Source: an uncultured Solirubrobacterales bacterium | GTDB lineage: Bacteria > Actinomycetota > Thermoleophilia > Solirubrobacterales > Solirubrobacteraceae | Assembly (NCBI GenBank): GCA_963773395.1 | Contig: CAVZAY010000001.1 | Coordinates: 6,491 to 70,490 of the forward strand | Reading direction: 5' to 3' | DNA length: 64,000 bases | In this document: piece after piece, positions 1-64,000 of the stretch | Layout: every line of letters begins with the position of its first letter | How positions within the stretch are numbered: the first letter of the stretch is position 1 | Notes under the pieces: generated by a model | Told to the model about the DNA's origin: nothing | The model's database searches: none | Seen by the model: only the letters and a program-made list of their open reading frames with translations | Position numbers and translations under genes: made by a program

Positions 1-1100
1 TGCGGCAGCTTTGCGATCCGCGGGCGCTCGCGCAGGTCACGCCCACCGAGGGCCTCGAGCACCAGCAGCGCGGAGGCGATCCCGTCGCCGGAGGGTGCGA
101 AGCCGAGCTCGAGGATATGGCCGGACTGCTCGCCGCCGAGCGCGAAGCCACGCTCGCGCAGCGCCTCGAGGACATAGCGGTCACCGACCGCGGTCGTGGC
201 GACCTCGATTCCGGCGGCCTCGAGCGCCGCCACGATCGCGAAGTTCGTCATCACCGTGATCGCGATGCCGTTGCGCGGTAGGCGGCCATCCTCGAGCAGA
301 TGCAGCGCGATCAGCGTGAGCAGCTCGTCGCCGTCAACGAGGGTCCCGTCGCGGTCGACCGCGAGCACGCGGTCACCGTCGCCGTCGAAGGCGAAGCCGA
401 TGTCGTGAGCGCCGCGCACGACCTCAGCGGCCAGCAGCTCGATGTGCGTCGAGCCGCAGCCGGCGTTGATGTTGCGCCCGTCAGGCTCGACCGCGATCGT
501 CGTGACGCGCGCGCCCAAGCGCTCGAAGATCTGCGGCGCGACCTGATGGGTTGCACCGTTCGCGCAGTCCAGCAGCACGTCGACGCCGTCGAGGCGCAGC
601 GCCTGGAAGCGGTGATGCAAGTCCCGGACATAGTCGGCGGTCGCTGCGTGAAGAGTCCGGATCCGGCCCACCGCGCCAACCCCAAGAGAATCGTCCTCGA
701 GGTGCTCCTCGATCGCTGACTCACGCTCGTCCGAGAGCTTGAAGCCGTCGGCACCGAAGAACTTGATGCCGTTGTCGGTGTAGACGTTGTGCGAGGCGGA
801 GAGGACGACGCCGAGGTCGAGGCCGTGGCGGCGGATGAGGAGCGAGGCCGCCGGCGTCGGGAGGACGCCGCCCAGCAGGACCTCCGCGCCGGCCGAGGCG
901 AGACCGGCGGCGATCGCCGCCTCGAGCATCTCGCCCGACTCGCGCGTGTCGCGGACGACGAGGACGCGCGGGCTCGCGACGGCGGACTGGAGCACCGCGG
1001 CGCGACCGAGCGCGAGCGCGAGCGCGGCCGTCACATCGACGCCGGCGACCCCGCGGACGCCGTCGGTGCCGAATAGCCTGCGCCTGCGCTGACCCGCCAT
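1..1100 (-). CDS. glmM: phosphoglucosamine mutase, N-terminal ~366 codons (3' end lies left of the window)
   Basis: Own minus-strand translation from ATG 1100..1098 gives MAGQRRRRLFGTDGVRGVAG... The FDGDGDRVLAVD and LGGEQSGHILE motifs follow in the same frame (codon starts = 2 mod 3 at both 1100 and 140). It is absent from the ORF track only because no stop lies inside the window. Canonical glmM-rpsI-rplM neighbourhood. Confidence 0.9.
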   Translation of the reverse strand, partial: MAGQRRRRLFGTDGVRGVAGVDVTAALALALGRAAVLQSAVASPRVLVVRDTRESGEMLEAAIAAGLASAGAEVLLGGVLPTPAASLLIRRHGLDLGVVLSASHNVYTDNGIKFFGADGFKLSDERESAIEEHLEDDSLGVGAVGRIRTLHAATADYVRDLHHRFQALRLDGVDVLLDCANGATHQVAPQIFERLGARVTTIAVEPDGRNINAGCGSTHIELLAAEVVRGAHDIGFAFDGDGDRVLAVDRDGTLVDGDELLTLIALHLLEDGRLPRNGIAITVMTNFAIVAALEAAGIEVATTAVGDRYVLEALRERGFALGGEQSGHILELGFAPSGDGIASALLVLEALGGRDLRERPRIAKLP

Positions 1101-1115
1101 CTCAGGCGAGCAAAG

Positions 1116-1829
1116 CTAGCGCTTCGAGAACTGCGGACGCTTACGCGCCTTCTTCAGACCCGCCTTCTTGCGCTCCTTGGCACGTGCGTCGCGCGTCAGG
1201 AAGCCGCGGCGCTTGAGCTCGCCGCGCAGGTTCGGATCGGCTTCGAGCAGGGCGCGCGAGATGCCGTGACGTAGGGCGCCCGCTTGCGCCGAAACGCCAC
1301 CGCCCTCCATGCGAGCGACGACATCCATGCGCGCCTCGTAGCCGACCGTCTCGAGCGGCTGGCGGATGTTGCGCTGGAGCGTGTCGCGGGGGAAGTACGC
1401 CTCGAGCGTGCGGCCGTTGATCGTGTACGTGCCGGTGCCGGGGCGCAGCGTGACACGCGCGATCGCCGTCTTGCGCTTTCCCGTAGCGCGATAGCGCGCG
1501 CCGGCAGCGAGGTCGATCGCGACCTCCTCGATCGGCTCGACAGCGACGATCTCCTCGATCGCCTCGGGCTCCGTGGCCTCGGCAGGCTCCTCGTCCTCGT
1601 CGTAGGAGTAGGACGGCTCCGCGCCCAGCGGTGCGAGCGGGTCGACGCCCTCGGGGACGATGTCGACCTCGAGGTCGGCGCCAGGGACGATCGCGGGCTG
1701 TTCCGACGGCGCCGCATGGGCGCGGCGCGGGCGAGCGGGCGCGCGCTCTTGAGGCGCAGGCTCCTGCGCCGCAGCGCTCTCCTGCTGCGCTTCGCTCTCC
1801 ACCGGCTGCTCGGGGGTCTCTTCGCTCAC
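1116..1829 (-). CDS. rpsI: 30S ribosomal protein S9 with an acidic N-terminal extension of about 100 aa
   Basis: Last ~130 aa of ORF 1116..2513: [29 protein letters not shown]...[19 protein letters not shown]...[12 protein letters not shown]. The upstream part of that ORF is an out-of-frame shadow over rplM. The only in-frame starts upstream of the core are GTG 1829 (overlaps the rplM TGA as GTGA) and GTG 1802. No ATG/GTG/TTG lies closer to the core. Confidence 0.85.
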
Positions 1830-2266
1830 CTGGCGTGCCGTAGCTCCAGCGGCTCGGGCTTCTGCGCCCGATGGGGATGCTCGGGACCGGCGTAGATCTT
1901 GAGCTTCGTCAGCTGCTTTCGCGCGAGGCGGTTGCGCGGCATCATGCCCTTGACGGCGAGGCGCAGCACCTCCTCCGGGCGGCGCGCCATCATCTGCTCG
2001 AGCGTACGCGTGCGCAGGCCCCCCGGGTAGCCGGAGTGGCGGTGGTAGAGCTTCTGCGCGCGTTTGTTGCCCGTCACGGCAACCTTCTCGGCGTTGACGA
2101 CGACGACGAAGTCGCCGGTGTCGATGTGCGGCGTGTACGCGGGCTTGCGCTTGCCCCGCAGCGTGTCCGCGATCTGCGTCGCGAGACGGCCGAGCGTCTT
2201 GCCGGAGGCGTCGACGACGTACCAGTCGCGCTGGCGGTCTGACGGCTTTGCCACGTAGGTCTTCAT
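1826..2266 (-). CDS. rplM: 50S ribosomal protein L13
   Basis: ORF 1826..2284: [47 protein letters not shown]... ATG 2266 gives the canonical MKT N-terminus. GTG 2284 is the longest alternative. Confidence 0.93.
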
Positions 2267-2367
2267 TGCACGAAAGAACGCCACGCGGATTCGCGCGGCG
2301 CGGGCCTGATGATAGAGGAAGCCGCCCGCCGGTGAGTCTGGTGGCTTCCTGCAATGATGCGGCCGCG

Positions 2368-3033
2368 ATGAGCAGCGAGGAGTGGCGGGTCGAGGCGCGG
2401 CTGGCGGACAGCGGAGCGGCGGAGCAGCTGCACGCGGCGGCCGGCGCGGCGAAGCTGTACGAGCACGCGCGCCGCGAGCTGTACGGACGGGCGGCGCTCA
2501 GCCACGACGACAACCGCGTCTTCGCCTATGCGGACACGCGCGAACACGCGGAGGCCGCACAGAGCGCACTCGAGGCGCTCGTGGCGATGGAGGGCCTCGC
2601 GGCGAGCTTCGAGCTACAGCGCTGGCACCCGCTCGCGGAGCACTGGGAGGACGCGGACGAGCCGCTGCCGGAGTCCTCCGCGGAGATCGTCGAGGAGCAG
2701 AGCGAAGGTGAGAGCGCCGAGCTCGCGGCCTCCTCCGAAGAGACCGAGCGGACCGGCGTGCCCGAGTACGAGGTGCGCGTGACGCTGCCGACGCATCGCG
2801 ACGCGGCCGCACTCGCAAGGAAGCTCGCCGGCGAGGGGATCCCGAGCCAGCGCCACTGGACTTACCTGCTGGTCGGCGCCTTCTCGGAAGACGCCGCCAA
2901 TCAGCTGGCGGAGCGCCTGCGCAGCGAGGCGCCGAGCGGAAGCGAGGTGCGGGTCGAGGCGACGCTGGCCTACGTGCTGAGCCACGAGCCGCACAGCAAA
3001 CTGCTCGCCGCGAACCCGTTCGTGCTGTTCTGA
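2368..3033 (+). CDS. hypothetical acidic protein with two similar alpha/beta modules
   Basis: ORF 2248..3033. ATG 2368 ([12 protein letters not shown]...) preferred. Strong GC3 coding pattern. Internal similarity: [22 protein letters not shown] vs [22 protein letters not shown]. No family recognised. Confidence 0.6.
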
Positions 3034-3094
3034 GGCCGCGGGCGGCACGCGCGCCATCGCATCGAAGCGAGCCCGCCCGCCCGCGAGGTGCTCG

Positions 3095-3122
3095 CTTTCG
3101 CGCGAGGTTGTCGCGTAAAGGG
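3095..3122. repeat. left terminal inverted repeat of the IS1182-family element
   Basis: CTTTCGCGCGAGGTTGTCGCGTAAAGGG, read directly. Pairs with 4743..4770. Confidence 0.8.
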
Positions 3123-3191
3123 TTGCCGGGCGGCCGGGGTGGTGGCGCGTCGATGCCCGGCTGGTCGGCGTTTGGCGGGTCGGGCGCGGTC

Positions 3192-4709
3192 TCAGGCCAC
3201 TGCTGGCGCCATTTGGTGGGTGTGGAGCTTGGTGAGGTTGTGGGTCAGCATCATTAGTCGCCATTCGGTGCGCACGGCGGCTCGGCCTCGGCGGTGGAAG
3301 CGATCGAAGCCGCGGTTGTGTTTGGTGTGCCCGAAGGTCGGCTGGACTGTCTGTTTGCGCTCGCGGTAGAGCTGCTCGCCGCGCTCAGTGGCGAGCACTG
3401 TTCGCATCCAGGCGTAGCGGCCGCCGGTCCAGCCGCGCCTGGGACCTTTGCGTTTGCTTGAGTCGGGCGGGATCAGCACCTCGATGTGGTGCTCGGCGGT
3501 GACCTGGTCCATGTGCCGCTCGTTCCAGAACCCGGCGTCGGCGAGCGCCGCCTGGGGTTTGTTGCTCACACCGGCCTGCTCGAGCTCGCGCAGCGTGGCC
3601 GCGACCATCGGCTCAAGCCGCGAAAAGTCGATCGCCTCGAGCGTGATCTCCGCGGCGAGCACGATCTGGTGCTCGTTGACCGCGGCCTGCGCGTTGTAAC
3701 CCTGCACGTACGCGTGGATGCCCTTCACTAGCCGCGAGTCAGGATCGGTCAGGTTCACCTCCCCCGCGGGTGTCGCTGGCGACTGGTAGGGGTTTGGTGG
3801 CGAGCCGAAGCGTCGTCCGTCACTGGCCCGCCCGGTCGCACGGTAATGCTCGTAGGCGTCGTTGCCGCGACGCTCGGCAGCCAGCTCGTCGGTGAGCCGC
3901 CGACCCGCTTCTCGCAACCTTTCAGCGCGAGACCGCGCGACCGGCCGGGCGCGCGCCCAAAGGTCCTGGTCAAGCTGGCGCTTGGCTTCAAGCATCCAGC
4001 CGTCTCGGCCCTGACCACGCGCCACGATCTGCGCCGCATCAAACTCGTGCACCGGCTCGCCGGGGGCGGCGTCCGCTTTGCGCTCCCGCGCGAGCTCGCG
4101 CTCAAGCCACGCCCGCCGACCCTCCGCGGTCGCGAGCTCCGGCGGCAGCTCATCGCCCCGCGCGTCACCATAGAGCTCGTCCTCGGCCGCATCTGTCGCC
4201 TTGGCCTCCTCGAGAATCTCGCGCGCCACACGGTCAAAATCAATGTTGCGATCGCGGCTCGCGTTCGCACGCATCTTCGTCCCGTCGATCGCCACGACCC
4301 TGGACTCCACCAGCCCCGCCTTCGCGCACAACCGCAACACCGACGCGAACAACCCCGCCAACGCCGCCTCGTGCCGGCACAAAAACCGGGCGATCGTCGC
4401 ATGATCAGGAACCACGTTCCCAGTGATCACCCGATAGGCAACATCCTCCCGGCAACGACGCTCGATCCCGCGCGCCGAACGCTCCTTCGTCGCATACGCA
4501 TAAAGCACCAACGCGACCATCATCGACGGCTCATACGCCGCCCGGCCATGCCCATCAGCGCGATAAGAGCCATAGAACGCCGACAACTCCAACGCCCTCA
4601 CGCTATCCAGCAGAAACCACGCGAAATGATCCTCCGCCAGCCAATCCCGAAGGCTCGGCGGCAACAACAACACCTGCTCGCGATCACACGCCCTGAAGTT
4701 CTGAGCCAT
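3192..4709 (-). CDS. IS1182-family (IS4/IS5-superfamily) DDE transposase
   Basis: ORF 3192..4709, 505 aa: MAQNFRACDREQVLLLPPSLRDWLAEDHFAWF..., then a long charged linker, then a C-terminal DDE region (LADAGFWNE, QPTFGHTKHNRGFDRFHRRG). Family assignment is from remembered architecture, not a search. Confidence 0.8.
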   Translation of the reverse strand: MAQNFRACDREQVLLLPPSLRDWLAEDHFAWFLLDSVRALELSAFYGSYRADGHGRAAYEPSMMVALVLYAYATKERSARGIERRCREDVAYRVITGNVVPDHATIARFLCRHEAALAGLFASVLRLCAKAGLVESRVVAIDGTKMRANASRDRNIDFDRVAREILEEAKATDAAEDELYGDARGDELPPELATAEGRRAWLERELARERKADAAPGEPVHEFDAAQIVARGQGRDGWMLEAKRQLDQDLWARARPVARSRAERLREAGRRLTDELAAERRGNDAYEHYRATGRASDGRRFGSPPNPYQSPATPAGEVNLTDPDSRLVKGIHAYVQGYNAQAAVNEHQIVLAAEITLEAIDFSRLEPMVAATLRELEQAGVSNKPQAALADAGFWNERHMDQVTAEHHIEVLIPPDSSKRKGPRRGWTGGRYAWMRTVLATERGEQLYRERKQTVQPTFGHTKHNRGFDRFHRRGRAAVRTEWRLMMLTHNLTKLHTHQMAPAVA

Positions 4710-4742
4710 CCCAGAAGTCTCTTAAATCCGCCAGACAGCACC

Positions 4743-4770
4743 CCCTTTGTGCGACAACCTCGCGCGAAAG
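4743..4770. repeat. right terminal inverted repeat of the IS1182-family element
   Basis: CCCTTTGTGCGACAACCTCGCGCGAAAG is the reverse complement of the left IR, with 2 mismatches. Confidence 0.8.
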
Positions 4771-4856
4771 GGGTTACGACAGTCGATGGTCGGCTGATGG
4801 CTGCGACGGCCGCGCAGCGCAGCCGGGTTGTCGGCCAAACCGCGCTTGCCCGTCGA

Positions 4857-5831
4857 TCAGGGGCCCCACTGCTCGGTAAGTTGCAGGTCTTCGTCGAGCG
4901 CCCGTCGCGGCTTGATTTTGAGCGCGCGGAGGTCGGCGTGATAGGCCCGGCATGCTTCGCGGGCATCCGTTTGCCCGTCAGCGATTGCTCGCAGATGGCC
5001 CAGAAAGGTGAGCGGGTGCTCGCTGTCTTTGATCTTGCGCCCGAACAGCGCCGCCCTCGCCCCGTGCTTCCGCGCGTCCTCGAGCATGAAGAAGGCGTCG
5101 TAGGTCGTGCCCGAGGAGCCTCCCAGGATGCCCGGGATGAGGTGCGGGTCATATGCGACGAGCTCGGCCATTGCGCGCGGGCCGTGGTAGGGCATCTTCA
5201 GGAACAACGGCCGCCCGGCCCGCGGGATCCCAGCGAGCGTGCGCGCAACGAAGTCGTTGAGAAATCTCCCCACCTCGCCCGGCGCGTGACCGGGCACGTT
5301 CGGAGCGAACACCTCGAGAAAATGGTGCAGGCCCTCGCGCTGCGCCTCGAGCCGAAAGTTCCTGTAGGCCTCGAGCGCGGCGACGTCGAGCTCGGCATCG
5401 TTGGTGGGGGTGATCGAGTACAGCCCGAGGTCGACGCCCGCCGCACCCCTGATCTCCTCGATCGTCGCCGTACGAAATGGCCTCGACGGCTGCTGCGGGT
5501 AGACGGCGCCCGCCAGTGCGTGGATATCAGTCGTGTCGTTCGCGCGCACCGCCGGCGTTATCGACGAGCCCTCGAACAGGCGCTCATCGCAGGTCAGCTG
5601 CTCGCTCGTGCTCACGCTCATGAGCATGATGTCGACGAGTCCCTGGCGGACGATCTCCCTGATCTGGTCGCGAAAATCGGCCAGCGATCGACGCGCGCCA
5701 GTGACCGCGTCAACGCCCGGCGCGACCAGGCCGAAGGCCATGTCGGCATCCTTCGCGTCGGCCAGGATAAAGTCGCTGGCGCCGCCGGGATCGGCGTGAA
5801 TGTTGGCAAGCTTGGCGTCGAGCGATTTCAT
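4857..5831 (-). CDS. (beta/alpha)8-barrel protein resembling the Cgl0159 family, putative class I aldolase partner of the upstream kinase
   Basis: ORF 4857..5831, 324 aa (MKSLDAKLANIHADPGGASDFILADAKDADMAFG...FLKMPYHGPRAM...GGSSGTTYDAFF). Its ATG overlaps the kinase TGA as ATGA at 5829..5833. The family name is from memory of sequence character and the kinase pairing. The function is an inference. Confidence 0.65.
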   Translation of the reverse strand: MKSLDAKLANIHADPGGASDFILADAKDADMAFGLVAPGVDAVTGARRSLADFRDQIREIVRQGLVDIMLMSVSTSEQLTCDERLFEGSSITPAVRANDTTDIHALAGAVYPQQPSRPFRTATIEEIRGAAGVDLGLYSITPTNDAELDVAALEAYRNFRLEAQREGLHHFLEVFAPNVPGHAPGEVGRFLNDFVARTLAGIPRAGRPLFLKMPYHGPRAMAELVAYDPHLIPGILGGSSGTTYDAFFMLEDARKHGARAALFGRKIKDSEHPLTFLGHLRAIADGQTDAREACRAYHADLRALKIKPRRALDEDLQLTEQWGP

Positions 5832-7009
5832 CAGCGGAACGTCAGCGTGCCGGCAGGATCACACTCGACGGTGACATCGCGCCCCAGCTCGATGTCGAGC
5901 GCAAGCCGCGGCCAGCCATCCGCGAGCCGTGCCGCGACGTGCGGCCATGGCGGGATTGCGCTGGTGGGATCCACACCCTCGACGCTACACGCACCGACCG
6001 CGGCCGCGCTTGTCGCTGCGTCCGCCGGATCCTCGCCGCGCAGCAGAGCGGCAAGCAGGCCGGCGATCGTGCAGTCTCCCGAGCCGGTCGTTCCGGCGAC
6101 CGAGCGCGCAGCAAAGCACGGCGCCAGCACCTCACGACCCCGCCAGGCATCTGCCGCGAGCCCGATCCGATCGCAGAATGCGCCGACGCGAGCGGCGTCT
6201 CGCGCAGTCCGCAGGTAGAGCCCTTGATCGCCGAGCTTGATCACGGCGACAGCGACGCCCATGCCGAGCAGAACGTCGCCGAACTGCGCAAGCCGTTGGC
6301 GGTCAACCACTGCGGAGAGGTCAGCGCCCGCCTCCAGCCGTGCGTGTGCCGGGCGGTCGAGGATGAACAGCAGCTCGCCGATGCTTGGCGCGAAGATATC
6401 CACGAATGGGAGCGTGCGCGACAACACCCGCTCCCACGGCACGTGGCCGGCCTCACTCTCTGGATCAAGCGCGCAGAGGTCAAGCGATGTCGCCGGACCG
6501 GCCGAATGCACCCGTTCAAACATGCCGCGCAGCTGCGCGCCGTCGGCGGCGTACATCTCACGCATCAGCGGCGGATAACCGAAATGGAACACGCGGACGC
6601 CGGCAAGCAGGTCGTAACGAACATCCTGCGCTGAGAAGGTCTGGTTGGCGCCAGGGCAGTGCAGGAAGCTGCGATCGACGGAGGGTGGGTTGATGACGAT
6701 CGTGTAGCTCGTGATGTCTTTGGGCGAGACGATCATGTCCGCCGCAAGCTCGCCGTCACGAGCCGCGAGTGCGTCCAGCACCGCGCGCCCGAACAGGTCT
6801 GCCCCGACCTTGGCCAGCAGTCGCACACGCACGCCCAAGCGGTGCAGAGCGATCCCCGTGTTCGCGACCACGCCACCGGTCGAGATGGCCACCGGTCCTA
6901 CGACCACCAGCCGGCCCGGCTCGAGCATGACGGGCCCATGCAACTCAGGAAACAGATCCAGGGATATATGACCCGCAACCACAGCCTCGGTGGAAGTCAA
7001 TGCACACAC
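5831..7009 (-). CDS. PfkB-family carbohydrate kinase with ~45-aa C-terminal tail
   Basis: ORF 5831..7159: VVAGHISLDLFP...ISTGGVVANTGIALHRLG...GTTGSGDCTIAGLLAALL (PfkB signatures). GTG 7009 sits just before the conserved N-terminus. The first start codon of the track ORF at 7159 would add an Arg-rich leader. Confidence 0.8.
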   Translation of the reverse strand: MCALTSTEAVVAGHISLDLFPELHGPVMLEPGRLVVVGPVAISTGGVVANTGIALHRLGVRVRLLAKVGADLFGRAVLDALAARDGELAADMIVSPKDITSYTIVINPPSVDRSFLHCPGANQTFSAQDVRYDLLAGVRVFHFGYPPLMREMYAADGAQLRGMFERVHSAGPATSLDLCALDPESEAGHVPWERVLSRTLPFVDIFAPSIGELLFILDRPAHARLEAGADLSAVVDRQRLAQFGDVLLGMGVAVAVIKLGDQGLYLRTARDAARVGAFCDRIGLAADAWRGREVLAPCFAARSVAGTTGSGDCTIAGLLAALLRGEDPADAATSAAAVGACSVEGVDPTSAIPPWPHVAARLADGWPRLALDIELGRDVTVECDPAGTLTFR

Positions 7010-7164
7010 GGTGGCGTCCACAATCGGGCAAGACCCTACCGACGCGAGCTGGGATCCCGGCTTCGCGCCCACGCGCGACTCGCCCCCACGAGCACGGTCG
7101 AGCGGCGCGAGCCGCGCCCGACGCTCACGCGACGCCGGCGATTCGAGGCGCAGGCGCAAGACAT

Positions 7165-7378
7165 CCAGCTGACGAGGGTGCGCGTTCGGGTTAGAGGCGA
7201 CTTCAGCGGAGCCCCAGCCGTGTCAGGCGCGATCGAATACAACGTCGCGGTCGAAGGCAACGCCACGCCCAGGCGGCTTCAAGCGTTGATTGATCGCGTC
7301 GACGAGATCGCCGAGATTCCGAACTCGCTACGGGCCGGCACACCCGTGCATCTGCGCAGCGGCTACGCAGACGACTAA
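7165..7378 (+). pseudogene. OsmC-family protein, C-terminal remnant (~70 aa) lacking its N-terminal half
   Basis: Tail of ORF 6659..7378: TRVRVRVRGDFSGAPAVSGAIEYNVAVEGNATPRRLQALIDRVDEIAEIPNSLRAGTPVHL, which matches the C-terminal half of OsmC-like proteins. Everything upstream in that ORF is antisense to the kinase gene. Confidence 0.5.
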
Positions 7379-7461
7379 GAGACGACCGCTCCCCAAGCGA
7401 GTGAGCGCCTGCCAGAGCTACCTACGTCGGCGGCACCACGTGCCTGCCTCGCGCGTCGGGT

Positions 7462-8607
7462 CTATCGGGATGGGCGGCTCCAGAGCACTCGTACGTGACC
7501 GTTGGCGTGGAGTTCGATGATGCCTGTGAATGTGCCGTTCCCGAATCCGCTGGTGGCCGCGAGGTAGATGTTGTCGCGCCGGTCGACGGCGATGCCGTTC
7601 GGCTCCATCGAACTGGCAGGCCCGAGCGCGCCTGCGCCCATCGTGCCTTTCGACAGGGAGATGATCGGGTCGATGGCTTTCGGGGTCGCCCGCACCACGG
7701 ACAGGTAGTCGCTGACGACGACGGTGCCGTCGGGTGCGGTTGCGAGGCCGCCCTCGTCGTCGTAGGGGTAGACCCCGGGGAACGTCTTCGTCGTGCCGTT
7801 GGGCTCGACGATCAGCAGCTCCTTGCCGTGACCGCCGCCGCTGTCGCACGCCGCGTAAAGAGCACCGCCGCGCGAGAACGCGACGCCGCTCGGAGGCAGG
7901 CACGACTGTCTGTGCAGGACAGGGTCTAACGGCCAGTCGACGAGCTTGCCGCCCGGCGTGAGTTCGAGCACGGGCCCCGACGCGCTATCGCCGCAGGCGC
8001 GGCCCAGCAGGTAGAGGTCGCCGTTCGGCCCGATCGTTCCCGAAGGGGTTTCGATCGCCGCGCGGGCGAGAGCGCCGGCGCTCGCATCAACCCCGGAACA
8101 CGCGCCGACGAGCGTCCGGATCTTGCCATCGGGAGCAACTTCGCGGACCTCGGCGGTGAACCCTGAATGCACAGTGGTGGTGTCCCCGTCATCGAAGATG
8201 TAGAGCGCGCCGTCGGGACCGGCTACGAGGGCGTCCGGGTTATCGATCTCTGCGCGCAGCGCTGATTCGCCGTCGCCCGAAACGCCGGCGACACCCGTGC
8301 CAACGGCGACGCGGAACCTCCCGCTCGCCACGAGCGCTAGGACCTGATGGCGCGCCGCATCACCGACATACAGCACACCGTCGGCAGCCACGGCCACCGA
8401 CGCCGGGTCTCTCGGAACGACTTGCGCACCCAAATCCACAGCGGCCGGTGAACGCGACACGCGCGACACAGCCAGCGAACTCCCACCGGTGCCGACCATG
8501 AAAGCAGCCACCGTAATCACACAGGCCGGCGGCGCGAACCACGCGAGGGGGCGCCGACGACGCCCCGATTTCGCCAACGGAACAGCCTGGTTACCAGCGC
8601 CCCTCAT
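7462..8607 (-). CDS. membrane-anchored/secreted NHL-repeat beta-propeller protein
   Basis: ORF 7462..8607, 381 aa. N-terminal basic segment plus hydrophobic anchor (PACVITVAAFMVG). Repeated units of the type DGVLYVGD, DGALYIFDD, NGDLYLLG, GGALYAACD, DNIYLAATSG. Confidence 0.75.
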   Translation of the reverse strand: MRGAGNQAVPLAKSGRRRRPLAWFAPPACVITVAAFMVGTGGSSLAVSRVSRSPAAVDLGAQVVPRDPASVAVAADGVLYVGDAARHQVLALVASGRFRVAVGTGVAGVSGDGESALRAEIDNPDALVAGPDGALYIFDDGDTTTVHSGFTAEVREVAPDGKIRTLVGACSGVDASAGALARAAIETPSGTIGPNGDLYLLGRACGDSASGPVLELTPGGKLVDWPLDPVLHRQSCLPPSGVAFSRGGALYAACDSGGGHGKELLIVEPNGTTKTFPGVYPYDDEGGLATAPDGTVVVSDYLSVVRATPKAIDPIISLSKGTMGAGALGPASSMEPNGIAVDRRDNIYLAATSGFGNGTFTGIIELHANGHVRVLWSRPSR

Positions 8608-8733
8608 CCGGAGCTAGACGCTACCGCCCCCGCAGAAAGCGAGCGCGCGACCGGCAGGCCCCGGAGTGACCGCCTCGCGCGACGAGCAGCGGGCCTCATC
8701 CCTCGTTTAGGGCAGATAGAGTCGAAAGGAGCC

Positions 8734-8892
8734 ATGGGGCGACAGGCCACGGTCGTGCTTTACGTGCTCGCGCTGGTAGCCGTCGTGGTCGGCGTGGACG
8801 TCCTGTTCTTCAGGCACCAGTTCTGGCCGCGCCTGATAGCAAACGTCGGAATCGTCCTGGTGTTCGGGGTGTTCTACTTGAACCGTCGATGA
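8734..8892 (+). CDS. small two-helix membrane protein (52 aa), below the ORF-track size cut-off
   Basis: Own translation: MGRQATVVLYVLALVAVVVGVDVLFFRHQFWPRLIANVGIVLVFGVFYLNRR. AAAGGAG lies 4 nt upstream of ATG 8734. Nearly all codons end in G/C. The listed antisense ORF 8707..8943 is less convincing. Confidence 0.6.
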   Translation: MGRQATVVLYVLALVAVVVGVDVLFFRHQFWPRLIANVGIVLVFGVFYLNRR

Positions 8893-9114
8893 GCGCATTC
8901 GCAACGGGTGCAAGGTCCCGTCTTCTCGCTGGCACGCGCCCACGGGCTTTGCCGAAGCACCCGTTGACGGCCCGGCAACGACCGCACTAACAACGCGCTC
9001 GGCGCCCGATCGCGCGAGAACGCGCCTGTGGGTGGTCGATGCGGGCGCGGGCTGGGGACGTCATCTCGTGCCAGTCTTGGCGCCGTTCCCACTGCGGTCT
9101 GCTACAGGTTGGTT

Positions 9115-10206
9115 GTGAGCGCGCGGTCGGTACGTCGGGACGGCCCGTTCCTTCTCGCAGCAGTCGTTCTGCTGGCTGCCGTCTGGCTCGACGGTGCTCG
9201 TGCGGCCGGACCATTACCGCCGCTCACCGGACCGCCGCTCGCGGGGGCCACGCACCTGCGGCTGATCGTGGGTGACACGCCGCCGGTGATCTTCAACGTT
9301 GATACGGGGCGGATCGCGACTGTACCGGGCGTCGTACCTGCACCTGCGCAAGCTGGAGGGCCGCGGGTCGCCGCCGTGGTCCCGGCGCGAGGCGGAGCAT
9401 TCCTCACCGTTTGGGACGGACGGGCATATACCGGCTTCTTCGTCAGCGCCCAGGGAGGTGTAGATCGCCTCGCCAGCGCCAAGGACATGCTCCCAGCTCG
9501 CAACGCAGCCGCCGTCTGGACGCTCACCGGCGCTGCTCGGGGTCGCTGCGGGCTGCGCCTGGTACCGAGCGAGCGTGCGGCGGTGGATGTCCCGTGCGGC
9601 AACCTCCTGCTCGACAGCCCGCTCGGCGTCGCCATCGGCGAGGGCGGCAACGTCGTGGTCGTGGCTCCCTCGACCGGCCGTGTCGTCCGGCGCATTCGAG
9701 CAAGTGGGCAGCTGGCAGCGATCAATACAAGCGGCGGGAGCTTCCTGCTAAGCGTCAGTGGCAATAGCCAATCCGCGCCCGGGAAGCTGACGCTGATCAA
9801 TCTGGCAACCGGCGCGCAACGCCGTCTGCTCTGGCCGAGCGCCCTCCCATGGGTCCAGCGGGTCACCGCTGAGCCGCACGGTCCGCTCGTTGCGGTCGGG
9901 TTCGTGTCACCCGCCTATCCCGGCCCGCAGCAGGCGAACGACGTCTGGCTGCTGGACCCCGCGACCGGGACTTTCACGCACCTGCCCGGCTTCCCGGCGC
10001 AGGAAAGCGTCAAGTTCTCGAACATGGCCTGGACCAGCACCGACCGGCTCGTCGTGATCGCCCAAAGCATCGCCGGCATCGCGCAGGACGCGACGCGCAC
10101 CGTGCTGGCCATCTGGCAACCAGGCCAAACGACGCTCCCGCTCCGTCGCATCCAAACGTTCACGAACCCCGGCGGCTTCAGCCAGTTCGCTGCCATCGCA
10201 GACTGA
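9115..10206 (+). CDS. secreted protein, probable beta-propeller fold
   Basis: ORF 9028..10206. GTG 9115 gives a typical signal peptide (VSARSVRRDGPFLLAAVVLLAAVWLDGARA|AG). The rest is beta-rich with repeated G-x-hydrophobic strands. No family recognised. Confidence 0.65.
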   Translation: MSARSVRRDGPFLLAAVVLLAAVWLDGARAAGPLPPLTGPPLAGATHLRLIVGDTPPVIFNVDTGRIATVPGVVPAPAQAGGPRVAAVVPARGGAFLTVWDGRAYTGFFVSAQGGVDRLASAKDMLPARNAAAVWTLTGAARGRCGLRLVPSERAAVDVPCGNLLLDSPLGVAIGEGGNVVVVAPSTGRVVRRIRASGQLAAINTSGGSFLLSVSGNSQSAPGKLTLINLATGAQRRLLWPSALPWVQRVTAEPHGPLVAVGFVSPAYPGPQQANDVWLLDPATGTFTHLPGFPAQESVKFSNMAWTSTDRLVVIAQSIAGIAQDATRTVLAIWQPGQTTLPLRRIQTFTNPGGFSQFAAIAD

Positions 10207-10275
10207 GACACCCACTCCGCCCCGCAGCGGCAGGTCGCGGCCGCCCATTCCCGTGCGAGCCGGGGTTGGCGCCCG

Positions 10276-10887
10276 GTGTGTGCGAGCCTGTCACAGAAGC
10301 TCGGGTCGTGCGAAGGATTGGGTGTGGCGAACGGCGCGGTTGATGATGGGCGGTTGCTCGTGGCGGCCGCGCGTGGTGAGCAGGCGGCGTTCGAGGCGTT
10401 CTATCGGCGCTGGTTGCCGCAGGTCGTCGGGTTTCACTTGCGGCGCGTTGGGGTCCGTGAGGTCGCGTTTGACCTGACGGCGGAGACCTTTGCCGCCGTC
10501 GTCTCGGGGTGTGGCGGTTTCGATCCCGAGCGGGGTCCGGCCGCCGGTTGGCTGTTTGCGATCGCCGAGCACAAGCTGGCCGACAGCCTGCGCCGCTCCC
10601 GTGTCGAGTCATCGGCGCGGACGCGGCTCGGTCTCGAGCGCGTCATCCTCGAGGACGCTGATCTCGCGCGCGTTGACGATCTCGCGTCGCTGGCCGATCG
10701 CGAGCGGTTGATGGTGCTGCTGGGCGAACTGCCAGCTGAGCAGCAGGCTGCGATCAGCGCGCGTGTTCTCGACGAGCGCCCGTACGAGGCGATCGCGTGC
10801 GAGCTGTCCTGCTCTGAGGCTGTCGTGCGCCAGCGCGTGCACCGCGGCCTGCGCCGCCTGCGAGAGCGATTGGAGGAAACGGCATGA
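10276..10887 (+). CDS. ECF-type RNA polymerase sigma-70 factor
   Basis: ORF 10276..10887: region 2 (LVAAARGEQAAFEAFYRRWLPQVVGFHLRR...AFDLTAETF) and region 4 (LPAEQQAAISARVLDERPYEAIACELSCSEAVVRQRVHRGLRRLRERL). The true start may be GTG 10324. Confidence 0.85.
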   Translation: MCASLSQKLGSCEGLGVANGAVDDGRLLVAAARGEQAAFEAFYRRWLPQVVGFHLRRVGVREVAFDLTAETFAAVVSGCGGFDPERGPAAGWLFAIAEHKLADSLRRSRVESSARTRLGLERVILEDADLARVDDLASLADRERLMVLLGELPAEQQAAISARVLDERPYEAIACELSCSEAVVRQRVHRGLRRLRERLEETA

Positions 10888-11915
10888 GCGGATTTGACCA
10901 GCTCGAACAGCAACTACTTGAGGCGATCGGTCGCGCTGCGAACACGGTAGAGCGCGACGAGCGGGTGCGGTTCGCTCGCTGGCGCTCGCGTCGTGCGCTC
11001 GTGTTCGTGCTCGCACCGCTCGTTCTCGCCGCAGCTGCCGCTGCGACGGTGATCGTGATCCGGCCGGGCGAGAGCGCCGCACAGAAGCTATTCGGCCGCG
11101 TCCTTGACGCGACAGAGCACACGCCGGCCTGCCAGATCGTTGCGTTTCAGCACGCCGTGCTCAGCGATGCGGCGCCCGCTCGCGGGATCACGGCGACGAT
11201 CCCGCAACTCGCCACGGTGCCGCACTCGCCTCCACCCGCCGCCGCGCTGCGCCTCGCCGAAGCGCAGGGCGGCACGATCCTCGTGCACACGATCCGGGAG
11301 ATCAGCTTCCCCGGCAGCATCCGGGTCGTCATGTTCGTCAACCGGGGCCGCTACCCGGTCGAAGCGATCAACCCCAGACAGTGCGAGAACGCGCGACTCG
11401 CGGCACTCACAAGACTGCGACCCAAGCCGTCAGCGACGCTCCGCGCGAGGGTCGCTCACACGATCGAGACCGACCTCAGCACACGGCCCGGCGTCCAGAC
11501 CCTCGCACTCGAAACGATCCCGAGCGGACAGCGCGGTGCGCCGCGATACGCGAGCGGCGCCGGCACGGGCATCCCTGTGGCCCCCGGCACGAGGCTCCCC
11601 ACCGGCATCGTCAGCCAGGCCAGCGCCTGCGATCACGATGGACCAGACCACACGCCGCGCTGCACACCGACGATCTACATGGGCATCGCCGTTACTGGTG
11701 CCACACGCGTAGCGATCCGGCCAGCCCGCCACGGCGAGCCAGACACGCCAAACCGACTAGCCCTCGTCCGCGACGGCGTATTCGCATTCACGCTCCCCAA
11801 GCGAGCCGGCCAGATCATCGTCACCCAACAGACAGCAGCCGGCACAACGCTCAGCCGCGAGCTCACCCCCGGCGTCACGCCCGCACACTCACCCGCCACC
11901 GGGGCCACGAACTAG
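10884..11915 (+). CDS. putative membrane-anchored anti-sigma factor / sigma-factor partner
   Basis: ORF 10884..11915. Its ATG overlaps the sigma-factor stop (ATGA). Short cytoplasmic N-terminus, one TM helix (ALVFVLAPLVLAAAAAATVIVI), ~280-aa extracytoplasmic domain. Confidence 0.6.
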   Translation: MSGFDQLEQQLLEAIGRAANTVERDERVRFARWRSRRALVFVLAPLVLAAAAAATVIVIRPGESAAQKLFGRVLDATEHTPACQIVAFQHAVLSDAAPARGITATIPQLATVPHSPPPAAALRLAEAQGGTILVHTIREISFPGSIRVVMFVNRGRYPVEAINPRQCENARLAALTRLRPKPSATLRARVAHTIETDLSTRPGVQTLALETIPSGQRGAPRYASGAGTGIPVAPGTRLPTGIVSQASACDHDGPDHTPRCTPTIYMGIAVTGATRVAIRPARHGEPDTPNRLALVRDGVFAFTLPKRAGQIIVTQQTAAGTTLSRELTPGVTPAHSPATGATN

Positions 11916-12020
11916 CAGGCCCATGACGCCGCGAGAGTTGCATTGCCAGCCGAGACGCACACCGGACGGTTGGTCTCCGTCTGCGATCTAGCAACAAGGC
12001 TTGGCATACGATGGGCGCAG

Positions 12021-12788
12021 ATGAGCGACGGCCTCGCCGAGCGTCGGGCGGTTCTTGTTACGGGCGCGTCGCGGGGGATCGGGGCTGCGATCGCACGAGC
12101 ATTCGCGGTCGCGGGCGATCGCGTTGCGGTCCATTACGGGCGCAGCGCGGCTGCGGCCGAGGAGGTCGCGGCCAGCCTGCTCGGCGACGGCCATATCGTC
12201 GTCGGCGCCGACCTCGCCGATCCGGACGCGGTCAGACGCATGGTTGACAGAACGGCGAGCGAGCTTGGCGGCCTCGGCGTGCTGGTGAACAACGCCGGCG
12301 TGTTCGAGCCGCACCCGATCGCCGAGACCGACTATGAGCAGTGGCAGCGCGTGTGGCGTCTGACACTGAACGTGAATCTTCTCGGCGCAGCAAACGCATC
12401 GTGGTGCGCTGCCCAACACATGATTCGCGCCGGCGGTGGGAGCATCGTCAACGTCTCGTCGCGCGGCGCGTTTCGCGGCGAACCCAAGCAACCCGCGTAC
12501 GGTGCAAGCAAAGCGGGCCTGATCGCGCTCGGGCAGTCGCTCGCCCGAGCGCTGGCGCCGCACGGCATCTCGGTGACATCGGTCGCCCCCGCACTCGTCG
12601 ACACCGACATGGCCGCCGAGAACCTCGCCGGCGAGCACGGCGCCAAACGGCGCTCTGAAAGCCCGTTCGGACGCCTCGCCACCGTCGAGGAGGTCGCCGC
12701 AGCCGTCGTCTTCCTAGCCTCGCCGGACGCCATCATGACAAGCGGGACGGTCCTCGACATCAACGGCGCGTCCTACCTGCGGATGTAG
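12021..12788 (+). CDS. SDR-family oxidoreductase (FabG-like)
   Basis: ORF 11943..12788, ATG 12021: VLVTGASRGIGAAIA (TGxxxGxG), NNAG, and the S...YGASKAG catalytic motif. Confidence 0.85.
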   Translation: MSDGLAERRAVLVTGASRGIGAAIARAFAVAGDRVAVHYGRSAAAAEEVAASLLGDGHIVVGADLADPDAVRRMVDRTASELGGLGVLVNNAGVFEPHPIAETDYEQWQRVWRLTLNVNLLGAANASWCAAQHMIRAGGGSIVNVSSRGAFRGEPKQPAYGASKAGLIALGQSLARALAPHGISVTSVAPALVDTDMAAENLAGEHGAKRRSESPFGRLATVEEVAAAVVFLASPDAIMTSGTVLDINGASYLRM

Positions 12789-12889
12789 ACGCAACGGTGC
12801 TCGCCGGGGCGCGCGAGGACTCCGGTCAGCTGGCGGCAACGAGGCGTTCGCGCAAAGGCGGCGCGATTTCGCGAAGCGAAACCGGCCGC

Positions 12890-14412
12890 CTACTCCCACT
12901 CGATCGTGCCCGGCGGCTTGCTCGTGATGTCGAGAACAACACGGTTGACATCGTGCAGCTCGCCCATCATGCGCGAGGCGATCTGCTCGAGCAGGTCGTA
13001 CGGGAGGCGGGCCCAGTCGGCGGTCATCGCGTCGTCGGAGGTGACGGCGCGGATCACGATCACGTTGCCGTAGGTGCGCTCGTCGCCCTGCACGCCGACC
13101 GAGCGGATGTCGGGCAGGACGCAGAAAGACTGCCAAAGCTCGCGGTAGAGACCCGCCTTGCGGATCTCGTCCTGGAGGATGTGATCGGCGTCGCGCAACA
13201 GATCGAGGCGCTCCTTGGTCGCCTCGCCGCCGACGATCCGGATCGCGAGGCCGGGACCCGGGAAAGGCTGGCGCCAGACCAGTCGCTCGGGCAGGCCGAG
13301 CTCGGCGCCGACTGCCCGCACCTCGTCCTTGAACAGCGTTCGCAGCGGCTCGACGAGCTCGAAAGCAAGATCGTCGGGTAGGCCGCCGACGTTGTGGTGG
13401 GACTTGATCGTCGCCGCGCCCGCGCGCCCGCCGGACTCGATGACGTCGGAGTAGAGCGTGCCCTGAACGAGATAGCGCGCGTCCGAGAGCTTCGACGCCT
13501 CCTCCTCGAAGACGCGGATGAACTCGGCGCCGATCAGCTTGCGCTTGGTCTCCGGGTCGGTCACGCCGCGCAGGCGTTCGAGGAAGCGCTGCTCGGCGTC
13601 GACGGCAACGAGGGGGACCTTGAACGTGTCGCGGAAGGCCGCGATCACCTGCTCCCCCTCCCCCTTGCGCATCAGACCGTGGTCGACGAAGACGCAGGTC
13701 AGCTGGTCGCCGACGGCGCGATGCACGAGCAGGGCTGCGACCGAGGAGTCGACGCCCCCCGAGAGGCCGCAGATCACTTGCCCGCTTCCGACCTGCGCGC
13801 GAATCCGCGCGATCTGCTCATCGATGATCGACGCCGGCGTCCAGTTGCGCTCGCAGCCGCAGATGTCCTCGAGGAAGCGCGTGAGGATCTGCTGGCCATA
13901 GGGGGTGTGGACGACCTCGGGATGGAACTGGATGCCGTAGATCGCGCGCGCCTCGTGCTCAAAGGCGGCGACCGGCGAGACGCCCGAGGAGGCGAGCTCG
14001 GTGAAGCCCTCGGGGCGCGCTTGACCGTGTCGCGGTGCGACATCCAGCAGGTCTGCTCGGTGGGCAAGCCGGCAAAAAGGCGACCGGGCGCGCGCAGGTG
14101 CAGCTCGGCGCGGCCGAACTCGCCGACCTCGGCGCGCTCGACGAGGCCGCCGAGCGAGTGCGCGAGAAGCTGCATGCCGTAGCAGATGCCGAGCACGGGG
14201 ATGCCGAGCTCGAGCAGGCCGAGATCGAGTGCGGGCGCACCGGGTGCGTAGACCGACGCCGGCCCGCCTGACAGGATCAGGCCCGCCGGCGCGCGTCGCA
14301 CGATCTCCGCGACGCCGACATCGGCGGGCAACAGCTCCGAGAAGACGCCGCACTCGCGGACGCGGCGCGCGATCAGCTGCGAGTACTGGCCGCCGAAGTC
14401 AACGACCAGCAC
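12890..14412 (-). pseudogene. guaA: GMP synthase (glutamine-hydrolysing), one frame break
   Basis: The GATase half ([24 protein letters not shown]...GICYGMQLL...CWMSHRDTV) is in the frame of ORF 13774..14796. The synthetase half ([10 protein letters not shown]...[12 protein letters not shown]...PPGTIEWE) is in the frame of ORF 12890..14353. The junction KRAP/EGFTE needs one more G:C in the GGGG run 14012..14015. GTG start 14412. Confidence 0.9.
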
Positions 14413-14477
14413 CTCATGATGACCCCCCCGCCGTGGCGAGGCGCTTGCCGGCGTCTGCGCGTCGGCGAGCGCCTGGG

Positions 14478-15689
14478 TCAACCGCGCGCCTCGACCGTCT
14501 CGGGCAGCGGCGGTGCGGCGGCGCGTCCGAGCGAGGCCATGCCGACCCCCTGCTCGCGCTGCAGCTGCTTGCCCTCGGTCTGGAGAGCCGGCGCGACCAT
14601 CAGCTCGGCGCGCTGGAACTCGGCGATGTCCTCGTAGCCGCAGGTGGCCATCGAGGTGCGCAGCGCACCGAAGAGGTTGAGCGTGCCGTCGTTCTCGTTC
14701 GCCGGGCCGGTCAGGATCTCCTCGAGCGTCGCGTTCTGGGTCGTGCGGACGCGCGCGCCGCGCGGCAGCGTCGGGTGGAAGGTCGCCATGCCCCAATGGA
14801 AGCCGCGCCCCGGGGCCTCGTACGCTCGGGCGAGCGGGCTGCCGATCATCACGGCGTCCGCACCGCAGGCGATCGCCTTCGCGACGTCGCCGCCGTTACG
14901 CATGCCGCCGTCGGCGATCACCCTGACGAGCTCGCCCGTCTCGAGCATGTGCGTGGAGCGCGCGTCGGCGACATCCGCGATCGCGGTCGCCTGCGGCACG
15001 CCGATTCCGAGCACGCCACGCGTCGTGCAGGCGGCGCCCGGGCCGACGCCGACGAGCACCGCGTCCGCGCCCGTGCGCATCAGGTGCAGACCCGTGTGGT
15101 AGGAGGCGCAGCCACCGACGACGACCGGGATGTCGAGCGTCGGGATGAACTCCTTGAGGTTCAGCGGTGTCGTCGTCTTGGAGACGTGCTCGCCCGACAC
15201 GACCGTTCCCTGGATCACGAGGATGTCGAGACCCGCATCGAGCGCCGTCTCGTAGTAGCGCAGCACGCGCTGCGGTGTGAGCGACGCAGCGCAGACGACG
15301 CCTTCGGCCTTGATCTCGCGGATCCGCTCGGCGATCAGCTCCTCCTTGACGGGCTCGGCGTAGATCTGCTGCATCTTGCGCGTCGCGATCTCCTTGGGCA
15401 GCGAGGCGATCTCCTCGAGCTGCTCGTCCGCATCCTCGTAACGCGTGAAGATTCCCTCCAGGTTGAGCACCGCGAGGCCGCCGAGCTTGCCGAGGATTCC
15501 GGCGGTCTTGGGCGACACCACGCCGTCCATTGCGCTCGCGAGCAGCGGCAGCTCAAAGCGATAGTCGCCGAGCTTCCAAGTGATGTCGACATCGTCGGGA
15601 TCGCGCGTGCGCCGCGACGGCACGATCGCGATGTCATCGAACCCGTAAGCGCGCCGCGCCTTCTTACCGCGACCGATCTCTACTTCCAT
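14478..15689 (-). CDS. guaB3: GuaB3-family IMP dehydrogenase-related protein
   Basis: ORF 14478..15689, 403 aa: [34 protein letters not shown]...[25 protein letters not shown]...[26 protein letters not shown]. No CBS pair. Confidence 0.85.
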
Positions 15690-15797
15690 TTGGCGATCCT
15701 AGGGGTCTGAACGGACGGAGGAAATGACCGAAAACGCCGCCGTCGCGGTCCATTCGGCCACGCCACGCGAGCATACCAGCGGGCGCCGTCCGGGCAG

Positions 15798-16757
15798 TCA
15801 GCCAACGCTCGCGGGCAGCGGGAGCGCGACCAGGTCGACCTCGGAGCGCAGGCGCTCGGCCGCGCGCGGGTCGAGCAGTCCGGCGCCCAGTCGCTCGGTC
15901 GACTCGGCACCGCAGGCGACCGCGAAACGCAGGCAGTCGGCGGCCGGGCTGCCGTTGTAGCGCGCCGCGAGATAGCCGGCGAGGAACGCGTCCCCGGAGC
16001 CGACCCTGGCGACCGGCTCGCGCCGCTCGATCGTCGCGCGAAAGCGCTGTGGCGCGCCGTCGACGAGGATCTGCGCCCAGCAACCGTCGGGCGAGGTCAT
16101 CAGCGCCTCGCGAGCTCCGAGCCTGACGATCTCGCGCAGCCCTTCGGCGCGCTCGTCGTCGTCGGCGAACTCCTGCCCGATCAGCTCCTCCGCTTCGTGG
16201 AGGTTTGGCGTCACCAGATCCGGCTCGGCGCGCACCGCCTGGCGCAGCGCGTCACCTTCCGTGTCGACGACGACCATCGCGCCGCGCTTGCGCAGCTCGC
16301 GGACGAGCAGCGCGTAGAAGTCGGGCTCGACCCCGCGCGGCAGCGAGCCGGCGATGACGACGATCGTCGCGCCGCGCGCGAGGTAGAGGAGCTTCTCACG
16401 AAACAGCGCGAGCTCCTCAGCGTCGACCGCCGGGCCCTGCTCGTTGATCTCCGTCTCCTCGCCGGTCGTCGGGTCGAGCACGGCGGTGTTGGTGCGCGAC
16501 TCCTCGCGGATCGGTACGAAGTCGGTGACGACATGCTCGCGCGTGAGCTGCTCGACGATCTGCGTGCCGGTCGGCCCACCCGCGAAGCCGGTCGCGATCA
16601 CGGGGATGTCGAGCGTCCTGAGCAGGCGCGCCACGTTCACTCCCTTGCCCCCGGCGAGCGAGCGCCGCTCAACGGTTCGGTGGCGGCGCCCGATCCGCAG
16701 ACTCGGAACCGAGAGCGACTTGTCGATCGCCGGGTTGAGCGTGACAGTGATGATCAC
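15798..16757 (-). CDS. pfkB: 1-phosphofructokinase-family hexose-phosphate kinase
   Basis: ORF 15798..16757: (M)IITVTLNPAIDKSL...AGGKGVNVARLL...VGSGDAFLAGYL. GTG start. Confidence 0.85.
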   Translation of the reverse strand: MIITVTLNPAIDKSLSVPSLRIGRRHRTVERRSLAGGKGVNVARLLRTLDIPVIATGFAGGPTGTQIVEQLTREHVVTDFVPIREESRTNTAVLDPTTGEETEINEQGPAVDAEELALFREKLLYLARGATIVVIAGSLPRGVEPDFYALLVRELRKRGAMVVVDTEGDALRQAVRAEPDLVTPNLHEAEELIGQEFADDDERAEGLREIVRLGAREALMTSPDGCWAQILVDGAPQRFRATIERREPVARVGSGDAFLAGYLAARYNGSPAADCLRFAVACGAESTERLGAGLLDPRAAERLRSEVDLVALPLPASVG

Positions 16758-16801
16758 CGGCGGGTCCTCACGGTCGCACGCCTTCGCATCTACTGCGCAG
16801 G

Positions 16802-17944
16802 CTACACCCCGAGCACGCCGCTCCGTAAGGAACCCGGTGCGGGGAGGGTCGGTCCGGTCGGCCCTGCCGGCGCCGGCAGCGCGTCGCGCGTGACGAGCGG
16901 AACGCGCAATGCCTCGCGCCCGGCCACGCTCACGACGAGCTCGCCTTCCTGCGTGCCGGCGGCGAGCGGGCCGTCGAGCTGCGCGGGGACGCCTGAGAGC
17001 GCCACGTCGAGCTGCACGCCGTGTCTGAGGACGAGCGCAGCAGCGCTCGCAACGACGAGCGCAACCTGCTGCGTAGCCCCGTTCGCGGGGACGGTCGCGT
17101 ACACGTGTCCGGGGATCGCAAACCGCACGCGGTGGTAGAGCGCCAGGCCGTAGCTCAGAAGCGCAACCGTGTCGGCGAACTCACTGGACTCGCTCGGCTC
17201 GCCGAGCACGACGCTCACGAGGTGGACGCCGTGCCGCGACGCGGCGCCGACGAAGCACCAGCCGGCATCCGCCGTGTGTCCTTCCTTGACGCCGACGACG
17301 AACGGATAGGCACCGAGCAGCGCGTCGCGGTTGCGCACGACGATCCCGCCCGGAAGGTAGGCCACGGGCTTGCGCACGATGCGTGCGAAGGCCCGATCGC
17401 GCAACAGTGTCTGCGCGAGCCGCGCGAGGTCGCGGGCGGTCGAGTAGTTCCCCGGCGTGTCGAGACCGACCGCCGTCGCGAAGTGCGTATCGCCGAGCCG
17501 CAGCGCCGCCGCCGCCGCATTCATCTCGGCGAGGAAGTGCGGCATGCTGCCGCCGACATCGATCGCAAGCGAGTAGGCGACGTCGTTGCCGCTCGGCAGC
17601 AGCATCGCCTCCAGCATCTGCCGGACGCTGTAGCGACGGCCCGCCACGAGCCCCGCGATCGACTCCCCGGGGCCCGCGTCGTACGGCTGCTCGACGAGGT
17701 CTCGCGTCAGCGGCTCGCGCTCGAGCGTGACGTAGGCGGTCATCATCTTCGTCACGCTCGCGATCGCGACCTCGCGATCGTCGTTCCGTGCATAGAGCGT
17801 GGCACCGGTGTCGCTCTCGACGAGCAGCGCCTCAGCGGCAGACACAGGCGGCGCCTGCACGTCCGTGCGGGCATGCGCACTCGCGCCGGCGCAGATCAGG
17901 AGCGCCACCGCCACCGCAATCGTCCGCCCGACCGCGCGCCGCAT
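16802..17944 (-). CDS. D-alanyl-D-alanine carboxypeptidase (serine peptidase S11)
   Basis: ORF 16802..17944. Signal peptide, then IASVTKMMT (SxxK), LPSGNDVA (SxN), GVKEGHT (KTG-like). Confidence 0.85.
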   Translation of the reverse strand: MRRAVGRTIAVAVALLICAGASAHARTDVQAPPVSAAEALLVESDTGATLYARNDDREVAIASVTKMMTAYVTLEREPLTRDLVEQPYDAGPGESIAGLVAGRRYSVRQMLEAMLLPSGNDVAYSLAIDVGGSMPHFLAEMNAAAAALRLGDTHFATAVGLDTPGNYSTARDLARLAQTLLRDRAFARIVRKPVAYLPGGIVVRNRDALLGAYPFVVGVKEGHTADAGWCFVGAASRHGVHLVSVVLGEPSESSEFADTVALLSYGLALYHRVRFAIPGHVYATVPANGATQQVALVVASAAALVLRHGVQLDVALSGVPAQLDGPLAAGTQEGELVVSVAGREALRVPLVTRDALPAPAGPTGPTLPAPGSLRSGVLGV

Positions 17945-17980
17945 GCGACCAGCGAGGCTACTGGAGGAGCCGGGCGTTCC

Positions 17981-18885
17981 TCACCGGAGGCCCCAGGCGA
18001 GCTCGCGCAGCCGCTCGGCCTCGGCTCGCGCCGCCGCCGCCGGCTCGCGCCCGTCGCTCGCGTACGCCTCGACGATGGCCCGGGAGGCGCTGACGAGGCC
18101 CGCGGCCCGACCGGGTGCGAAGGCCGCCGCGAGATCCTCGACGCGGCCGCCCTGCGCGCCGATCCCCGGCAACAGGAACACGGCACTCGGCATCAGCTCG
18201 CGCGCCCGCGCCAGGTGCTCGGGCACGGTCGCGCCGATCACCGCGCCGACGTCGCTGAGCCCGCAAGCGCGCGGCACGCCGAGCTCGTCGACGAGACGCG
18301 CGACGCGCTCCCAGAAGGCGCCGCCCGCCGGCGAGCTCGACGTCCTGGAGCTCGGCGGCGCCCGGGTTGGAGGTCCGTACGAGCACGAACACGCCGGCTC
18401 CGGTCGCGATCAGCGGCTCGAGCGCGTCGCGGCCGAGCAGCGGGTTCGCCGTGAACGCGTCGGCCCCGAGCCCCGCGACCGGACCGAACGGCGCGGGCGT
18501 GCTGCCCGCGAGCGCCTGCGCGTACGCCGCGGCCGTGACCGGCACATCGCCACGCTTGCCGTCGGCGATCACGAGCAGCCCCGCCGCGCGCGCCGCCGCC
18601 ACGACCTCCCGTAGCGCGGCGATCCCGGGCGCGCCGAGGCGTTCGAAGCAGGCGAGCTGCGGCTTGACAGGCAACGCACGCCGGCCCGGCGGCAGCGATC
18701 ACCGCCCGGCAGTGCGCGAGCACCGCGCGCAGCGGCGCGCGCGCCTGCCGTCGCCAGCCGGCCGCCCGCGCGACCGGCCACAGCCGCTGCGGGTCCGGGT
18801 CAAGCCCGAGCACGATCTGGGACTCGCGCTGCGCAACGCGCGCCGCCAGCTCGTCTGCAAAAGCTCTCGTCGCCACGAACCGCAA
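17981..18885 (-). pseudogene. pyrF: orotidine-5'-phosphate decarboxylase (type 2), two frame breaks
   Basis: Three frames are needed. First: MRFVATRAFADELAARVAQRESQIVLGLDPDP...AAGPAC (ORF 18238..18885). Second: [20 protein letters not shown]...[10 protein letters not shown]...[21 protein letters not shown] (ORF 17958..18674). Third: [34 protein letters not shown]...[10 protein letters not shown] (ORF 17981..18277). Breaks are near 18675 and 18323, each read as one extra base. Confidence 0.85.
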
Positions 18886-18896
18886 AGATACGCACC

Positions 18897-19037
18897 GTGC
18901 GGCTATCGCGACTGCCCTGGGCGCTCACCGTGCTGGCCTGCCTGGTCACCGCGGTCCTGCTCGAGCTGAGCCACTTCCACGGCTACGCGGCGGTGGCGAT
19001 CGCGGTCGGCTTGGCGGCCGCGACGAACCTGCTCTAG
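18897..19037 (+). CDS. possible small hydrophobic protein (46 aa)
   Basis: Own translation from GTG 18897: VRLSRLPWALTVLACLVTAVLLELSHFHGYAAVAIAVGLAAATNLL. GC3 is almost 100%. It fills the pyrF/CDF intergenic gap. No clear RBS. Confidence 0.35.
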   Translation: MRLSRLPWALTVLACLVTAVLLELSHFHGYAAVAIAVGLAAATNLL

Positions 19038-19041
19038 TTCG

Positions 19042-19950
19042 CTACTCCCCCTGGCTGTCCGGCCTCACGCGGTCGGCGGGCTCGAGGTGGACGAGCACGT
19101 CGGCGCCGTCGAGGCGGCGCGCGATCTCGTCGCTGAGCACGTGTGCCGTGCCGTGCGCCGCCTCGAGCGTCGTGCCGGCGGCGAACTGCACGTGGAGGTC
19201 GACGTAGCGACGCGAGCCCGGCGGCGCGGCTGCGCAGCTCGTGGAAGCCGATGACCCCGCGCGCGGTCGCCGACCTCCCGGATCGCGGCACGGATCTCGG
19301 CGAGGTCCGATTCGGGCAGCGCCTCGTCGATCAGGACGCGAGAGGCGCGGCGCAGCAACCGCACGCCGGCGATCACGATTCCGGCGGCGACGATCAGCGC
19401 GACGAGCGGGTCGAGCCAGTAGGCGTGCGTCACGGCGATCAGGATGAGGCCCGACGAGGACGGCGAGCGAGGAGTACGGCGTCGGCGCTCAGGTGCATCG
19501 CATCGCCCTCGAGCGCGGGCGATCCGGTTGCGCGAGCGCGGCGAGCGATGATCCGCGAAACGATGAGGTTGACCACCGCGGAGGCGGCGACGACGGCGAT
19601 GCCGATGCCGAGCGTGTGGACGTGCGAGCCACGCACGAGCCGGGCGATCGCCTCGTAGGTGATGATCCCGGCGCCGAGCAGGATCAGCGCGCCCTCCGTG
19701 GCCGCCGCGAGGTTCTCGAGCTTGTAGTGACCGTAGCGATGCTCGGCGTCCGCGGGCTCACCGGACTTGCGCACCGAGACGTAGCGCGACGATCGACGCG
19801 AGCAGATCGATCGAGCTGTGGACGCCCTCGGTGAGGACCGCGACCGAGCCCGTGGCGACGCCCGCAACGAGCTTCGCGCGCGATCAGCGCGCTGTTCGAC
19901 GCCACTGAGAGCGCTGCGGCGCGACCCTTCACGGCCTCCTCGCTATCCAT
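19042..19950 (-). pseudogene. cation diffusion facilitator (CDF) metal efflux transporter, six frame breaks
   Basis: Repaired reading: MDSEEAVKGRAAALSVASNSALIA / KLVAGVATGSVAVLTEGVHSSIDLLASIVA / YVSVRKSGEPADAEHRYGHYKLENLAAATEG...MHLSADAV / SSLAVLVG / LILIAVTHAYWLDPLVAL...IREVGDRA / GVIGFHELRSRAAG / SRRYVDLHVQFAAGTTLEAAHGTAHVLSDEIARRL...DSQGE. Breaks are near 19875, 19784, 19474, 19449, 19259 and 19216. Confidence 0.85.
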
Positions 19951-20527
19951 CAGCGCTCCGCCGTGAACCACTCCTCGAACGCGCGCAGCGCTCGCCCACG
20001 ATGGCTGATCGCGTCCTTCTCAGCGCCGCTCAGCTCGGCCATCGTCCGGCCGCTGGCGTCGTCGACCGGCACGAACACGGGGTCGTAGCCGAAGCCGCGC
20101 GCTGCCACGGCGCGACGCTGCCATGACACCGTCGCAGCGACGCTCGAAGACGCGCTCCTCGCCGCGTTCGGGGTCGACATAGACGAGCGCGCAGACATAG
20201 TGCAAGCCGCTCCCCGGCGGCACCTCGTTCGATCAGCAGCGCCAAGTTCTCCTCGTCGCTCGCCTCCTCGCCCGCGTAGCGCGCGGAGCGGACGCCCGGA
20301 CGCCCGCCGAGCGCGTCCGCCGCGATCCCCGAGTCGTCGGCGATCGCGGCGCGGCCGGTCTGCGCCGCCGCCGCCCGCGCCTTGTCGAGCGCGTTCTCGA
20401 CGAACGTCTCCCCCGTCTCGGGCGGCAACTCGACCGTTTCCGGCAGCGGCTCGAGCTCGATGACCGACAGCAGGCGGCGGAACTCGCGCAGCTTGTGCTC
20501 GTTGCGCGTCGCGAGGATCAGCGGCAT
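19950..20527 (-). pseudogene. rdgB: non-canonical purine NTP pyrophosphatase RdgB, two frame breaks
   Basis: Three frames are needed. First: [20 protein letters not shown]...[25 protein letters not shown] (ORF 20030..20527). Second: [32 protein letters not shown] (ORF 20020..20223). Third: [37 protein letters not shown] (ORF 19950..20600). Breaks are near 20227 and 20100. Confidence 0.85.
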
Positions 20528-21280
20528 CGGGTCGCGGCTGAGCTATCCGCTCGCACGGGCGCTGAGATTGCGGCGTCCTGGAGGACGCGCAGCTGCGCAA
20601 TCGCGCCGCGCCGCCAGCGCGAGCAGCTCGTCGAGCGAGGCGCGCGTCAGCGGCGTACGCTCGGCCGTCGCCTGGACCTCGACGAGGCCGCCGTCACCGG
20701 TCATCACGACGTTCGCGTCAACCTCGGCGCGGGAGTCCTCGCGAGTAATCGAGGTCGAGCAGGCTGGCGCCGTCGACAACACCGCACGACACCGCCGCGA
20801 CCGCCCCGTCAGCGGGTAGCGCGCCAGCTCGCCCGCGCCGACGAGCCGCGACGTGGCCCGGGCGAAGGCGACGTAAGCGCCCGTGATCGAGGCGCAGCGC
20901 GTGCCGCCGTCGGCCTGGAGGACATCGCAGTCGAGGTAGACCGTCCGCTCCCCGAGCGCCTCGAAATCGACGACGGCGCGCACGGAGCGCCCGATCAGCC
21001 GCTGGATCTCGACCGTCCGCCCGTCGAGGCGCCCGCGCGTCGCGTCGCGCGCCTTGCGCTCGCCGGTCGAGGCCGGCAGCATCCCGTACTCGGCAGTCAG
21101 CCAGCCGCGCCCGCTGCCGGCAAGCCAGCGCGGCACGCCCGGCTCGACCGACGCCGTGCAGATCACCTTCGTCTCGCCGATGCTGATCAGCGCCGAGCCC
21201 GTCGCGGGCTCGACGAAGTCGACCTCGAACGCGACCGGGCGCAGGCCGTCAGCCGCGCGTGAGTAGCTGCGCTCGCTCAC
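20518..21280 (-). pseudogene. rph: ribonuclease PH, three frame breaks
   Basis: GTG 21280 overlaps the murI TGA. VSERSYSRAADGLRPVAFEVDF...TAEYGMLPASTGERKARDATRGRLDGRTVEIQRLIGRS...DCDVLQADGGTRCASITGAYVA reads in the frame of ORF 20543..22198. AVAAVSCGVVDGASLLDLDYS needs a missing G in the run 20803..20806 and an extra base near 20741. The C-terminal [13 protein letters not shown] needs a break near 20611. The repaired stop at 20518 overlaps the rdgB start. Confidence 0.8.
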
Positions 21281-22129
21281 GCCGCCACAGCCGAGCGCAG
21301 CTCGACATGCTCGATCTGCTCGATCGGCAGCTGGAGGAAGCGCGAGCCCACGGCGCGGAAAGCCTCGACGTCGCCGGTGCACAGGAAGCGGTAGTCGCCC
21401 TCGCCGCTGGCCTGGCTCGACAGGCCGGCGAGCTCGAGCGAGGCCGCAACCGACAGCGCCAGCGCACGGCCCGAGCTGACCAGGTTGACGCCCGGGCCGA
21501 GCATTCGCTGGAGCATCGGAGCGACCAGCGGGTAATGGGTGCAGCCGAGGATCACCGTGTCGACGCCGGCCTCGCGCAGCGGCGCGCAGTAGCCACGCAC
21601 GGCGTCGAGCGACGCGGTGGTCGACCGGGAACCCCTCCTGGATCATCGGCGCGAGACCAGGGCAGGCGACGCTCGTCAGCGTCGCGTCGGGCGCGTCGGC
21701 GTGCAGTGCGCGGTCGTAGGCGCCGCTCGCGACCGTCGCGGTCGTCGCGAGCAGGCCGATCCGCCGGTTGGCGCTGCGCGCCGCGGCGATCCGCGACTCC
21801 GGCTCGATCACGCCGATCACATCGACGCCGAGCGTCGTCGAGAGCATCCGCTCGCGCAGCGACGGCAGCGCGGCCGAGCTGAGCGCGTTGCAGGCGACGA
21901 CCAGCAGCTTTGCGCGACGCGCGAGCAGGTGCTCGGCGATCTCGAGCGCGAATCGCTCCAGATCGGCGGCGCTGTGCTCGCCGTAGGGGAAACGCGCGGT
22001 GTCCCCGAGATAGAGGAAGTCCTCATGCGGCAGCTCGACGAGCAGCTCCTGGAGCACCGTGAGGCCGCCGACGCCCGAGTCGAAGACCGCGATCGGGCGC
22101 TCACGCGGTGGGGGCGCTGGTGAGCTCAC
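21277..22129 (-). pseudogene. murI: glutamate racemase, one frame break
   Basis: The N-terminal two thirds (RPIAVFDSGVGGLTVLQEL...LLVVACNALSSAAL...GLLATTATVASGAY) are in the frame of ORF 20543..22198. The C-terminus (VRGYCAPLREAGVDTVILGCTHYPLV...) is in ORF 21277..21600. The break is near 21619. GTG 22129 preferred as start (track ORF starts at 22198). Confidence 0.85.
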
Positions 22130-22172
22130 CGTTCGTGATGATTCCAGATGCACCGCCGGATATGGTGGCTTC

Positions 22173-23087
22173 GTGCGGGCACTCGTGATCTCCAACATGG
22201 CGCCCTCGCACGCGAGTCCGGGCCGTGGCAGCTTCGTTCGCGACCAGGTCGCCGCCCTGCGCCGCCTGCCCGGCGTCGAAGTGGAGCTATTCGAATTCGT
22301 GCCCGGACTCAGCTCCTACCCGCTGGCGGCGCTCGCACTGCGCCGGCGCTTCAGCGGCAAGCGATTCGACGTCGTGCACGCGCACTTCGGCTTGACGGCA
22401 TGGCCGTCGCTCGCGGTGCGCGGCAGCCCCCACGCGCTGACGCTCCACGGGACCGACGTGCGCCACCCGCGAACGCGGCGCGCGACGCTCGCCGTGCTGG
22501 GGCGAATGGACCTCGTCGCCGCGGTCTCCGAAGCGCTCGCGTCCGAGCTGCCCGGCGAGGTCGCGGTCCTGCCGATCGGCGTCGCAATGGAGCGCTTTCG
22601 CCCGATCCCGCGTGCCGCGGCCCGTCTCGCGCTCGGGCTCGAGCGCGAGCGGCCCTACCTGCTGTTCCCCGCCGACCCGGCGCGCGCCGGCAAGCGATTC
22701 GACCGTGCGCGCGCGCTCGCGGGCGACGTGTCGCTGCTGACGCTCGGCCAGACCGCGCCCGATCACGTCACGCTCGCGATCAACGCCGCGAACGCGGTGC
22801 TCGTCCCCTCCGACGAGGAGGGCTACGGGCTCGCGGTGCTCGAGGCGCTCGCCTGCGACGTGCCCGTGCTCGCGACCCCGGTCGGGATCCACGAGCAGGC
22901 GCTCGCGGGGATCGAGGGCACGCTGTGCGCGCCGTTTGACCACGAGCTTTGGAGCGCTGCGCTCGCGCCGGCGCTGGCCGAGCCCGAGCCGCGGATCGCG
23001 GGCCGCGCGCGCGCGGCCCAGTTCGCGACGGACGTGATGGCCAGGCGCGTGCTCGCGGCGTGGGAGTCGCTCGTCGCGAGCGCTTAG
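22173..23087 (+). CDS. GT4-family glycosyltransferase
   Basis: ORF 22059..23087, GTG 22173: VRALVISNMAPSHASPGRGSFVRDQV...VVHAHFGLTAWP...VLVPSDEEGYGLAVLEALACDVPVLATPVG (E-x7-E region). Confidence 0.8.
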   Translation: MRALVISNMAPSHASPGRGSFVRDQVAALRRLPGVEVELFEFVPGLSSYPLAALALRRRFSGKRFDVVHAHFGLTAWPSLAVRGSPHALTLHGTDVRHPRTRRATLAVLGRMDLVAAVSEALASELPGEVAVLPIGVAMERFRPIPRAAARLALGLERERPYLLFPADPARAGKRFDRARALAGDVSLLTLGQTAPDHVTLAINAANAVLVPSDEEGYGLAVLEALACDVPVLATPVGIHEQALAGIEGTLCAPFDHELWSAALAPALAEPEPRIAGRARAAQFATDVMARRVLAAWESLVASA

Positions 23088-23098
23088 GATTCGCCCGG

Positions 23099-23455
23099 AT
23101 GGAGGCTTCCGAACAGCGGGCGACGAGCTTCCTCGAGCGTGCGCGCCTGCGCCGTCGCGTCGCCTACCTGCGGCGCCGGCGCGAGCTGGCGCTGCGCCAG
23201 CTTGGCCTTGCGGTGCTCGAGAAGGGCGACGTCGAAGCACAGCTCAGCGCGCTCGTTGCGCTCGAGGAGGAGCGGACCAAGCTCGAGCAGGCGCTCGGCG
23301 AGCACCGCGAGCTCGCGGTGCTGCGCGAGCCGGGGATCGCGGTCTGCCCGCAGTGCCAGACGATCCACGGCAGCGACGCGAACTTCTGCCCGAACTGCGG
23401 CGCCAAGCGCGCGCCGCTCAGCCGCGCCGAGCGTACGCAAGCTCGCGAAGCGTGA
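23099..23455 (+). CDS. coiled-coil protein with C-terminal zinc ribbon
   Basis: ATG 23099 within ORF 22949..23455: MEASEQRATSFLERARLRRRVAYL...CPQCQTIHGSDANFCPNCGAKR. Confidence 0.65.
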   Translation: MEASEQRATSFLERARLRRRVAYLRRRRELALRQLGLAVLEKGDVEAQLSALVALEEERTKLEQALGEHRELAVLREPGIAVCPQCQTIHGSDANFCPNCGAKRAPLSRAERTQAREA

Positions 23456-24359
23456 GCTCGACAGAACGCGCGAGCGCTGTGAGTTCGTAGCCGCCCTCCA
23501 GTACCAGACCAAGCGGCACCCCCAAATCAGTGCACAGCTCGCGCACGGCCGCGGTCATCGCCGCGAAGCCCTCGTCGCTGACGGCGCAATCGGCGAGCGG
23601 ATCCTCCGCGTGCGCGTCGTAGCCCGCCGAGACGAGCACGAGCTGCGGTTCGAACTGGCGCGCGAGCGGAACGGCGCGCTCCTCGACGAGGCCGCAGAAG
23701 ACGTCGTCGCCGGAGCCCGCGGGGACCGGCAGGTTCACGGTGAAGCCGGCGCCGTCGCCCGCGCCGTGGTCGGTCGCGGCGCCGGTTCCAGGCCAGAGGC
23801 CAGCCTGGTGGATCGAGATGAAGAGCACGCTCTGGCTGCGGGCGAAGATGTCGTTCGTCCCGTTGCCGTGATGGACGTCCCAGTCGAGGATCAGGACGCG
23901 CTCGAGGCCGTGCTCGCGCAGCGCGTGAGTCGCGGCCAGGGCGATGTTGTTGAACAGGCAGAAGCCCATCGCGCGCGCCACCTTGGCGTGGTGGCCCGGC
24001 GGGCGTCCGGCCGCGAAGCCCGTGCTCGCCGCCTTCGTCAGCAGCAGCTCGACGAGCTCGACCGCTGCGCCCGCTGAGCGCAGCGCCGCCTCCCAGGAAC
24101 CGGGACCGACGATCGTGTCGGCGTCGATCGCGCCGCCGCCGCGCTCGCAGTAGGCCGCCACGGCGGCGACGTACTCGTGGAAGTGGACGTGCTCGAGCAG
24201 CGCACGGTCGACGCGCGGCGCCTCGCGGCGCTCGAAGCCGTGCCAGCCGACGCGGTCGAGTTGCGCCTCGATCGCGCGGATCCGGTCGGCGCGCTCGGGG
24301 TGGGCGCCCGTGTCGTGGTCGAGCACCGCCGGATGGCTGAGATAGACCGGCGCGGACAT
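23418..24359 (-). CDS. histone deacetylase-family (AcuC/Aph-like) deacetylase
   Basis: ATG 24359 within ORF 23418..24926: MSAPVYLSHPAVLDHDTGAHPERADRI...RPPGHHA...ILDWDVHHGNGTNDIF...SAGYDAH...LEGGYE. Confidence 0.88.
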   Translation of the reverse strand: MSAPVYLSHPAVLDHDTGAHPERADRIRAIEAQLDRVGWHGFERREAPRVDRALLEHVHFHEYVAAVAAYCERGGGAIDADTIVGPGSWEAALRSAGAAVELVELLLTKAASTGFAAGRPPGHHAKVARAMGFCLFNNIALAATHALREHGLERVLILDWDVHHGNGTNDIFARSQSVLFISIHQAGLWPGTGAATDHGAGDGAGFTVNLPVPAGSGDDVFCGLVEERAVPLARQFEPQLVLVSAGYDAHAEDPLADCAVSDEGFAAMTAAVRELCTDLGVPLGLVLEGGYELTALARSVELTLRELAYARRG

Positions 24360-24379
24360 CGAGGTACGGTACAGCCCGC

Positions 24380-25837
24380 ATGTCCAGCAGCGCCCCCATC
24401 GAGGCCGACCTGGCCGTCGTCGGGGCGGGCGCCGCAGGGCTCTACGTGTCGCTCGTCGCGGCGGCCGAAGGGGCGACGATCGCGCTGCTCGCGGCCTCCT
24501 CGTTCGCGCAGACCGCCAGCTACTGGGCGCAGGGCGGCCTCGCGGCGGCGCTGTCGGTGGAGGACAGTCTCGAGGCCCACCTGCGCGACACGCAGATCGC
24601 CGGGCGGGCGCTCGTACGCGAGTCGGCTGCGCGCGTGCTCTGCGCCGAGGCGCCGGAGTGCGTGCGCGAGCTCGAACGACTCGGCGTGCACTTCGACGCC
24701 GACCGCCACGGCCAGCTCGCGCTCGGGCTCGAAGGCGGCCACTCGGTGCGGCGGATCGTGCACGCCGGCGGCAGCGCGACGGGGCGGCGCGTCGTCCGCC
24801 AGCTCTCGGCGCTAGCCGCCACCGAGCCGCGGATCGCGATCCTCGAGCACGCGCGCGCCACGCGCACTCCTGTCTGCGGACGGACGCTGCGCGGGCGTGA
24901 GCTGCGACGACGGGCGACGAGTGCATGCGCGCGCCGTCGTGATCTGCGCCGGTGGGGCGGCCGCACTGTGGTCGCGGACGACGAACCCGCCGGGCTCGCT
25001 AGGGACGGGCATGCTGCTGGCGCACGCAGCCGGTGCGCAGCTCGCGGACCTCGAGTTCATGCAGTTTCACCCAACCGCGGTGATCGGGGTGGCGGGCCGC
25101 GAGGGCTTCCTGATGACGGAGGCGATCCGTGGCGAGGGCGGCCTGCTGCTCGACGACGACGGTGAGCGCTTCGTCGACGAGCTCGCGCCGCGCGATGAGG
25201 TCAGCCGCGCGATCGACGCGCAGCTCACGGCGAGCGGTGGCCGCTGCGTCTGGCTCGACATGCGCAAGGTCGACCCGGCGCTCTTCCCGAACATCGTCGA
25301 GTCGCTTGCCGAGGCCGGGCTCGACGTGACGCGCGAGCTCGTGCCGGTCGCACCGGCCGCGCACTACATGGTCGGCGGGATCGTCGCCGACCTCGAAGGC
25401 CGCTCGAGCCTGCCCGGCCTGTTCGCGGTCGGCGAGTCGTCGTGCACGGGCCTGCACGGCGCCAACCGGCTCGCGTCCAACTCGCTCAGCGAGTGCTTCG
25501 TGTGGGGGGCGCCGCGCGGCTCGCGCGGCGGTCGCGGAGCCGGCTCGCGGACGTGGGCGAGCCGGAGCCCATCGCGACGCCGAGCCTCGCGGTGGATAGC
25601 GCCACGAAGTCCGCCCTCTGGGAGCTCGCGGGCCTGCGTCGAAGCGCCGAGGGCCTCGGGCGCCTGCTCGACGATCCGCACCCGCTCGCCCGCGCGATCG
25701 CACGCTGCGCGCTTGCCCGCACCGAGACGCGCGGAGTGCACTGCCGCACGGATCATCCGCAGACCGATCCGGAGCTCGACGCGCGCCATACAATCCTCGA
25801 CGCCGGCGGAGCGCCGACGCTGGAGCTGTGGAGCTGA
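24380..25837 (+). pseudogene. nadB: L-aspartate oxidase, three frame breaks
   Basis: Repaired reading: MSSSAPIEADLAVVGAGAAGLY...GGHSVRRIVHAGGSATGR...EHARAT / ALLSADGRCAGVSCDDG...FMQFHPTAV...LITEAIRGEGG-like...GESSCTGLHGANRLASNSLSECFVWG / RRAARAAVAEP / LADVGEPEP...ARTETRGVHCRTDHP. Breaks are at 24863, in the G-run 25504..25509, and at 25543. Confidence 0.88.
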
Positions 25838-25987
25838 GCGACCGCGCTCGGGGGCGTGCGGCCCCGGCCCGCTTAAGCCAGCCCTAACACGTCCGAATAG
25901 TCGCCTTCATACGGCCGGAGCACACTGGACCGCTGAGAGGAGCGCGTGCCCCCCGAGGCGCGCCGAGCGCAAAGGAAGGCGGACCCG

Positions 25988-26424
25988 ATGTATCAATTCA
26001 GCCGGGGGATGTTCAGGGAGCTCGCTCCGATGGTCGAACAACGCAACGGCGGGCGCCACTACATGGACGACCAGCTCTACGTTCTGCACGCCTGCGAGGG
26101 AGCGGTGCGGCGCCTCGCGACCGACCGCCACTATTTCGCGCGCCCGGCGCGGACGCTTTTCGCCGACGTGCGCAGCTACTTCCCGGTCGCGCGCCAGCAG
26201 CAGGTCTACGCCGTCATTGAGCGCTACATCGCGCTCGCGGACGAGTTCCTTGCGTCGCTGCCGCCGGCCGGCTGCGATGCGGAGGGGAACCCGCTGCAGT
26301 GTCGCGCGCTGACGCGCAAGGGCACGGCGTGCCAGCGCGTCCGCTCGCGCACAACGGTTACTGCCCGTCGCACCAGCACCTGGCCGAGACCGAGCACGCA
26401 GCACCTGCCGCTCTGGCGGCGTAG
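25988..26424 (+). pseudogene. hypothetical protein with C-terminal Cys3-His knuckle, one probable frame break
   Basis: MYQFSRGMFRELAPMVEQRNGG... in ORF 25946..26512. One missing base near 26337 switches to a frame reading CRALTRKGTACQR/RPLAHNGYCPSHQHLAETEHAAPAALAA and stopping at 26424. The uncorrected frame gives an Arg-rich tail that runs into the next gene. Confidence 0.5.
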
Positions 26425-26469
26425 GACCCCGCGGCAACCCCGACTCGACGCGGAGGTAGGCTGCCGGGG

Positions 26470-27391
26470 ATGGCGGCAAAGCCCCGGATCGGCTTCGTCG
26501 GGCTCGGGATGATGGGCTACCTGATGGCGGCGTCGCTGCGGCGCGCCGGTTTCGCGGTCAGCGTCTGGAACCGAACGCCTGAGAAGGCCGAGCGCTGGGT
26601 CGCTGAGCACGGCGGCGATGTGGCGGCGACCCCAGCCGAGCTTGCGGCGAACGTCGAGCTCGTAATCACGATGGTCGTCGACGGGCCGCAGGTCAGGGAG
26701 CTGCTGCTCGGCCGCGACGGTGTCGTGCACGGCGCGGGGGATGGTCTGCTGTGCGTCGACTGCTCGACGATCGGGCGCGAGGCCGCGCTCGCGATCGGCG
26801 CCGAGCTGCGCGAGCATGGGCTGCGATTCGTGGATGCGCCGGTTACCGGCTCGACCCCCGCCGCCCGCGACGGCACGCTGACGATCATGGTCGGCGGGGC
26901 TGACGGCGACGTCGCGCAGGCGCGGCCTGCGCTCGCGGCGATGAGCGCGCGGGTCATCCACGCGGACCGCTCGGCAACGGCCAGGCGATCAAGGTGATCA
27001 ACAACGCCGTTGCGGCAGCCAACGCCGTGACGGTGGCGGAGGCACTGATTGCGGCTGCCGCCGGCGGGCTCGACCTCGACGCGGTGGTCGCCGTGCTGAG
27101 CAGCGGGCTCGGGCGGATCGAAGATCCTCGAAGCGAAAGGCGCGGCGATGCGTGCGCACGACTACACGCCGCTCTTTCGCACCGCGCACATGGCAAAAGA
27201 CGTCGCACTCTGTGTCGAGGAAGCGGGTCCTGGGGCGCTTTCGCAGCGCCGAGCTCGCGCTTGGGGATCTGCGTGTCGCCGCGCATCAGGGCTATGCGGA
27301 CGCGGACTTCGCGGCCGTTGTCGAGGCCGTCGAGGGGCGCTCCGACGGGCATTTGGGGAGCCGCTCGAAAGCTCGGGAAACTACTAAATAG
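26470..27391 (+). pseudogene. NAD(P)-dependent 3-hydroxyisobutyrate/6-phosphogluconate dehydrogenase-family oxidoreductase, three frame breaks
   Basis: Repaired reading: MAAKPRIGFVGLGMMGYLMAASL...VDAPVTGSTPAARDGTLTIMVGG...VIHAG / PLGNGQAIKVINNAVAAANAVTVAEAL...VLSSG / SGGSKILEAKGAAMRAHDYTPLFRTAHMAKDVALCVEEA / VLGRFRSAELALGDLRVAAHQGYADADFAAVVEAV. Breaks are near 26965 (missing base), 27108 and 27226 (extra bases). Confidence 0.8.
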
Positions 27392-27400
27392 CAGCAAAAT

Positions 27401-27429
27401 TTGGAGTTTTCCGGGCGATTGCGTATCCT
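27401..27429 (+). promoter_or_regulatory. candidate housekeeping-type promoter (TTGGAG-17 nt-TATCCT) in the most AT-rich spacer of the window
   Basis: TTGGAG 27401..27406, a 17-nt spacer, then TATCCT 27424..27429, about 70 nt upstream of the DUF1802 ATG. Sequence pattern only. Confidence 0.35.
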
Positions 27430-27497
27430 GTAGTCGTCGCTTGGTGAAACGCCTGCAACGCCTCGCGACGGCTCATCTCGAACTCTCTGATCTAGTG

Positions 27498-28130
27498 ATG
27501 CCAATTGCTTTCAAGGAATGGGCGGTGACCGTCCGCGCGCTCGCCGAGGGTGAGCAGCTCGTCACGCTCCGTAAGGGCGGCATCCGCGAGCCGCAGAAGC
27601 ATTTCGAGGTGGAGTACGAGCGGTTCTTCCTCTACCCCACCTTCGACCACCAGCGCTCGGACCTCGTGCGCGAGTCCCATCGCCCCGAGCTGCGCCGCGC
27701 GCTCGAGGAGGGCGTCTGGGCTGACGGCGAGCCGTCACTGCCGGGCGCCCGGTCGACCCTCGCCCTGCTGCCGCCTGACCGCGTCCGCATCCGCGCCTGG
27801 GCCGAAGTCGCGGCCCAGTACACGGTCACCGACCCGCGCGTCGTCGACGCGCTTTCGCCGTTCTACGTATGGACGCCCGACTACGCCGAGAAGCGCCTCG
27901 AGTGGAAGCGCCGGCATCCGCTGCACGTCCTGCTGCTGCGCACATATCGCATCCCGCGGCCGGTGACGGTCAAGGTGCGCGACGAGTACGCCGGCTGCCG
28001 CTCGTGGCTCGAGCTGCAGCGCGACCTCCCGTTCGAGGGCACACCAGTCCTCTCGGACGAGGAGTTCGACCGGGCCGCCGAGGAGATCGAGTCGATCATC
28101 TCGAGCGCCCGCGAGCCCGTCTACGCGTAG
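27498..28130 (+). CDS. DUF1802-family protein
   Basis: ATG 27498 within the chimeric ORF 26994..28130: MPIAFKEWAVTVRALAEGEQLVTLRKGGIREPQKHFEVEYERFFLYPTFDHQ... Confidence 0.75.
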   Translation: MPIAFKEWAVTVRALAEGEQLVTLRKGGIREPQKHFEVEYERFFLYPTFDHQRSDLVRESHRPELRRALEEGVWADGEPSLPGARSTLALLPPDRVRIRAWAEVAAQYTVTDPRVVDALSPFYVWTPDYAEKRLEWKRRHPLHVLLLRTYRIPRPVTVKVRDEYAGCRSWLELQRDLPFEGTPVLSDEEFDRAAEEIESIISSAREPVYA

Positions 28131-28290
28131 GACCCTTGCCCGTCAGGGGCAGGAGTGGCGCGTGCGCTTGTAAATGCTCTGGGCGGCGCTCTGGAGCGGT
28201 CCCATCACGTTGCTGAGCGTGCCGCCCACGGTACGCTCGATGCCGATAGCTGCGGGCGGGGCGTCCGGGAGCAGTCGGCCGGCGCGCAGG

Positions 28291-28707
28291 TCAGGCGACC
28301 GTCAGGTCGATCTCGGCGACGCCGCCCTCATCGATTCGAAAGCCGCGTAGCGCCGGCTGCGCGCCGGCGAGGCCGACGATCAGGTAGATCGTTCCCGGCC
28401 ACAGCGGCTTGCCGAGCTCCGGCGGCACAGCGATATTGATGTCGGTCTGCGACGGGTACGGCTCGCTTCGCGTGTGCGAGTGATAGATCGCGCCGAGCTC
28501 GAGGCCGGCAGCCTCGATCTCCCCAAGCAACCGGTACATCTCGGCCGGCTCGATCTCGTAGCGAAGCGGGCTCGCATGGATGTTCGTCGCGGGGTAGACG
28601 CGGCGGGCCTCGCCGTCGGCGGAGCCGACCATGCCGCAGCACTCGTTTGGCGCTTGTGCCAGCGCGTGGGCGACGATCTCGTCGCGCAGCGTACTGGGGA
28701 TCTTCAT
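28291..28707 (-). CDS. mec: JAMM/MPN+ metalloprotease Mec (CysO-cysteine peptidase)
   Basis: ATG 28707 within ORF 28291..28887: MKIPSTLRDEIVAHALAQAPNECCGMVG...AIYHSHTRSEPYPSQTDI (E...HxHx7Sx2D). Confidence 0.88.
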   Translation of the reverse strand: MKIPSTLRDEIVAHALAQAPNECCGMVGSADGEARRVYPATNIHASPLRYEIEPAEMYRLLGEIEAAGLELGAIYHSHTRSEPYPSQTDINIAVPPELGKPLWPGTIYLIVGLAGAQPALRGFRIDEGGVAEIDLTVA

Positions 28708-28729
28708 GGCGCAGGCGGCGCGCCGGCGC

Positions 28730-29701
28730 TCACCACCACAGCGTCGACTCGAGGTTCTCGATCTCCTCGAGCGGGCGTGTGTAGACGCCGCTCGAGAGAT
28801 AGCGCCAACCGTCGTCGGCGACGATGAAGACGACGTTCCCCTCGTCGAGCTCGCCTGCGATGCGCGCCGCGACGCGCGCAATCGCACCCGAGGAGACGCC
28901 GGCGAAGATGCCTTCCTCGTCGAGCAGCTTTCGCGTCCAGATGATCGCGTCGCGGTTGGTCACGAAGATCTTGCGGTCGAGCAGCGAGAGGTCGATGATC
29001 GGCGGGATGAACCCGTCGTCGAGCGAGCGCAGGCCTTGGACCGGCTCGCCCTGCATCGGCTCGGCCGCGACGATCTTGACGCCGTCGCCGAGAACCTCCT
29101 TCAAGCGGCGGCCGTTGCCCATCAGCGTGCCGCCGGTCCCAAGCCCGGCGACGAACGCCGCAACGCTGTCGAGCTCCTCGAGTATCTCCAGCGCAGTGCC
29201 GTCGTAGTGGGCGCGCGGGTTCGCCTCGTTGCCGTACTGGTAGGGCATGTAGTAACGCGAGTCGGCCGACGCAAGCTCGAGCGCCAGCTCGACGGCGCCG
29301 TTCGAGCCCTTGGCGCCCTCCGAGGAAACGATCTCGGCGCCCCACATCTGGAGCAGCTGGATGCGCTCGGTCGTGACGTTGTCGGGCATCACGACCTTGA
29401 GCGGGTAGCCCTTCAGCCGGCAGAGCATCGCGAGCGAGATCCCGGTGTTGCCGGATGTCGGCTCGAGAATCACCTGTCCGGGAGCGATCGCGCCCTTCTC
29501 CTCGGCGTCCTCGAGCAGCGAGCGCGCGACCCGGTCCTTGACCGAGCCCGTCGGGTTGCGCGACTCGAGCTTCGCCCAGATTCGCACGCCGGGCTTCGGC
29601 GAGAGCTGACGCAGCTCGACTAGCGGCGTGTTGCCGATCGATTGCACGACGTCGGCATAGCGCCCACCGCAGGGGCGATTCTCAAGCTCCCGTGCTCCCA
29701 T
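28730..29701 (-). CDS. cysM: CysO-thiocarboxylate-dependent cysteine synthase (CysM type)
   Basis: ATG 29701 within ORF 28730..30064: ...IGNTPLVELRQLSPKPGVRIWAKLESRNPTGSVKDRVA...EPTSGNTGISLA...GLGTGGTLMG. Confidence 0.88.
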   Translation of the reverse strand: MGARELENRPCGGRYADVVQSIGNTPLVELRQLSPKPGVRIWAKLESRNPTGSVKDRVARSLLEDAEEKGAIAPGQVILEPTSGNTGISLAMLCRLKGYPLKVVMPDNVTTERIQLLQMWGAEIVSSEGAKGSNGAVELALELASADSRYYMPYQYGNEANPRAHYDGTALEILEELDSVAAFVAGLGTGGTLMGNGRRLKEVLGDGVKIVAAEPMQGEPVQGLRSLDDGFIPPIIDLSLLDRKIFVTNRDAIIWTRKLLDEEGIFAGVSSGAIARVAARIAGELDEGNVVFIVADDGWRYLSSGVYTRPLEEIENLESTLWW

Positions 29702-29721
29702 CGCTTTACAGAAGATAGCGG

Positions 29722-29997
29722 CTAGCTGCCGCCGGCCATCGCCGGCAAGATCACGAGCACATCCTGTGCTCCGACCGCCGTGTCGAGCCCATCGAGCACG
29801 CGAACGTCTTCGTCGTTGAGATACACGTTGACATAGCGATTGAGCTGCCCGTCCGCGCTGAAGAGCTGCGACTCGGTGGCCGGGTGGGCGGCGACGAGGC
29901 TCGCGAGGACCGCGCGCACATCGTCGCCTTCGGCGGCCACCTCGCGCTCGCCGCCGACCGAGGTGCGCAGGACCGGGGGGATCTTGATCGTCGGCAT
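29722..29997 (-). CDS. cysO: MoaD/ThiS-family sulfur carrier protein CysO, ending AGG-S
   Basis: ORF 29722..29997, 91 aa: MPTIKIPPVLRTSVGGEREV...NRYVNVYLNDEDVR...VLVILPAMAGGS. Confidence 0.85.
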   Translation of the reverse strand: MPTIKIPPVLRTSVGGEREVAAEGDDVRAVLASLVAAHPATESQLFSADGQLNRYVNVYLNDEDVRVLDGLDTAVGAQDVLVILPAMAGGS

Positions 29998-30008
29998 CGC
30001 GGGAAAAC

Positions 30009-31192
30009 CTACCCAGCCGCGGCGCAGAAGGCGTCGTAGTCGGGGAACACGCCCATCTCTTCATCGCTGATCGAGTCGGGATCGCGCGAGCAGATCGGGC
30101 ATGCAGGGTCGCGGCGGATCTTGAGCTCGTCGAGGGTCCCCGCGAGCGCGTCGTAGAGCAGCAGGCGTCCGATCGCAGGCTCGCCGGCGCCGGTGATCAG
30201 CTTGATCACCTCGGTCGCCTGGAGCAGGCCCATCGACGCCCGGGAGCACGCCGAGCACGCCGTTCGCGCCGCAGGATGGCGCGAGGTCCGCCGGCGGCGG
30301 CTCCGGGAACAGGCAGCGGTAGCACGGGCCCTCGTAGGGCTTGAAGACCGACAGCTGCCCATCGAAGCCGAGGATCGACGCCGACACGACCGGGATCTGC
30401 AGGCGCACGCTGGCGTCATTGAGCAGGTAGCGCGTCGGGAAGTTGTCGACGCCGTCGACGACGATGTCGTAGCCGGCGATGATCTCCATGATGTTGGAGG
30501 CGTCGAGCCGAGTCTTGTAGGTGACGACGTTGATGTCGGGGTTGAGCGCGTGGATCGTCTCCTCGGCCGACTCGACCTTGGGCACGCCGATGCGCGCCGT
30601 GTTGTGGATGACCTGGCGCTGGAGGTTCGAGAGGTCGACGACGTCGTCGTCGACGATGCCGAGCGTGCCGACGCCGGCCGCCGCGAGGTAGAGCGCGATC
30701 GGCGAGCCGAGCCCGCCCGCGCCGAGCAGCAGCACCTTCGCGTCAAGCAGCTTCTGCTGGCCGGCCTCGCCAATCTCGGGGATCAGCAGGTGGCGCGAGT
30801 AGCGCTCGCGCTGCTCGGGGGTGAACGTGCGCGGGACGACCACCTCGTAACCGCGGTCCTTCCAAAGCGTGATCCCGCCCGTCATCGACGCGACGTGCTC
30901 GTAGCCGAGATCGTTGCTCAGGGTGTGCGCGGCGAGTGCCGAGCGGATGCCGGACGCGCAGTAGAGGACGACACGCTGCGAGCGATCGGGCACGACGCCC
31001 TCGATCCGCGACTCGAGGTAGCTGCGCGGGACGTGCTTTGCCCCGGGCAGGTGGCCCTGCGCCCACTCATCGCTCTCGCGCACGTCGACGATCGCAACGC
31101 CGTTGCCGACGAGCTCGCTGACGGCCGACGGATCGATCTCCTCGATCCCGGCCTTGATCTGGCGGATGAACTCAGCACCCGGAAGGGCTCAT
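30009..31192 (-). pseudogene. moeZ: rhodanese-ThiF/MoeB fusion (MoeZ-like sulfur-carrier adenylyltransferase/sulfurtransferase with reversed domain order), two frame breaks
   Basis: The ATG at 31192 has AGGAG 8 nt upstream. Repaired reading: MSP / PGAEFIRQIKAGIEEIDPSAVSELVGNGVAIVDVRESDEWAQGHLPGAKHVP...VVLYCASGIRSALAA (rhodanese CxxGxR), then ERYSRHLLIPEIGEAGQQKL...LLLGAGGLGSPIALYLAAAGVG...CYRCLFPEPP...GVLGVLPG / SMGLLQATEVIKLI...DPACPICSR. Breaks are near 31183 and 30237. Confidence 0.8.
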
Positions 31193-31226
31193 CTCTCAAA
31201 CTCCTGAAACCTTGTCTGGATTCAAT

Positions 31227-31243
31227 GCTATAAAAAGTATAGC
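31227..31243. promoter_or_regulatory. AT-rich perfect palindrome GCTATA-AAAAG-TATAGC in the divergent moeZ / rrf2 intergenic region
   Basis: Read directly. On the minus strand it contains TATACT about 40 nt upstream of the moeZ-like ATG. Candidate operator and/or -10 element. Confidence 0.35.
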
Positions 31244-31322
31244 GCGGCGAGGCGTGCATACGCGGCGTCACCAAGTTTACTCGCGAAGCTTAGTCGCCGA
31301 TGGACGCAGGCGACACTGATAC

Positions 31323-31339
31323 CCTACCGTCAAGGTAGG
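31323..31339. promoter_or_regulatory. inverted repeat CCTACC-GTCAA-GGTAGG immediately upstream of the Rrf2 start codon
   Basis: Read directly. The right arm overlaps the likely Shine-Dalgarno (AAGGTAGG) 10 nt before ATG 31350. Confidence 0.25.
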
Positions 31340-31349
31340 TTATTCGTCG

Positions 31350-31826
31350 ATGATGTTCTCAACCCGAGCCGAGTACGGCGTGCGCGTGATGGTCGATCTC
31401 GCGCGGCGCGACAGCGATGACCCGGTGCCGCTCGCCGAGATCGCCGAGCACGAGGGCCTGCCGCTGGCATATCTCGAGCACCTCGTTGCGCGGCTGCGCC
31501 GCGCGGGGCTAGTCGACAGCCGGCGTGGCGCGCACGGCGGCTACCTGCTCTCGCGTGCCCCCGAGCTGATCACGATGGCCGAGGTCGTCGAGGCGCTGGA
31601 GGGCGCGATCGCGCCGATCGAATGCATCTCGAGCGACTCCGACGGAACGATGCACTGCGTGCGCGAGCTCGATCCGCAGCGCGTCTGCACGACGAAACTG
31701 CTGTGGACGCGAGTTCGCGGCTCGATCGTCGACACGCTCGAGCGCACAACCCTCGCCGAGCTCGTCCCGCAGCCGCAGCTGATCGAGCTCGAGTCGATGA
31801 CACCGAACAAGCCGGTCGCCGCCTAG
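31350..31826 (+). CDS. Rrf2-family transcriptional regulator with three Cys (putative Fe-S sensing), first gene of the suf operon
   Basis: ORF 31350..31826: MMFSTRAEYGVRVMVDLARRDSDDPVPLAEIAEHEGLPLAYLEHLVARLRRAGLVDSRRGAHGGYLL...PIECISSDSDGTMHCVRELDPQRVCTT. Confidence 0.85.
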   Translation: MMFSTRAEYGVRVMVDLARRDSDDPVPLAEIAEHEGLPLAYLEHLVARLRRAGLVDSRRGAHGGYLLSRAPELITMAEVVEALEGAIAPIECISSDSDGTMHCVRELDPQRVCTTKLLWTRVRGSIVDTLERTTLAELVPQPQLIELESMTPNKPVAA

Positions 31827-31846
31827 GCGCGGCAGAGGAGGCCTTC

Positions 31847-32601
31847 TTGGCTGAGTTGGAGATCCGCAACCTGCACGTCCGCACCGAGGACCGAGAGATC
31901 CTGCGCGGCGTCGATCTGACCGTCCGCTCGGGCGAGCTGCATGCGCTGCTCGGGCCGAACGGGTCAGGCAAGTCGACCCTCGCCAACACGATCATGGGGC
32001 ACCCGAGCTACGAGGTGACCGACGGCCAGATCCTGCTCGACGGCGACGAGCTCAACGAGCTCGAGCCACACGAGCGCGCGCGGCGCGGCCTGTTCCTCGC
32101 GTTCCAGTACCCGTCGCGGTGCCGGGCGTGTCGGTCGCGAACTTCCTGCGAATGGCGATCAATGCACAGCGCGAGGAGCCGATCAAGGTGCCCGAGTTCC
32201 GCCGCGCCCTCGAGCAAGCCGTGCAGCTGCTCGACGTCGACCGGAAGTTCACGAGCCGTCACCTCAACGACGGCTTCTCCGGCGGCGAGAAGAAGCGTGC
32301 CGAGATCCTCCAGATGGCGATGCTGCGCCCGCAGCTCGCGGTGCTCGACGAAACCGACTCCGGCCTCGATGTGGATGCTCTGCGCACCGTCGCCGAGGGG
32401 GTCGCGAAGGTTCACCGCGAGCAGGGCATCGGCGCGCTGATCATCACCCACTACCAACGGATCCTCGACTACATCAGGCCGGAGTTCGTCCACGTGATGC
32501 TCGACGGCCGCGTCGTGCTCGACGGTGGACCCGAGATCGTCGAGCGGATCGAGCGCGACGGGTACGACCCGATCCGCGAAGAGGTTGCCGCGCGTGCCTA
32601 G
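31847..32601 (+). pseudogene. sufC: Fe-S cluster assembly ATPase SufC, one frame break
   Basis: The TTG at 31847 follows GAGGAGG. Repaired reading: LAELEIRNLHVRTEDREILRGVDLTVRSGELHALLGPNGSGKSTLANTIMGHPSYEV...LAFQYP / VAVPGVSVANFLR...LNDGFSGGEKKRAEILQMAML...AVLDETDSGLD. A G is missing at about 32113. Confidence 0.88.
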
Positions 32602-33949
32602 CGAGACGCCCGCGCCGCGCAAGGCCGGCGCGCGCCGCGAGGCCACGCTCAACCACCCACTCGATGGGCGCGGCACGGCGCGGATAGCGCTGGCGGAGTC
32701 TCGCGCGCTCGCGCGCCGCGGCCTACGAGCGGCTGGCGCTGCCGAGCTGGCGGCGTTCCGGGTTCTGGGCGACGAGCCTCGAGTCGCTCGACCTGGAGGG
32801 ACTCGAGGCACGCGAGCACGCGCCCGACTCCTCACGACCGGCGATCCTCGCCGGCGCGCCCGCAGCCGGGGTGCTCGTGCAGCGCGACTCCTCGGTCGTT
32901 CACGTCGAGCTCAACCCCGAGCTGGCCGAGCGCGGAGTGATCCTGTGCAGCCTGGAAGAGGCGGCGCAGAATCACGCGGCGCTCTTCGAGCGCTACTACC
33001 TGCGCCGCCTGCCGGTGGACCGCCACAAGCTCGAGGCCGCGAGCGCGGCGTTCTGGAGCGGAGGCGCCTTCCTCTACGTGCCAGCGGAGCTGCAGATCGA
33101 TGACCCGTTCCAGATCGTCTACGAGATCAGCGACGGCCGGACTGCGCAATACGCTCACACGCTCGCGATCGGCGACACCAGCAGCGCGATGCGCCTGCGC
33201 GAGTACGGCCTCGCCAGGCAGGCAGAGGGCCAATCGCTGCACGCGGGCCAGTTCGAGCTCTATCTCGAGGACAATGCGCGCTGCCGGCTGACGCAGCTAC
33301 GGCGACTGGGGCGTCGGGCGAGGTCCACGACGTCTCGACCTCTGTCGTCGAGGTGGCGCGCGACGCCTACTGTCACTGGCTGCCGGCGCTGCTCGGCGGC
33401 GCGTTGATCCATCACCACGACGAGATCGCGATCGCCGGGCCGGGCGGCGACATGGCCTTCCGCGGGGTCCTCTTCAGCGAGCGCGAAGAGCATTTCGACG
33501 TGTTCGCCGTGGACCTGCACGAGACCGGGCCATCCGGTGGCGACGTCCACTGGCGGGGCGCCGCAACCGGCTCGAGCCGCGCCAGCTTCGAAGGGCTGAT
33601 CAAGATCAATCAAGGCGCGCAGCAGAGCCACACCTACCTGCAATTTCACTCGATGCTGCTCTCGCGCGACGCCGAGCTCGATGCGATCCCGTCCGTGCTC
33701 GTTGGCGCGGACGATGTCTCCGCTTCGCACGGCGGAACGGTGGGCGAGCTCGACGAGCTGTTGATCTTCTACATGCAGTCGCGCGGGCTGACGCGACCGC
33801 AGGCGGTGCGCGTGATCGTCGAGGGCTTCTTCGAGCCGCTGATCGTGCAGCTCGACGATCCTCACCTCGAAGGCCTCATCCGCGACCGCATCGGCAGCAA
33901 GCTGTACGCGGCAGCGGCGGACATCGAGCGCTACGCGCTCGCGAGGTGA
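32594..33949 (+). pseudogene. sufD: Fe-S cluster assembly protein SufD, three frame breaks
   Basis: GTG 32594 overlaps the sufC end. Repaired reading: ...ALAESRALAR / AAAYERLALPSWRRSGFWATSLESL...AFWSGGAFLYVPAE...CRLTQ / YGDWGVG / EVHDVSTSVVEVARDAYCHWLPALLGG...SFEGLIKINQGAQQSHTYLQFHSMLLS...ASHGGTVGELDELLIFYMQSRGL. Breaks are near 32714, 33297 and 33319. Confidence 0.82.
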
Positions 33950-35184
33950 CGATGGCGAGCACGATGACCGAGCTCGACGTGCGCGCCGACTTCCCGATCC
34001 TCGCGAGGAGGATCGACGGGAAGCGCCTCGTCTACCTCGACTCGTCGAACACCTCGCAGAAGCCAGAGCGGGTGATCGCGGCGATCGACGACTACTACCG
34101 AAACCGCAACGCGAACATCCACCGCGGCGTGTACCCCCTCGCGGTCGAAGCCGACGCGATGTTCGAAGCGGCGCGCGCGCGGGTTGCCGCTTTCACCGGC
34201 GGCGAGGCAAGGGCGACGATCTTCACGGCGAACGCCACCGCGGCGATCAACCTGGTCGCCTACTCGTGGGCGCGCACGACCCTGACGGCGCACGACGCGG
34301 TGCTCGTCACCGAGATGGAGCACCACGCGAACATCGTCCCCTGGCAGCTCGCGACCGCCGCGACCGGCGCGCAGCTGCGCTGGCTCGACATCGACGAGCA
34401 GGGCATGCTCTCGCTCGACCAGCTCGACGCCGAGCTCGCCGCCGGCGACGTCAAGCTCGTCGCGGTCGCCCACGTCTCGAACGTTCTCGGCACGATCAAC
34501 CCGGTCGGCGAGATCGTGCGCCGCGCGCACGAGGCGGGCGCGAGGGTGCTGATCGACGGTGCACAGGCGGTGCCGCAGATGCCGGTCGACGTGGGGACGA
34601 TCGGCGCCGACTTCTACGCCTGGACCGGACACAAGGCGCTCGGCCCCACCGGCATCGGGGTGCTGCAGGCCGACGCCGCGGTGCTCGAGCAGATGCCGCC
34701 GTTCCTGGCCGGCGGGGACATGATCGAGCGCGTCACCCGCGAGCGCTCGACGTGGAACGAGCTGCCCTGGAAGTTCGAAGCGGGAACCTCGATGATCGCC
34801 GAGGCCGTCGGGCTTGGCGCCGCCGTCGACTATCTGGCGGCGCTCGGCATGGCGCACGCACGCGAGCACGAACGGATGCTGACGGCGTATGCCCTCGAAC
34901 AGCTCAGCGCGCTCGACGGCATTCAGATCCACGGGCCGCTGAGCGCCGACGCCCGCGGCGGTCTCATCTCCTTCAGCGTCGAGGGGATCCATCCACACGA
35001 CCTCGCCGAGCTGCTCGGGCGCGAAGGCGTCTGCGTGCGTGCGAGCCACCACTGCGCGCAGCCGCTGATGGCAAAGCTCGGCGTTCCCGCGACCACCCGC
35101 GCGAGCTTCGCGGCGTACAACGTGCCGGAGGACGTGGACGCCCTCGTCGCGGCCGTCCGCTCGGCGCAGCGCATCTTCGCCTGA
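33946..35184 (+). CDS. sufS: cysteine desulfurase SufS
   Basis: ORF 33946..35184, 412 aa, uninterrupted: ...VYLDSSNTSQKPERVI...NIHRGVYPLA...AWTGHKALGPTGIGVL...RASHHCAQPL. GTG overlaps the sufD stop. Confidence 0.92.
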   Translation: MTMASTMTELDVRADFPILARRIDGKRLVYLDSSNTSQKPERVIAAIDDYYRNRNANIHRGVYPLAVEADAMFEAARARVAAFTGGEARATIFTANATAAINLVAYSWARTTLTAHDAVLVTEMEHHANIVPWQLATAATGAQLRWLDIDEQGMLSLDQLDAELAAGDVKLVAVAHVSNVLGTINPVGEIVRRAHEAGARVLIDGAQAVPQMPVDVGTIGADFYAWTGHKALGPTGIGVLQADAAVLEQMPPFLAGGDMIERVTRERSTWNELPWKFEAGTSMIAEAVGLGAAVDYLAALGMAHAREHERMLTAYALEQLSALDGIQIHGPLSADARGGLISFSVEGIHPHDLAELLGREGVCVRASHHCAQPLMAKLGVPATTRASFAAYNVPEDVDALVAAVRSAQRIFA

Positions 35185-35576
35185 TGGACGACCTCTACCG
35201 CGATTTCATCCTCGAGCACTACAAGCGTCCGCGGAACTTCGGCGAGCTCGAACCGCACGACCTCGAGGCCCATGAGTACAACCCGCTGTGCGGCGATGAG
35301 ATCGGCGTGCAGATCAAGGTCGCGGATGGCAAGATCGCCGACCTGCGCTTCAACGGCCACGGCTGCGCGATCTCGCAAGCGGCGGCGTCGATCGCCTCCG
35401 AGGAGCTCATCGGGATGGACGTCGAGGAGGCCGCGAAGCTCGACGCCGACTGGATGCTCGCGCTGCTCGGGATCGACATCTCGGCAACGCGGCGGAAGTG
35501 CGCGCTGCTCCTCCTCAAGGCCCTGCGCCACGCGATCACCGGCGATGGCAGCTGGCCGGTGGGCGCAACCGACTAG
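35184..35576 (+). CDS. sufU: SufU/NifU-type Fe-S scaffold or sulfur acceptor
   Basis: ATG 35184 overlaps the sufS TGA. MDDLYRDFILEHYKRPRNFGELEPHDLEAHEYNPLCGDEIGV...GHGCAISQAAAS...RRKCALLLL. Confidence 0.88.
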   Translation: MDDLYRDFILEHYKRPRNFGELEPHDLEAHEYNPLCGDEIGVQIKVADGKIADLRFNGHGCAISQAAASIASEELIGMDVEEAAKLDADWMLALLGIDISATRRKCALLLLKALRHAITGDGSWPVGATD

Positions 35577-35640
35577 AAAAGGCCGCGGCCGGCAGCAAGC
35601 CGGTCCCGGCGAGGAATCCGACCGCTAAGATAGGTGTTAG

Positions 35641-37027
35641 ATGGCGACGATCAACAAGCCAAGTCCGATCATCGAGACCGAGAAGGGTGAGCTCGTCGCG
35701 CGCAAGGGCGTTTCGCTCGAGGTGATCCGCGAGCTGTCACGGATCAAGGGCGAGCCGGACTGGATGCGCGAGAAGCGCGAGCACAGCTTCGGGATCTTCC
35801 AGCGCAAGCCGATGCCGACCTGGGGTCCCGACCTGTCGGGTCTCAACTTCGACGACCTCGTGCTCTACTCCCCGCCAACGACGGGGCGCTTCAACTCGCT
35901 GGGACGACGTGCCCGCGGAGATGAAGCAGACCTACGAGGACCTCGGCATCCCGCAGGCCGAGCGCGAGCACCTCGCGGGCGTCATCGGCGTCTGGCGCCA
36001 GGAGCCGGTCTACGAGGGGCTCAAGGAGGAGTATGCGAAGCTCGGGATCCTCTTCTGCTCGATGGACACCGCGGTCAACGACTACCCGGAGCTCGTCCAG
36101 AAGTACTTCATGAAGAAGTGCGTGCCGCCGTCGGACAACAAGTTCGCGGCGCTACACGGTGCCGTCTGGTCGGGTGGCGCGTTCGTCTACGTCCCCCCGG
36201 GCGTCCGCTGCGACCTCCCGCTCCAGTCCTACTTCCGCATGGAGGGCGCCGGTGAGGGCACCTTCGAGCACACGCTGATCATCGCCGACGAGGGCTCCGA
36301 CGTGAACTACATCGAGGGCTGCACCGCGCAGACCTACAGCGTCAACTCGATGCACTCCGCGGTCGTCGAGATCTTCGTCCACGAGGGCGCCAAGGCGCGC
36401 TACACGACCGTCCAGAACTGGTCGAAGGACGTCTACAACCTGAACACCAAGCGCGCGCGCGTCGACGCCGGCGGCACCGTCGAGTGGGTCGGCGGGTCGA
36501 TGGGCGCGAAGGTCGTGATGCTCTACCCGGGCTCCTACCTGATGGGCGAGGGCGCTCGCGCCGACCACCTCAACGTCGGCGTAGCTGGCGCCGGCGTACA
36601 CAAGGACACCGGCGCCAAGGTCGTCCACCGCGCACCGAACACCACCTCGAACATCCTCGCGAAGTCGATCTCCAAGGACGGCGGGATCATGGGCTACCGC
36701 GGGCTCGTCCACATGGGCCCCAACTCGCAAGGCTCGAAGGCGCGCGTCCAGTGCGACGGGTTGATGATGGACGGCATCTCGCGCTCGGACACCTGGCCCG
36801 ACATCCAGATCGAGAACCCGCACGTCACGGTCGCGCACGAGGCGACGGTCGGGCGGATCTCCGACGACCAGCTCTTCTACATGGGCACGCGCGGCTTCAG
36901 CGAGGACGAGGCCGCCGCGATGATCGTCAACGGCTTCATCGAGCCGGTCACCAAGGAGCTCCCGATGGAGTACGCGGTCGAGCTCAACCGGTTGATCCAG
37001 CTCGAGATGATCGGCAGCATCGGCTAG
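35641..37027 (+). pseudogene. sufB: Fe-S cluster assembly protein SufB, one frame break
   Basis: MATINKPSPIIETEKGELVARKGVSLEVIRELSRIKGEPDWMREKR...LYSPPTTGRFNS is in ORF 35641..36255. WDDVPAEMKQTYEDLGIP...FEHTLIIADEGSDVNYIEGCTAQ...HEATVGRISDDQLFYMGTRG is in ORF 35909..37027. There is an extra base at about 35899. Confidence 0.9.
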
Positions 37028-37299
37028 CTGCAGGACGTGAGCGCGTCGGTTCGCTCGCTGAGGGCCAGCGCGCCACCGGCGTGTCGGTCCGACTCATCGC
37101 GGACGCGCCTGTAGCGCTCGTAGATCACGCGCGCGCCGAACGTCCTCGTCTCGACCAGGTCGAGCGCAACGGCTTCGCTGACCGGCGGCAGGAAGGGCGT
37201 GCCGCCGCCGACCGGATTGCGAAACATACGCAGCTCGTCGACGAGGCCGAGCTCGATCGCTGCCGCAGCCAGGCCGGCGCCGCCGATCCCGACGTGGCC
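37024..37299 (-). pseudogene. dihydrofolate-reductase-family (RibD C-terminal domain) protein, C-terminal ~91-aa remnant
   Basis: The frame of ORF 37024..37227 extended upstream reads HVGIGGAGLAAAAIELGLVDELRMFRNPVGGGTPFLPPVSEAVALDLVETRTFGARVIYERYRR. An in-frame TGA lies at 37302..37300. Only 86 nt remain before the next gene, so the N-terminal half is absent. Confidence 0.55.
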
Positions 37300-37386
37300 T
37301 CAAGCTCATCACACCGAAGCGACCGGTGCGTACGCGCGACGGACCTGCTCGCCGGCGGGGAGGCGCGTGGCCGGGGCCGTCGTTGG

Positions 37387-37803
37387 CTACGGGCCCGCGA
37401 TCTCGAGCCGTGAGCCGGAGTCTGCTGGGACGAGCAGGACGGTGATCAGCTGGCCGTGGAGTGTGCCGGTGATCGCGCAGGTGAGCTTCGCGTGCGGTGC
37501 TCGGCAGACGGGGCGGGCGCGCTGCCATTGCGCGTGCAGGGAGGCCAGCGTCGCCGGCAGAGCGTTTGCCGTGAGGGTGGAGGACTCGGCACTGAGATAG
37601 CAGGGATAGAAGCTACAGCCGGCGTAGGTGCGGCGGAAGCCCTGCGGCAACGAGACGTGCGCGATGGCTGCGCGTGCGAGCGCGAGCTCGCGACGCTGCT
37701 TGACGGCGTTGATCGCGGCGATCGTGCGTGGGATCGCTTCGAAGCCGGCCGCGAAGATGAGGGTGGCGAGGAGCGCGAGCTGGAAGCGACGTCTGACCCG
37801 CAT
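37387..37803 (-). CDS. hypothetical secreted/anchored protein
   Basis: ORF 37387..37803, 138 aa. N-terminal MRVRRRFQLALLATLIFAAGF anchor or signal, four Cys. No family recognised. Confidence 0.55.
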   Translation of the reverse strand: MRVRRRFQLALLATLIFAAGFEAIPRTIAAINAVKQRRELALARAAIAHVSLPQGFRRTYAGCSFYPCYLSAESSTLTANALPATLASLHAQWQRARPVCRAPHAKLTCAITGTLHGQLITVLLVPADSGSRLEIAGP

Positions 37804-37845
37804 GCCGATGATGTATCGGCCGAGCGGGGCGCTCGCGTGAGAGGC

Positions 37846-38352
37846 TCAGGCCGAGATCGACGACGGCACGGCTTCGCCCTTGGCGTTGCGAAGTGCGTCG
37901 TTGAGCTCGCCCGCGGTTTGCGTTAGCTCGCTGAGCGCGTCCTCGATGCGAGCTGATGAGACAAAGCGCGCGAACATCCAAAGCGGTATCGAGCGGTAGG
38001 CGTCGTAGCGAAGCACGATCGTCGGCTGACTGCCGATCGCGGTCGGCCGAACCTCGGGCACGAACGTCTCAGCATGGCGCGTCAGGACATGGAGCGTGCG
38101 CAGGGGCCCGGTCACCGTGACCTGCTCGGGATCGATGCGGAGTGCCACGTTGGGCATGCGGGCGCAGGCGCGTCCGCTCAGGTAAGCGCCGGCGAGCGCA
38201 AGGGCGAGCACGACGAGGGAATAGCCGTTACCGTCGACCGTCGCGATCATGGCTGCGATGGCGAGGGCCGCCAGGGCGAGGAGAATCAACGCTGTCACGA
38301 GCCCCCACAGCCAGCGCTTGCGGGCGGAGATCGCCCAGTCGCCGTAGCTCAC
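37846..38352 (-). CDS. membrane protein with two TM helices and a PH-like (bPH) C-terminal domain
   Basis: ORF 37846..38352, 168 aa: WLWGLVTALILLALAALAIAAMI / YSLVVLALALAGAYL, then LRIDPEQVTVTGPLRTLHV... Start overlaps the upstream stop (ATGA). Confidence 0.65.
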   Translation of the reverse strand: MSYGDWAISARKRWLWGLVTALILLALAALAIAAMIATVDGNGYSLVVLALALAGAYLSGRACARMPNVALRIDPEQVTVTGPLRTLHVLTRHAETFVPEVRPTAIGSQPTIVLRYDAYRSIPLWMFARFVSSARIEDALSELTQTAGELNDALRNAKGEAVPSSISA

Positions 38353-38606
38353 GGTATCCGGACGTCGTGCGTTGCGCCGGCGGCCTTGCGCTCCTCGGGC
38401 GTCAGCGAGTCGGGATCCACGAGGCGCGCCATCGCCCAGTGGTGACCGACAGGACAGCGCTGGTAGCGACGACTACCGAGCCGCACGGCCTTCAGCGACC
38501 CACCCCAGATCCACATCGTCGTGTAGAGGTGACCGCTGCTGCACCGTACGATCCGGTCGGAGCGGCACGCGAGCCGGCGAAACCGCGCGAACATGCCGAC
38601 GTTCAT
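38349..38606 (-). CDS. small conserved actinobacterial Cys/His-rich protein
   Basis: ORF 38349..38606, 85 aa: FARFRRLACRSDRIVRCSSGHLYTTMWIWGGSLKAVRLGSRRYQRCPVGHHW...HDVRIP. I recognise this from similar mycobacterial hypothetical proteins (from memory). Confidence 0.65.
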   Translation of the reverse strand: MNVGMFARFRRLACRSDRIVRCSSGHLYTTMWIWGGSLKAVRLGSRRYQRCPVGHHWAMARLVDPDSLTPEERKAAGATHDVRIP

Positions 38607-38635
38607 ACCACCAAGTCCCGTCCTGCGCGACCTGG

Positions 38636-39667
38636 CTAGCCAGCCGCCACGCGCAGCGCGGCGACCAGCTCATCCACCTCCTCGGGCAGCGTGTCCCACG
38701 AGCAGACCCAGCGCACCTCCGCGCGCGACGCATCCCAAACGTAGAACGGGAAGGTTGCTTGGAGCGGCTCGATCGCGTGGGCCGGCAGCGTCGCGAAGAC
38801 CTGGTTTGACTGCACCGGCTGCGTGATCCGGACACCCTCGACCGTCCGGGCAGCGGCCGCGAGGCGGCTCGCCATCGCGTTTGCATGCACTGCGAGGCGA
38901 AGCCAGAGCTGGTCGGTGAAGAGTGCGACGAGCTGCGCCGAGACGAAGCGCATCTTCGACGCCAGCTGCCCTGTCTGCTTGCGCAGAAATGCGAAGTCGA
39001 CGGCGAGGTCCTCGCGCAGGAAGACGACGGCCTCGGCACCGAACGCTCCGAGCTTGGTCGCTCCGAAGGAGACGACATCGACGCCAACGTCGGTTGTCAG
39101 CGCGCGCAGCGGCAGATCGAGATGCGCGGCGGCGTTGGCGAGACGTGCCCCATCGAGGTGCACGAGCAGGCCGAGCTCGTGAGCGTGATCGCAGAGCGCG
39201 CGCAGCTCAACCGGCGTGTAGGAGCTCCCGAGCTCGGTCGCCTGGGTGAGCGAGACGAGTCGCAACTGGACCGCGTGCTCGTCGCCCGAGCCGGCCAGCA
39301 GCGGATCGAGTTGCTGCGGTCGCAGCTTCCCGTCCGGGGCCGGGAGCGGAAAGAGCTTGACGCCGGCGATGCGCTCCGGCGCGCCGGCCTCGTGGACCTG
39401 GATGTGAGCCATATCGGTACAGGCGACGCCCTCCCAGGCGCGGCACGTCGCGCGGATCGCGAGCACGTTCGCGGCAGTTCCGCCCCACACCGGAAATCCG
39501 CGCGCGTGCTCGCCGAACTCGGCGCGCAGGCAGCGCTCCGCCTGCTCGGTCCACTCGTCGGCGCCGTAGGCCGGCGCATGATCGACGTTTGCAGCGGCCA
39601 GCGCGTCGAGGACCTCGGGATGAGCGCCGGCGTTGTTGTCGCTCGCGAAGCTGCGCACCGGCATCAC
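38636..39667 (-). CDS. ltaE: low-specificity L-threonine aldolase
   Basis: ORF 38636..39667, 343 aa: MMPVRSFASDNNAGAHPEVLDALAAANVDHAPAYGADEWT...GGTAANVLA...VVSFGATKLGAFGAEAVVF. Confidence 0.85.
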   Translation of the reverse strand: MMPVRSFASDNNAGAHPEVLDALAAANVDHAPAYGADEWTEQAERCLRAEFGEHARGFPVWGGTAANVLAIRATCRAWEGVACTDMAHIQVHEAGAPERIAGVKLFPLPAPDGKLRPQQLDPLLAGSGDEHAVQLRLVSLTQATELGSSYTPVELRALCDHAHELGLLVHLDGARLANAAAHLDLPLRALTTDVGVDVVSFGATKLGAFGAEAVVFLREDLAVDFAFLRKQTGQLASKMRFVSAQLVALFTDQLWLRLAVHANAMASRLAAAARTVEGVRITQPVQSNQVFATLPAHAIEPLQATFPFYVWDASRAEVRWVCSWDTLPEEVDELVAALRVAAG

Positions 39668-39754
39668 CCTCGCCAGCGCGCGAGCTCGCGCATCGGCACG
39701 GCGCTACGAGGGTTGGCTGACCGGGCGGCGAGGTCCACTTCTGACTCGCTGTTG

Positions 39755-40546
39755 ATGCTAGCTTCCGGGCCGAGGTCGGTGCGCCCGCCAACGGACACGA
39801 TCGCGGCGCCGCCGTTCGCGGCGCGCGCGGAATGGCTGAACTCGCCACCGCTTTCGATGTGGGGGCTGCGCGGTCGTCCGGTGCTGATCGAGTTCTGGGA
39901 CTTCTGCCGCCCCAACTCGCTGCGGACGCTGCCGTATGTGAAGGCCTGGCACGAACGCTATGGGGGCGCCGGCGGACTGGTCGTGATCGGCGCGCATGCC
40001 CCCGGCTTTCGAATCTCCGCGAGCAGCGAGAACGTTCGTGGCGCAGTTGAGCGGCTCGGCGTGTCCTACCCGGTGCTGCTCGACTCGGAGTTCGCGCTCT
40101 GGCGCGAGTATGAGAACACGGGCTGGCCGGCGCGCTACCTGTGGAACGCGGACGGGCTGCTCGCCGATTACCACTTCGGTGAGGGGGGCTACTACGAGAC
40201 CGAGCACACGATCCAGGAGCTGCTCGGCGTCGATAGCGAGCCGCTCGGAGCGCTGCGCCAGGAGGACGAGCCAAGCGCGATGCTCGTCGTGCCGAGCGAG
40301 GACAGGATGGAGCCGCCGTGGTCGGGACCGTACGAGGCGGGCGCCGCATGGGCTGTGCTCGAACCCCGCCGAGCGGGCATCCAGGGGCGGCTCACCGCGA
40401 ACGGACGGGCGATCCTCGTCGAGCATGCCGGGGCTTTCCTGCTTGTCGCGCACGAGCACCACGAGCGCGCGGAGCTCGCGATCGAGCTCGACGAGAACGT
40501 CGTCTGCGAGGCGATCTGCTTCACGCCCGGGACGGCGCGCGGCTAG
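39755..40546 (+). CDS. thioredoxin-fold protein related to the DipZ C-terminal region, lacking the CxxC pair
   Basis: ATG 39755 within ORF 38885..40546: ...WLNSPPLSMWGLRGRPVLIEFWDFCRPNSLRTLPYVKAWHERYGGAGLVVIGAHAPGF...YPVLLDSEFALWREYENTGWPARYLWNADG. Confidence 0.7.
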   Translation: MLASGPRSVRPPTDTIAAPPFAARAEWLNSPPLSMWGLRGRPVLIEFWDFCRPNSLRTLPYVKAWHERYGGAGGLVVIGAHAPGFRISASSENVRGAVERLGVSYPVLLDSEFALWREYENTGWPARYLWNADGLLADYHFGEGGYYETEHTIQELLGVDSEPLGALRQEDEPSAMLVVPSEDRMEPPWSGPYEAGAAWAVLEPRRAGIQGRLTANGRAILVEHAGAFLLVAHEHHERAELAIELDENVVCEAICFTPGTARG

Positions 40547-40565
40547 ACCCACCGCTAGCGGCCCG

Positions 40566-40985
40566 TCAATTGTGGCTGCCGAGCCGGTCCCACATGTAGA
40601 GGCCGACGCACTCCTCGGCGAGCTCAGCCGCGCGTGAACGTGAGAGCCTCGGCAGGACATCGGCGAGCGCATGCTCCTCGGCTCGACCCGAATCGAACGC
40701 CTCCTCGCTCGAGAGTCCCGCGGCGACCTTGAGCGCCTCGCGGCGGTACTCCCCGAGCGAGGGGTAGATCGAAAGCAGAAACGCCGTGTTTGCGATCGGC
40801 TGGCCGACGGTCTCGAGCGTGGCGTGCCAGGCAGCGAGCATCGAGAGGTCGTCGGCGTCGAGCTCGGCGACGGCCTGCGCGTAGTGGGCCGGGAGGTCGC
40901 GCTCGGGGATCTCGTCAACCCAGGCGTGAAAGACCTCGCCGACGAGCTGCCGGCGCGCTTCACGGCCCACAGACTCGGCGATCAC
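40566..40985 (-). CDS. hypothetical protein
   Basis: ORF 40566..41075. GTG 40985 (VIAESVGREARRQLVGEVFHAWVDE...) preferred because the upstream 30 aa are Arg/Ser-rich. Helical, no family recognised. Confidence 0.5.
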   Translation of the reverse strand: MIAESVGREARRQLVGEVFHAWVDEIPERDLPAHYAQAVAELDADDLSMLAAWHATLETVGQPIANTAFLLSIYPSLGEYRREALKVAAGLSSEEAFDSGRAEEHALADVLPRLSRSRAAELAEECVGLYMWDRLGSHN

Positions 40986-41081
40986 GTGTGATCGCGTCGT
41001 GCGGATCGATGAAGCAGAGCGACATTCCGGGAGGCACCGTGCCCTGCGAAGCCTAGGGTCCGCGGAGGACGGCACGCCCCG

Positions 41082-41110
41082 CCCGGCGGGCCCTTGGCGA
41101 GCCCGCCGGG
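41082..41110 (-). terminator. GC-rich hairpin (10-bp perfect stem, 9-nt loop) 16 nt downstream of the hydrolase gene
   Basis: CCCGGCGGGC 41082..41091 pairs with GCCCGCCGGG 41101..41110. No U-tract. Confidence 0.45.
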
Positions 41111-41125
41111 TCGGCGGTGGGCGCG

Positions 41126-42139
41126 CTACTTGTGCTTCTTGTGCTTCTTCTGCTTGCCGGTCTTGAACGGGCAGTGCTTCGTGCCGCGCACGTGCTCGTA
41201 GAAGGTGCAGTAGGCCGGACGTGGCTGTCCGTTCTTGCCCGTCAGGCCGGCATCGAAGCCGCCGTTCGGCGCGGCGCCGCCGAAGTAGCTGTAGACGTAG
41301 AGGCGCTTGATACGCGAACTCGAATCGGCCAGCGAGAACATGTAGCTCGTCGCCCGTGCCTGGCGGCTCAGGCTGTAGGGGAAGGACGGCTTGAACTCGG
41401 CGAGGCCGCCCGTCTCGGTCAGCCAGAGCTGACCGGGAATGTCCGCGAGGATCGCCTTCGTGCCGTTGTCCTCGAAGCGGTTCGTCTCGCTGTAGTTGTG
41501 CAGGCCCCAGATCTTCGGCATGTGCCTCTTGCCGACGTAGTGCTTGAAGGCATTGATGTAGCTGAGCGTCGCGCCGATGTCGGTCGAGTCGAGGACATCG
41601 AGGCCGACGACGGTGCAGCTCGGGCAGACCTGCTTGAGCGCGAGGTAGTACTGCGCGGACTGCTTGGCGCTCGGGCTGTCGTAATTGTCACCGCGCGCGC
41701 GCACGTTGCCGCGGTTGACCTCGTTCCAGGGCTGAAGGGTGGTGACGGTCGGGAAGGTCTTGACGAAGTCCGCCATGTCCTGCTTGTAGGTCGCGACGCT
41801 CGGCAGCTTCGTCGCGTTCTTCGCCGTGTGGTAGAAGGCGATCAGCGGCTGGACGTGCGCCGCTTGCGCGGCCTTCAGCCAGCCGACGAGGTTTGCGAGC
41901 GCGTCCGGGTCATTGCCGGAGGCGACATCGTAGGCGGTGAAGTAGCGCGCGATGTGGACCTGTAGGTCGAGCCATGGAGCGCTCGAGAACATCAGCGGGC
42001 TCTCGTCACCGACGCCCACGAGGCGGCCCCCGGAGCTCGCGTGCGCGCGCTGGGAGCCGAGCGCGCTCCCCGCGACGAGTGCGCAGACGGCCAGGGCAGC
42101 GGCGAGGGCAGCGACCAACGGCGTGCGGACTTGGCGCAT
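41126..42139 (-). CDS. secreted clan GH-A-like (TIM-barrel) glycoside hydrolase with Lys/His-rich C-terminal tail
   Basis: The ATG at 42139 has GGAAGGAG upstream, within ORF 41126..42295. Signal peptide [36 protein letters not shown] (acid/base-type NE) and QLWLTETGG (nucleophile-type TE). Tail [12 protein letters not shown]. Confidence 0.7.
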
Positions 42140-42248
42140 AAACGGCTCCTTCCGAGGGACGAGGCTGCAGGGCGAGGCGGCGGCAGCGCGCCGCACCGAA
42201 CACTCAAACGCTGCCTTGCAGCGAATGTAGCGCTTGTGTGGCCGAATG

Positions 42249-43696
42249 TTACGAAACGCGCGCAGCGAGGTGGCGCTCGACCGCCTCGCGCGCACTCGCG
42301 GCCCTCGTTGATCGCCCAGACGATCAACGACTGGCCGCGGCGCGCGTCACCGCACACGAAGACCCCATCACGTGAGGTCGCGTACGCGGGCGCCGCAACG
42401 TTGCCGAGCGGGTCAAGCTCGAGGGCGAGGCTCTCGGCGATCTGACGTTCGGGGTACAGGAAGCCCATCGCGAGCAGCACGAGGTCGGCCTCGATCTCGC
42501 GCTCGGTTCCCGGCACCGGCGCGAACGGCGGGTCGGGCGCGGCCTGCGCAATGTGCATCGCCCGGACGGCGCCGTTGCCGGCAAAGCGCGTCGTTACGAC
42601 CGAGAAGTCGAGCTCGCCGTGACGCGTCTCGCGCGCCTCCTTCATCGCATAGGAGATGCGCAGCTTGAGCGGCCAGCGTGGCCACGGCGTCAGCTCGTCG
42701 GGCCGATGCTCCGGCGGCTCGGGAACGATCTCGAGCTGCGTGATCCACTCGGCGCCCTCGCGCAGCGCGTTGCCGACGCAGTCGGCGCCCGTGTCGCCGC
42801 CGCCGATCACGACGACCTTCCTGCCCGCTGCGCTGATCCCGGCGGCCGGCGGCGGATCGAGCTGCGGCCGCGGGCCGAACTCGGCCGCGACCGCCCGGTT
42901 GCGCTCGTAGAGGTAGTCCATCGCGAAGTGGATGCCGTCGAGCTCGCGGCCCGGCACGTCGAGGTCGCGCGGAACGCGCGATCCGATCGCAAGGACGAGC
43001 GCGTCGAACTCGTCGAGGAGCTCTGCAGGATCGACATCGCTACCGACGTCGACGCCGAGGCGCAGCTCGACGCCTTCGGCGAGGAGCTGGTCGACACGGC
43101 GCTCGACGAGCTGCTTCTCGATCTTGAAGTCGGGTACGCCGAAGCGGATCAGCCCGCCCGGCGCCTCGTCGCGCTCGAAGACGACGACGGCGTGGCCCGC
43201 GCGCCGGAGCTGCTGCGCCGCCGCAAGGCCGGCAGGCCCCGAGCCGACGATCGCCACGCGACGCCCGGTCTCCTGCGTCGGCGGCTGCGGCACGACCCAT
43301 CCCTCATCGTAGGCACGGTCGACGATCGCCTGCTCGATCTGCTTGATCGTCACAGCTTCGCCCTCGCGAATCTCGAGCACACACGCGGCCTCGCACGGCG
43401 CTGGGCAGAGACGGCCGGTGAACTCCGGGAAGTTGTTCGTCTCGTGCAAGGAGCCGATCGCCATCTGCCAGAGATCGCGGTAGACGAGGTGATTCCAATC
43501 GGGAATCAGGTTCCCGAGCGGGCAGCCGCCATGGCAGAACGGGACGCCGCAATCCATGCAGCGCGCGCCCTGCTCGCGTAGCTCCTCATCGGGCCGCGTG
43601 ACGAGAAACTCGTGGAAGTCGTGGATGCGCTCGGCGGGCGCGCGCTCAGCCGGCCGACCGGCGGTCGTACCGCAAGAAGCCACGCAGCTCGCCCAT
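42249..43696 (-). pseudogene. gltD: glutamate synthase small subunit, two frame breaks
   Basis: ATG 43696 (MGELRGFLRYDRR) is in a different frame from the body of ORF 41992..43743 (RPAERAPAERIHDFHEF...CMDCGVPFCHGGCPLGNLIP...VAIVGSGPAGLAAA...[26 protein letters not shown]). The C-terminus [11 protein letters not shown], with stop at 42249, needs a further shift. Breaks are near 43657 and 42285. Confidence 0.88.
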
Positions 43697-43739
43697 CGAC
43701 TAGCTCGCCTCGACGAGCATGCCGGAGGCTGCGGCGCGC

Positions 43740-46700
43740 TCATTCAGACACACGCCGGTAGTCGTTCGGCATTACCTTGGCGAATCGCGGCAGCGTCGCG
43801 TCCCAATCGTCAAGCACGCGGCGTGCGACGCTCGAGCCGGTGCGCAGGCAATGCTGCTCGATCAGCTCGCGCAGCTCGGCTTCGTCCTCGCAGTCGATCT
43901 CCTCGATGCTCACGATCGCGCCGTTGAGGCGCCGTGAGGCGAAGTCGCCGATCTCGTCGAGCACGTAGGCGACGCCGCCGCTCATGCCCGCCGCGAAGTT
44001 GCGTCCCGTCGGCCCGAGCACGACGACGCGCCCACCGGTCATGTACTCGCAGCCGTGGTCGCCGATGCCCTCGACGACAGCGCGCGCGCCGGAGTTGCGC
44101 ACGGCGAAGCGCTCACCCGCGATGCCGCGGAAGAATGCGTAGCCGCCGGTCGCGCCGTAGAGCACGGTGTTGCCGATGATCACGTTCTCCTCGGCGACGT
44201 ATGCGGCGCCGGCGGGCGGGCGCACGACGAGCGTGCCGCCGGAAAGACCCTTGCCCGTGTAATCGTTCGCGTCGCCCGCAAGGGTGAACGTGACGCCCTT
44301 CGCGAGCCAGCCGCCGAAGCTCTGGCCCGCGGAGCCGAGGAAGTTGACCTCGATTGAGTCCTCGTCGAGCCCATCCGAGCCGTAGCGGCGCGCGATCTCG
44401 CTCGAGAGCAGGCCGCCGACGCAGCGGTTGACGTTGCGCACCGGGCGCGTCAGCTCGATGTGCCCGCCCTTCTCGATCACCTCGCGCGCATCGTCGATCA
44501 GCGTCCAGTCGAGCGCATCGTCGAGGACCGGCTCCTGCGCGCAGACGCGCCGCAGCGGCGTGCCCGCCGGCAGCTCGGGCATCGTCAACAGCGGCGTTAG
44601 GTCGATGCCGCTCGCCTTCCAGTGGTCGATTGCACGCGCCGGCTCGAGCAGGTCGGTGCGCCCGATCAGCTCGTCCATGCGTGCGCAGGCCGAGGCTCGC
44701 GAGGATCCCGCGGACCTCCTCGGCGACGAAGTGGAAGAAGTTGATGACGTGCTCGGGCGTGCCGGCGAAGCGCTTGCGCAGCACCGGGTCCTGCGTGGCG
44801 ACGCCGACCGGGCACGTGTTGAGATGGCAGGCGCGCATCATGATGCAGCCAGTCGCGATCAGCGGGGCGGTGCCGAAGCCCATCTCGTCCGCGCCGAGGA
44901 TCGCCGCGATCGCGACATCGCGCCCCGTCTTCAGCTGGCCGTCGGTCTGGACGTAGATGCGCGAGCGCAGGTCGTTGAGCAGCAGCGTCTGCTGCGTCTC
45001 GGCGAGGCCGATCTCCCACGGCAAGCCGCTCGAGAAGATCGAGGAGAGCGGAGACGCGCCGGTGCCGCCGTCGTGGCCGGAGATCAGCACGTGGTCGGAG
45101 TTCGCCTTCGCGACGCCCGCGGCGACCGTGCCGACGCCGACCTCCGAGACGAGCTTGACCGAGATGCGCGCACGCGGGTTCGCGCAGCGCAGGTCGTAGA
45201 TCAGCTGCTTGAGATCCTCGATCGAGTAGATGTCGTGGTGGGGCGGCGGCGAGATCAAGCCGACGCCCGGCGTCGAGTGACGGATCATCCCGATGTACTC
45301 GTCGACCTTCGTGCCTGGCAGCTGGCCGCCTTCGCCGGGCTTCGCGCCCTGGGCCATCTTGATCTGGAGCTCGTCGGCGTTGACGAGATACTCGATCGTG
45401 ACGCCGAAGCGCCCTGAGGCGACCTGCTTGATCGCCGAGCGGCGGTTGTCACGGAAGCGCTCCGGGTCCTCTCCGCCCTCGCCCGTGTTCGAGCGCCCGC
45501 CGAGCTCGTTCATCGCGACCGCGAGCGTCTCGTGCACCTCGCGCGAGAGCGAGCCGAGGCTCATCGCGCCGGTCGAGAAGCGCTTGACGATCGCCTGCCA
45601 CGGCTCGACCTGCTCGAGCGGGATCGGGGCGCCGATCGGGCGGAAGTCGAGCAGGCCGCGCAGCGCGGCGCGGCGCGTCGCATCCTCGTTCGCAGACGCC
45701 GCGAACTCCGCATAGGAAGCGGCGGAGTCATAGCGCACGGCATGCTGGAGCAGGCCGATCGTGTCCGGATTCCACATGTGGCGCTCGCCGTCGCGCCGCC
45801 AGGCGTAGCGGCCGCCCGCCGGCAGGCGCGCGGGCCGCAGCTCCGGGCTCGGGTAGGCGCGAGCGTGGCGTGCGAGAGCCTCCGTGGCGAGGACGTCGAG
45901 GCCGACGCCACCGATCCGCGAGGCGGTGCCGGTGAAGTAGCGGTCGATCACCGAGCGGTGAAGGCCGACGGCTTCGAAGATCTGGGCGCCGCAGTAGGAC
46001 TGCACGGTCGAGATTCCCATCTTCGAGATCGTCTTGAGCAGGCTCTTGCCGATCGACTTGCGCACGAGCTCCTGGCCGCGCGTGCAGTCGAGCACCTCGC
46101 CGTCAGGGCCGCGCAGCCAGCCCTCCTCGATCAGCTCGCAGACCGTCTCGAACATGATGTAAGGGTTGATCGACGCTCGCGCCGTAGCCGATCAGCGTCG
46201 CGAAGTGGTGGATCTCGCGGGGCTCGCCGGACTCGAGCACGAGGCCCGCGCGCAGGCGGGTCCCGTCGCGCACGAGGTGGTGGTGGACCGCCGGCGACGG
46301 CGAGCAGACACGGGATCGGCACGCGGTCGGGGCTCGTCGCCCGGTCCGAGAGGATGAGGATGTTCGAGCCCGCGTCGATCGCCGTCCTGCGCCTGCCCGC
46401 AACAGCGCGCGAGCGCGGCCTCCATCCCGTCGGGACCCTCGGCCACCGGCCACGTGATGTCGATCGTGTGCGCGCTGAAGACATCGTGCGAGACGTTGCG
46501 CAGCGTCTCCAGCTCGTGGTTTCGCAGGATCGGGTGCTCGAGCGTCATCTGGTGCGCGTGCTCGGGCGTCTCCTCGAGCAGGTTGCGCTCGGCGCCGAGT
46601 CCGGCCGCGATCGACATCACGATGCTCTCGCGGATCGGGTCGATCGGCGGGTTCGTGACCTGTGCGAACAGCTGCTTGAAGTAGGCGAACAGCGCCGGCG

Positions 46701-48216
46701 CGCCGTCGGAGAGGACCGCCAGCGTGGTGTCGTTGCCCATCGAGCCGACCGGCTCCTCGCCCTCGATGATCATGCTCGGCAGCACCTTCGCGATGTCCTC
46801 GCGGCTGTAGCCGAAGGCGAGCTGGAGCGAGCGCAGCGGCTCGCGTCAGCGCGCGCGCCTTGCGCTGCGGCAGATCCTCGAAGCGGATCGTGTTCTCGTC
46901 GTACCAGCGCCCGTAGGGCTTCTGCGTCGCAACCTTGCGCTTGATCTCCGGGTCGGGAACGATGCGCCCCTGCTCGAGGTCGATGAGGAAGAGCTTGCCG
47001 GGCGCGAGCCGGCCCAGCTGCTCGACGTCCTCCGGCGGCACGGGGAGGATCCCGGCTTCCGAGCCGAGCACGACGAGCCCGTCCTTGCGCACGACGAAGC
47101 GCCCGGGGCGCAGGCCGTTGCGGTCGAGCGTCGGCGCCGATCACGCGACCGTCGGTGAACGCAACCGCAGCAGGACCGTCCCACGGCTCCATCAGGCAGG
47201 AGTGGTAGGCGTAGAAGCCCCCGAGCTCCGGCGGGAGCTCGCCGTCGCGGTTCATGTAGGCCTCGGGGATCATCATCATCAGGGCGTGCGGCAACGAGCG
47301 TCCGGCGAGCGTCAGCAGCTCGAGGACGTTGTCGAAGTTCGCCGAGTCAGAGCCCCCCGGACGCACGACCGGCAGGACCTTCGGGAGGTCCTCGCCGAAG
47401 AGCTCGGAGCGGAGCGTCGACTCGCGCGCGCGCATCCAGTTGACGTTGCCACGCAGCGTGTTGATCTCGCCGTTGTGGGCGATCATCCGATACGGGTGCG
47501 CGAGCTCCCAGCTCGGGAAGGTGTTCGTCGAGAAGCGCGAGTGGACGAGCGCCATCGCCGAGGCGAACCGCTCATCGGCGAGATCGCGCGTAGAAGCCCT
47601 TCAGCTGGTGGCTGATCAGCATGCCCTTGTAGACGACCGTGCGCGCGGACAGGCTTGCGACGTATAGGCCGGGGGCCGCGGCCGACTCGACGACGCGGCG
47701 GATCACGTAGAGCTTGCGCTCGAACGCATCCTCGTCGGCGCGGTGGGCCGGTCCGGCGCCGATGAAGACCTGGCGGATCGTCGGGCGCGATGCGCGGGCG
47801 GTAACACCGATGTTCGTGTCGTCAACGGGCACGTCGCGCCAGCCGAGGACCTCCTGGCCCTCCGCGAGAACCGTCCGCTCGATCAGCGCCGCAAGCTGCG
47901 CATGCTCGTCCGCCTCATCGGGCATGAAGCACATCCCGACGCCATAGCTTCCGCGTGGGGGCAGCTCGAAGTCGACGACGGCGCGTAGGAACGCATCGGG
48001 GATCTGGACGAGGATGCCGGCGCCGTCGCCGGTCTTCTTGTCAGCGCCAGCGGCGCCGCGATGCTCCAGGTGCTCGAGCGCCTCGAGCGCGAGCACTACG
48101 ACCTCGTGATCAGGCTCGTTGCTCAGCCGAGCGACGACGCCGATGCCGCAAGCGTCGTGCTCGTAGCGCGGGTCGTAGAGGCCGACGGCCCCCGGTTGCT
48201 GGGTGGTCTTGGTCAT
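43740..48216 (-). pseudogene. gltB: glutamate synthase large subunit, seven frame breaks
   Basis: The gene is assembled from ORFs 47572..48216 (MTKTTQQPGAVGLYDPRYEHDACGIGVVA...), 46770..47555, 46103..47092, 46192..46785, 46131..46484, 44113..46155 and 43740..44678. The repaired protein is 1489 aa with no stop. Breaks are at about 47589, 47132, 46843, 46383, 46289, 46171 and 44679, each read as one extra base. Confidence 0.9.
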
Positions 48217-48350
48217 CTATCAGTCCCGACATTCGCCGGCCCCACGGGGGGCAAACGGGCACTTGAGGCGGGCGCAAATCCTACCAGCGAGGGATCGTCC
48301 AGTCGGCCTACCGCCGCGCTCGGACAGCCGGCGGCTGCGCCGAAAAACCC

Positions 48351-51300
48351 TCAGACGCCGAGCGTGACCGCCTCCTCGTAGGAGCACAGCCGCGCGCGAC
48401 CGGGACAGGTCCCGCACCGCTCACGCCCGGGGGCTGCGGTGACGGGGAAAGCAGCGGCTTGCAGCGGGGCGATTCGTGCGGCGAGCTCGTCCTCGAGCTC
48501 GCGCCGGTCGGCTGCGGCGAAGCGCACGCTGACGAGGCGGTCCGGGAGGTGCAGGAAGCAGTGCGCGACCTCCACGCGCTCGGCGCCCGCGTCCAGGCTG
48601 GCCAGCGCGTACACGAGCCGCTGGAGCGAGTAGGCGCGGTCGACGTGGGCATCGAGGTCCGCTCCCGGATCGACCGCATCGGTCTTGTAGTCGACGATCA
48701 GCACGGTGCCGTCCGGCTCGGTGGCGATCGCGTCGAACGTCCCGCGCAGCAGCTCGCCGCCAACCTCCTCGAGGAACGCGAACGGCTCCTCGCGGCGCAC
48801 GGCGTGCGCGGCCGCGAGGCGCGCACACAACGGACTACGCGCGAACGCTCCGGCGAGCCGGGCAGCGTCGCCACCGGCGTCCGCGACGCCGACGCGGGCA
48901 GCCGTCGCAGCAACCGTCGCCGCGTCGGGTTCGCGTGGGTCGGCGAAGTCGAACACTTCGAGCAGAGCGTGCACGAGGATCCCGCGCGCCGTAGCACCCC
49001 CGTGGTCGATACCCGGCGGCGGCGAAACGTCGGGCAGGCCGACGATGCGCTGCAGGTAATAGCGGTACGCGCACCGCTCGTACTCGGCAAGCGCCGTGTA
49101 GGAGAGACGCGGTGGTGGGATGCGCGAGGCGCGCGAAACCGCCTTAGTCGCGATCGCCGGGCGCGCGGGGGCGGAGAGCTGCGGCGTCTGCGATGTGAGC
49201 GCGGAGGCCGTCGCGAGCGTGAGGCGAACGCCATCGACGAGCTCGCCCTCGCATTCGCCGATCACAGCGCGGGCGGCGACATCAGCGACGAGACCCGGTC
49301 CAAGCCAGCCGATCGGGCACAGCGTCGACGCCGGCCAGGAAGCGAAGCGCGCCGCCCCGCTGAGGATCAGGCGCTCGCGGGCGCGCGTCATCGCGACATA
49401 GAAGATCCGTTGTTCTTCGGCGCTGGCCACGGCGCGCTGCTCCGCAGCCAGCTCCGGGTAGGCGAGCGCCTCGACGCTCGCGCGCTCGATCGTCGGCAGC
49501 CGGATTCCGACGCGTGCTCCGTCGGTCAAAAGGCGCGGCAGCTCGGTGTTCGGCCGATGGCCGAGGTCGGCGAGGCAGACGACGGGGAACTCGAGGCCTT
49601 TTGCGGCGTGCACCGTCATCAACCGAATCGCGCCGCCGAGCGGCGGCGGCGCCTCGGACTCGTGCAGGCTGCCCAGGCGCCGGGCCGCGAGCGCATCGGC
49701 GAAGCGCCGCAGGTCGCGCCCGTGACGGCGCTCGAACTCGCGCGCGAGGCGCACAAGCTTGCGCGCGTTCGCGACTCGCCGCTCCGCCGCCGTCAGCTGG
49801 CAGAGGTAGCGCTCGTAGCCGCCTGCGTCGAGAACCTGCGCGACCAGATCGCCGAGCCCGAGGTAGCGCGCGGCGGCGCCGCAGCTGCGCGAATCGCTGC
49901 GCGAAGTCGCGCAGCTGCGGGATCGGATGCGAGCGCCTCCCAGGGCGTGATCTCCTGCTCGCGTGCGCGGCGCGCGAGCTCGACCAGCGCGTCCGAATCG
50001 GCGCCACCGAGCGGCGATGCGAGGGCACCGTAGAGAGCGAGCTCGTCGAGCGGGTTCGCGAGGGCGGCGATGAATGCGGTCAGGTCGACGATCTCCGGTC
50101 GCTCGTAGAAGCCGGCGCCCGCGCGGGGTCAGCGTCGCGTGCCCGCGCGCCGCCAGCTCGTTCTCGTAGATGCGGATATCGGTCGCGGACCGAAGCAGGA
50201 CCGCGATGTCCGCGGGCACGGCAGAGCCTGTCTCGATCAGCTCGCTCAGGCGAGCCGCAAGCAGTCGCGCCTCGGCCGTGCGCGCAAGAGCCGGCCTGGG
50301 TGCGCAGTGGGTGCCGAGCAGCTCGGCATGCTCTTGCCAGCCCTCCGTATCGACCACGAGGAGCTCGATCGGCGGGCCGCCGGGCGCGTCCGCGCGTCCG
50401 GGGCAGCAGGGGCACGAACTCCTCGCCGAAGCACGGGGCGAAGACGCGGTTGACGGCTTCGAGGATCGCAGCGCGCGAGCGGTAGTTGGCCGAGAGGACG
50501 CCGCGCACGGCCGCGTTGCGCGAGCGTAGCTTGGCGCTCGCGAAAGCTCTCGACGGACGCGTGCCGGAACGCATAGATCGACTGGAACGCGTCGCCGACC
50601 GTGAAGAGGTTGTCCCGGTCGAGCGCGGCGGAGGATCCCCATCTGGCGCGGGTTCGTGTCCTGGAGCTCATCGACCATCAGCAGATCGAAGCGCTCCCGC
50701 GTTGCCGCGGCGATCTCCGGATGCTCGCGTAGCAGCTTTGCCGCCGCGAGCTCCAGGTCGTCGAAGTCGGCACCGCCGCGGGTTTGCTTGAGCAGGCTGA
50801 AGCGCCGCGTGAACTCCGCCAGCAGCTCGTCGAGGAGGGGAATCGCAGCCGCCGCGAGGTCATCCGCGAGCGCCTTGGCGAGGGCCTCGCGTGCTGCGTC
50901 GTAGGCGTCGGCCTCCGCGCAGTCGAACGCATTGCCGCGGCGCGTCAGCTTGAGCTCAGCGACCGCGAGCGGGCTGGCGCAGCCCGAACGCAGGACCTCG
51001 TCGCAGCGCTCGAGGCGGTCCAGTGCAGCCCGCACGGTGGCGGTCATCGCCGCCTGCGAGAGCGCATGCTGGAGCGCTGTACAGGCGCTCGCCAGGCGCG
51101 CGCACGCAGCGGCGAGGTGCGCTCGGCGGCGGCGGATCGGGGAGCCGCGGCGCATCCTCGCCGCGGCTGCGACGCTCGTCGAAGACTGCGAGCAGCGCGC
51201 GCCGCAGCTCGTCAACGCCGAAGGTGGCAGCGAGGTCGAGCGCCTGCGGTCGTTGCTGCCAGACTTGCGAGCGCCTGCCGGAAGGCTTGCTCGCGCAGGC

Positions 51301-51717
51301 CGGCGGCCTCGGCGTCGTCGAGCACGACGAACTCCGGCGGGACGCCCGCAAGCAACGGGTGGGCGCGCAGGAGTCGCAGCGCAGAAGCGCATGGAAGGTC
51401 GAGATCGGCGCTGCGGCAGTCTCGTGCGCGGCCGCGCGCTGGCCGGCGTCGAGCAGTGCCTGGCGCACGCGGCTGCGCAGCTCCCCCGCGGCGCGATCGG
51501 TGAATGTGATCGCAAGGATCCTGCCCGGTCGGACGCCGTCCTCGCAGACGGCACGCACGAAGCGCTCGACGAGCACGCTCGTCTTGCCGCTGCCCGCGTT
51601 CGCAGCCAGCGCGAGCGAGCCCTGCCGGTCGCCGATCGCGGCGAGCTGCTCGTCGCTCAGCACGCGCGTCGCCGCGCCGTCAAGGTCGAAGAGCCTCGGT
51701 TGCCCGATCGCGCTCAC
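48351..51717 (-). pseudogene. addA: AddA/AdnB-like UvrD-family helicase-RecB-type nuclease subunit, about ten frame breaks
   Basis: GTG 51717 overlaps the upstream TGA. Helicase part: LSDEQLAAIGDRQGSLALAANAGSGKTSVLVERF...ILAITFTDRAAGEL...ISTFHAFCA...LLMVDELQDTNPRQ...FTVGDAFQSIYAFRHA...SANYRSR...VHAAKGLEFPVV...FYVAMTRARERLILSG. Nuclease part: LSYTALAEYERCAYRYY...GTFDAIATEPDGTVLIVDYKTD...QRLVYALA...CGTCPGRARLC. Breaks are near 51387, 51374, 51241, 51123, 50630, 50510, 50400, 50120, 49921 and 49878. The last 1.5 kb is unbroken. Confidence 0.8.
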
Positions 51718-54502
51718 GCCGCACCGACCCGGCAGATCGCAGGGTAGCTGCAGCCGTCGCGACCGCAGCTTGCGGGGCGCGGCGCGAGCTCACCCCGATC
51801 GATCTCGGCCGCGATCGTCACCGCGCAGGCGAGCCGCTCCTCGAGAACGGCGCGCACCGCGGGAGCCTCGAGCTTGTCAGGTGCGCGAGGGGTTCCGCCT
51901 CGGGGACGTCGTCGCGGATCAGGCCCCGCGCACGGAGCTCGGCGCGCAACGGCTGGTAGAGGCCGCCGACCGCTTCGACCCCGAGCAGACGCTCGACAGC
52001 GAGCATGTAGAGCGCTGCCTGGAGCCGGTGGTCACCGGGCCAGGATCCCGCGCCGGCGACCGAGCTGCCGCTCTTGTAGTCGAGGACGATCGCGGTGCCG
52101 GCGCGAGCGTCAACGTCGACCCGGTCGATGCGCCCGCACAGCGCCAGGTCCGGGTCGCAGCTCGACCGCCTCGTGCGGCGCATCATCGACACCGAATGCG
52201 AGCTCGAGAGCCGCCGGCACGTGCTCGCCCGCCAGCGCAGCGGCGTAATCGAGGTAACGGGCGAGCTCCGCGCGCAGGCGCCGGCGCTCGGCGCGGTCCA
52301 TCGCGTCATCTGGCGAGAGCTCTCGAACCCGGTCGTCGATCGCCGTGTCCAGGAGCTCGAGCGCGCGCGGCAGGTCTTCCGCGCCCAGACGCCGCTCCTT
52401 CGAGGCCCGCGAAGACCGTCGCCAGCACGCGGTGAGCCTCGTTGCCGCGCGTGAGCCAGATCGAATCCGGCGAGAGCTCACTGGGACGCAGGCCGTGCTC
52501 GACGAGCCAGGCAACAGGACAGCGCGCCCATCGCTCGAGGCCCGATGCCGAGTGTGCGCGGCGCGCGCGAAGCGTGCCAGGCGCTGCGGATCCGCGAGCG
52601 GTGTCAGCGCGCCGGCGCGCCGGCGCGGCGCGCCCAGCAGGACGCTTCGCTCGTCGCCTGGCCAGCCGAGCGCGCCCGCCGGGCGCGTGCGCCGTTCGTC
52701 GAAGAGGGCCGGCGCAAAGCAGTCGCACAGCTCGTCGACAAACAGCGAGCGCGGCGTGAGGTCCCCCGCATCGTTTGCCTCGTGCCAGCTGACATACAGC
52801 CGGGCGGTCGGCCGCGAACAGAGCGCGTAGAAGAGGTAGCGCTCGGCGGCGAGCTGGTCGGTCGCTTCGCCGAAGGGCAGGCCGATCTGCGCGCGCTCGA
52901 CGGCGCCAAGGAAATTCTCCTCCCGCTGCCACGCAGGGAAGACGCCTTCCTGCGCGCCGTAGACGAACAGCGCGCGGACACGGCGCGCGCGCAGCGATAG
53001 CGGGTCGCAGATTGCGACGCCGGCGTCGCCATGGGGCAGCTGTACGGTCACCGCATCGAGCGCGGCGGCAACGCCGGCGAGCCCGCCGACTGCCCGAGGG
53101 TCGCTGCGCTCGAGCTCGCGCAGCTCGGCTAGCACGCGCCTCGCTGCCGCTGCCGCCGCGCCCTCCCATGGATCGAGCAGGGCCGCGCTTCGCTCTGCTC
53201 CGGCCGCGAGCAGGCGATCCAGCTCGGCCTCGACGGCGTCGATGCTGTCGGGCAGCCGGAGCGCTCCATGTCGCGCTCCCACATCGCGCGCGCTGACGCA
53301 GGTCGGTTATGCCGCGGCGGCGCAGCTGCGCCTCGAATGCGTCCTTCGTGCGCGCGAGATGACCGTGGCTGGCCGCGCAGATGACAAGGTCGTCGGCCTC
53401 GCCCTCGCTCGAGCGACGCGCAGGCAGGCGAGCAGCGTGCGACCCGTGACGCTCGCAGCCAGCCGATCGCGGCGGTCGAGCGAGTAGGGGACCGCTGCGG
53501 CGTCGAGCGCGTCGGCGAGGAGGTCTGCCGCCGGGAGTGCGCACAACGATCGCGATGTCCGCCGGCTCGTAGCCTGATGCAACGAGACCGGCCACCGCTT
53601 CGGCGACCAGCTCGGCCTCGGCGCGCTCGTCGCCGCCCTCCAGCAGGCGCACGGCATCGCCGGGCAGAGCCGGACGCGCGTCCTCGAACAGCGCGCGCTC
53701 GAGATGGTGGAGCGTCTGGTCCTCGTAGTAGTCGGAGCTCGGTGGGAGCTCGATCGTCTCCGCAGCAAGCGGCCGGAGCGCCTCGAGCGTGGCGGCGCGA
53801 CCGGCGAGCGCCCTGCGCCCGGCCTCCCCGGGGAGGGATAGCGTGACCGGCGCATCGACGCGACTTGCGAGCGTCTCGATCACCGCCAGCTGGAGTGGGT
53901 CGAGATCGTCGAAGCCGTAACAGAAGACGGCCGTGGCGCGCCAGCGCTCGGGAGCGAGCGTGATCGCGTCCAGGGCGGCACGCTCATGCAGCTCTCGGTC
54001 GAGCCGGCCGAGTCGCTCGAGGCGCGCACGATATGCCGAGTTGAGCGCGATGAGCTCGTCAGCGTACGGACGGCGGCCACCGCTCCCCGCCCAGGTGCGC
54101 ATCGCCGCTGCGAAGCGCGCCGGCTCGATCCGGCGTGCAGCGAGCTCGCCAAGGAAGCGCCCTAGGGTTGGGGCAAAGGCGGGTGACCGTGCTGCCGGGG
54201 CGAGGGCACGAAGGCGCGTCTGCGCGACAGCGGAGCGCGCGAGCGCGAGGCGCGCGTGCTCGCCGAGCGGGCGGTCGACGCAGGCCGGCGCGGCTTGCGA
54301 TCTCGCGGATCAGGCCGCTGAACGCTTCGACACGCGCGCCGACAGTCGCGCCGGTCTGGGCGAGCTCGCGGCGGTAGTGCTCGGCGTCGACAGAGCGTGG
54401 GACGACGAGGATCGGCTCGCGCGCCAACGCCGCGCGGTAGCGCTCGAGGACCACATGTGCTTTCGCGGCGTTCGCCGGGCCCGTGACGAGGGTGAGGGGC
54501 AT
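51714..54502 (-). pseudogene. addB: AddB/AdnA-like nuclease subunit with degenerate Walker A, about nine frame breaks
   Basis: N-terminal part: MPLTLVTGPANAAKAHVVLERYRAALAREPILVVPRS... Middle part: ...AVFCYGFDDLDPLQLAVIETLA...GYEPADIAIVVRTP...VAICDPLSLRARRVRALFVYGAQEGVFP...ERYLFYALCSRPTARLYVSW. Nuclease part: ...SASGLERWARCPVAWLVEHGL...LCGRIDRVDVDARAGTAIVLDYKSG...LQAALYMLAV...SCGRDGCSYPAIC. Breaks are near 54279, 53530, 53418, 53405, 53285, 52560, 52400, 52165 and 51870. Confidence 0.75.
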
Positions 54503-54609
54503 GGGCAGTCCATGGTGGCGGACCGCCCGGTCAGGAGGCGCGCCGGCTTCGAATCGCTTCAGAATGATCCGGGCCGCCCGGGACGCACCCTGATTTCTGA
54601 ACGCGGTTC

Positions 54610-56859
54610 TTAGGCCGCCTGTTCCTCGGCGTCCTCGCCCGCCGCGCTCGCCGGAGGCGGAATCGTCTCCTGGTCAGGCGGACGGGCGCCTTCGCGCGCC
54701 CACGGCTCGTCGAACTCGACACGCCAGCGGCCCTCCTCGTTCTGCATCAGCGCGAGGCGCGCGCGGAACGAGCGGCCGGTGCGCCCGCGAAAGCCCGTGA
54801 CGGGGCGCTCGGTGCGGCCGTTGGAGATCAGCTCGCGGGCGACCGCGAGCGGGAGGGTCTTGCCGGCCTTCGCCTTCCAGATCACGAAGCCGCAGCCGGG
54901 ATCATCGCGCGACCAGCACGAGTAGCCCTTGCGGTTCTCGAGAATGTCATGCCCGCACACGGGGCACGGTCCGAGGTTCGCACGCGGGATGCGCACGTCC
55001 TTGAGCGTCTCGTCGAGGACCTCAACCGTCTCCTTGGCGAAGTCCGCGATGTCGCGCATGAACTGCTCGCGCGAGTCCTCGCCGCGCTCGATGCGCCCGA
55101 GGCGATGCTCCCACGTGCCCGTCAGGTCGGGCGAGGTCAGCGCGTGCTCGCCGAGCAGGCGAATCACATTGAGGCCCTTCTCGGTGACGACGAGCGAGCG
55201 CCCGTCACGCTCGACGTAGCCGACGTCGATCAGCCGCTCGATGATTGCCGCGCGCGTGGCCGGCGTGCCGATGCCGGAGTCCTTCATCGCCTCGCGCAAA
55301 GCTTCGTCGTCGACGAGCTTGCCGGCGGTTTCCATCGCCGCCAGCAGCGAGGCGTCGCTGTAGCGGCGCGGCGGTTTCGTCTCTTTCGCGACCGACGCGA
55401 TCTCGAGCACCTGCGCGGGCTCGCCTTCTGACAGGCGCGGCAGCTGCTGCTCGTGCGTCTCGTCCTCGTCTGATTGCTCGGCCTGCTGCGCGTCGGACCC
55501 GTCGGCGAGATACACGCCGCGCCAGCCCGGAACGAGCAGGACCTTGCCGCGAGTCCGGAAGACATGGCCTGCGACCAGCGTCTCGACGCGTGTGTTCTCG
55601 AGCAGTGCGTCCGGATGGAAGGCGGCGAGAAAGCGGCGAACGACGAGGTCATAGACGCGAAGGTCGTCATCGCCCATCTTCTCCACAGGGTGCTCGGCGC
55701 GCGTCGGGATGATCGCATGGTGATCTGTGACCTTGGCGTCGTCGACGACCCGGCCGAGCGGCAGGACATCGAGCGAGGTGACGTAGTCGGCTGCCTTGCG
55801 GTACTCGGCGCGCGCGCCAAGCAACTCAGCGGTCGGGACGATCTCGGGTGCCATGTCGCTCGTCAGATAGCGGGAGCTCGTGCGCGGGTAGGTGAGCGCC
55901 TTGTGCTCTTCGTAGAGGCGCTGGGCCGCAGCGAGGGTGCGCCGGGCAGAGAAGCCGAAGCGCGTGTTCGCGTCGCGCTGGAGCGAAGTGAGGTCATAGA
56001 GCATCGGCGGCTTGTCGACCTGCTCGCGCTTCTCGAGCTTCGTGATCGCCCCCGTCTGGTCGCGACATGCTTCAACGATCGCCAGCGCCTCCGCCTCAGT
56101 TGCGAGGCGGGGCTTCGCACCCGCGTGGAAGCGACCCTCGTAGCGGCGGTCGCTGTCCGCGGACGGTTCGAAGGCGGCGTCGACGAGCCAGTAGGGCTCG
56201 GGCTTGAAGGCGCGGACCTCCTCCTCACGCCGCGCGAGGATCGCGAGCGTCGGCGTCTGCACGCGGCCGAGCGAGACGGCGCCGTCGAACGAAGAACGCA
56301 AACGGATCGTCGCGGCGCGCGTCGCGTTCATGCCGACGATCCAGTCGGCCTCGGAGCGAGAGCGCGCTGCCTGCTCGAGCGATTGCAACTCGGCGGCCGG
56401 GCGCAAGCCGGCGAAGGCGTCGCGCATCGCCTGCGGCGTCATTGAGGAGAGCCAGAGCCGGCGCACCGGCAGCGTTGAGCCGGCTTTCTCGTAGAGGTAG
56501 GCGAAGATCAGCTCACCCTCGCGCCCGGCGTCGCAGGCGTTGATGACCTCCGTGAAGTCACCGCGATGCAGAAGCTTCGTCACGACTGACATCTGCTTCT
56601 TCGAGCGTTCGTCGCGGACGACGAGGCGAAAGCGATCGGGAACGATCGGCAGATCGGCCATCCGCCATTTCTTGAACTTGGGGTCGTACTCGTCCGGCTC
56701 CGCGAGCTGGACGAGATGGCCGACGGCCCAGCTGATCACGTGCTCGGGGCCCTCGAGGTAGCCCTCCTGCTTCGCGAATGGTCCAGGCAGAACGCGAGCG
56801 AGGTCGCGACCCACGGAGGGCTTCTCGGCGATCACAAGTGTCTTGGTCGGTTCGGTCAT
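54610..56859 (-). CDS. topB: DNA topoisomerase III (type IA)
   Basis: ATG 56859 within ORF 54610..56922: MTEPTKTLVIAEKPSVGRDLARVL...NACDAGREGELIFAYL...EHKALTYPRTSSRYL (active-site Tyr). C-terminal zinc ribbon CPVCGHDILENRKGYSCWSRDDPGCGFVIWK. 749 aa, uninterrupted. Confidence 0.85.
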   Translation of the reverse strand: MTEPTKTLVIAEKPSVGRDLARVLPGPFAKQEGYLEGPEHVISWAVGHLVQLAEPDEYDPKFKKWRMADLPIVPDRFRLVVRDERSKKQMSVVTKLLHRGDFTEVINACDAGREGELIFAYLYEKAGSTLPVRRLWLSSMTPQAMRDAFAGLRPAAELQSLEQAARSRSEADWIVGMNATRAATIRLRSSFDGAVSLGRVQTPTLAILARREEEVRAFKPEPYWLVDAAFEPSADSDRRYEGRFHAGAKPRLATEAEALAIVEACRDQTGAITKLEKREQVDKPPMLYDLTSLQRDANTRFGFSARRTLAAAQRLYEEHKALTYPRTSSRYLTSDMAPEIVPTAELLGARAEYRKAADYVTSLDVLPLGRVVDDAKVTDHHAIIPTRAEHPVEKMGDDDLRVYDLVVRRFLAAFHPDALLENTRVETLVAGHVFRTRGKVLLVPGWRGVYLADGSDAQQAEQSDEDETHEQQLPRLSEGEPAQVLEIASVAKETKPPRRYSDASLLAAMETAGKLVDDEALREAMKDSGIGTPATRAAIIERLIDVGYVERDGRSLVVTEKGLNVIRLLGEHALTSPDLTGTWEHRLGRIERGEDSREQFMRDIADFAKETVEVLDETLKDVRIPRANLGPCPVCGHDILENRKGYSCWSRDDPGCGFVIWKAKAGKTLPLAVARELISNGRTERPVTGFRGRTGRSFRARLALMQNEEGRWRVEFDEPWAREGARPPDQETIPPPASAAGEDAEEQAA

Positions 56860-56909
56860 TGCGAGTGGCAGGGTAGCGAGCCGCGCGTCGGTAGCCACAA
56901 ACGGGCCGA

Positions 56910-58058
56910 TCAGGCCGCACATCCGTCCGTCGAGACGGGCCCGCGGGCGCGAGCCAGCTCGTGGCGTATGACCCCGTTCGCGACCCCGTAGCCGCCCGCT
57001 GGGCCAGGGCTCGTGGTTGCGGCGAAAACCGTCGTCAGAACCCGACCCGCGCGATCGACCGTCGGCCCGCCCGAGTTCCCCGGACGCACGAGTCCGCGTA
57101 GCGGCGTCAGGACGCGCACGACCGGCCCGCGCCCGTAGGCGTCGTTTGTCTCGATCGCCTGTGTGTGCCCGATCCGGCCGGGTTCAGCGACGAACGGCCC
57201 GTCCTCGGGGTAGCCGAGGATCGCTCCAGTCGTCTGCGCGCGCGGCGAGCGCGCGAGCACGAGCGGCGGTAAATCAAGGCCGGGGACGCGCAGTAGGGCG
57301 ATGTCGTTGCGGGAATCGAACAGGACGACGGTTGCGCGCCGCCCCGGCGCCACGCCGTCAACCTGCACTCTCGTGTCCGATTCGCCGGCAACGACATGGG
57401 CGTTCGTCACGATCTCGTTGTTGGCGACAACCCACCCCGAGCCCTCGATCCCGATGCCGCACGCCGTGCCGACGACACGCACGACGCTGCGATCGGCTGC
57501 GAGGACAGCGGGCGCGCGGAGAATCGCTGCGCTGGGCGGGCTGACCGCGAGCGTTGGCCCGGAGATCGAGGGGAGTGGATCGATGCGAGCGATGAAGTTG
57601 AGCAGCGCGCCCGAGGGGAGAAGCTCGTCGAGCCTGCGGATGATCGTGGAGCGCTCGACCGGTCCGCGCAGCCCGCTCACGCCGGGGAGCGTGAGCGCGA
57701 CCGTCCCGGCGACCCAGGCGAGCCCGAGCGCGAGCGCTGCGCCGAAGACGGCGCCACCGATTCCGTCGAGCAGACGCAGCACCGGCACCGCCAGCATCGA
57801 GCGGCGCAGTGCGATGCCGATCGTCTCGAGGCCGGTGGCGAGGATGCCGCCCGCGAGCAGGGCCCCGAACAGTGCGAAGGCCGGCGTGTACGGCGAGCTT
57901 GCGCCGCCGCTGAGGACCGCGCCGGCGATCCGCGTGCCGATCAGCGCGCCGGCGAGAAAGCCGACGAGGGACAGGATCGCGACGATCAACCCGCGAAGGA
58001 AGCCCGAGAGCGCCAGCAGCACCGTCGCGACGAGGATCAGCCAGTCCAACCCGGTCAA
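56910..58058 (-). CDS. marP: MarP-family membrane serine protease (CvpA-like TM domain plus trypsin-like domain)
   Basis: ORF 56910..58058, 382 aa. Four N-terminal TM helices (MTGLDWLILVATVLLALSGFLRG...), then IVTNAHVVAG (His), NDIALLRV (Asp), RPGNSGGP (Ser). TTG start. Confidence 0.85.
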   Translation of the reverse strand: MTGLDWLILVATVLLALSGFLRGLIVAILSLVGFLAGALIGTRIAGAVLSGGASSPYTPAFALFGALLAGGILATGLETIGIALRRSMLAVPVLRLLDGIGGAVFGAALALGLAWVAGTVALTLPGVSGLRGPVERSTIIRRLDELLPSGALLNFIARIDPLPSISGPTLAVSPPSAAILRAPAVLAADRSVVRVVGTACGIGIEGSGWVVANNEIVTNAHVVAGESDTRVQVDGVAPGRRATVVLFDSRNDIALLRVPGLDLPPLVLARSPRAQTTGAILGYPEDGPFVAEPGRIGHTQAIETNDAYGRGPVVRVLTPLRGLVRPGNSGGPTVDRAGRVLTTVFAATTSPGPAGGYGVANGVIRHELARARGPVSTDGCAA

Positions 58059-58159
58059 CCCGGGCCCCCCGAGACCTGCCGTCGCGGCGGCGCACGGATA
58101 ATGCTGGCGATCAAGCGATCAGGGATGCGACTCGATAGGTCTCGCAAGCAAGGTGCGAC

Positions 58160-60124
58160 GTGGGCCGGCCGAGTGTAGGCAGCGCTGCGGCAGCACGCCG
58201 AAGGGAACGCCGCAGCGGTCTTGCGCGCCTCACCGCGCTCATCGTCGTCGCGGCCGGGGCAGGACTGGCCACAGCGGTCTCGATCGGCGGCGCGCCCGCA
58301 ACCGCGGCGACGCTCGCCCAAGCCTTCGCGACGGCGTGGGCACGGCACGACTGGGTCGCCGTATACGAGCGCGTCGACCGCCGCACCCAGGCGAGCGTGC
58401 CGTACGCGCAGTTCGCCGCCGACTACAGCGGTGCGTGGCGCACTGCGACGGTCACCCGGGTTCGCGTGCTTGCGGGGAGCGTTCACGCCGAGGGCGGATC
58501 GGAGGTCGTCGAGTTGGCGATCCACACGCGGATCTTCGGGACGCTCAGGTCGAGTTACACGCTCCCGATGATCGGCACCGGGAGCGCGCGCCGCGTGCAG
58601 TGGCTTCCGGCACTTGCCTTCCCCGGCCTCTACCCGGGCGAGACGGTTCACCGCGTAACGGTCGCGCCGACGCGAGGCCGACTGCTTGCGCGCGACGGCG
58701 TGCCGCTCGCGAGCCTCGCGTCGGCCGCGAACGTCATCGGCGCCCTCGGCCCGGCGACCGGGAGCCAGCTGGCGGCGCTCGAGGCGCGTGGCTTCCCGGC
58801 CGGAACGGAGGTCGGCACGAGCGGGCTCGAGTACGTCTTCGAGCGGGAGCTGGCGGGCCGGCCAGGCGGCGAGCTGTTCGCTGGTCCGCGACTGATCGCG
58901 CGCACGCGCCCGATCGAGGGCCGCGACGTGCGCACCTCGATCGATCCCGAGCTCCAGAACGAGGCGGTGGCGCAGCTCGGCTCCCAGCCGGGCGGGATCA
59001 TCGTCATGGCTCCGCACAGCGGCGAGATCCTGGCAGCGGCGGGAAGCCCGCTCTCGCAGCTGCAGCCGCCGGGATCGACATTCAAGATCGTTACGACGAC
59101 CGCCGTCCTGGAGGCCGGTCTCGCGACGACCAACACGACGTTCCCCTACGGCACCTACGCAAAGATCGAGGGCTACAAGCTTCACAACAGCAACAACGAG
59201 GATTGCGGTGGCACGCTGATCAACGCCTTCGCAGTGTCCTGCAACTCCGTCTACGCGCCGCTCGGCGTGAGGCTTGGGGCAACCCGCCTGATCGCAGCGG
59301 CGCGCGCATACGGCTTCGACTCGCCCTCGCCGATCGCGATCGCCGCCGAGTCCACGATTCCGCTGCCCGCTGGGATTCCCGACGACATCGCGCTCGGATC
59401 GAGCGCGATCGGCCAGTACCAGGACCTCGCCTCGCCGCTTCAGATGCTGCGGATCGCCGACACGATCGCGCTCGACGGCCTCGAGCCAGTCCCCACCTTC
59501 GCCACGGGCGTGCACCCGCGATTGCGCCGGATCGTCCCAGCGGGCGTGGCCCGCACGATCCGCAAGATGATGATCGCGGTGGTGCGCTACGGCGACGGCA
59601 CCGGCGTCCAGGCCAACCTGCCCGGCGTGATCGTCGCCGGCAAGACGGGCACGGCTCAGCTCACGCTACCGAGCTGCCAGTCGAGCACGGGAACGAACGG
59701 TGCAACCACACCCGCCGGATCGGCCACGACCAGCCCAACCGGAACGAGCACGAGCGCCCCAACCGGCACGACACAGCCAGCGGGCAAGCCGACAGGCCCA
59801 ACGAGCACGACCGGTGAAAGCGTCGCGACGGGCGGCGGAGCGAGCGCTCCCAGCGCAGCGGTGCCGTCGGCGGCCGGCGCGGCCGCGGTCGATCCGCTCG
59901 CGCACACGGCGCAGGTAAGCGACTCGGCGACGGGCACGACAGGTCCGTGCGGCACGAGCCCCAACAACCCCTACGACACGGACGCATGGTTCATCTCGTT
60001 TGCGCCCGCCTACCATCCGCGGATCGCGGTCGCGGTGCTGCTCGACCACGCCGGCGCGGGCGGAACGAGCGCCGCGCCGCTCGCGCGAAACCTCATCGCC
60101 GACGCGTTGGCGCAGGGTTTCTGA
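58160..60124 (+). CDS. class B penicillin-binding protein (NTF2-like N-domain plus transpeptidase) with a ~100-aa low-complexity insertion after KTG
   Basis: ORF 58160..60124, 654 aa. TM anchor LARLTALIVVAAGAGLA, GSTFKIV (SxxK), VSCNSVY (SxN), AGKTGTAQ (KTG). A T/S/P/G/A-rich stretch at 59660..59980 precedes DAWFISFAP. Confidence 0.85.
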   Translation: MGRPSVGSAAAARRRERRSGLARLTALIVVAAGAGLATAVSIGGAPATAATLAQAFATAWARHDWVAVYERVDRRTQASVPYAQFAADYSGAWRTATVTRVRVLAGSVHAEGGSEVVELAIHTRIFGTLRSSYTLPMIGTGSARRVQWLPALAFPGLYPGETVHRVTVAPTRGRLLARDGVPLASLASAANVIGALGPATGSQLAALEARGFPAGTEVGTSGLEYVFERELAGRPGGELFAGPRLIARTRPIEGRDVRTSIDPELQNEAVAQLGSQPGGIIVMAPHSGEILAAAGSPLSQLQPPGSTFKIVTTTAVLEAGLATTNTTFPYGTYAKIEGYKLHNSNNEDCGGTLINAFAVSCNSVYAPLGVRLGATRLIAAARAYGFDSPSPIAIAAESTIPLPAGIPDDIALGSSAIGQYQDLASPLQMLRIADTIALDGLEPVPTFATGVHPRLRRIVPAGVARTIRKMMIAVVRYGDGTGVQANLPGVIVAGKTGTAQLTLPSCQSSTGTNGATTPAGSATTSPTGTSTSAPTGTTQPAGKPTGPTSTTGESVATGGGASAPSAAVPSAAGAAAVDPLAHTAQVSDSATGTTGPCGTSPNNPYDTDAWFISFAPAYHPRIAVAVLLDHAGAGGTSAAPLARNLIADALAQGF

Positions 60125-60200
60125 GCCCGACGAGGCCCGTCCGACGTCCCGCGGATCCGTCACGCCGGTGCCTGCGCTGCCGTCGTGCTGCTGCTCCTGA

Positions 60201-60221
60201 CCGCCGGCGCTTAGCCGGTGG
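60201..60221 (+). terminator. candidate hairpin downstream of the PBP gene
   Basis: CCGCCGGC-GCTTA-GCCGGTGG, an 8-bp stem including one G-U pair, 77 nt after the stop. No U-tract. Confidence 0.3.
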
Positions 60222-60310
60222 GCGCCCCCGCCCGCCCGGTCGCTGCGTAATGCTCCCTTACCGGGTCCCTACGGATGCGCCCCTCCCCTCGGGCTCCTAG
60301 CGTGCTCGGC

Positions 60311-62032
60311 ATGACCGACGAGATCACCCGGCGCTCGCTGCTGAAGCGCGGCGCGGGCGCCGCCACGGCCGTCGGGGCGCTCGGACGCACAGCCGGGGCA
60401 GCTCAGGCTGCGGCGCGGCTGATCCAGAGCCCGCGGCGTGCGGTCGCGGCCGCGCCCAACGTGCTCGTCATCATCGTCGACCAACTGCGGCTGCCCCAGT
60501 GGTGGCAGGCGCAACCCGCGGCCGCGGCACTGATGCCGAACCTGGCAGCGCTGCGCAGCGGTGGCGTCAGCTTCGCCTCGCACTACACGGCGGCGAACGA
60601 CTGCACTCCCGCCCGCGGGACGATGCTCACCGGTCTCTACAGTCATCAGACCGGCTGCCTCGTGACGGGCGGCAGCACGCTCGCACGCGCATTCCCGACC
60701 TGGGGCACGCTGTTGCGCCGAGAGGGCTACGTGACGGCTTGGTTCGGCAAGTGGCACCTGACCAGCCACGACAACCACTGGACAGCCGCCCGCAACGCGC
60801 ACGCGCTCGAGCCGTACGGCTTCGACGGCGGAACCTACCCATCACCCGACGGGGCGCCGGGCCAGGGGTGGGCCACCGACCCCGTGATCGCGCGCCAGTT
60901 CGCTTCCTGGCTTGCAGCGGTCCCGGACACGCAGCCCTGGTGCACGACCGTCTCGTTCGTCAACCCGCACGACATCGCCTGGTGGTACCGCTGGAGCAAC
61001 CGCACGACTTCAGAACGCTCAGCGCCCACCGTCGTCCGCACGATGCCCCCGAACTTCGAGACTCCCGCCCAGCTCGTCGCGCAGCGCAAGCCACGATTGC
61101 AGATGTCGCTCCAGGAGACTGCCGCCAGCGGCTTCGGCGTGGTCCCGTTCACGGGCGCCAACGTGCAGTCGGTGTGGCTGCGGTTCCTGAACCTCTACCT
61201 CAAGCTCTCGAACGACGTCGACGCGCAGGTCGGAGCGGTCCTCGCCGCGCTCTACAGTCGCCCGTCGGTCGCGGCCAACACAATCGTCGTGTTCACATCC
61301 GATCATGGCGAGTACGGCGCATCGCACGGCTTGCGCGGCAAGGGCGGCGGCGTCTACGAGGAGGGCCTGCGCGTTCCGTTGATTGTCAAGGACCTCCGCA
61401 CGAACCCGCTAACGCGCGCGCCGGCGCTCGCGCGAACCGGCCTGACGTCAAGCGTCGACCTCGCACCGCTCCTGCTCACCCTCGCAACCGGCTCGAACGC
61501 ATGGCGCTCGGACCCGGCTCTCGCGCATCTCGCCCGCCGACACGACATCGCGGCCATGCTTGCCGACCCGACCGCTCCGGGACGCCCGTTCGTCCTCCAT
61601 GCGACGGACGAGATCGTCAGCGAGTTCGCGACCGAGCCGTACGCGTACAACGCACCGCTGCATGTAACTGCAATCCGGACGCCGAGCGCGAAATACGCCG
61701 TGTATTCGAACTGGAAGCGACACCACAACGCGCCGCAGACGGCCGGCGCCGAGCGCGAGCTCTACGACTACGCCACCGTGGCGGGACGGCTCGAGCTCGA
61801 CAATCGGGCCGGTCGCAGCCCGCTCGAAGCGGGGCTCCACAGCCAGCTCGCCGCCGCGATCCGCGACGAGCTGCGCGAGCCGCTACCGGTACATCTCCGC
61901 GCCGCTCAAAGCGACGGCTACAGCGACTACTACACGACCGCCCAGGCGACTGCGCTCAGCCAAGCGAGCCAGCGGCGGAAGCTCGAGGAGAAGGACCCCG
62001 GGGGCGCGGCCGAGAAGCTCGGCGCTCAGTGA
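60311..62032 (+). CDS. Tat-exported Cys-type sulfatase (alkaline-phosphatase superfamily)
   Basis: ATG 60311 within ORF 60275..62032: MTDEITRRSLLKRGAGAATAVGALG (twin-arginine), NVLVIIVDQLR, YTAANDCTPARGTMLTGLY (CxPxR formylglycine motif), FTSDHGEYG. Confidence 0.88.
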   Translation: MTDEITRRSLLKRGAGAATAVGALGRTAGAAQAAARLIQSPRRAVAAAPNVLVIIVDQLRLPQWWQAQPAAAALMPNLAALRSGGVSFASHYTAANDCTPARGTMLTGLYSHQTGCLVTGGSTLARAFPTWGTLLRREGYVTAWFGKWHLTSHDNHWTAARNAHALEPYGFDGGTYPSPDGAPGQGWATDPVIARQFASWLAAVPDTQPWCTTVSFVNPHDIAWWYRWSNRTTSERSAPTVVRTMPPNFETPAQLVAQRKPRLQMSLQETAASGFGVVPFTGANVQSVWLRFLNLYLKLSNDVDAQVGAVLAALYSRPSVAANTIVVFTSDHGEYGASHGLRGKGGGVYEEGLRVPLIVKDLRTNPLTRAPALARTGLTSSVDLAPLLLTLATGSNAWRSDPALAHLARRHDIAAMLADPTAPGRPFVLHATDEIVSEFATEPYAYNAPLHVTAIRTPSAKYAVYSNWKRHHNAPQTAGAERELYDYATVAGRLELDNRAGRSPLEAGLHSQLAAAIRDELREPLPVHLRAAQSDGYSDYYTTAQATALSQASQRRKLEEKDPGGAAEKLGAQ

Positions 62033-62050
62033 CAGAGCGGGGCGAGCTCT

Positions 62051-62055
62051 CTTAG
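62051..62055. repeat. left copy of 5-bp target-site duplication CTTAG
   Basis: CTTAG immediately outside the left IR. An identical pentamer lies at 63663..63667 immediately outside the right IR. Confidence 0.7.
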
Positions 62056-63662
62056 CCTGGATCCACCGTTTGATCGTGGTGCTGGTGTAGGCGCTAGTTG
62101 ATCGGTGGTTGGGGTCGGGTTGGCTGGTCGTCCAGCTCGTCGTCGGCGGGGCGCGGGCGGTTGGGGCTGTCGCGTGGTGCGTGATCGGTGCTCGTTGCGC
62201 ATGGCGAGGCCGCGGGTTTGGCAGTGATCGTTGTCGTGGGTGCCGTCGGTTGGTCAGGTGAGCCGGGGCACGCTGCGGAGGCGCTCGATGGCTGCGAGGA
62301 AGTCGTGTTCCCAGGGCCAGCGGGCGGGCATCCGGAGTGTGATTGTGCGGGCGGTGCGGGTGATCCGGCCGGGAACAGTGAGTAGCCGGCGGCGCAGAGT
62401 CCGGGAGGTGGGGATGATCGTGTCGGGCAAGCCAATCAGGGTGGTCCATCTCAAGAGGTTGTGTGCGAGGGCGGCGATCACGGTCCACGCGGCGTTCGCG
62501 AGGAACTTGCCGGAGGGGAAGTGCGCGAGGGCTTGGTCTTTGAGGTCGCGGATCGCGAGTTCCACGACCGCGTGCTGGCGGTGCTCGGCTTCGACGAGCG
62601 CGAGTTGTTCGGTGCGGTTGGTGAGGAACGCGAAGTGTCGCCAGTCGGGCCACAGCTCGGCTTGGGCGCCGAGGAGGCGGGTGCGTCGGACGATCAGTCG
62701 CTGATGGCCGAGCATCGTCTGCGCGATCTGTGCTTCCCCGCCGTCGGGGTAGTCCTCGAGGGTCTGCCAGTCCTGCTCGGGGATCGCTGCGATCGCGGCC
62801 TTGATGTGCTTTTGCTGGCGCACCCCGATCGAATAGGTCCAGCCAGCGGCCTGCAACCGCGCCGTGATCTTCGTGTTCCAGAACCCCGAGTCCGCTCGCA
62901 GCAGCTTCGGTCCGCTCGCGCCCGCACGGCCAACTCGTGGGATCAGCTCTTCGACGAACCGCAGCGCGCCACGAGAGGTGTTCGCCGACCCCTTCCTGGC
63001 ACGGATGTGCAATACCTCGCCGGTCCCGGCGCGAGTCGCGACGATCGGGTGATACCCGCGTTTGTGGGTGTACCCGTAGCCGGCGCCCTGCTTGTCATAG
63101 CCGAACACCTCGCCGACAAACGAATCGACATCCACGACCAGGCGCCCCTCGCCCGGGCCGGCACCCGCCAACCACGCGCGCCGCAGACTCTCTGCCAACA
63201 CTCGGTCGAGCTGGCGAACATGCCCGAACGTGAACGCCCGCAAGAACGTCCCGAGCGTCGAGGGTGCCGCGACGCGATGCCCGAGCACCGCGCTGGTCTG
63301 TCCCGAGCGCAGCACGTCACAGTCCTCGATGCAATCAGCCCCAAGCGCCATCGCCGACACCAGGCTCATTACTTTCCGTCCAGGGTTCGCCGCCCCGGCC
63401 CGGTCGCCAAGATCAACCGTCTCCTCGACCAACGCCTCCAGCCCGAGCCGGTCAGCAAGCAGCGCTGGCAGCATCACACCCGCGTTCGCAACGACACGAT
63501 CATCATCAAACGCGACCACCAGTCGGTCCGGCGAACCGTGCACCATGCGGGTGACCTCCTGCGCAGGACCCGCAGCCGCTGGCACGGCCCGTCTTGCCTG
63601 CTCAGGAGGTCATTTAAATCTCAGCCCCGGACAGACCACGCCCGCAAAACGGTGGATCCGGG
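62056..63662 (-). mobile_element. IS1380-family insertion sequence (1607 bp), intact, with TSD
   Basis: Terminal inverted repeats CCTGGATCCACCGTTT (62056..62071) and AAACGGTGGATCCGGG (63647..63662), 15/16 complementary. Single 443-aa transposase ORF. Flanked by the direct repeat CTTAG. Confidence 0.85.
62254..63585 (-). CDS. IS1380-family DDE transposase
   Basis: ORF 62254..63585: ...RLVVAFDDDRVVANAGVMLPALLADRLGLEAL...VVDVDSFVGEVFGYDKQGAGYGYTHKRGYHP...LRADSGFWN...HRQHAVVELAIRDLKDQALAHFPSGKF. The true start may be ATG 63546. Confidence 0.85.
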   Translation of the reverse strand: MPAAAGPAQEVTRMVHGSPDRLVVAFDDDRVVANAGVMLPALLADRLGLEALVEETVDLGDRAGAANPGRKVMSLVSAMALGADCIEDCDVLRSGQTSAVLGHRVAAPSTLGTFLRAFTFGHVRQLDRVLAESLRRAWLAGAGPGEGRLVVDVDSFVGEVFGYDKQGAGYGYTHKRGYHPIVATRAGTGEVLHIRARKGSANTSRGALRFVEELIPRVGRAGASGPKLLRADSGFWNTKITARLQAAGWTYSIGVRQQKHIKAAIAAIPEQDWQTLEDYPDGGEAQIAQTMLGHQRLIVRRTRLLGAQAELWPDWRHFAFLTNRTEQLALVEAEHRQHAVVELAIRDLKDQALAHFPSGKFLANAAWTVIAALAHNLLRWTTLIGLPDTIIPTSRTLRRRLLTVPGRITRTARTITLRMPARWPWEHDFLAAIERLRSVPRLT

Positions 63663-63667
63663 CTTAG
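63663..63667. repeat. right copy of 5-bp target-site duplication CTTAG
   Basis: See the left copy. TTA 63664..63666 is the complement of the TAA stop of the adjacent minus-strand gene. Confidence 0.7.
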
Positions 63668-64000
63668 ACGTCGAGCTCGATCCGCGACTGATCGCTGTGG
63701 TTCGCCGGGTCGACCACGTGGAGGATCAGCGGGCGCGAGCCGTAGGTCGAGTACGGGAACTTGAACACGAGGACCTCGCCCTGGCTCCAGCCGGTGTAGG
63801 CGAGGCTCGTCTGCGAGGGGAGCTGGCCTTTCGGCGGGATCGGCGCCGGCACGTAGCTGAATGCGTTCGGGCTCGGGTTCTGAAGCGGCGCGAAGCGAGC
63901 GCCGACAGTGTCGGTGATGTAGTAGTCGCTCGCGGGCGTCTGGGTACGCTCGGTGGTGTTGTAGGCCTGGATGAAGACGGCGAAGAACATGTCGCCGACC
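63664..64000 (-). CDS. hypothetical beta-rich protein, C-terminal part (5' end lies right of the window)
   Basis: The frame of ORF 63664..63990 stays open to position 64000: ...FFAVFIQAYNTTERTQTPASDYYITDTVGARFAPL...GEVLVFKFPYSTYGSRPLILHVVDPANHSDQSRIELDV. No family recognised. Confidence 0.6.
   Translation of the reverse strand, partial: VGDMFFAVFIQAYNTTERTQTPASDYYITDTVGARFAPLQNPSPNAFSYVPAPIPPKGQLPSQTSLAYTGWSQGEVLVFKFPYSTYGSRPLILHVVDPANHSDQSRIELDV

Follow-up and report, generated by a model that had tools for sequence, protein, structure and literature searches.

Why should seventeen conserved genes in one stretch of a Solirubrobacterales genome be readable only by hopping between frames, when the genes interleaved with them are uninterrupted? 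The stretch (64,000 nucleotides, hereafter the window) was originally predicted to hold about 57 such hops, about 50 behaving as an extra base and 7 as a missing one. The window's own proteins lie on one 565,409-bp contig (NCBI/ENA).

Breaks were sought with a codon-usage HMM, with frameshift-aware protein-to-DNA alignment against ORFs from 160 related loci, and with base-level alignments against contigs that are about 94% identical. We found 60 frame breaks of a single base each (an extra base in 50, a missing one in 10), spread over precisely the 17 genes originally predicted, and the breaks are confirmed as a real feature of the deposited sequence. Every spanning orthologue supports them (for example 64/64 at 30237 and 64/64 at 47586), and the frameshift-aware alignment to orthologues, which had been proposed as a check, bore out the list of broken genes. 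The breaks themselves stood, with several of the coordinates first given for them a few bases off; the GGG^C context pointed out for five insertions did not extend to a general rule. The genes concerned, with positions in the window, are as follows.

12890–14481, minus strand: guaA (GMP synthase); 1 break, a missing base at 14016 beside the G run 14012–14015, a base-exact gap against L161; orthologue intact, 530 aa.
17981–18885, minus strand: pyrF (OMP decarboxylase); 5 extra bases (18330, 18667, 18728, 18750, 18753); at 18728 and 18750 one base of the doublet occurs in the sister population and the other in L176; orthologue intact, 299 aa.
19042–19950, minus strand: CDF cation-efflux transporter; 6 extra bases (19217, 19268, 19448, 19478, 19784, 19878); 909 nt in the window versus 903 nt in the orthologue, which is intact, 300 aa.
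19950–20527, minus strand: rdgB (Ham1-like NTP pyrophosphatase); 2 extra bases (20099, 20227); orthologue intact, 191 aa.
20550–21280, minus strand: rph (RNase PH); 3 breaks (extra 20609, 20742; missing 20808); orthologue intact, 244 aa.
21277–22057, minus strand: murI (glutamate racemase); 1 extra base (21609), in 4/4 orthologue comparisons; orthologues intact.
24380–25837, plus strand: nadB (L-aspartate oxidase); 3 extra bases (24862, 25511, 25559), the doublet at all 3 sites being the L176 allele plus the sister-population allele; intact in the sister population (484 aa) and in L176.
25988–26424, plus strand: Cys3His-type small protein; 1 missing base (26338–26340); intact, 145 aa, in L172 and L176.
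26470–27391, plus strand: HIBADH-like dehydrogenase; 3 breaks (missing 26963; extra 27105, 27231), in 21–22/22 orthologue comparisons; intact, 306 aa, in L172 and L176.
30009–31192, minus strand: moeZ-like E1 (ThiF plus rhodanese); 2 extra bases, 30238 (64/64 orthologues) and 31181, in codon 4 (10/10); orthologue intact, 393 aa.
31847–32601, plus strand: sufC; 1 missing base (32112; 8/8 orthologues); orthologue intact, 251 aa.
32594–33947, plus strand: sufD; 3 extra bases (32716, 33301, 33313); intact in L167 and L172.
35641–37027, plus strand: sufB; 1 extra base (35898), absent in L164, L165, L167 and L172–L175; orthologue intact, 461 aa.
42255–43696, minus strand: gltD; 2 extra bases, near 42285 and near 43651 (within a few bases), from frameshift-aware alignment to gltD orthologues of related loci; the break near 43651 appears against all ten orthologues listed, that near 42285 against the five whose alignment reaches it.
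43743–48216, minus strand: gltB; 7 extra bases (44680, 46171, 46289, 46388, 46846, 47132, 47589), unanimous across 30 to 64 orthologues; orthologue intact, 1,502 aa.
48351–51717, minus strand: addA-like helicase-nuclease; 10 extra bases (49878, 49917, 50123, 50404, 50504, 50631, 51126, 51263, 51383, 51387) and an additional net +3 cluster at 50289 and 50308–50309; orthologue intact, 1,117 aa.
51714–54502, minus strand: addB-like nuclease; 9 breaks (extra 52158, 52394, 53536, 54279; missing 51884, 52576, 53270, 53296, 53413); orthologue intact, 929 aa.
40566–41025, minus strand: hypothetical protein, 152 aa; extra base 40989 (about codon 12), supported by 2/2 orthologues and extra in the window against L172.

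The last entry, absent from the original list, is on sequence comparison a possible eighteenth affected gene; its extra base may, alternatively, reflect natural variation between species. Gene length minus intact-orthologue length equals the net indel count except in rph and sufD, where a few-base length difference at the 3' end adds to it. A count of indels against nonsense and missense changes, also proposed beforehand, gave 60 indels and, as had been predicted, 0 in-frame stops in the 7,551 codons of the repaired frames; pN/pS is 0.121 in broken versus 0.115 in intact genes (Mann-Whitney p = 0.92), showing that purifying selection on the broken genes is unchanged.

The interleaved genes and both flanks, said from the outset to be uninterrupted, carry 0 frame breaks when compared with relatives. 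No indel relative to them was found in guaB3, pfkB, the S11 carboxypeptidase, GT4, the Zn-ribbon gene, HDAC, DUF1802, mec, cysM, cysO, Rrf2, sufS, sufU, ltaE, topB, the CvpA-protease or the PBP gene, and frame changes in the left flank are ordinary gene boundaries (rplM/rpsI and others). The patchiness remarked on earlier is quantified by a variance-to-mean ratio of 2.05 in 1-kb bins, the longest event-free gap being 6.4 kb. Per 1,000 codons, there are 2.65 breaks in the window versus 0.02 in the same genes of short-read or isolate genomes.

Closely related sequences carry the genes intact. In a sister population of about 94% DNA identity, represented by independent contigs (L161–163 and L167–175), 16/16 covered genes are intact and differ from the window in indels by exactly the listed single bases; gltD falls in a 42.1–44.6 kb gap between these contigs and was checked against more distant orthologues only. 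A further contig, L176, is 99.4–100% identical to the window across 23.0–29.5 kb, where nadB, the Cys3His gene and the HIBADH-like gene are intact and all seven window indels are absent. Outside that stretch, L176 has about 180 insertions of its own, which break GT4, the S11 peptidase, pfkB, guaB3 and cysM, all of them intact in the window. The frame breaks are thus almost certainly assembly or consensus errors, not gene decay. To this extent the original interpretation as consensus error is strongly supported, given the intact orthologues, the unchanged selection, the lack of nonsense codons and the breakage of other genes in an assembly of the same species; the polishing mechanism offered with it is not supported.

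What kind of error this is can be read from the inserted bases. Of the 45 base-exact insertions, 32 add a base that is a synonymous alternative allele of its neighbor, a count that neither of two null models reached (random null, 12.3 ± 2.9, maximum 23 in 2,000 trials; flank-matched null, 19.8 ± 3.1, maximum 30 in 5,000 trials). All 7 of the A/T insertions fit the doublet pattern (TGC/TGT, AGC/AGT, TTC/TTT, ACC/ACT, GGC/GGT, CTG/CTA and CGG/AGG). Homopolymers are lengthened by only 8/45 insertions, where 25.9 ± 3.2 would be expected; the other 37/45 lie outside homopolymers. At 10 sites (18728, 18750, 19784, 20609, 24862, 25511, 25559, 27105, 27231 and 33301), two relatives split the doublet between them, one base each. 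The same signature is present among the insertions of L176, with 38/64 synonymous doublets against 26.9 ± 3.7. An inserted base that is the synonymous allele of its neighbor therefore points to a consensus in which both SNP alleles were written in tandem, and a strain mixture, which the original prediction had listed only as something to be excluded, becomes the explanation favored by the data. There are exceptions to the pattern, namely, 13/45 insertions and most of the 10 deletions (for example 21609, 47589 and 14016), which may be errors of the ordinary kind, random or in homopolymers. For 21609, 30238, 31181 and 35898, a second allele was found in none of the available relatives, all of which are without that base.

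We consider it quite likely that the breaks are consensus-calling errors from a collapsed strain mixture, with both SNP alleles kept in tandem. In this scenario, the contig is probably a long-read product from a metagenome with at least two closely related populations, whose reads would all have been collapsed onto a single contig. At some polymorphic sites the consensus would keep both alleles in succession, giving one extra base, and at a few it would keep neither, giving one missing base. The extra base would be mostly synonymous and would rarely lengthen a homopolymer because conserved genes vary mainly by synonymous G/C changes at third positions. Breaks would be confined to places at which the co-assembled populations diverge or are recruited together, and would be commoner in the most GC-rich stretches, which may account for the patchiness. 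We infer the sequencing platform and polisher of the source contig, as we do, from sequence comparison, the presence of two read populations at the break sites; the second population would be either another strain of the species or the sister species at 94% identity. If so, the breaks show mixed strains in the sample and are an artefact of low biological interest, whose tandem-allele signature is useful for quality control.

The type of assembly in which such breaks occur among the relatives is consistent with a collapsed mixture. Nanopore-only MAG loci contain 27 frame breaks (21 insertions) in 45 loci, clustered in single genes and affecting 14/45 loci, versus 1 break in 35 short-read or isolate loci (Fisher p = 4e-5). 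Those MAGs were assembled with metaFlye and one round of Medaka, without short reads (PMC12313526), and a single consensus contig made from related strains is a reported outcome of Flye, as for Escherichia coli K-12 and W, which are 98.65% identical (PMC8302730). Indel frameshifts are the main quality problem reported for Nanopore consensus sequences (PMC9262707; also the proovframe preprint), with published errors being of the homopolymer-length type and fading above about 40-fold coverage (PMC9262707). Our literature search returned no published account of a tandem-allele artefact for Flye or Medaka.

The alternative that survives best, and which we nevertheless regard as unlikely, is that of ordinary random long-read consensus errors in unpolished patches, for example where short-read coverage failed at extreme GC, the mechanism originally put forward. 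Event density does rise with GC, from 0.3–0.5 per kb below 72% (0.9 in seven bins under 66%) to 2–3 per kb above it, and local GC is 0.730 at events versus 0.706 at random positions. Moreover, several independent long-contig assemblies (the window, L020, L037 and L173) are affected in nadB, whose GC content is the highest among the genes here, the events at 14016, 26338 and 27231 are simple run-length errors, and about 13 insertions are without the allele signature. However, no events fall in the GC-rich bins (0.72–0.73) of 22–24 kb and 57–58 kb, and GC alone therefore does not set the patches. Nor would random errors yield a synonymous allele at 32/45 sites, avoid homopolymers or reproduce the alleles of two relatives, and the nearest data set with the same error pattern, the Nanopore-only MAGs, was never short-read polished.

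Much less probable is a local misassembly in which the window strain was spliced with the 94%-identical sister species. Mosaics do exist nearby: the mismatch of L176 to the window alternates between about 0.5% and 5–14%, and L173 equals L172 across 20 kb apart from a single foreign-looking 1-kb patch within nadB, to which all 99 mismatches and all 30 gaps are confined. Synteny between the window and the sister population also stops at 12845, with an interruption at 60126–63663. Splicing, however, would produce substitutions, not single-base insertions, and the divergence of the window from the sister population is about 5–6%, flat (about 4–9% per kb) over broken and intact patches alike. From this uniformity it follows that mixing, too, leaves no detectable trace at the substitution level.

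Genuine pseudogenisation, with the genes decaying or already dead, is close to refuted. In its favor are the presence of the bases in the deposited sequence and the limitation of the damage to particular genes, and nothing further. A free-living soil actinobacterium would have to lose the function of murI, guaA, pyrF, nadB, sufBCD and gltBD all at once, with indels alone, no nonsense codon and the pN/pS of intact neighbors, while L176, at 99.4–100% identity, has intact copies of nadB and the HIBADH-like gene and breaks in other genes. The avoidance of homopolymers is the opposite of slippage mutation, and no mutational rationale exists for inserting the synonymous allele. Biological read-through, in which ribosomal +1/−1 frameshifting or transcriptional slippage restores the frame, can be dismissed with near certainty: the hopped frames do cross conserved motifs stop-free, as recoding would need, but no orthologue in the 160 related loci or the sister population shifts at any site, the contexts are heterogeneous, with neither a slippery motif in common nor an A/T run, and the sites differ among assemblies of the same species.

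The window also differs from the known systems that it resembles. Like the pseudogenes of reductive evolution in Mycobacterium leprae and insect endosymbionts, the window has many conserved genes with frameshifts. Where decay is real, nonsense mutations, deletions and homopolymer slippage appear, dN/dS is raised and close relatives have the damage in common; the window shows none of these marks. With programmed frameshifting or transcriptional slippage, as in prfB and dnaX, the window shares a frame that a hop of one base restores. Programmed sites recur in orthologues and have a slippery motif, whereas the sites in the window are common to no orthologue and are without a common motif. The closer likeness is to the indel frameshifts of long-read assemblies (Nanopore and PacBio), single-base events that cut short otherwise conserved genes and do not occur in short-read assemblies, except that the window has most of its insertions off homopolymers, a 5 to 1 ratio of insertions to deletions and an inserted base that is typically a synonymous allele. 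Finally, the window behaves as a strain-oblivious metaFlye consensus does, with L176 and L173 showing the same more strongly; yet, where the literature on such consensus sequences reports SNP alleles that are mixed or averaged and an identity that is lowered, the window presents both alleles in tandem as a one-base insertion.

Our data confirmed that 17 conserved genes of the window are interrupted by single-base frame breaks, and these breaks are most probably an artefact of a strain-collapsed contig, in which the reads of at least two related populations were merged and the consensus wrote both alleles of a single-nucleotide polymorphism (SNP) or, occasionally, neither. The window has a GC content of 70% and is placed in the Solirubrobacterales by its proteins. 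Exact copies of its GuaB3, SufS and TopB proteins each map to one unannotated contig of 565,409 bp in NCBI and ENA, whereas CysO gave no exact match. Frame segmentation with a codon-usage hidden Markov model of six coding frames resolved 12.9–54.5 kb into numerous short segments that share a strand but differ in frame, the joined translations of which were recognisable proteins. The frameshift-aware protein-to-DNA alignment suggested in the original prediction, run here with a custom aligner and with ORFs from 160 related loci as queries, confirmed the breaks at identical positions with every spanning orthologue (64/64 at 30237, 64/64 at 47586, 51/51 at 47132 and 21/21 at 26964). A third method, base-level alignment of the window to close relatives, gave base-exact positions from the contigs of a sister population that are independent of the window and about 94% identical to it in DNA; gltD, which lies outside close-relative coverage, was placed by protein alignment only. 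In total, the 17 genes contain 60 single-base indels that break the frame, of which 50 are extra bases and 10 are missing ones, and no break was detected in the interleaved genes, including cysM, DUF1802, mec, GT4 and topB, against up to 60 or more orthologues.

The original prediction had thus described the pattern accurately and well. Its 909-nt CDF transporter gene with six breaks corresponds to 903 + 6 nt, and 16 of its gene names were borne out by the Pfam families recorded for the intact orthologues. The two flanks are unbroken, as it had stated: frame changes on the left are ordinary gene boundaries, and indels relative to the sister population at 54.6–60.1 kb are only intergenic or at gene ends. 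The GGG^C insertion context that it noted is not general.

The sister-population contigs were found via near-identical proteins; one belongs to an NCBI MAG, and the others stem from a number of independent JGI and ENA metagenome assemblies. Shorter contigs at 95–97% identity were found as well. Each of the 16 covered genes is a single uninterrupted ORF in the sister population, where the indels are absent. The length of the window gene minus that of its orthologue equals the net indel count, except for 3'-end length differences in rph and sufD.

Intact orthologues in the sister population
guaA, 530 aa
pyrF, 299 aa
CDF transporter, 300 aa
rdgB, 191 aa
rph, 244 aa
murI, 259–306 aa
nadB, 484 aa
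Cys3His gene, 145 aa
HIBADH-like gene, 306 aa
moeZ, 393 aa
sufC, 251 aa
sufD, 450 aa
sufB, 461 aa
addB-like, 929 aa
addA-like, 1,117 aa
gltB, 1,502 aa

The nature of the inserted bases points to their origin. The 45 base-exact insertions comprise 19 G, 19 C, 5 T and 2 A, and the inserted base equals a neighbouring base in 8 of them, where random placement expects 25.9 ± 3.2. Because homopolymer extension is this rare, the insertions are neither homopolymer-length errors nor slippage mutations; among the indels overall, a few deletions (14016, 26338) fit a homopolymer-length error. In 32 of the 45 insertions, the extra base is a synonymous alternative of the adjacent base, almost always at the third codon position. 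Such synonymous doublets numbered 12.3 ± 2.9 under a random-slot null (maximum 23 in 2,000 trials) and 19.8 ± 3.1 under a null matched for both flanking bases (maximum 30 in 5,000 trials). All seven A/T insertions are synonymous, including those in the two-fold codons TGC/TGT, AGC/AGT and TTC/TTT, where only a pyrimidine is synonymous, and one first-position arginine pair, CGG/AGG. Codon phase alone was too weak a test, with about 81% of insertions adjoining a third codon position versus 67% by chance, and was therefore replaced by the synonymous-allele test. At ten doublet sites, the sister population has one of the two bases and another relative the other, this relative being either L167 or L176, a contig that is nearly identical to the window in parts; at 24862, for example, the window reads G-C, L176 reads C and the sister population reads G. 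A random insertion is estimated to adjoin a site at which a relative differs, and to match that relative's allele, in roughly 4% of events, and an alignment artefact cannot yield two-relative allele matches at the rate seen. In effect, the consensus spells out the two alleles of a real SNP side by side. The other 13 insertions, like the majority of the deletions, could be random or run-length errors of the usual kind.

The same error recurs in other assemblies. L176 (ENA ERZ25039473, contig_84768, a Flye-style name) encodes the exact HDAC protein of the window and is 99.4–100% identical to it over 23.0–29.5 kb and 17.5–18.5 kb. Over the former stretch, L176 has uninterrupted copies of nadB, the Cys3His gene and the HIBADH-like gene and lacks all seven indels that the window carries there. 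L176 is itself a mosaic, in which near-identical stretches alternate with stretches of 5–14% mismatch that bear about 180 insertions, and these break GT4, the S11 peptidase gene, pfkB, guaB3 and cysM, all of which are intact in the window. Since two assemblies of one species break different essential genes, both cannot be reporting biology. Synonymous doublets account for 38 of 64 L176 insertions, against 26.9 ± 3.7 expected, and 7 of the 64 extend homopolymers; these events were scored in the frames of window-intact genes, with the sufS frame mis-set (6/64 events), which makes the figures slightly conservative or noisy. L176 shows this artefact even more strongly than the window.

Within the sister population, a 307-kb JGI contig (L173, 3300056587) matches a second contig (L172) base for base along 20.5 kb, apart from a single 1-kb patch (2500–3550, inside nadB). 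Every one of the 99 mismatches and 30 gap openings lies in this patch, and almost all of the gaps are extra bases; many of the mismatches are spaced at multiples of three bases, and nadB is called there as wrong-strand fragments. Furthermore, among 80 loci around cysM, breaks occurred in 14 of the 45 Nanopore-only loci, which belong to Microflora Danica MAGs assembled with metaFlye and one Medaka round and no short reads (PMC12313526). These comprised 27 events, 21 of them insertions, whereas the 35 loci from short-read assemblies or isolates had a single event (Fisher p = 4e-5). The Nanopore-only breaks cluster in single genes, with five in nadB of one MAG locus (L020) and four in Rrf2 and sufC of another (L079). 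The most GC-rich gene here, nadB, is broken in four independent assemblies.

Frame breaks per 1,000 aligned codons, counted over the 17 genes spanning GT4 to ltaE
Window, 2.65
35 short-read MAG or isolate loci, 0.02
45 Nanopore-only MAG loci, 0.27

Most likely, a single contig absorbed the reads of at least two related populations. Consensus calling would then have written both alleles at some SNPs, creating an extra base, and would occasionally have kept neither, leaving a base missing. Three findings agree with this model: the absence of the indels from independent assemblies, for the 16 covered genes in the sister population and for seven indels in L176; the occurrence of the same error at different genes in L176, L173 and the Nanopore-only MAG loci; and the position of the extra bases at polymorphic sites, seen both in the synonymous doublets and in the ten sites split between two relatives. 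In the clean zone of L176, the second base is the sister-species allele in five of five doublets. This somewhat favours the widespread 94% sister species, over a conspecific strain, as the second population.

A bolder reading, which we advance only tentatively, is that the breaks are an imprint of population structure. The doublets would be SNPs between two Solirubrobacterales lineages, and the alternation of hit and clean stretches would be a recombination mosaic, that is, tracts identical or diverged between co-occurring lineages on a kilobase scale. If this reading is true, the frameshifts of strain-collapsed long-read MAGs could be mined without reads for microdiversity and recombination tracts.

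The breaks are patchy. Counts in 1-kb bins have a variance-to-mean ratio of 2.05, and event-free stretches of up to 6.4 kb adjoin others in which 5–6 events fall per kb. Where GC is below 72%, the density of events is 0.3–0.5 per kb (0.9 per kb in the seven bins below 66%); it reaches 2–3 per kb where GC exceeds 72% (Spearman rho 0.32, p = 2e-4), and local GC is 0.730 at events versus 0.706 at random positions. Clean GC-rich bins (0.72–0.73) nevertheless exist at 22–24 kb and 57–58 kb, and GC alone is therefore insufficient to explain the patches: it modulates the error without defining them. The strain-level mismatch between the window and L176 ranges from 0 to 2.8% per 500 nt, and the window indels lie mostly, not solely, in the more variable stretches, in small numbers. 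The original prediction, which invoked unpolished long-read patches left by GC-dependent drop-out of short reads, was right in kind, in favouring an artefact over decay, but not in mechanism. Short-read drop-out accounts for the GC trend but leaves the allele signature and the avoidance of homopolymers unexplained, as it does the breaks of this kind in Nanopore-only assemblies. A chimeric splice of segments would yield substitutions, not single-base insertions. No substitution-level trace of mixing was found inside the broken patches: at about 4–9% per kb, the profile of divergence from the sister population is flat throughout.

Genuine pseudogenisation of the 17 genes is effectively excluded. 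When window bases were placed in the sister-population reading frame and codons compared, the repaired broken genes contained no in-frame stop in 7,551 codons, and their pN/pS (0.121) matched that of the interleaved intact genes (0.115; Mann-Whitney p = 0.92). Purifying selection has therefore been equal on both sets across the approximately 6% divergence, including downstream of every break, and relaxed selection, in the form of raised dN/dS or nonsense codons, was not seen in the broken genes. Decay would also have to contend with L176, which lacks the lesions of the window in its clean zone yet is broken elsewhere, and with insertions that, unlike slippage mutations, avoid homopolymers. Programmed recoding, by frameshifting or transcriptional slippage that restores the frames, is likewise effectively excluded, as no orthologue shifts at any site and the contexts are heterogeneous and mostly outside homopolymers. 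That the frameshifts are present in the DNA and tolerated or decoded is, in our judgment, extremely improbable.

Several candidate breaks were rejected. The left-flank frame switches at 1843, 5834 and 10877 separate adjacent genes (rplM/rpsI, two sugar-metabolism genes and sigma/anti-sigma genes, respectively). Signals at 22133/22161, 24372–24401 and 48193–48376 arise where stop-to-stop ORFs of relatives extend into upstream noncoding DNA, and only the 94% relative lacks the extra bases at 26454 and 26466, which precede the HIBADH-like start. At 56905, where the end of the CvpA-protease gene overlaps the annotated topB start, the window differs from the sister population by two bases; the real topB start (MTEPTK...) is likely downstream, so that no gene appears broken there. 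Compared with the sister population and two orthologues, a hypothetical gene at 40566–41025 (152 aa) carries one base too many at 40989, and it may be an 18th affected gene or show a natural N-terminal difference. Extra bases relative to the sister population at 48334, 48350, 25844 and 25949 are intergenic, adjoining broken genes, and may represent either natural indels or this artefact in noncoding DNA. At 18728–18753 and 50289–50309, three extra bases each within about 25 nt restore the frame after a short garbled stretch, and such triple insertions would be invisible to checks on ORF length alone.

Beyond the broken region, synteny with the sister population ends at 12845, just left of guaA; past this point three of its contigs (L161–L163) carry an ABC transporter, a sigma factor and an M28 peptidase instead. 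The left flank of the window (1–12845) contains glmM, rpsI, rplM and a transposase fragment (3209–3728). In rpsI (ribosomal protein S9, 1121–1843), the conserved domain is preceded by an acidic, proline/alanine-rich N-terminal extension of about 110 residues. On the right, a 3.5-kb segment (60126–63663) is missing from four sister contigs (L168–L171), in which 60125 is followed immediately by 63664, and it looks like a strain-specific insertion. It contains:

60304–62023, plus strand, a sulfatase-like sequence with a twin-arginine-like signal
62457–63564, minus strand, a transposase-like gene

Taken at face value, the contig would report 17 false pseudogenes in central pathways, with the apparent loss of peptidoglycan synthesis (murI), purine and pyrimidine synthesis (guaA, pyrF), NAD synthesis (nadB), Fe-S cluster assembly (sufBCD), glutamate synthase (gltBD) and recombinational repair (addAB). 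These would skew completeness estimates, metabolic reconstruction and the inference of gene loss for the lineage, and roughly one in three of the relatives' Nanopore-only MAG loci studied here shows the same pattern. No biology underlies the feature; its value lies in an annotation warning for this lineage and in a diagnostic for long-read MAGs that needs the sequence alone, as homopolymer-avoiding extra bases that are the synonymous alternative of their neighbour mark the consensus errors of strain mixtures. The remedy is haplotype-aware repolishing, not added coverage or short-read polishing. In the literature searched, we found no description of this tandem-allele form of consensus error. 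Earlier work traces indels in Nanopore consensus sequences to homopolymers and to low coverage (PMC9262707), and the collapse of related strains into one consensus has been described for Flye (PMC8302730).
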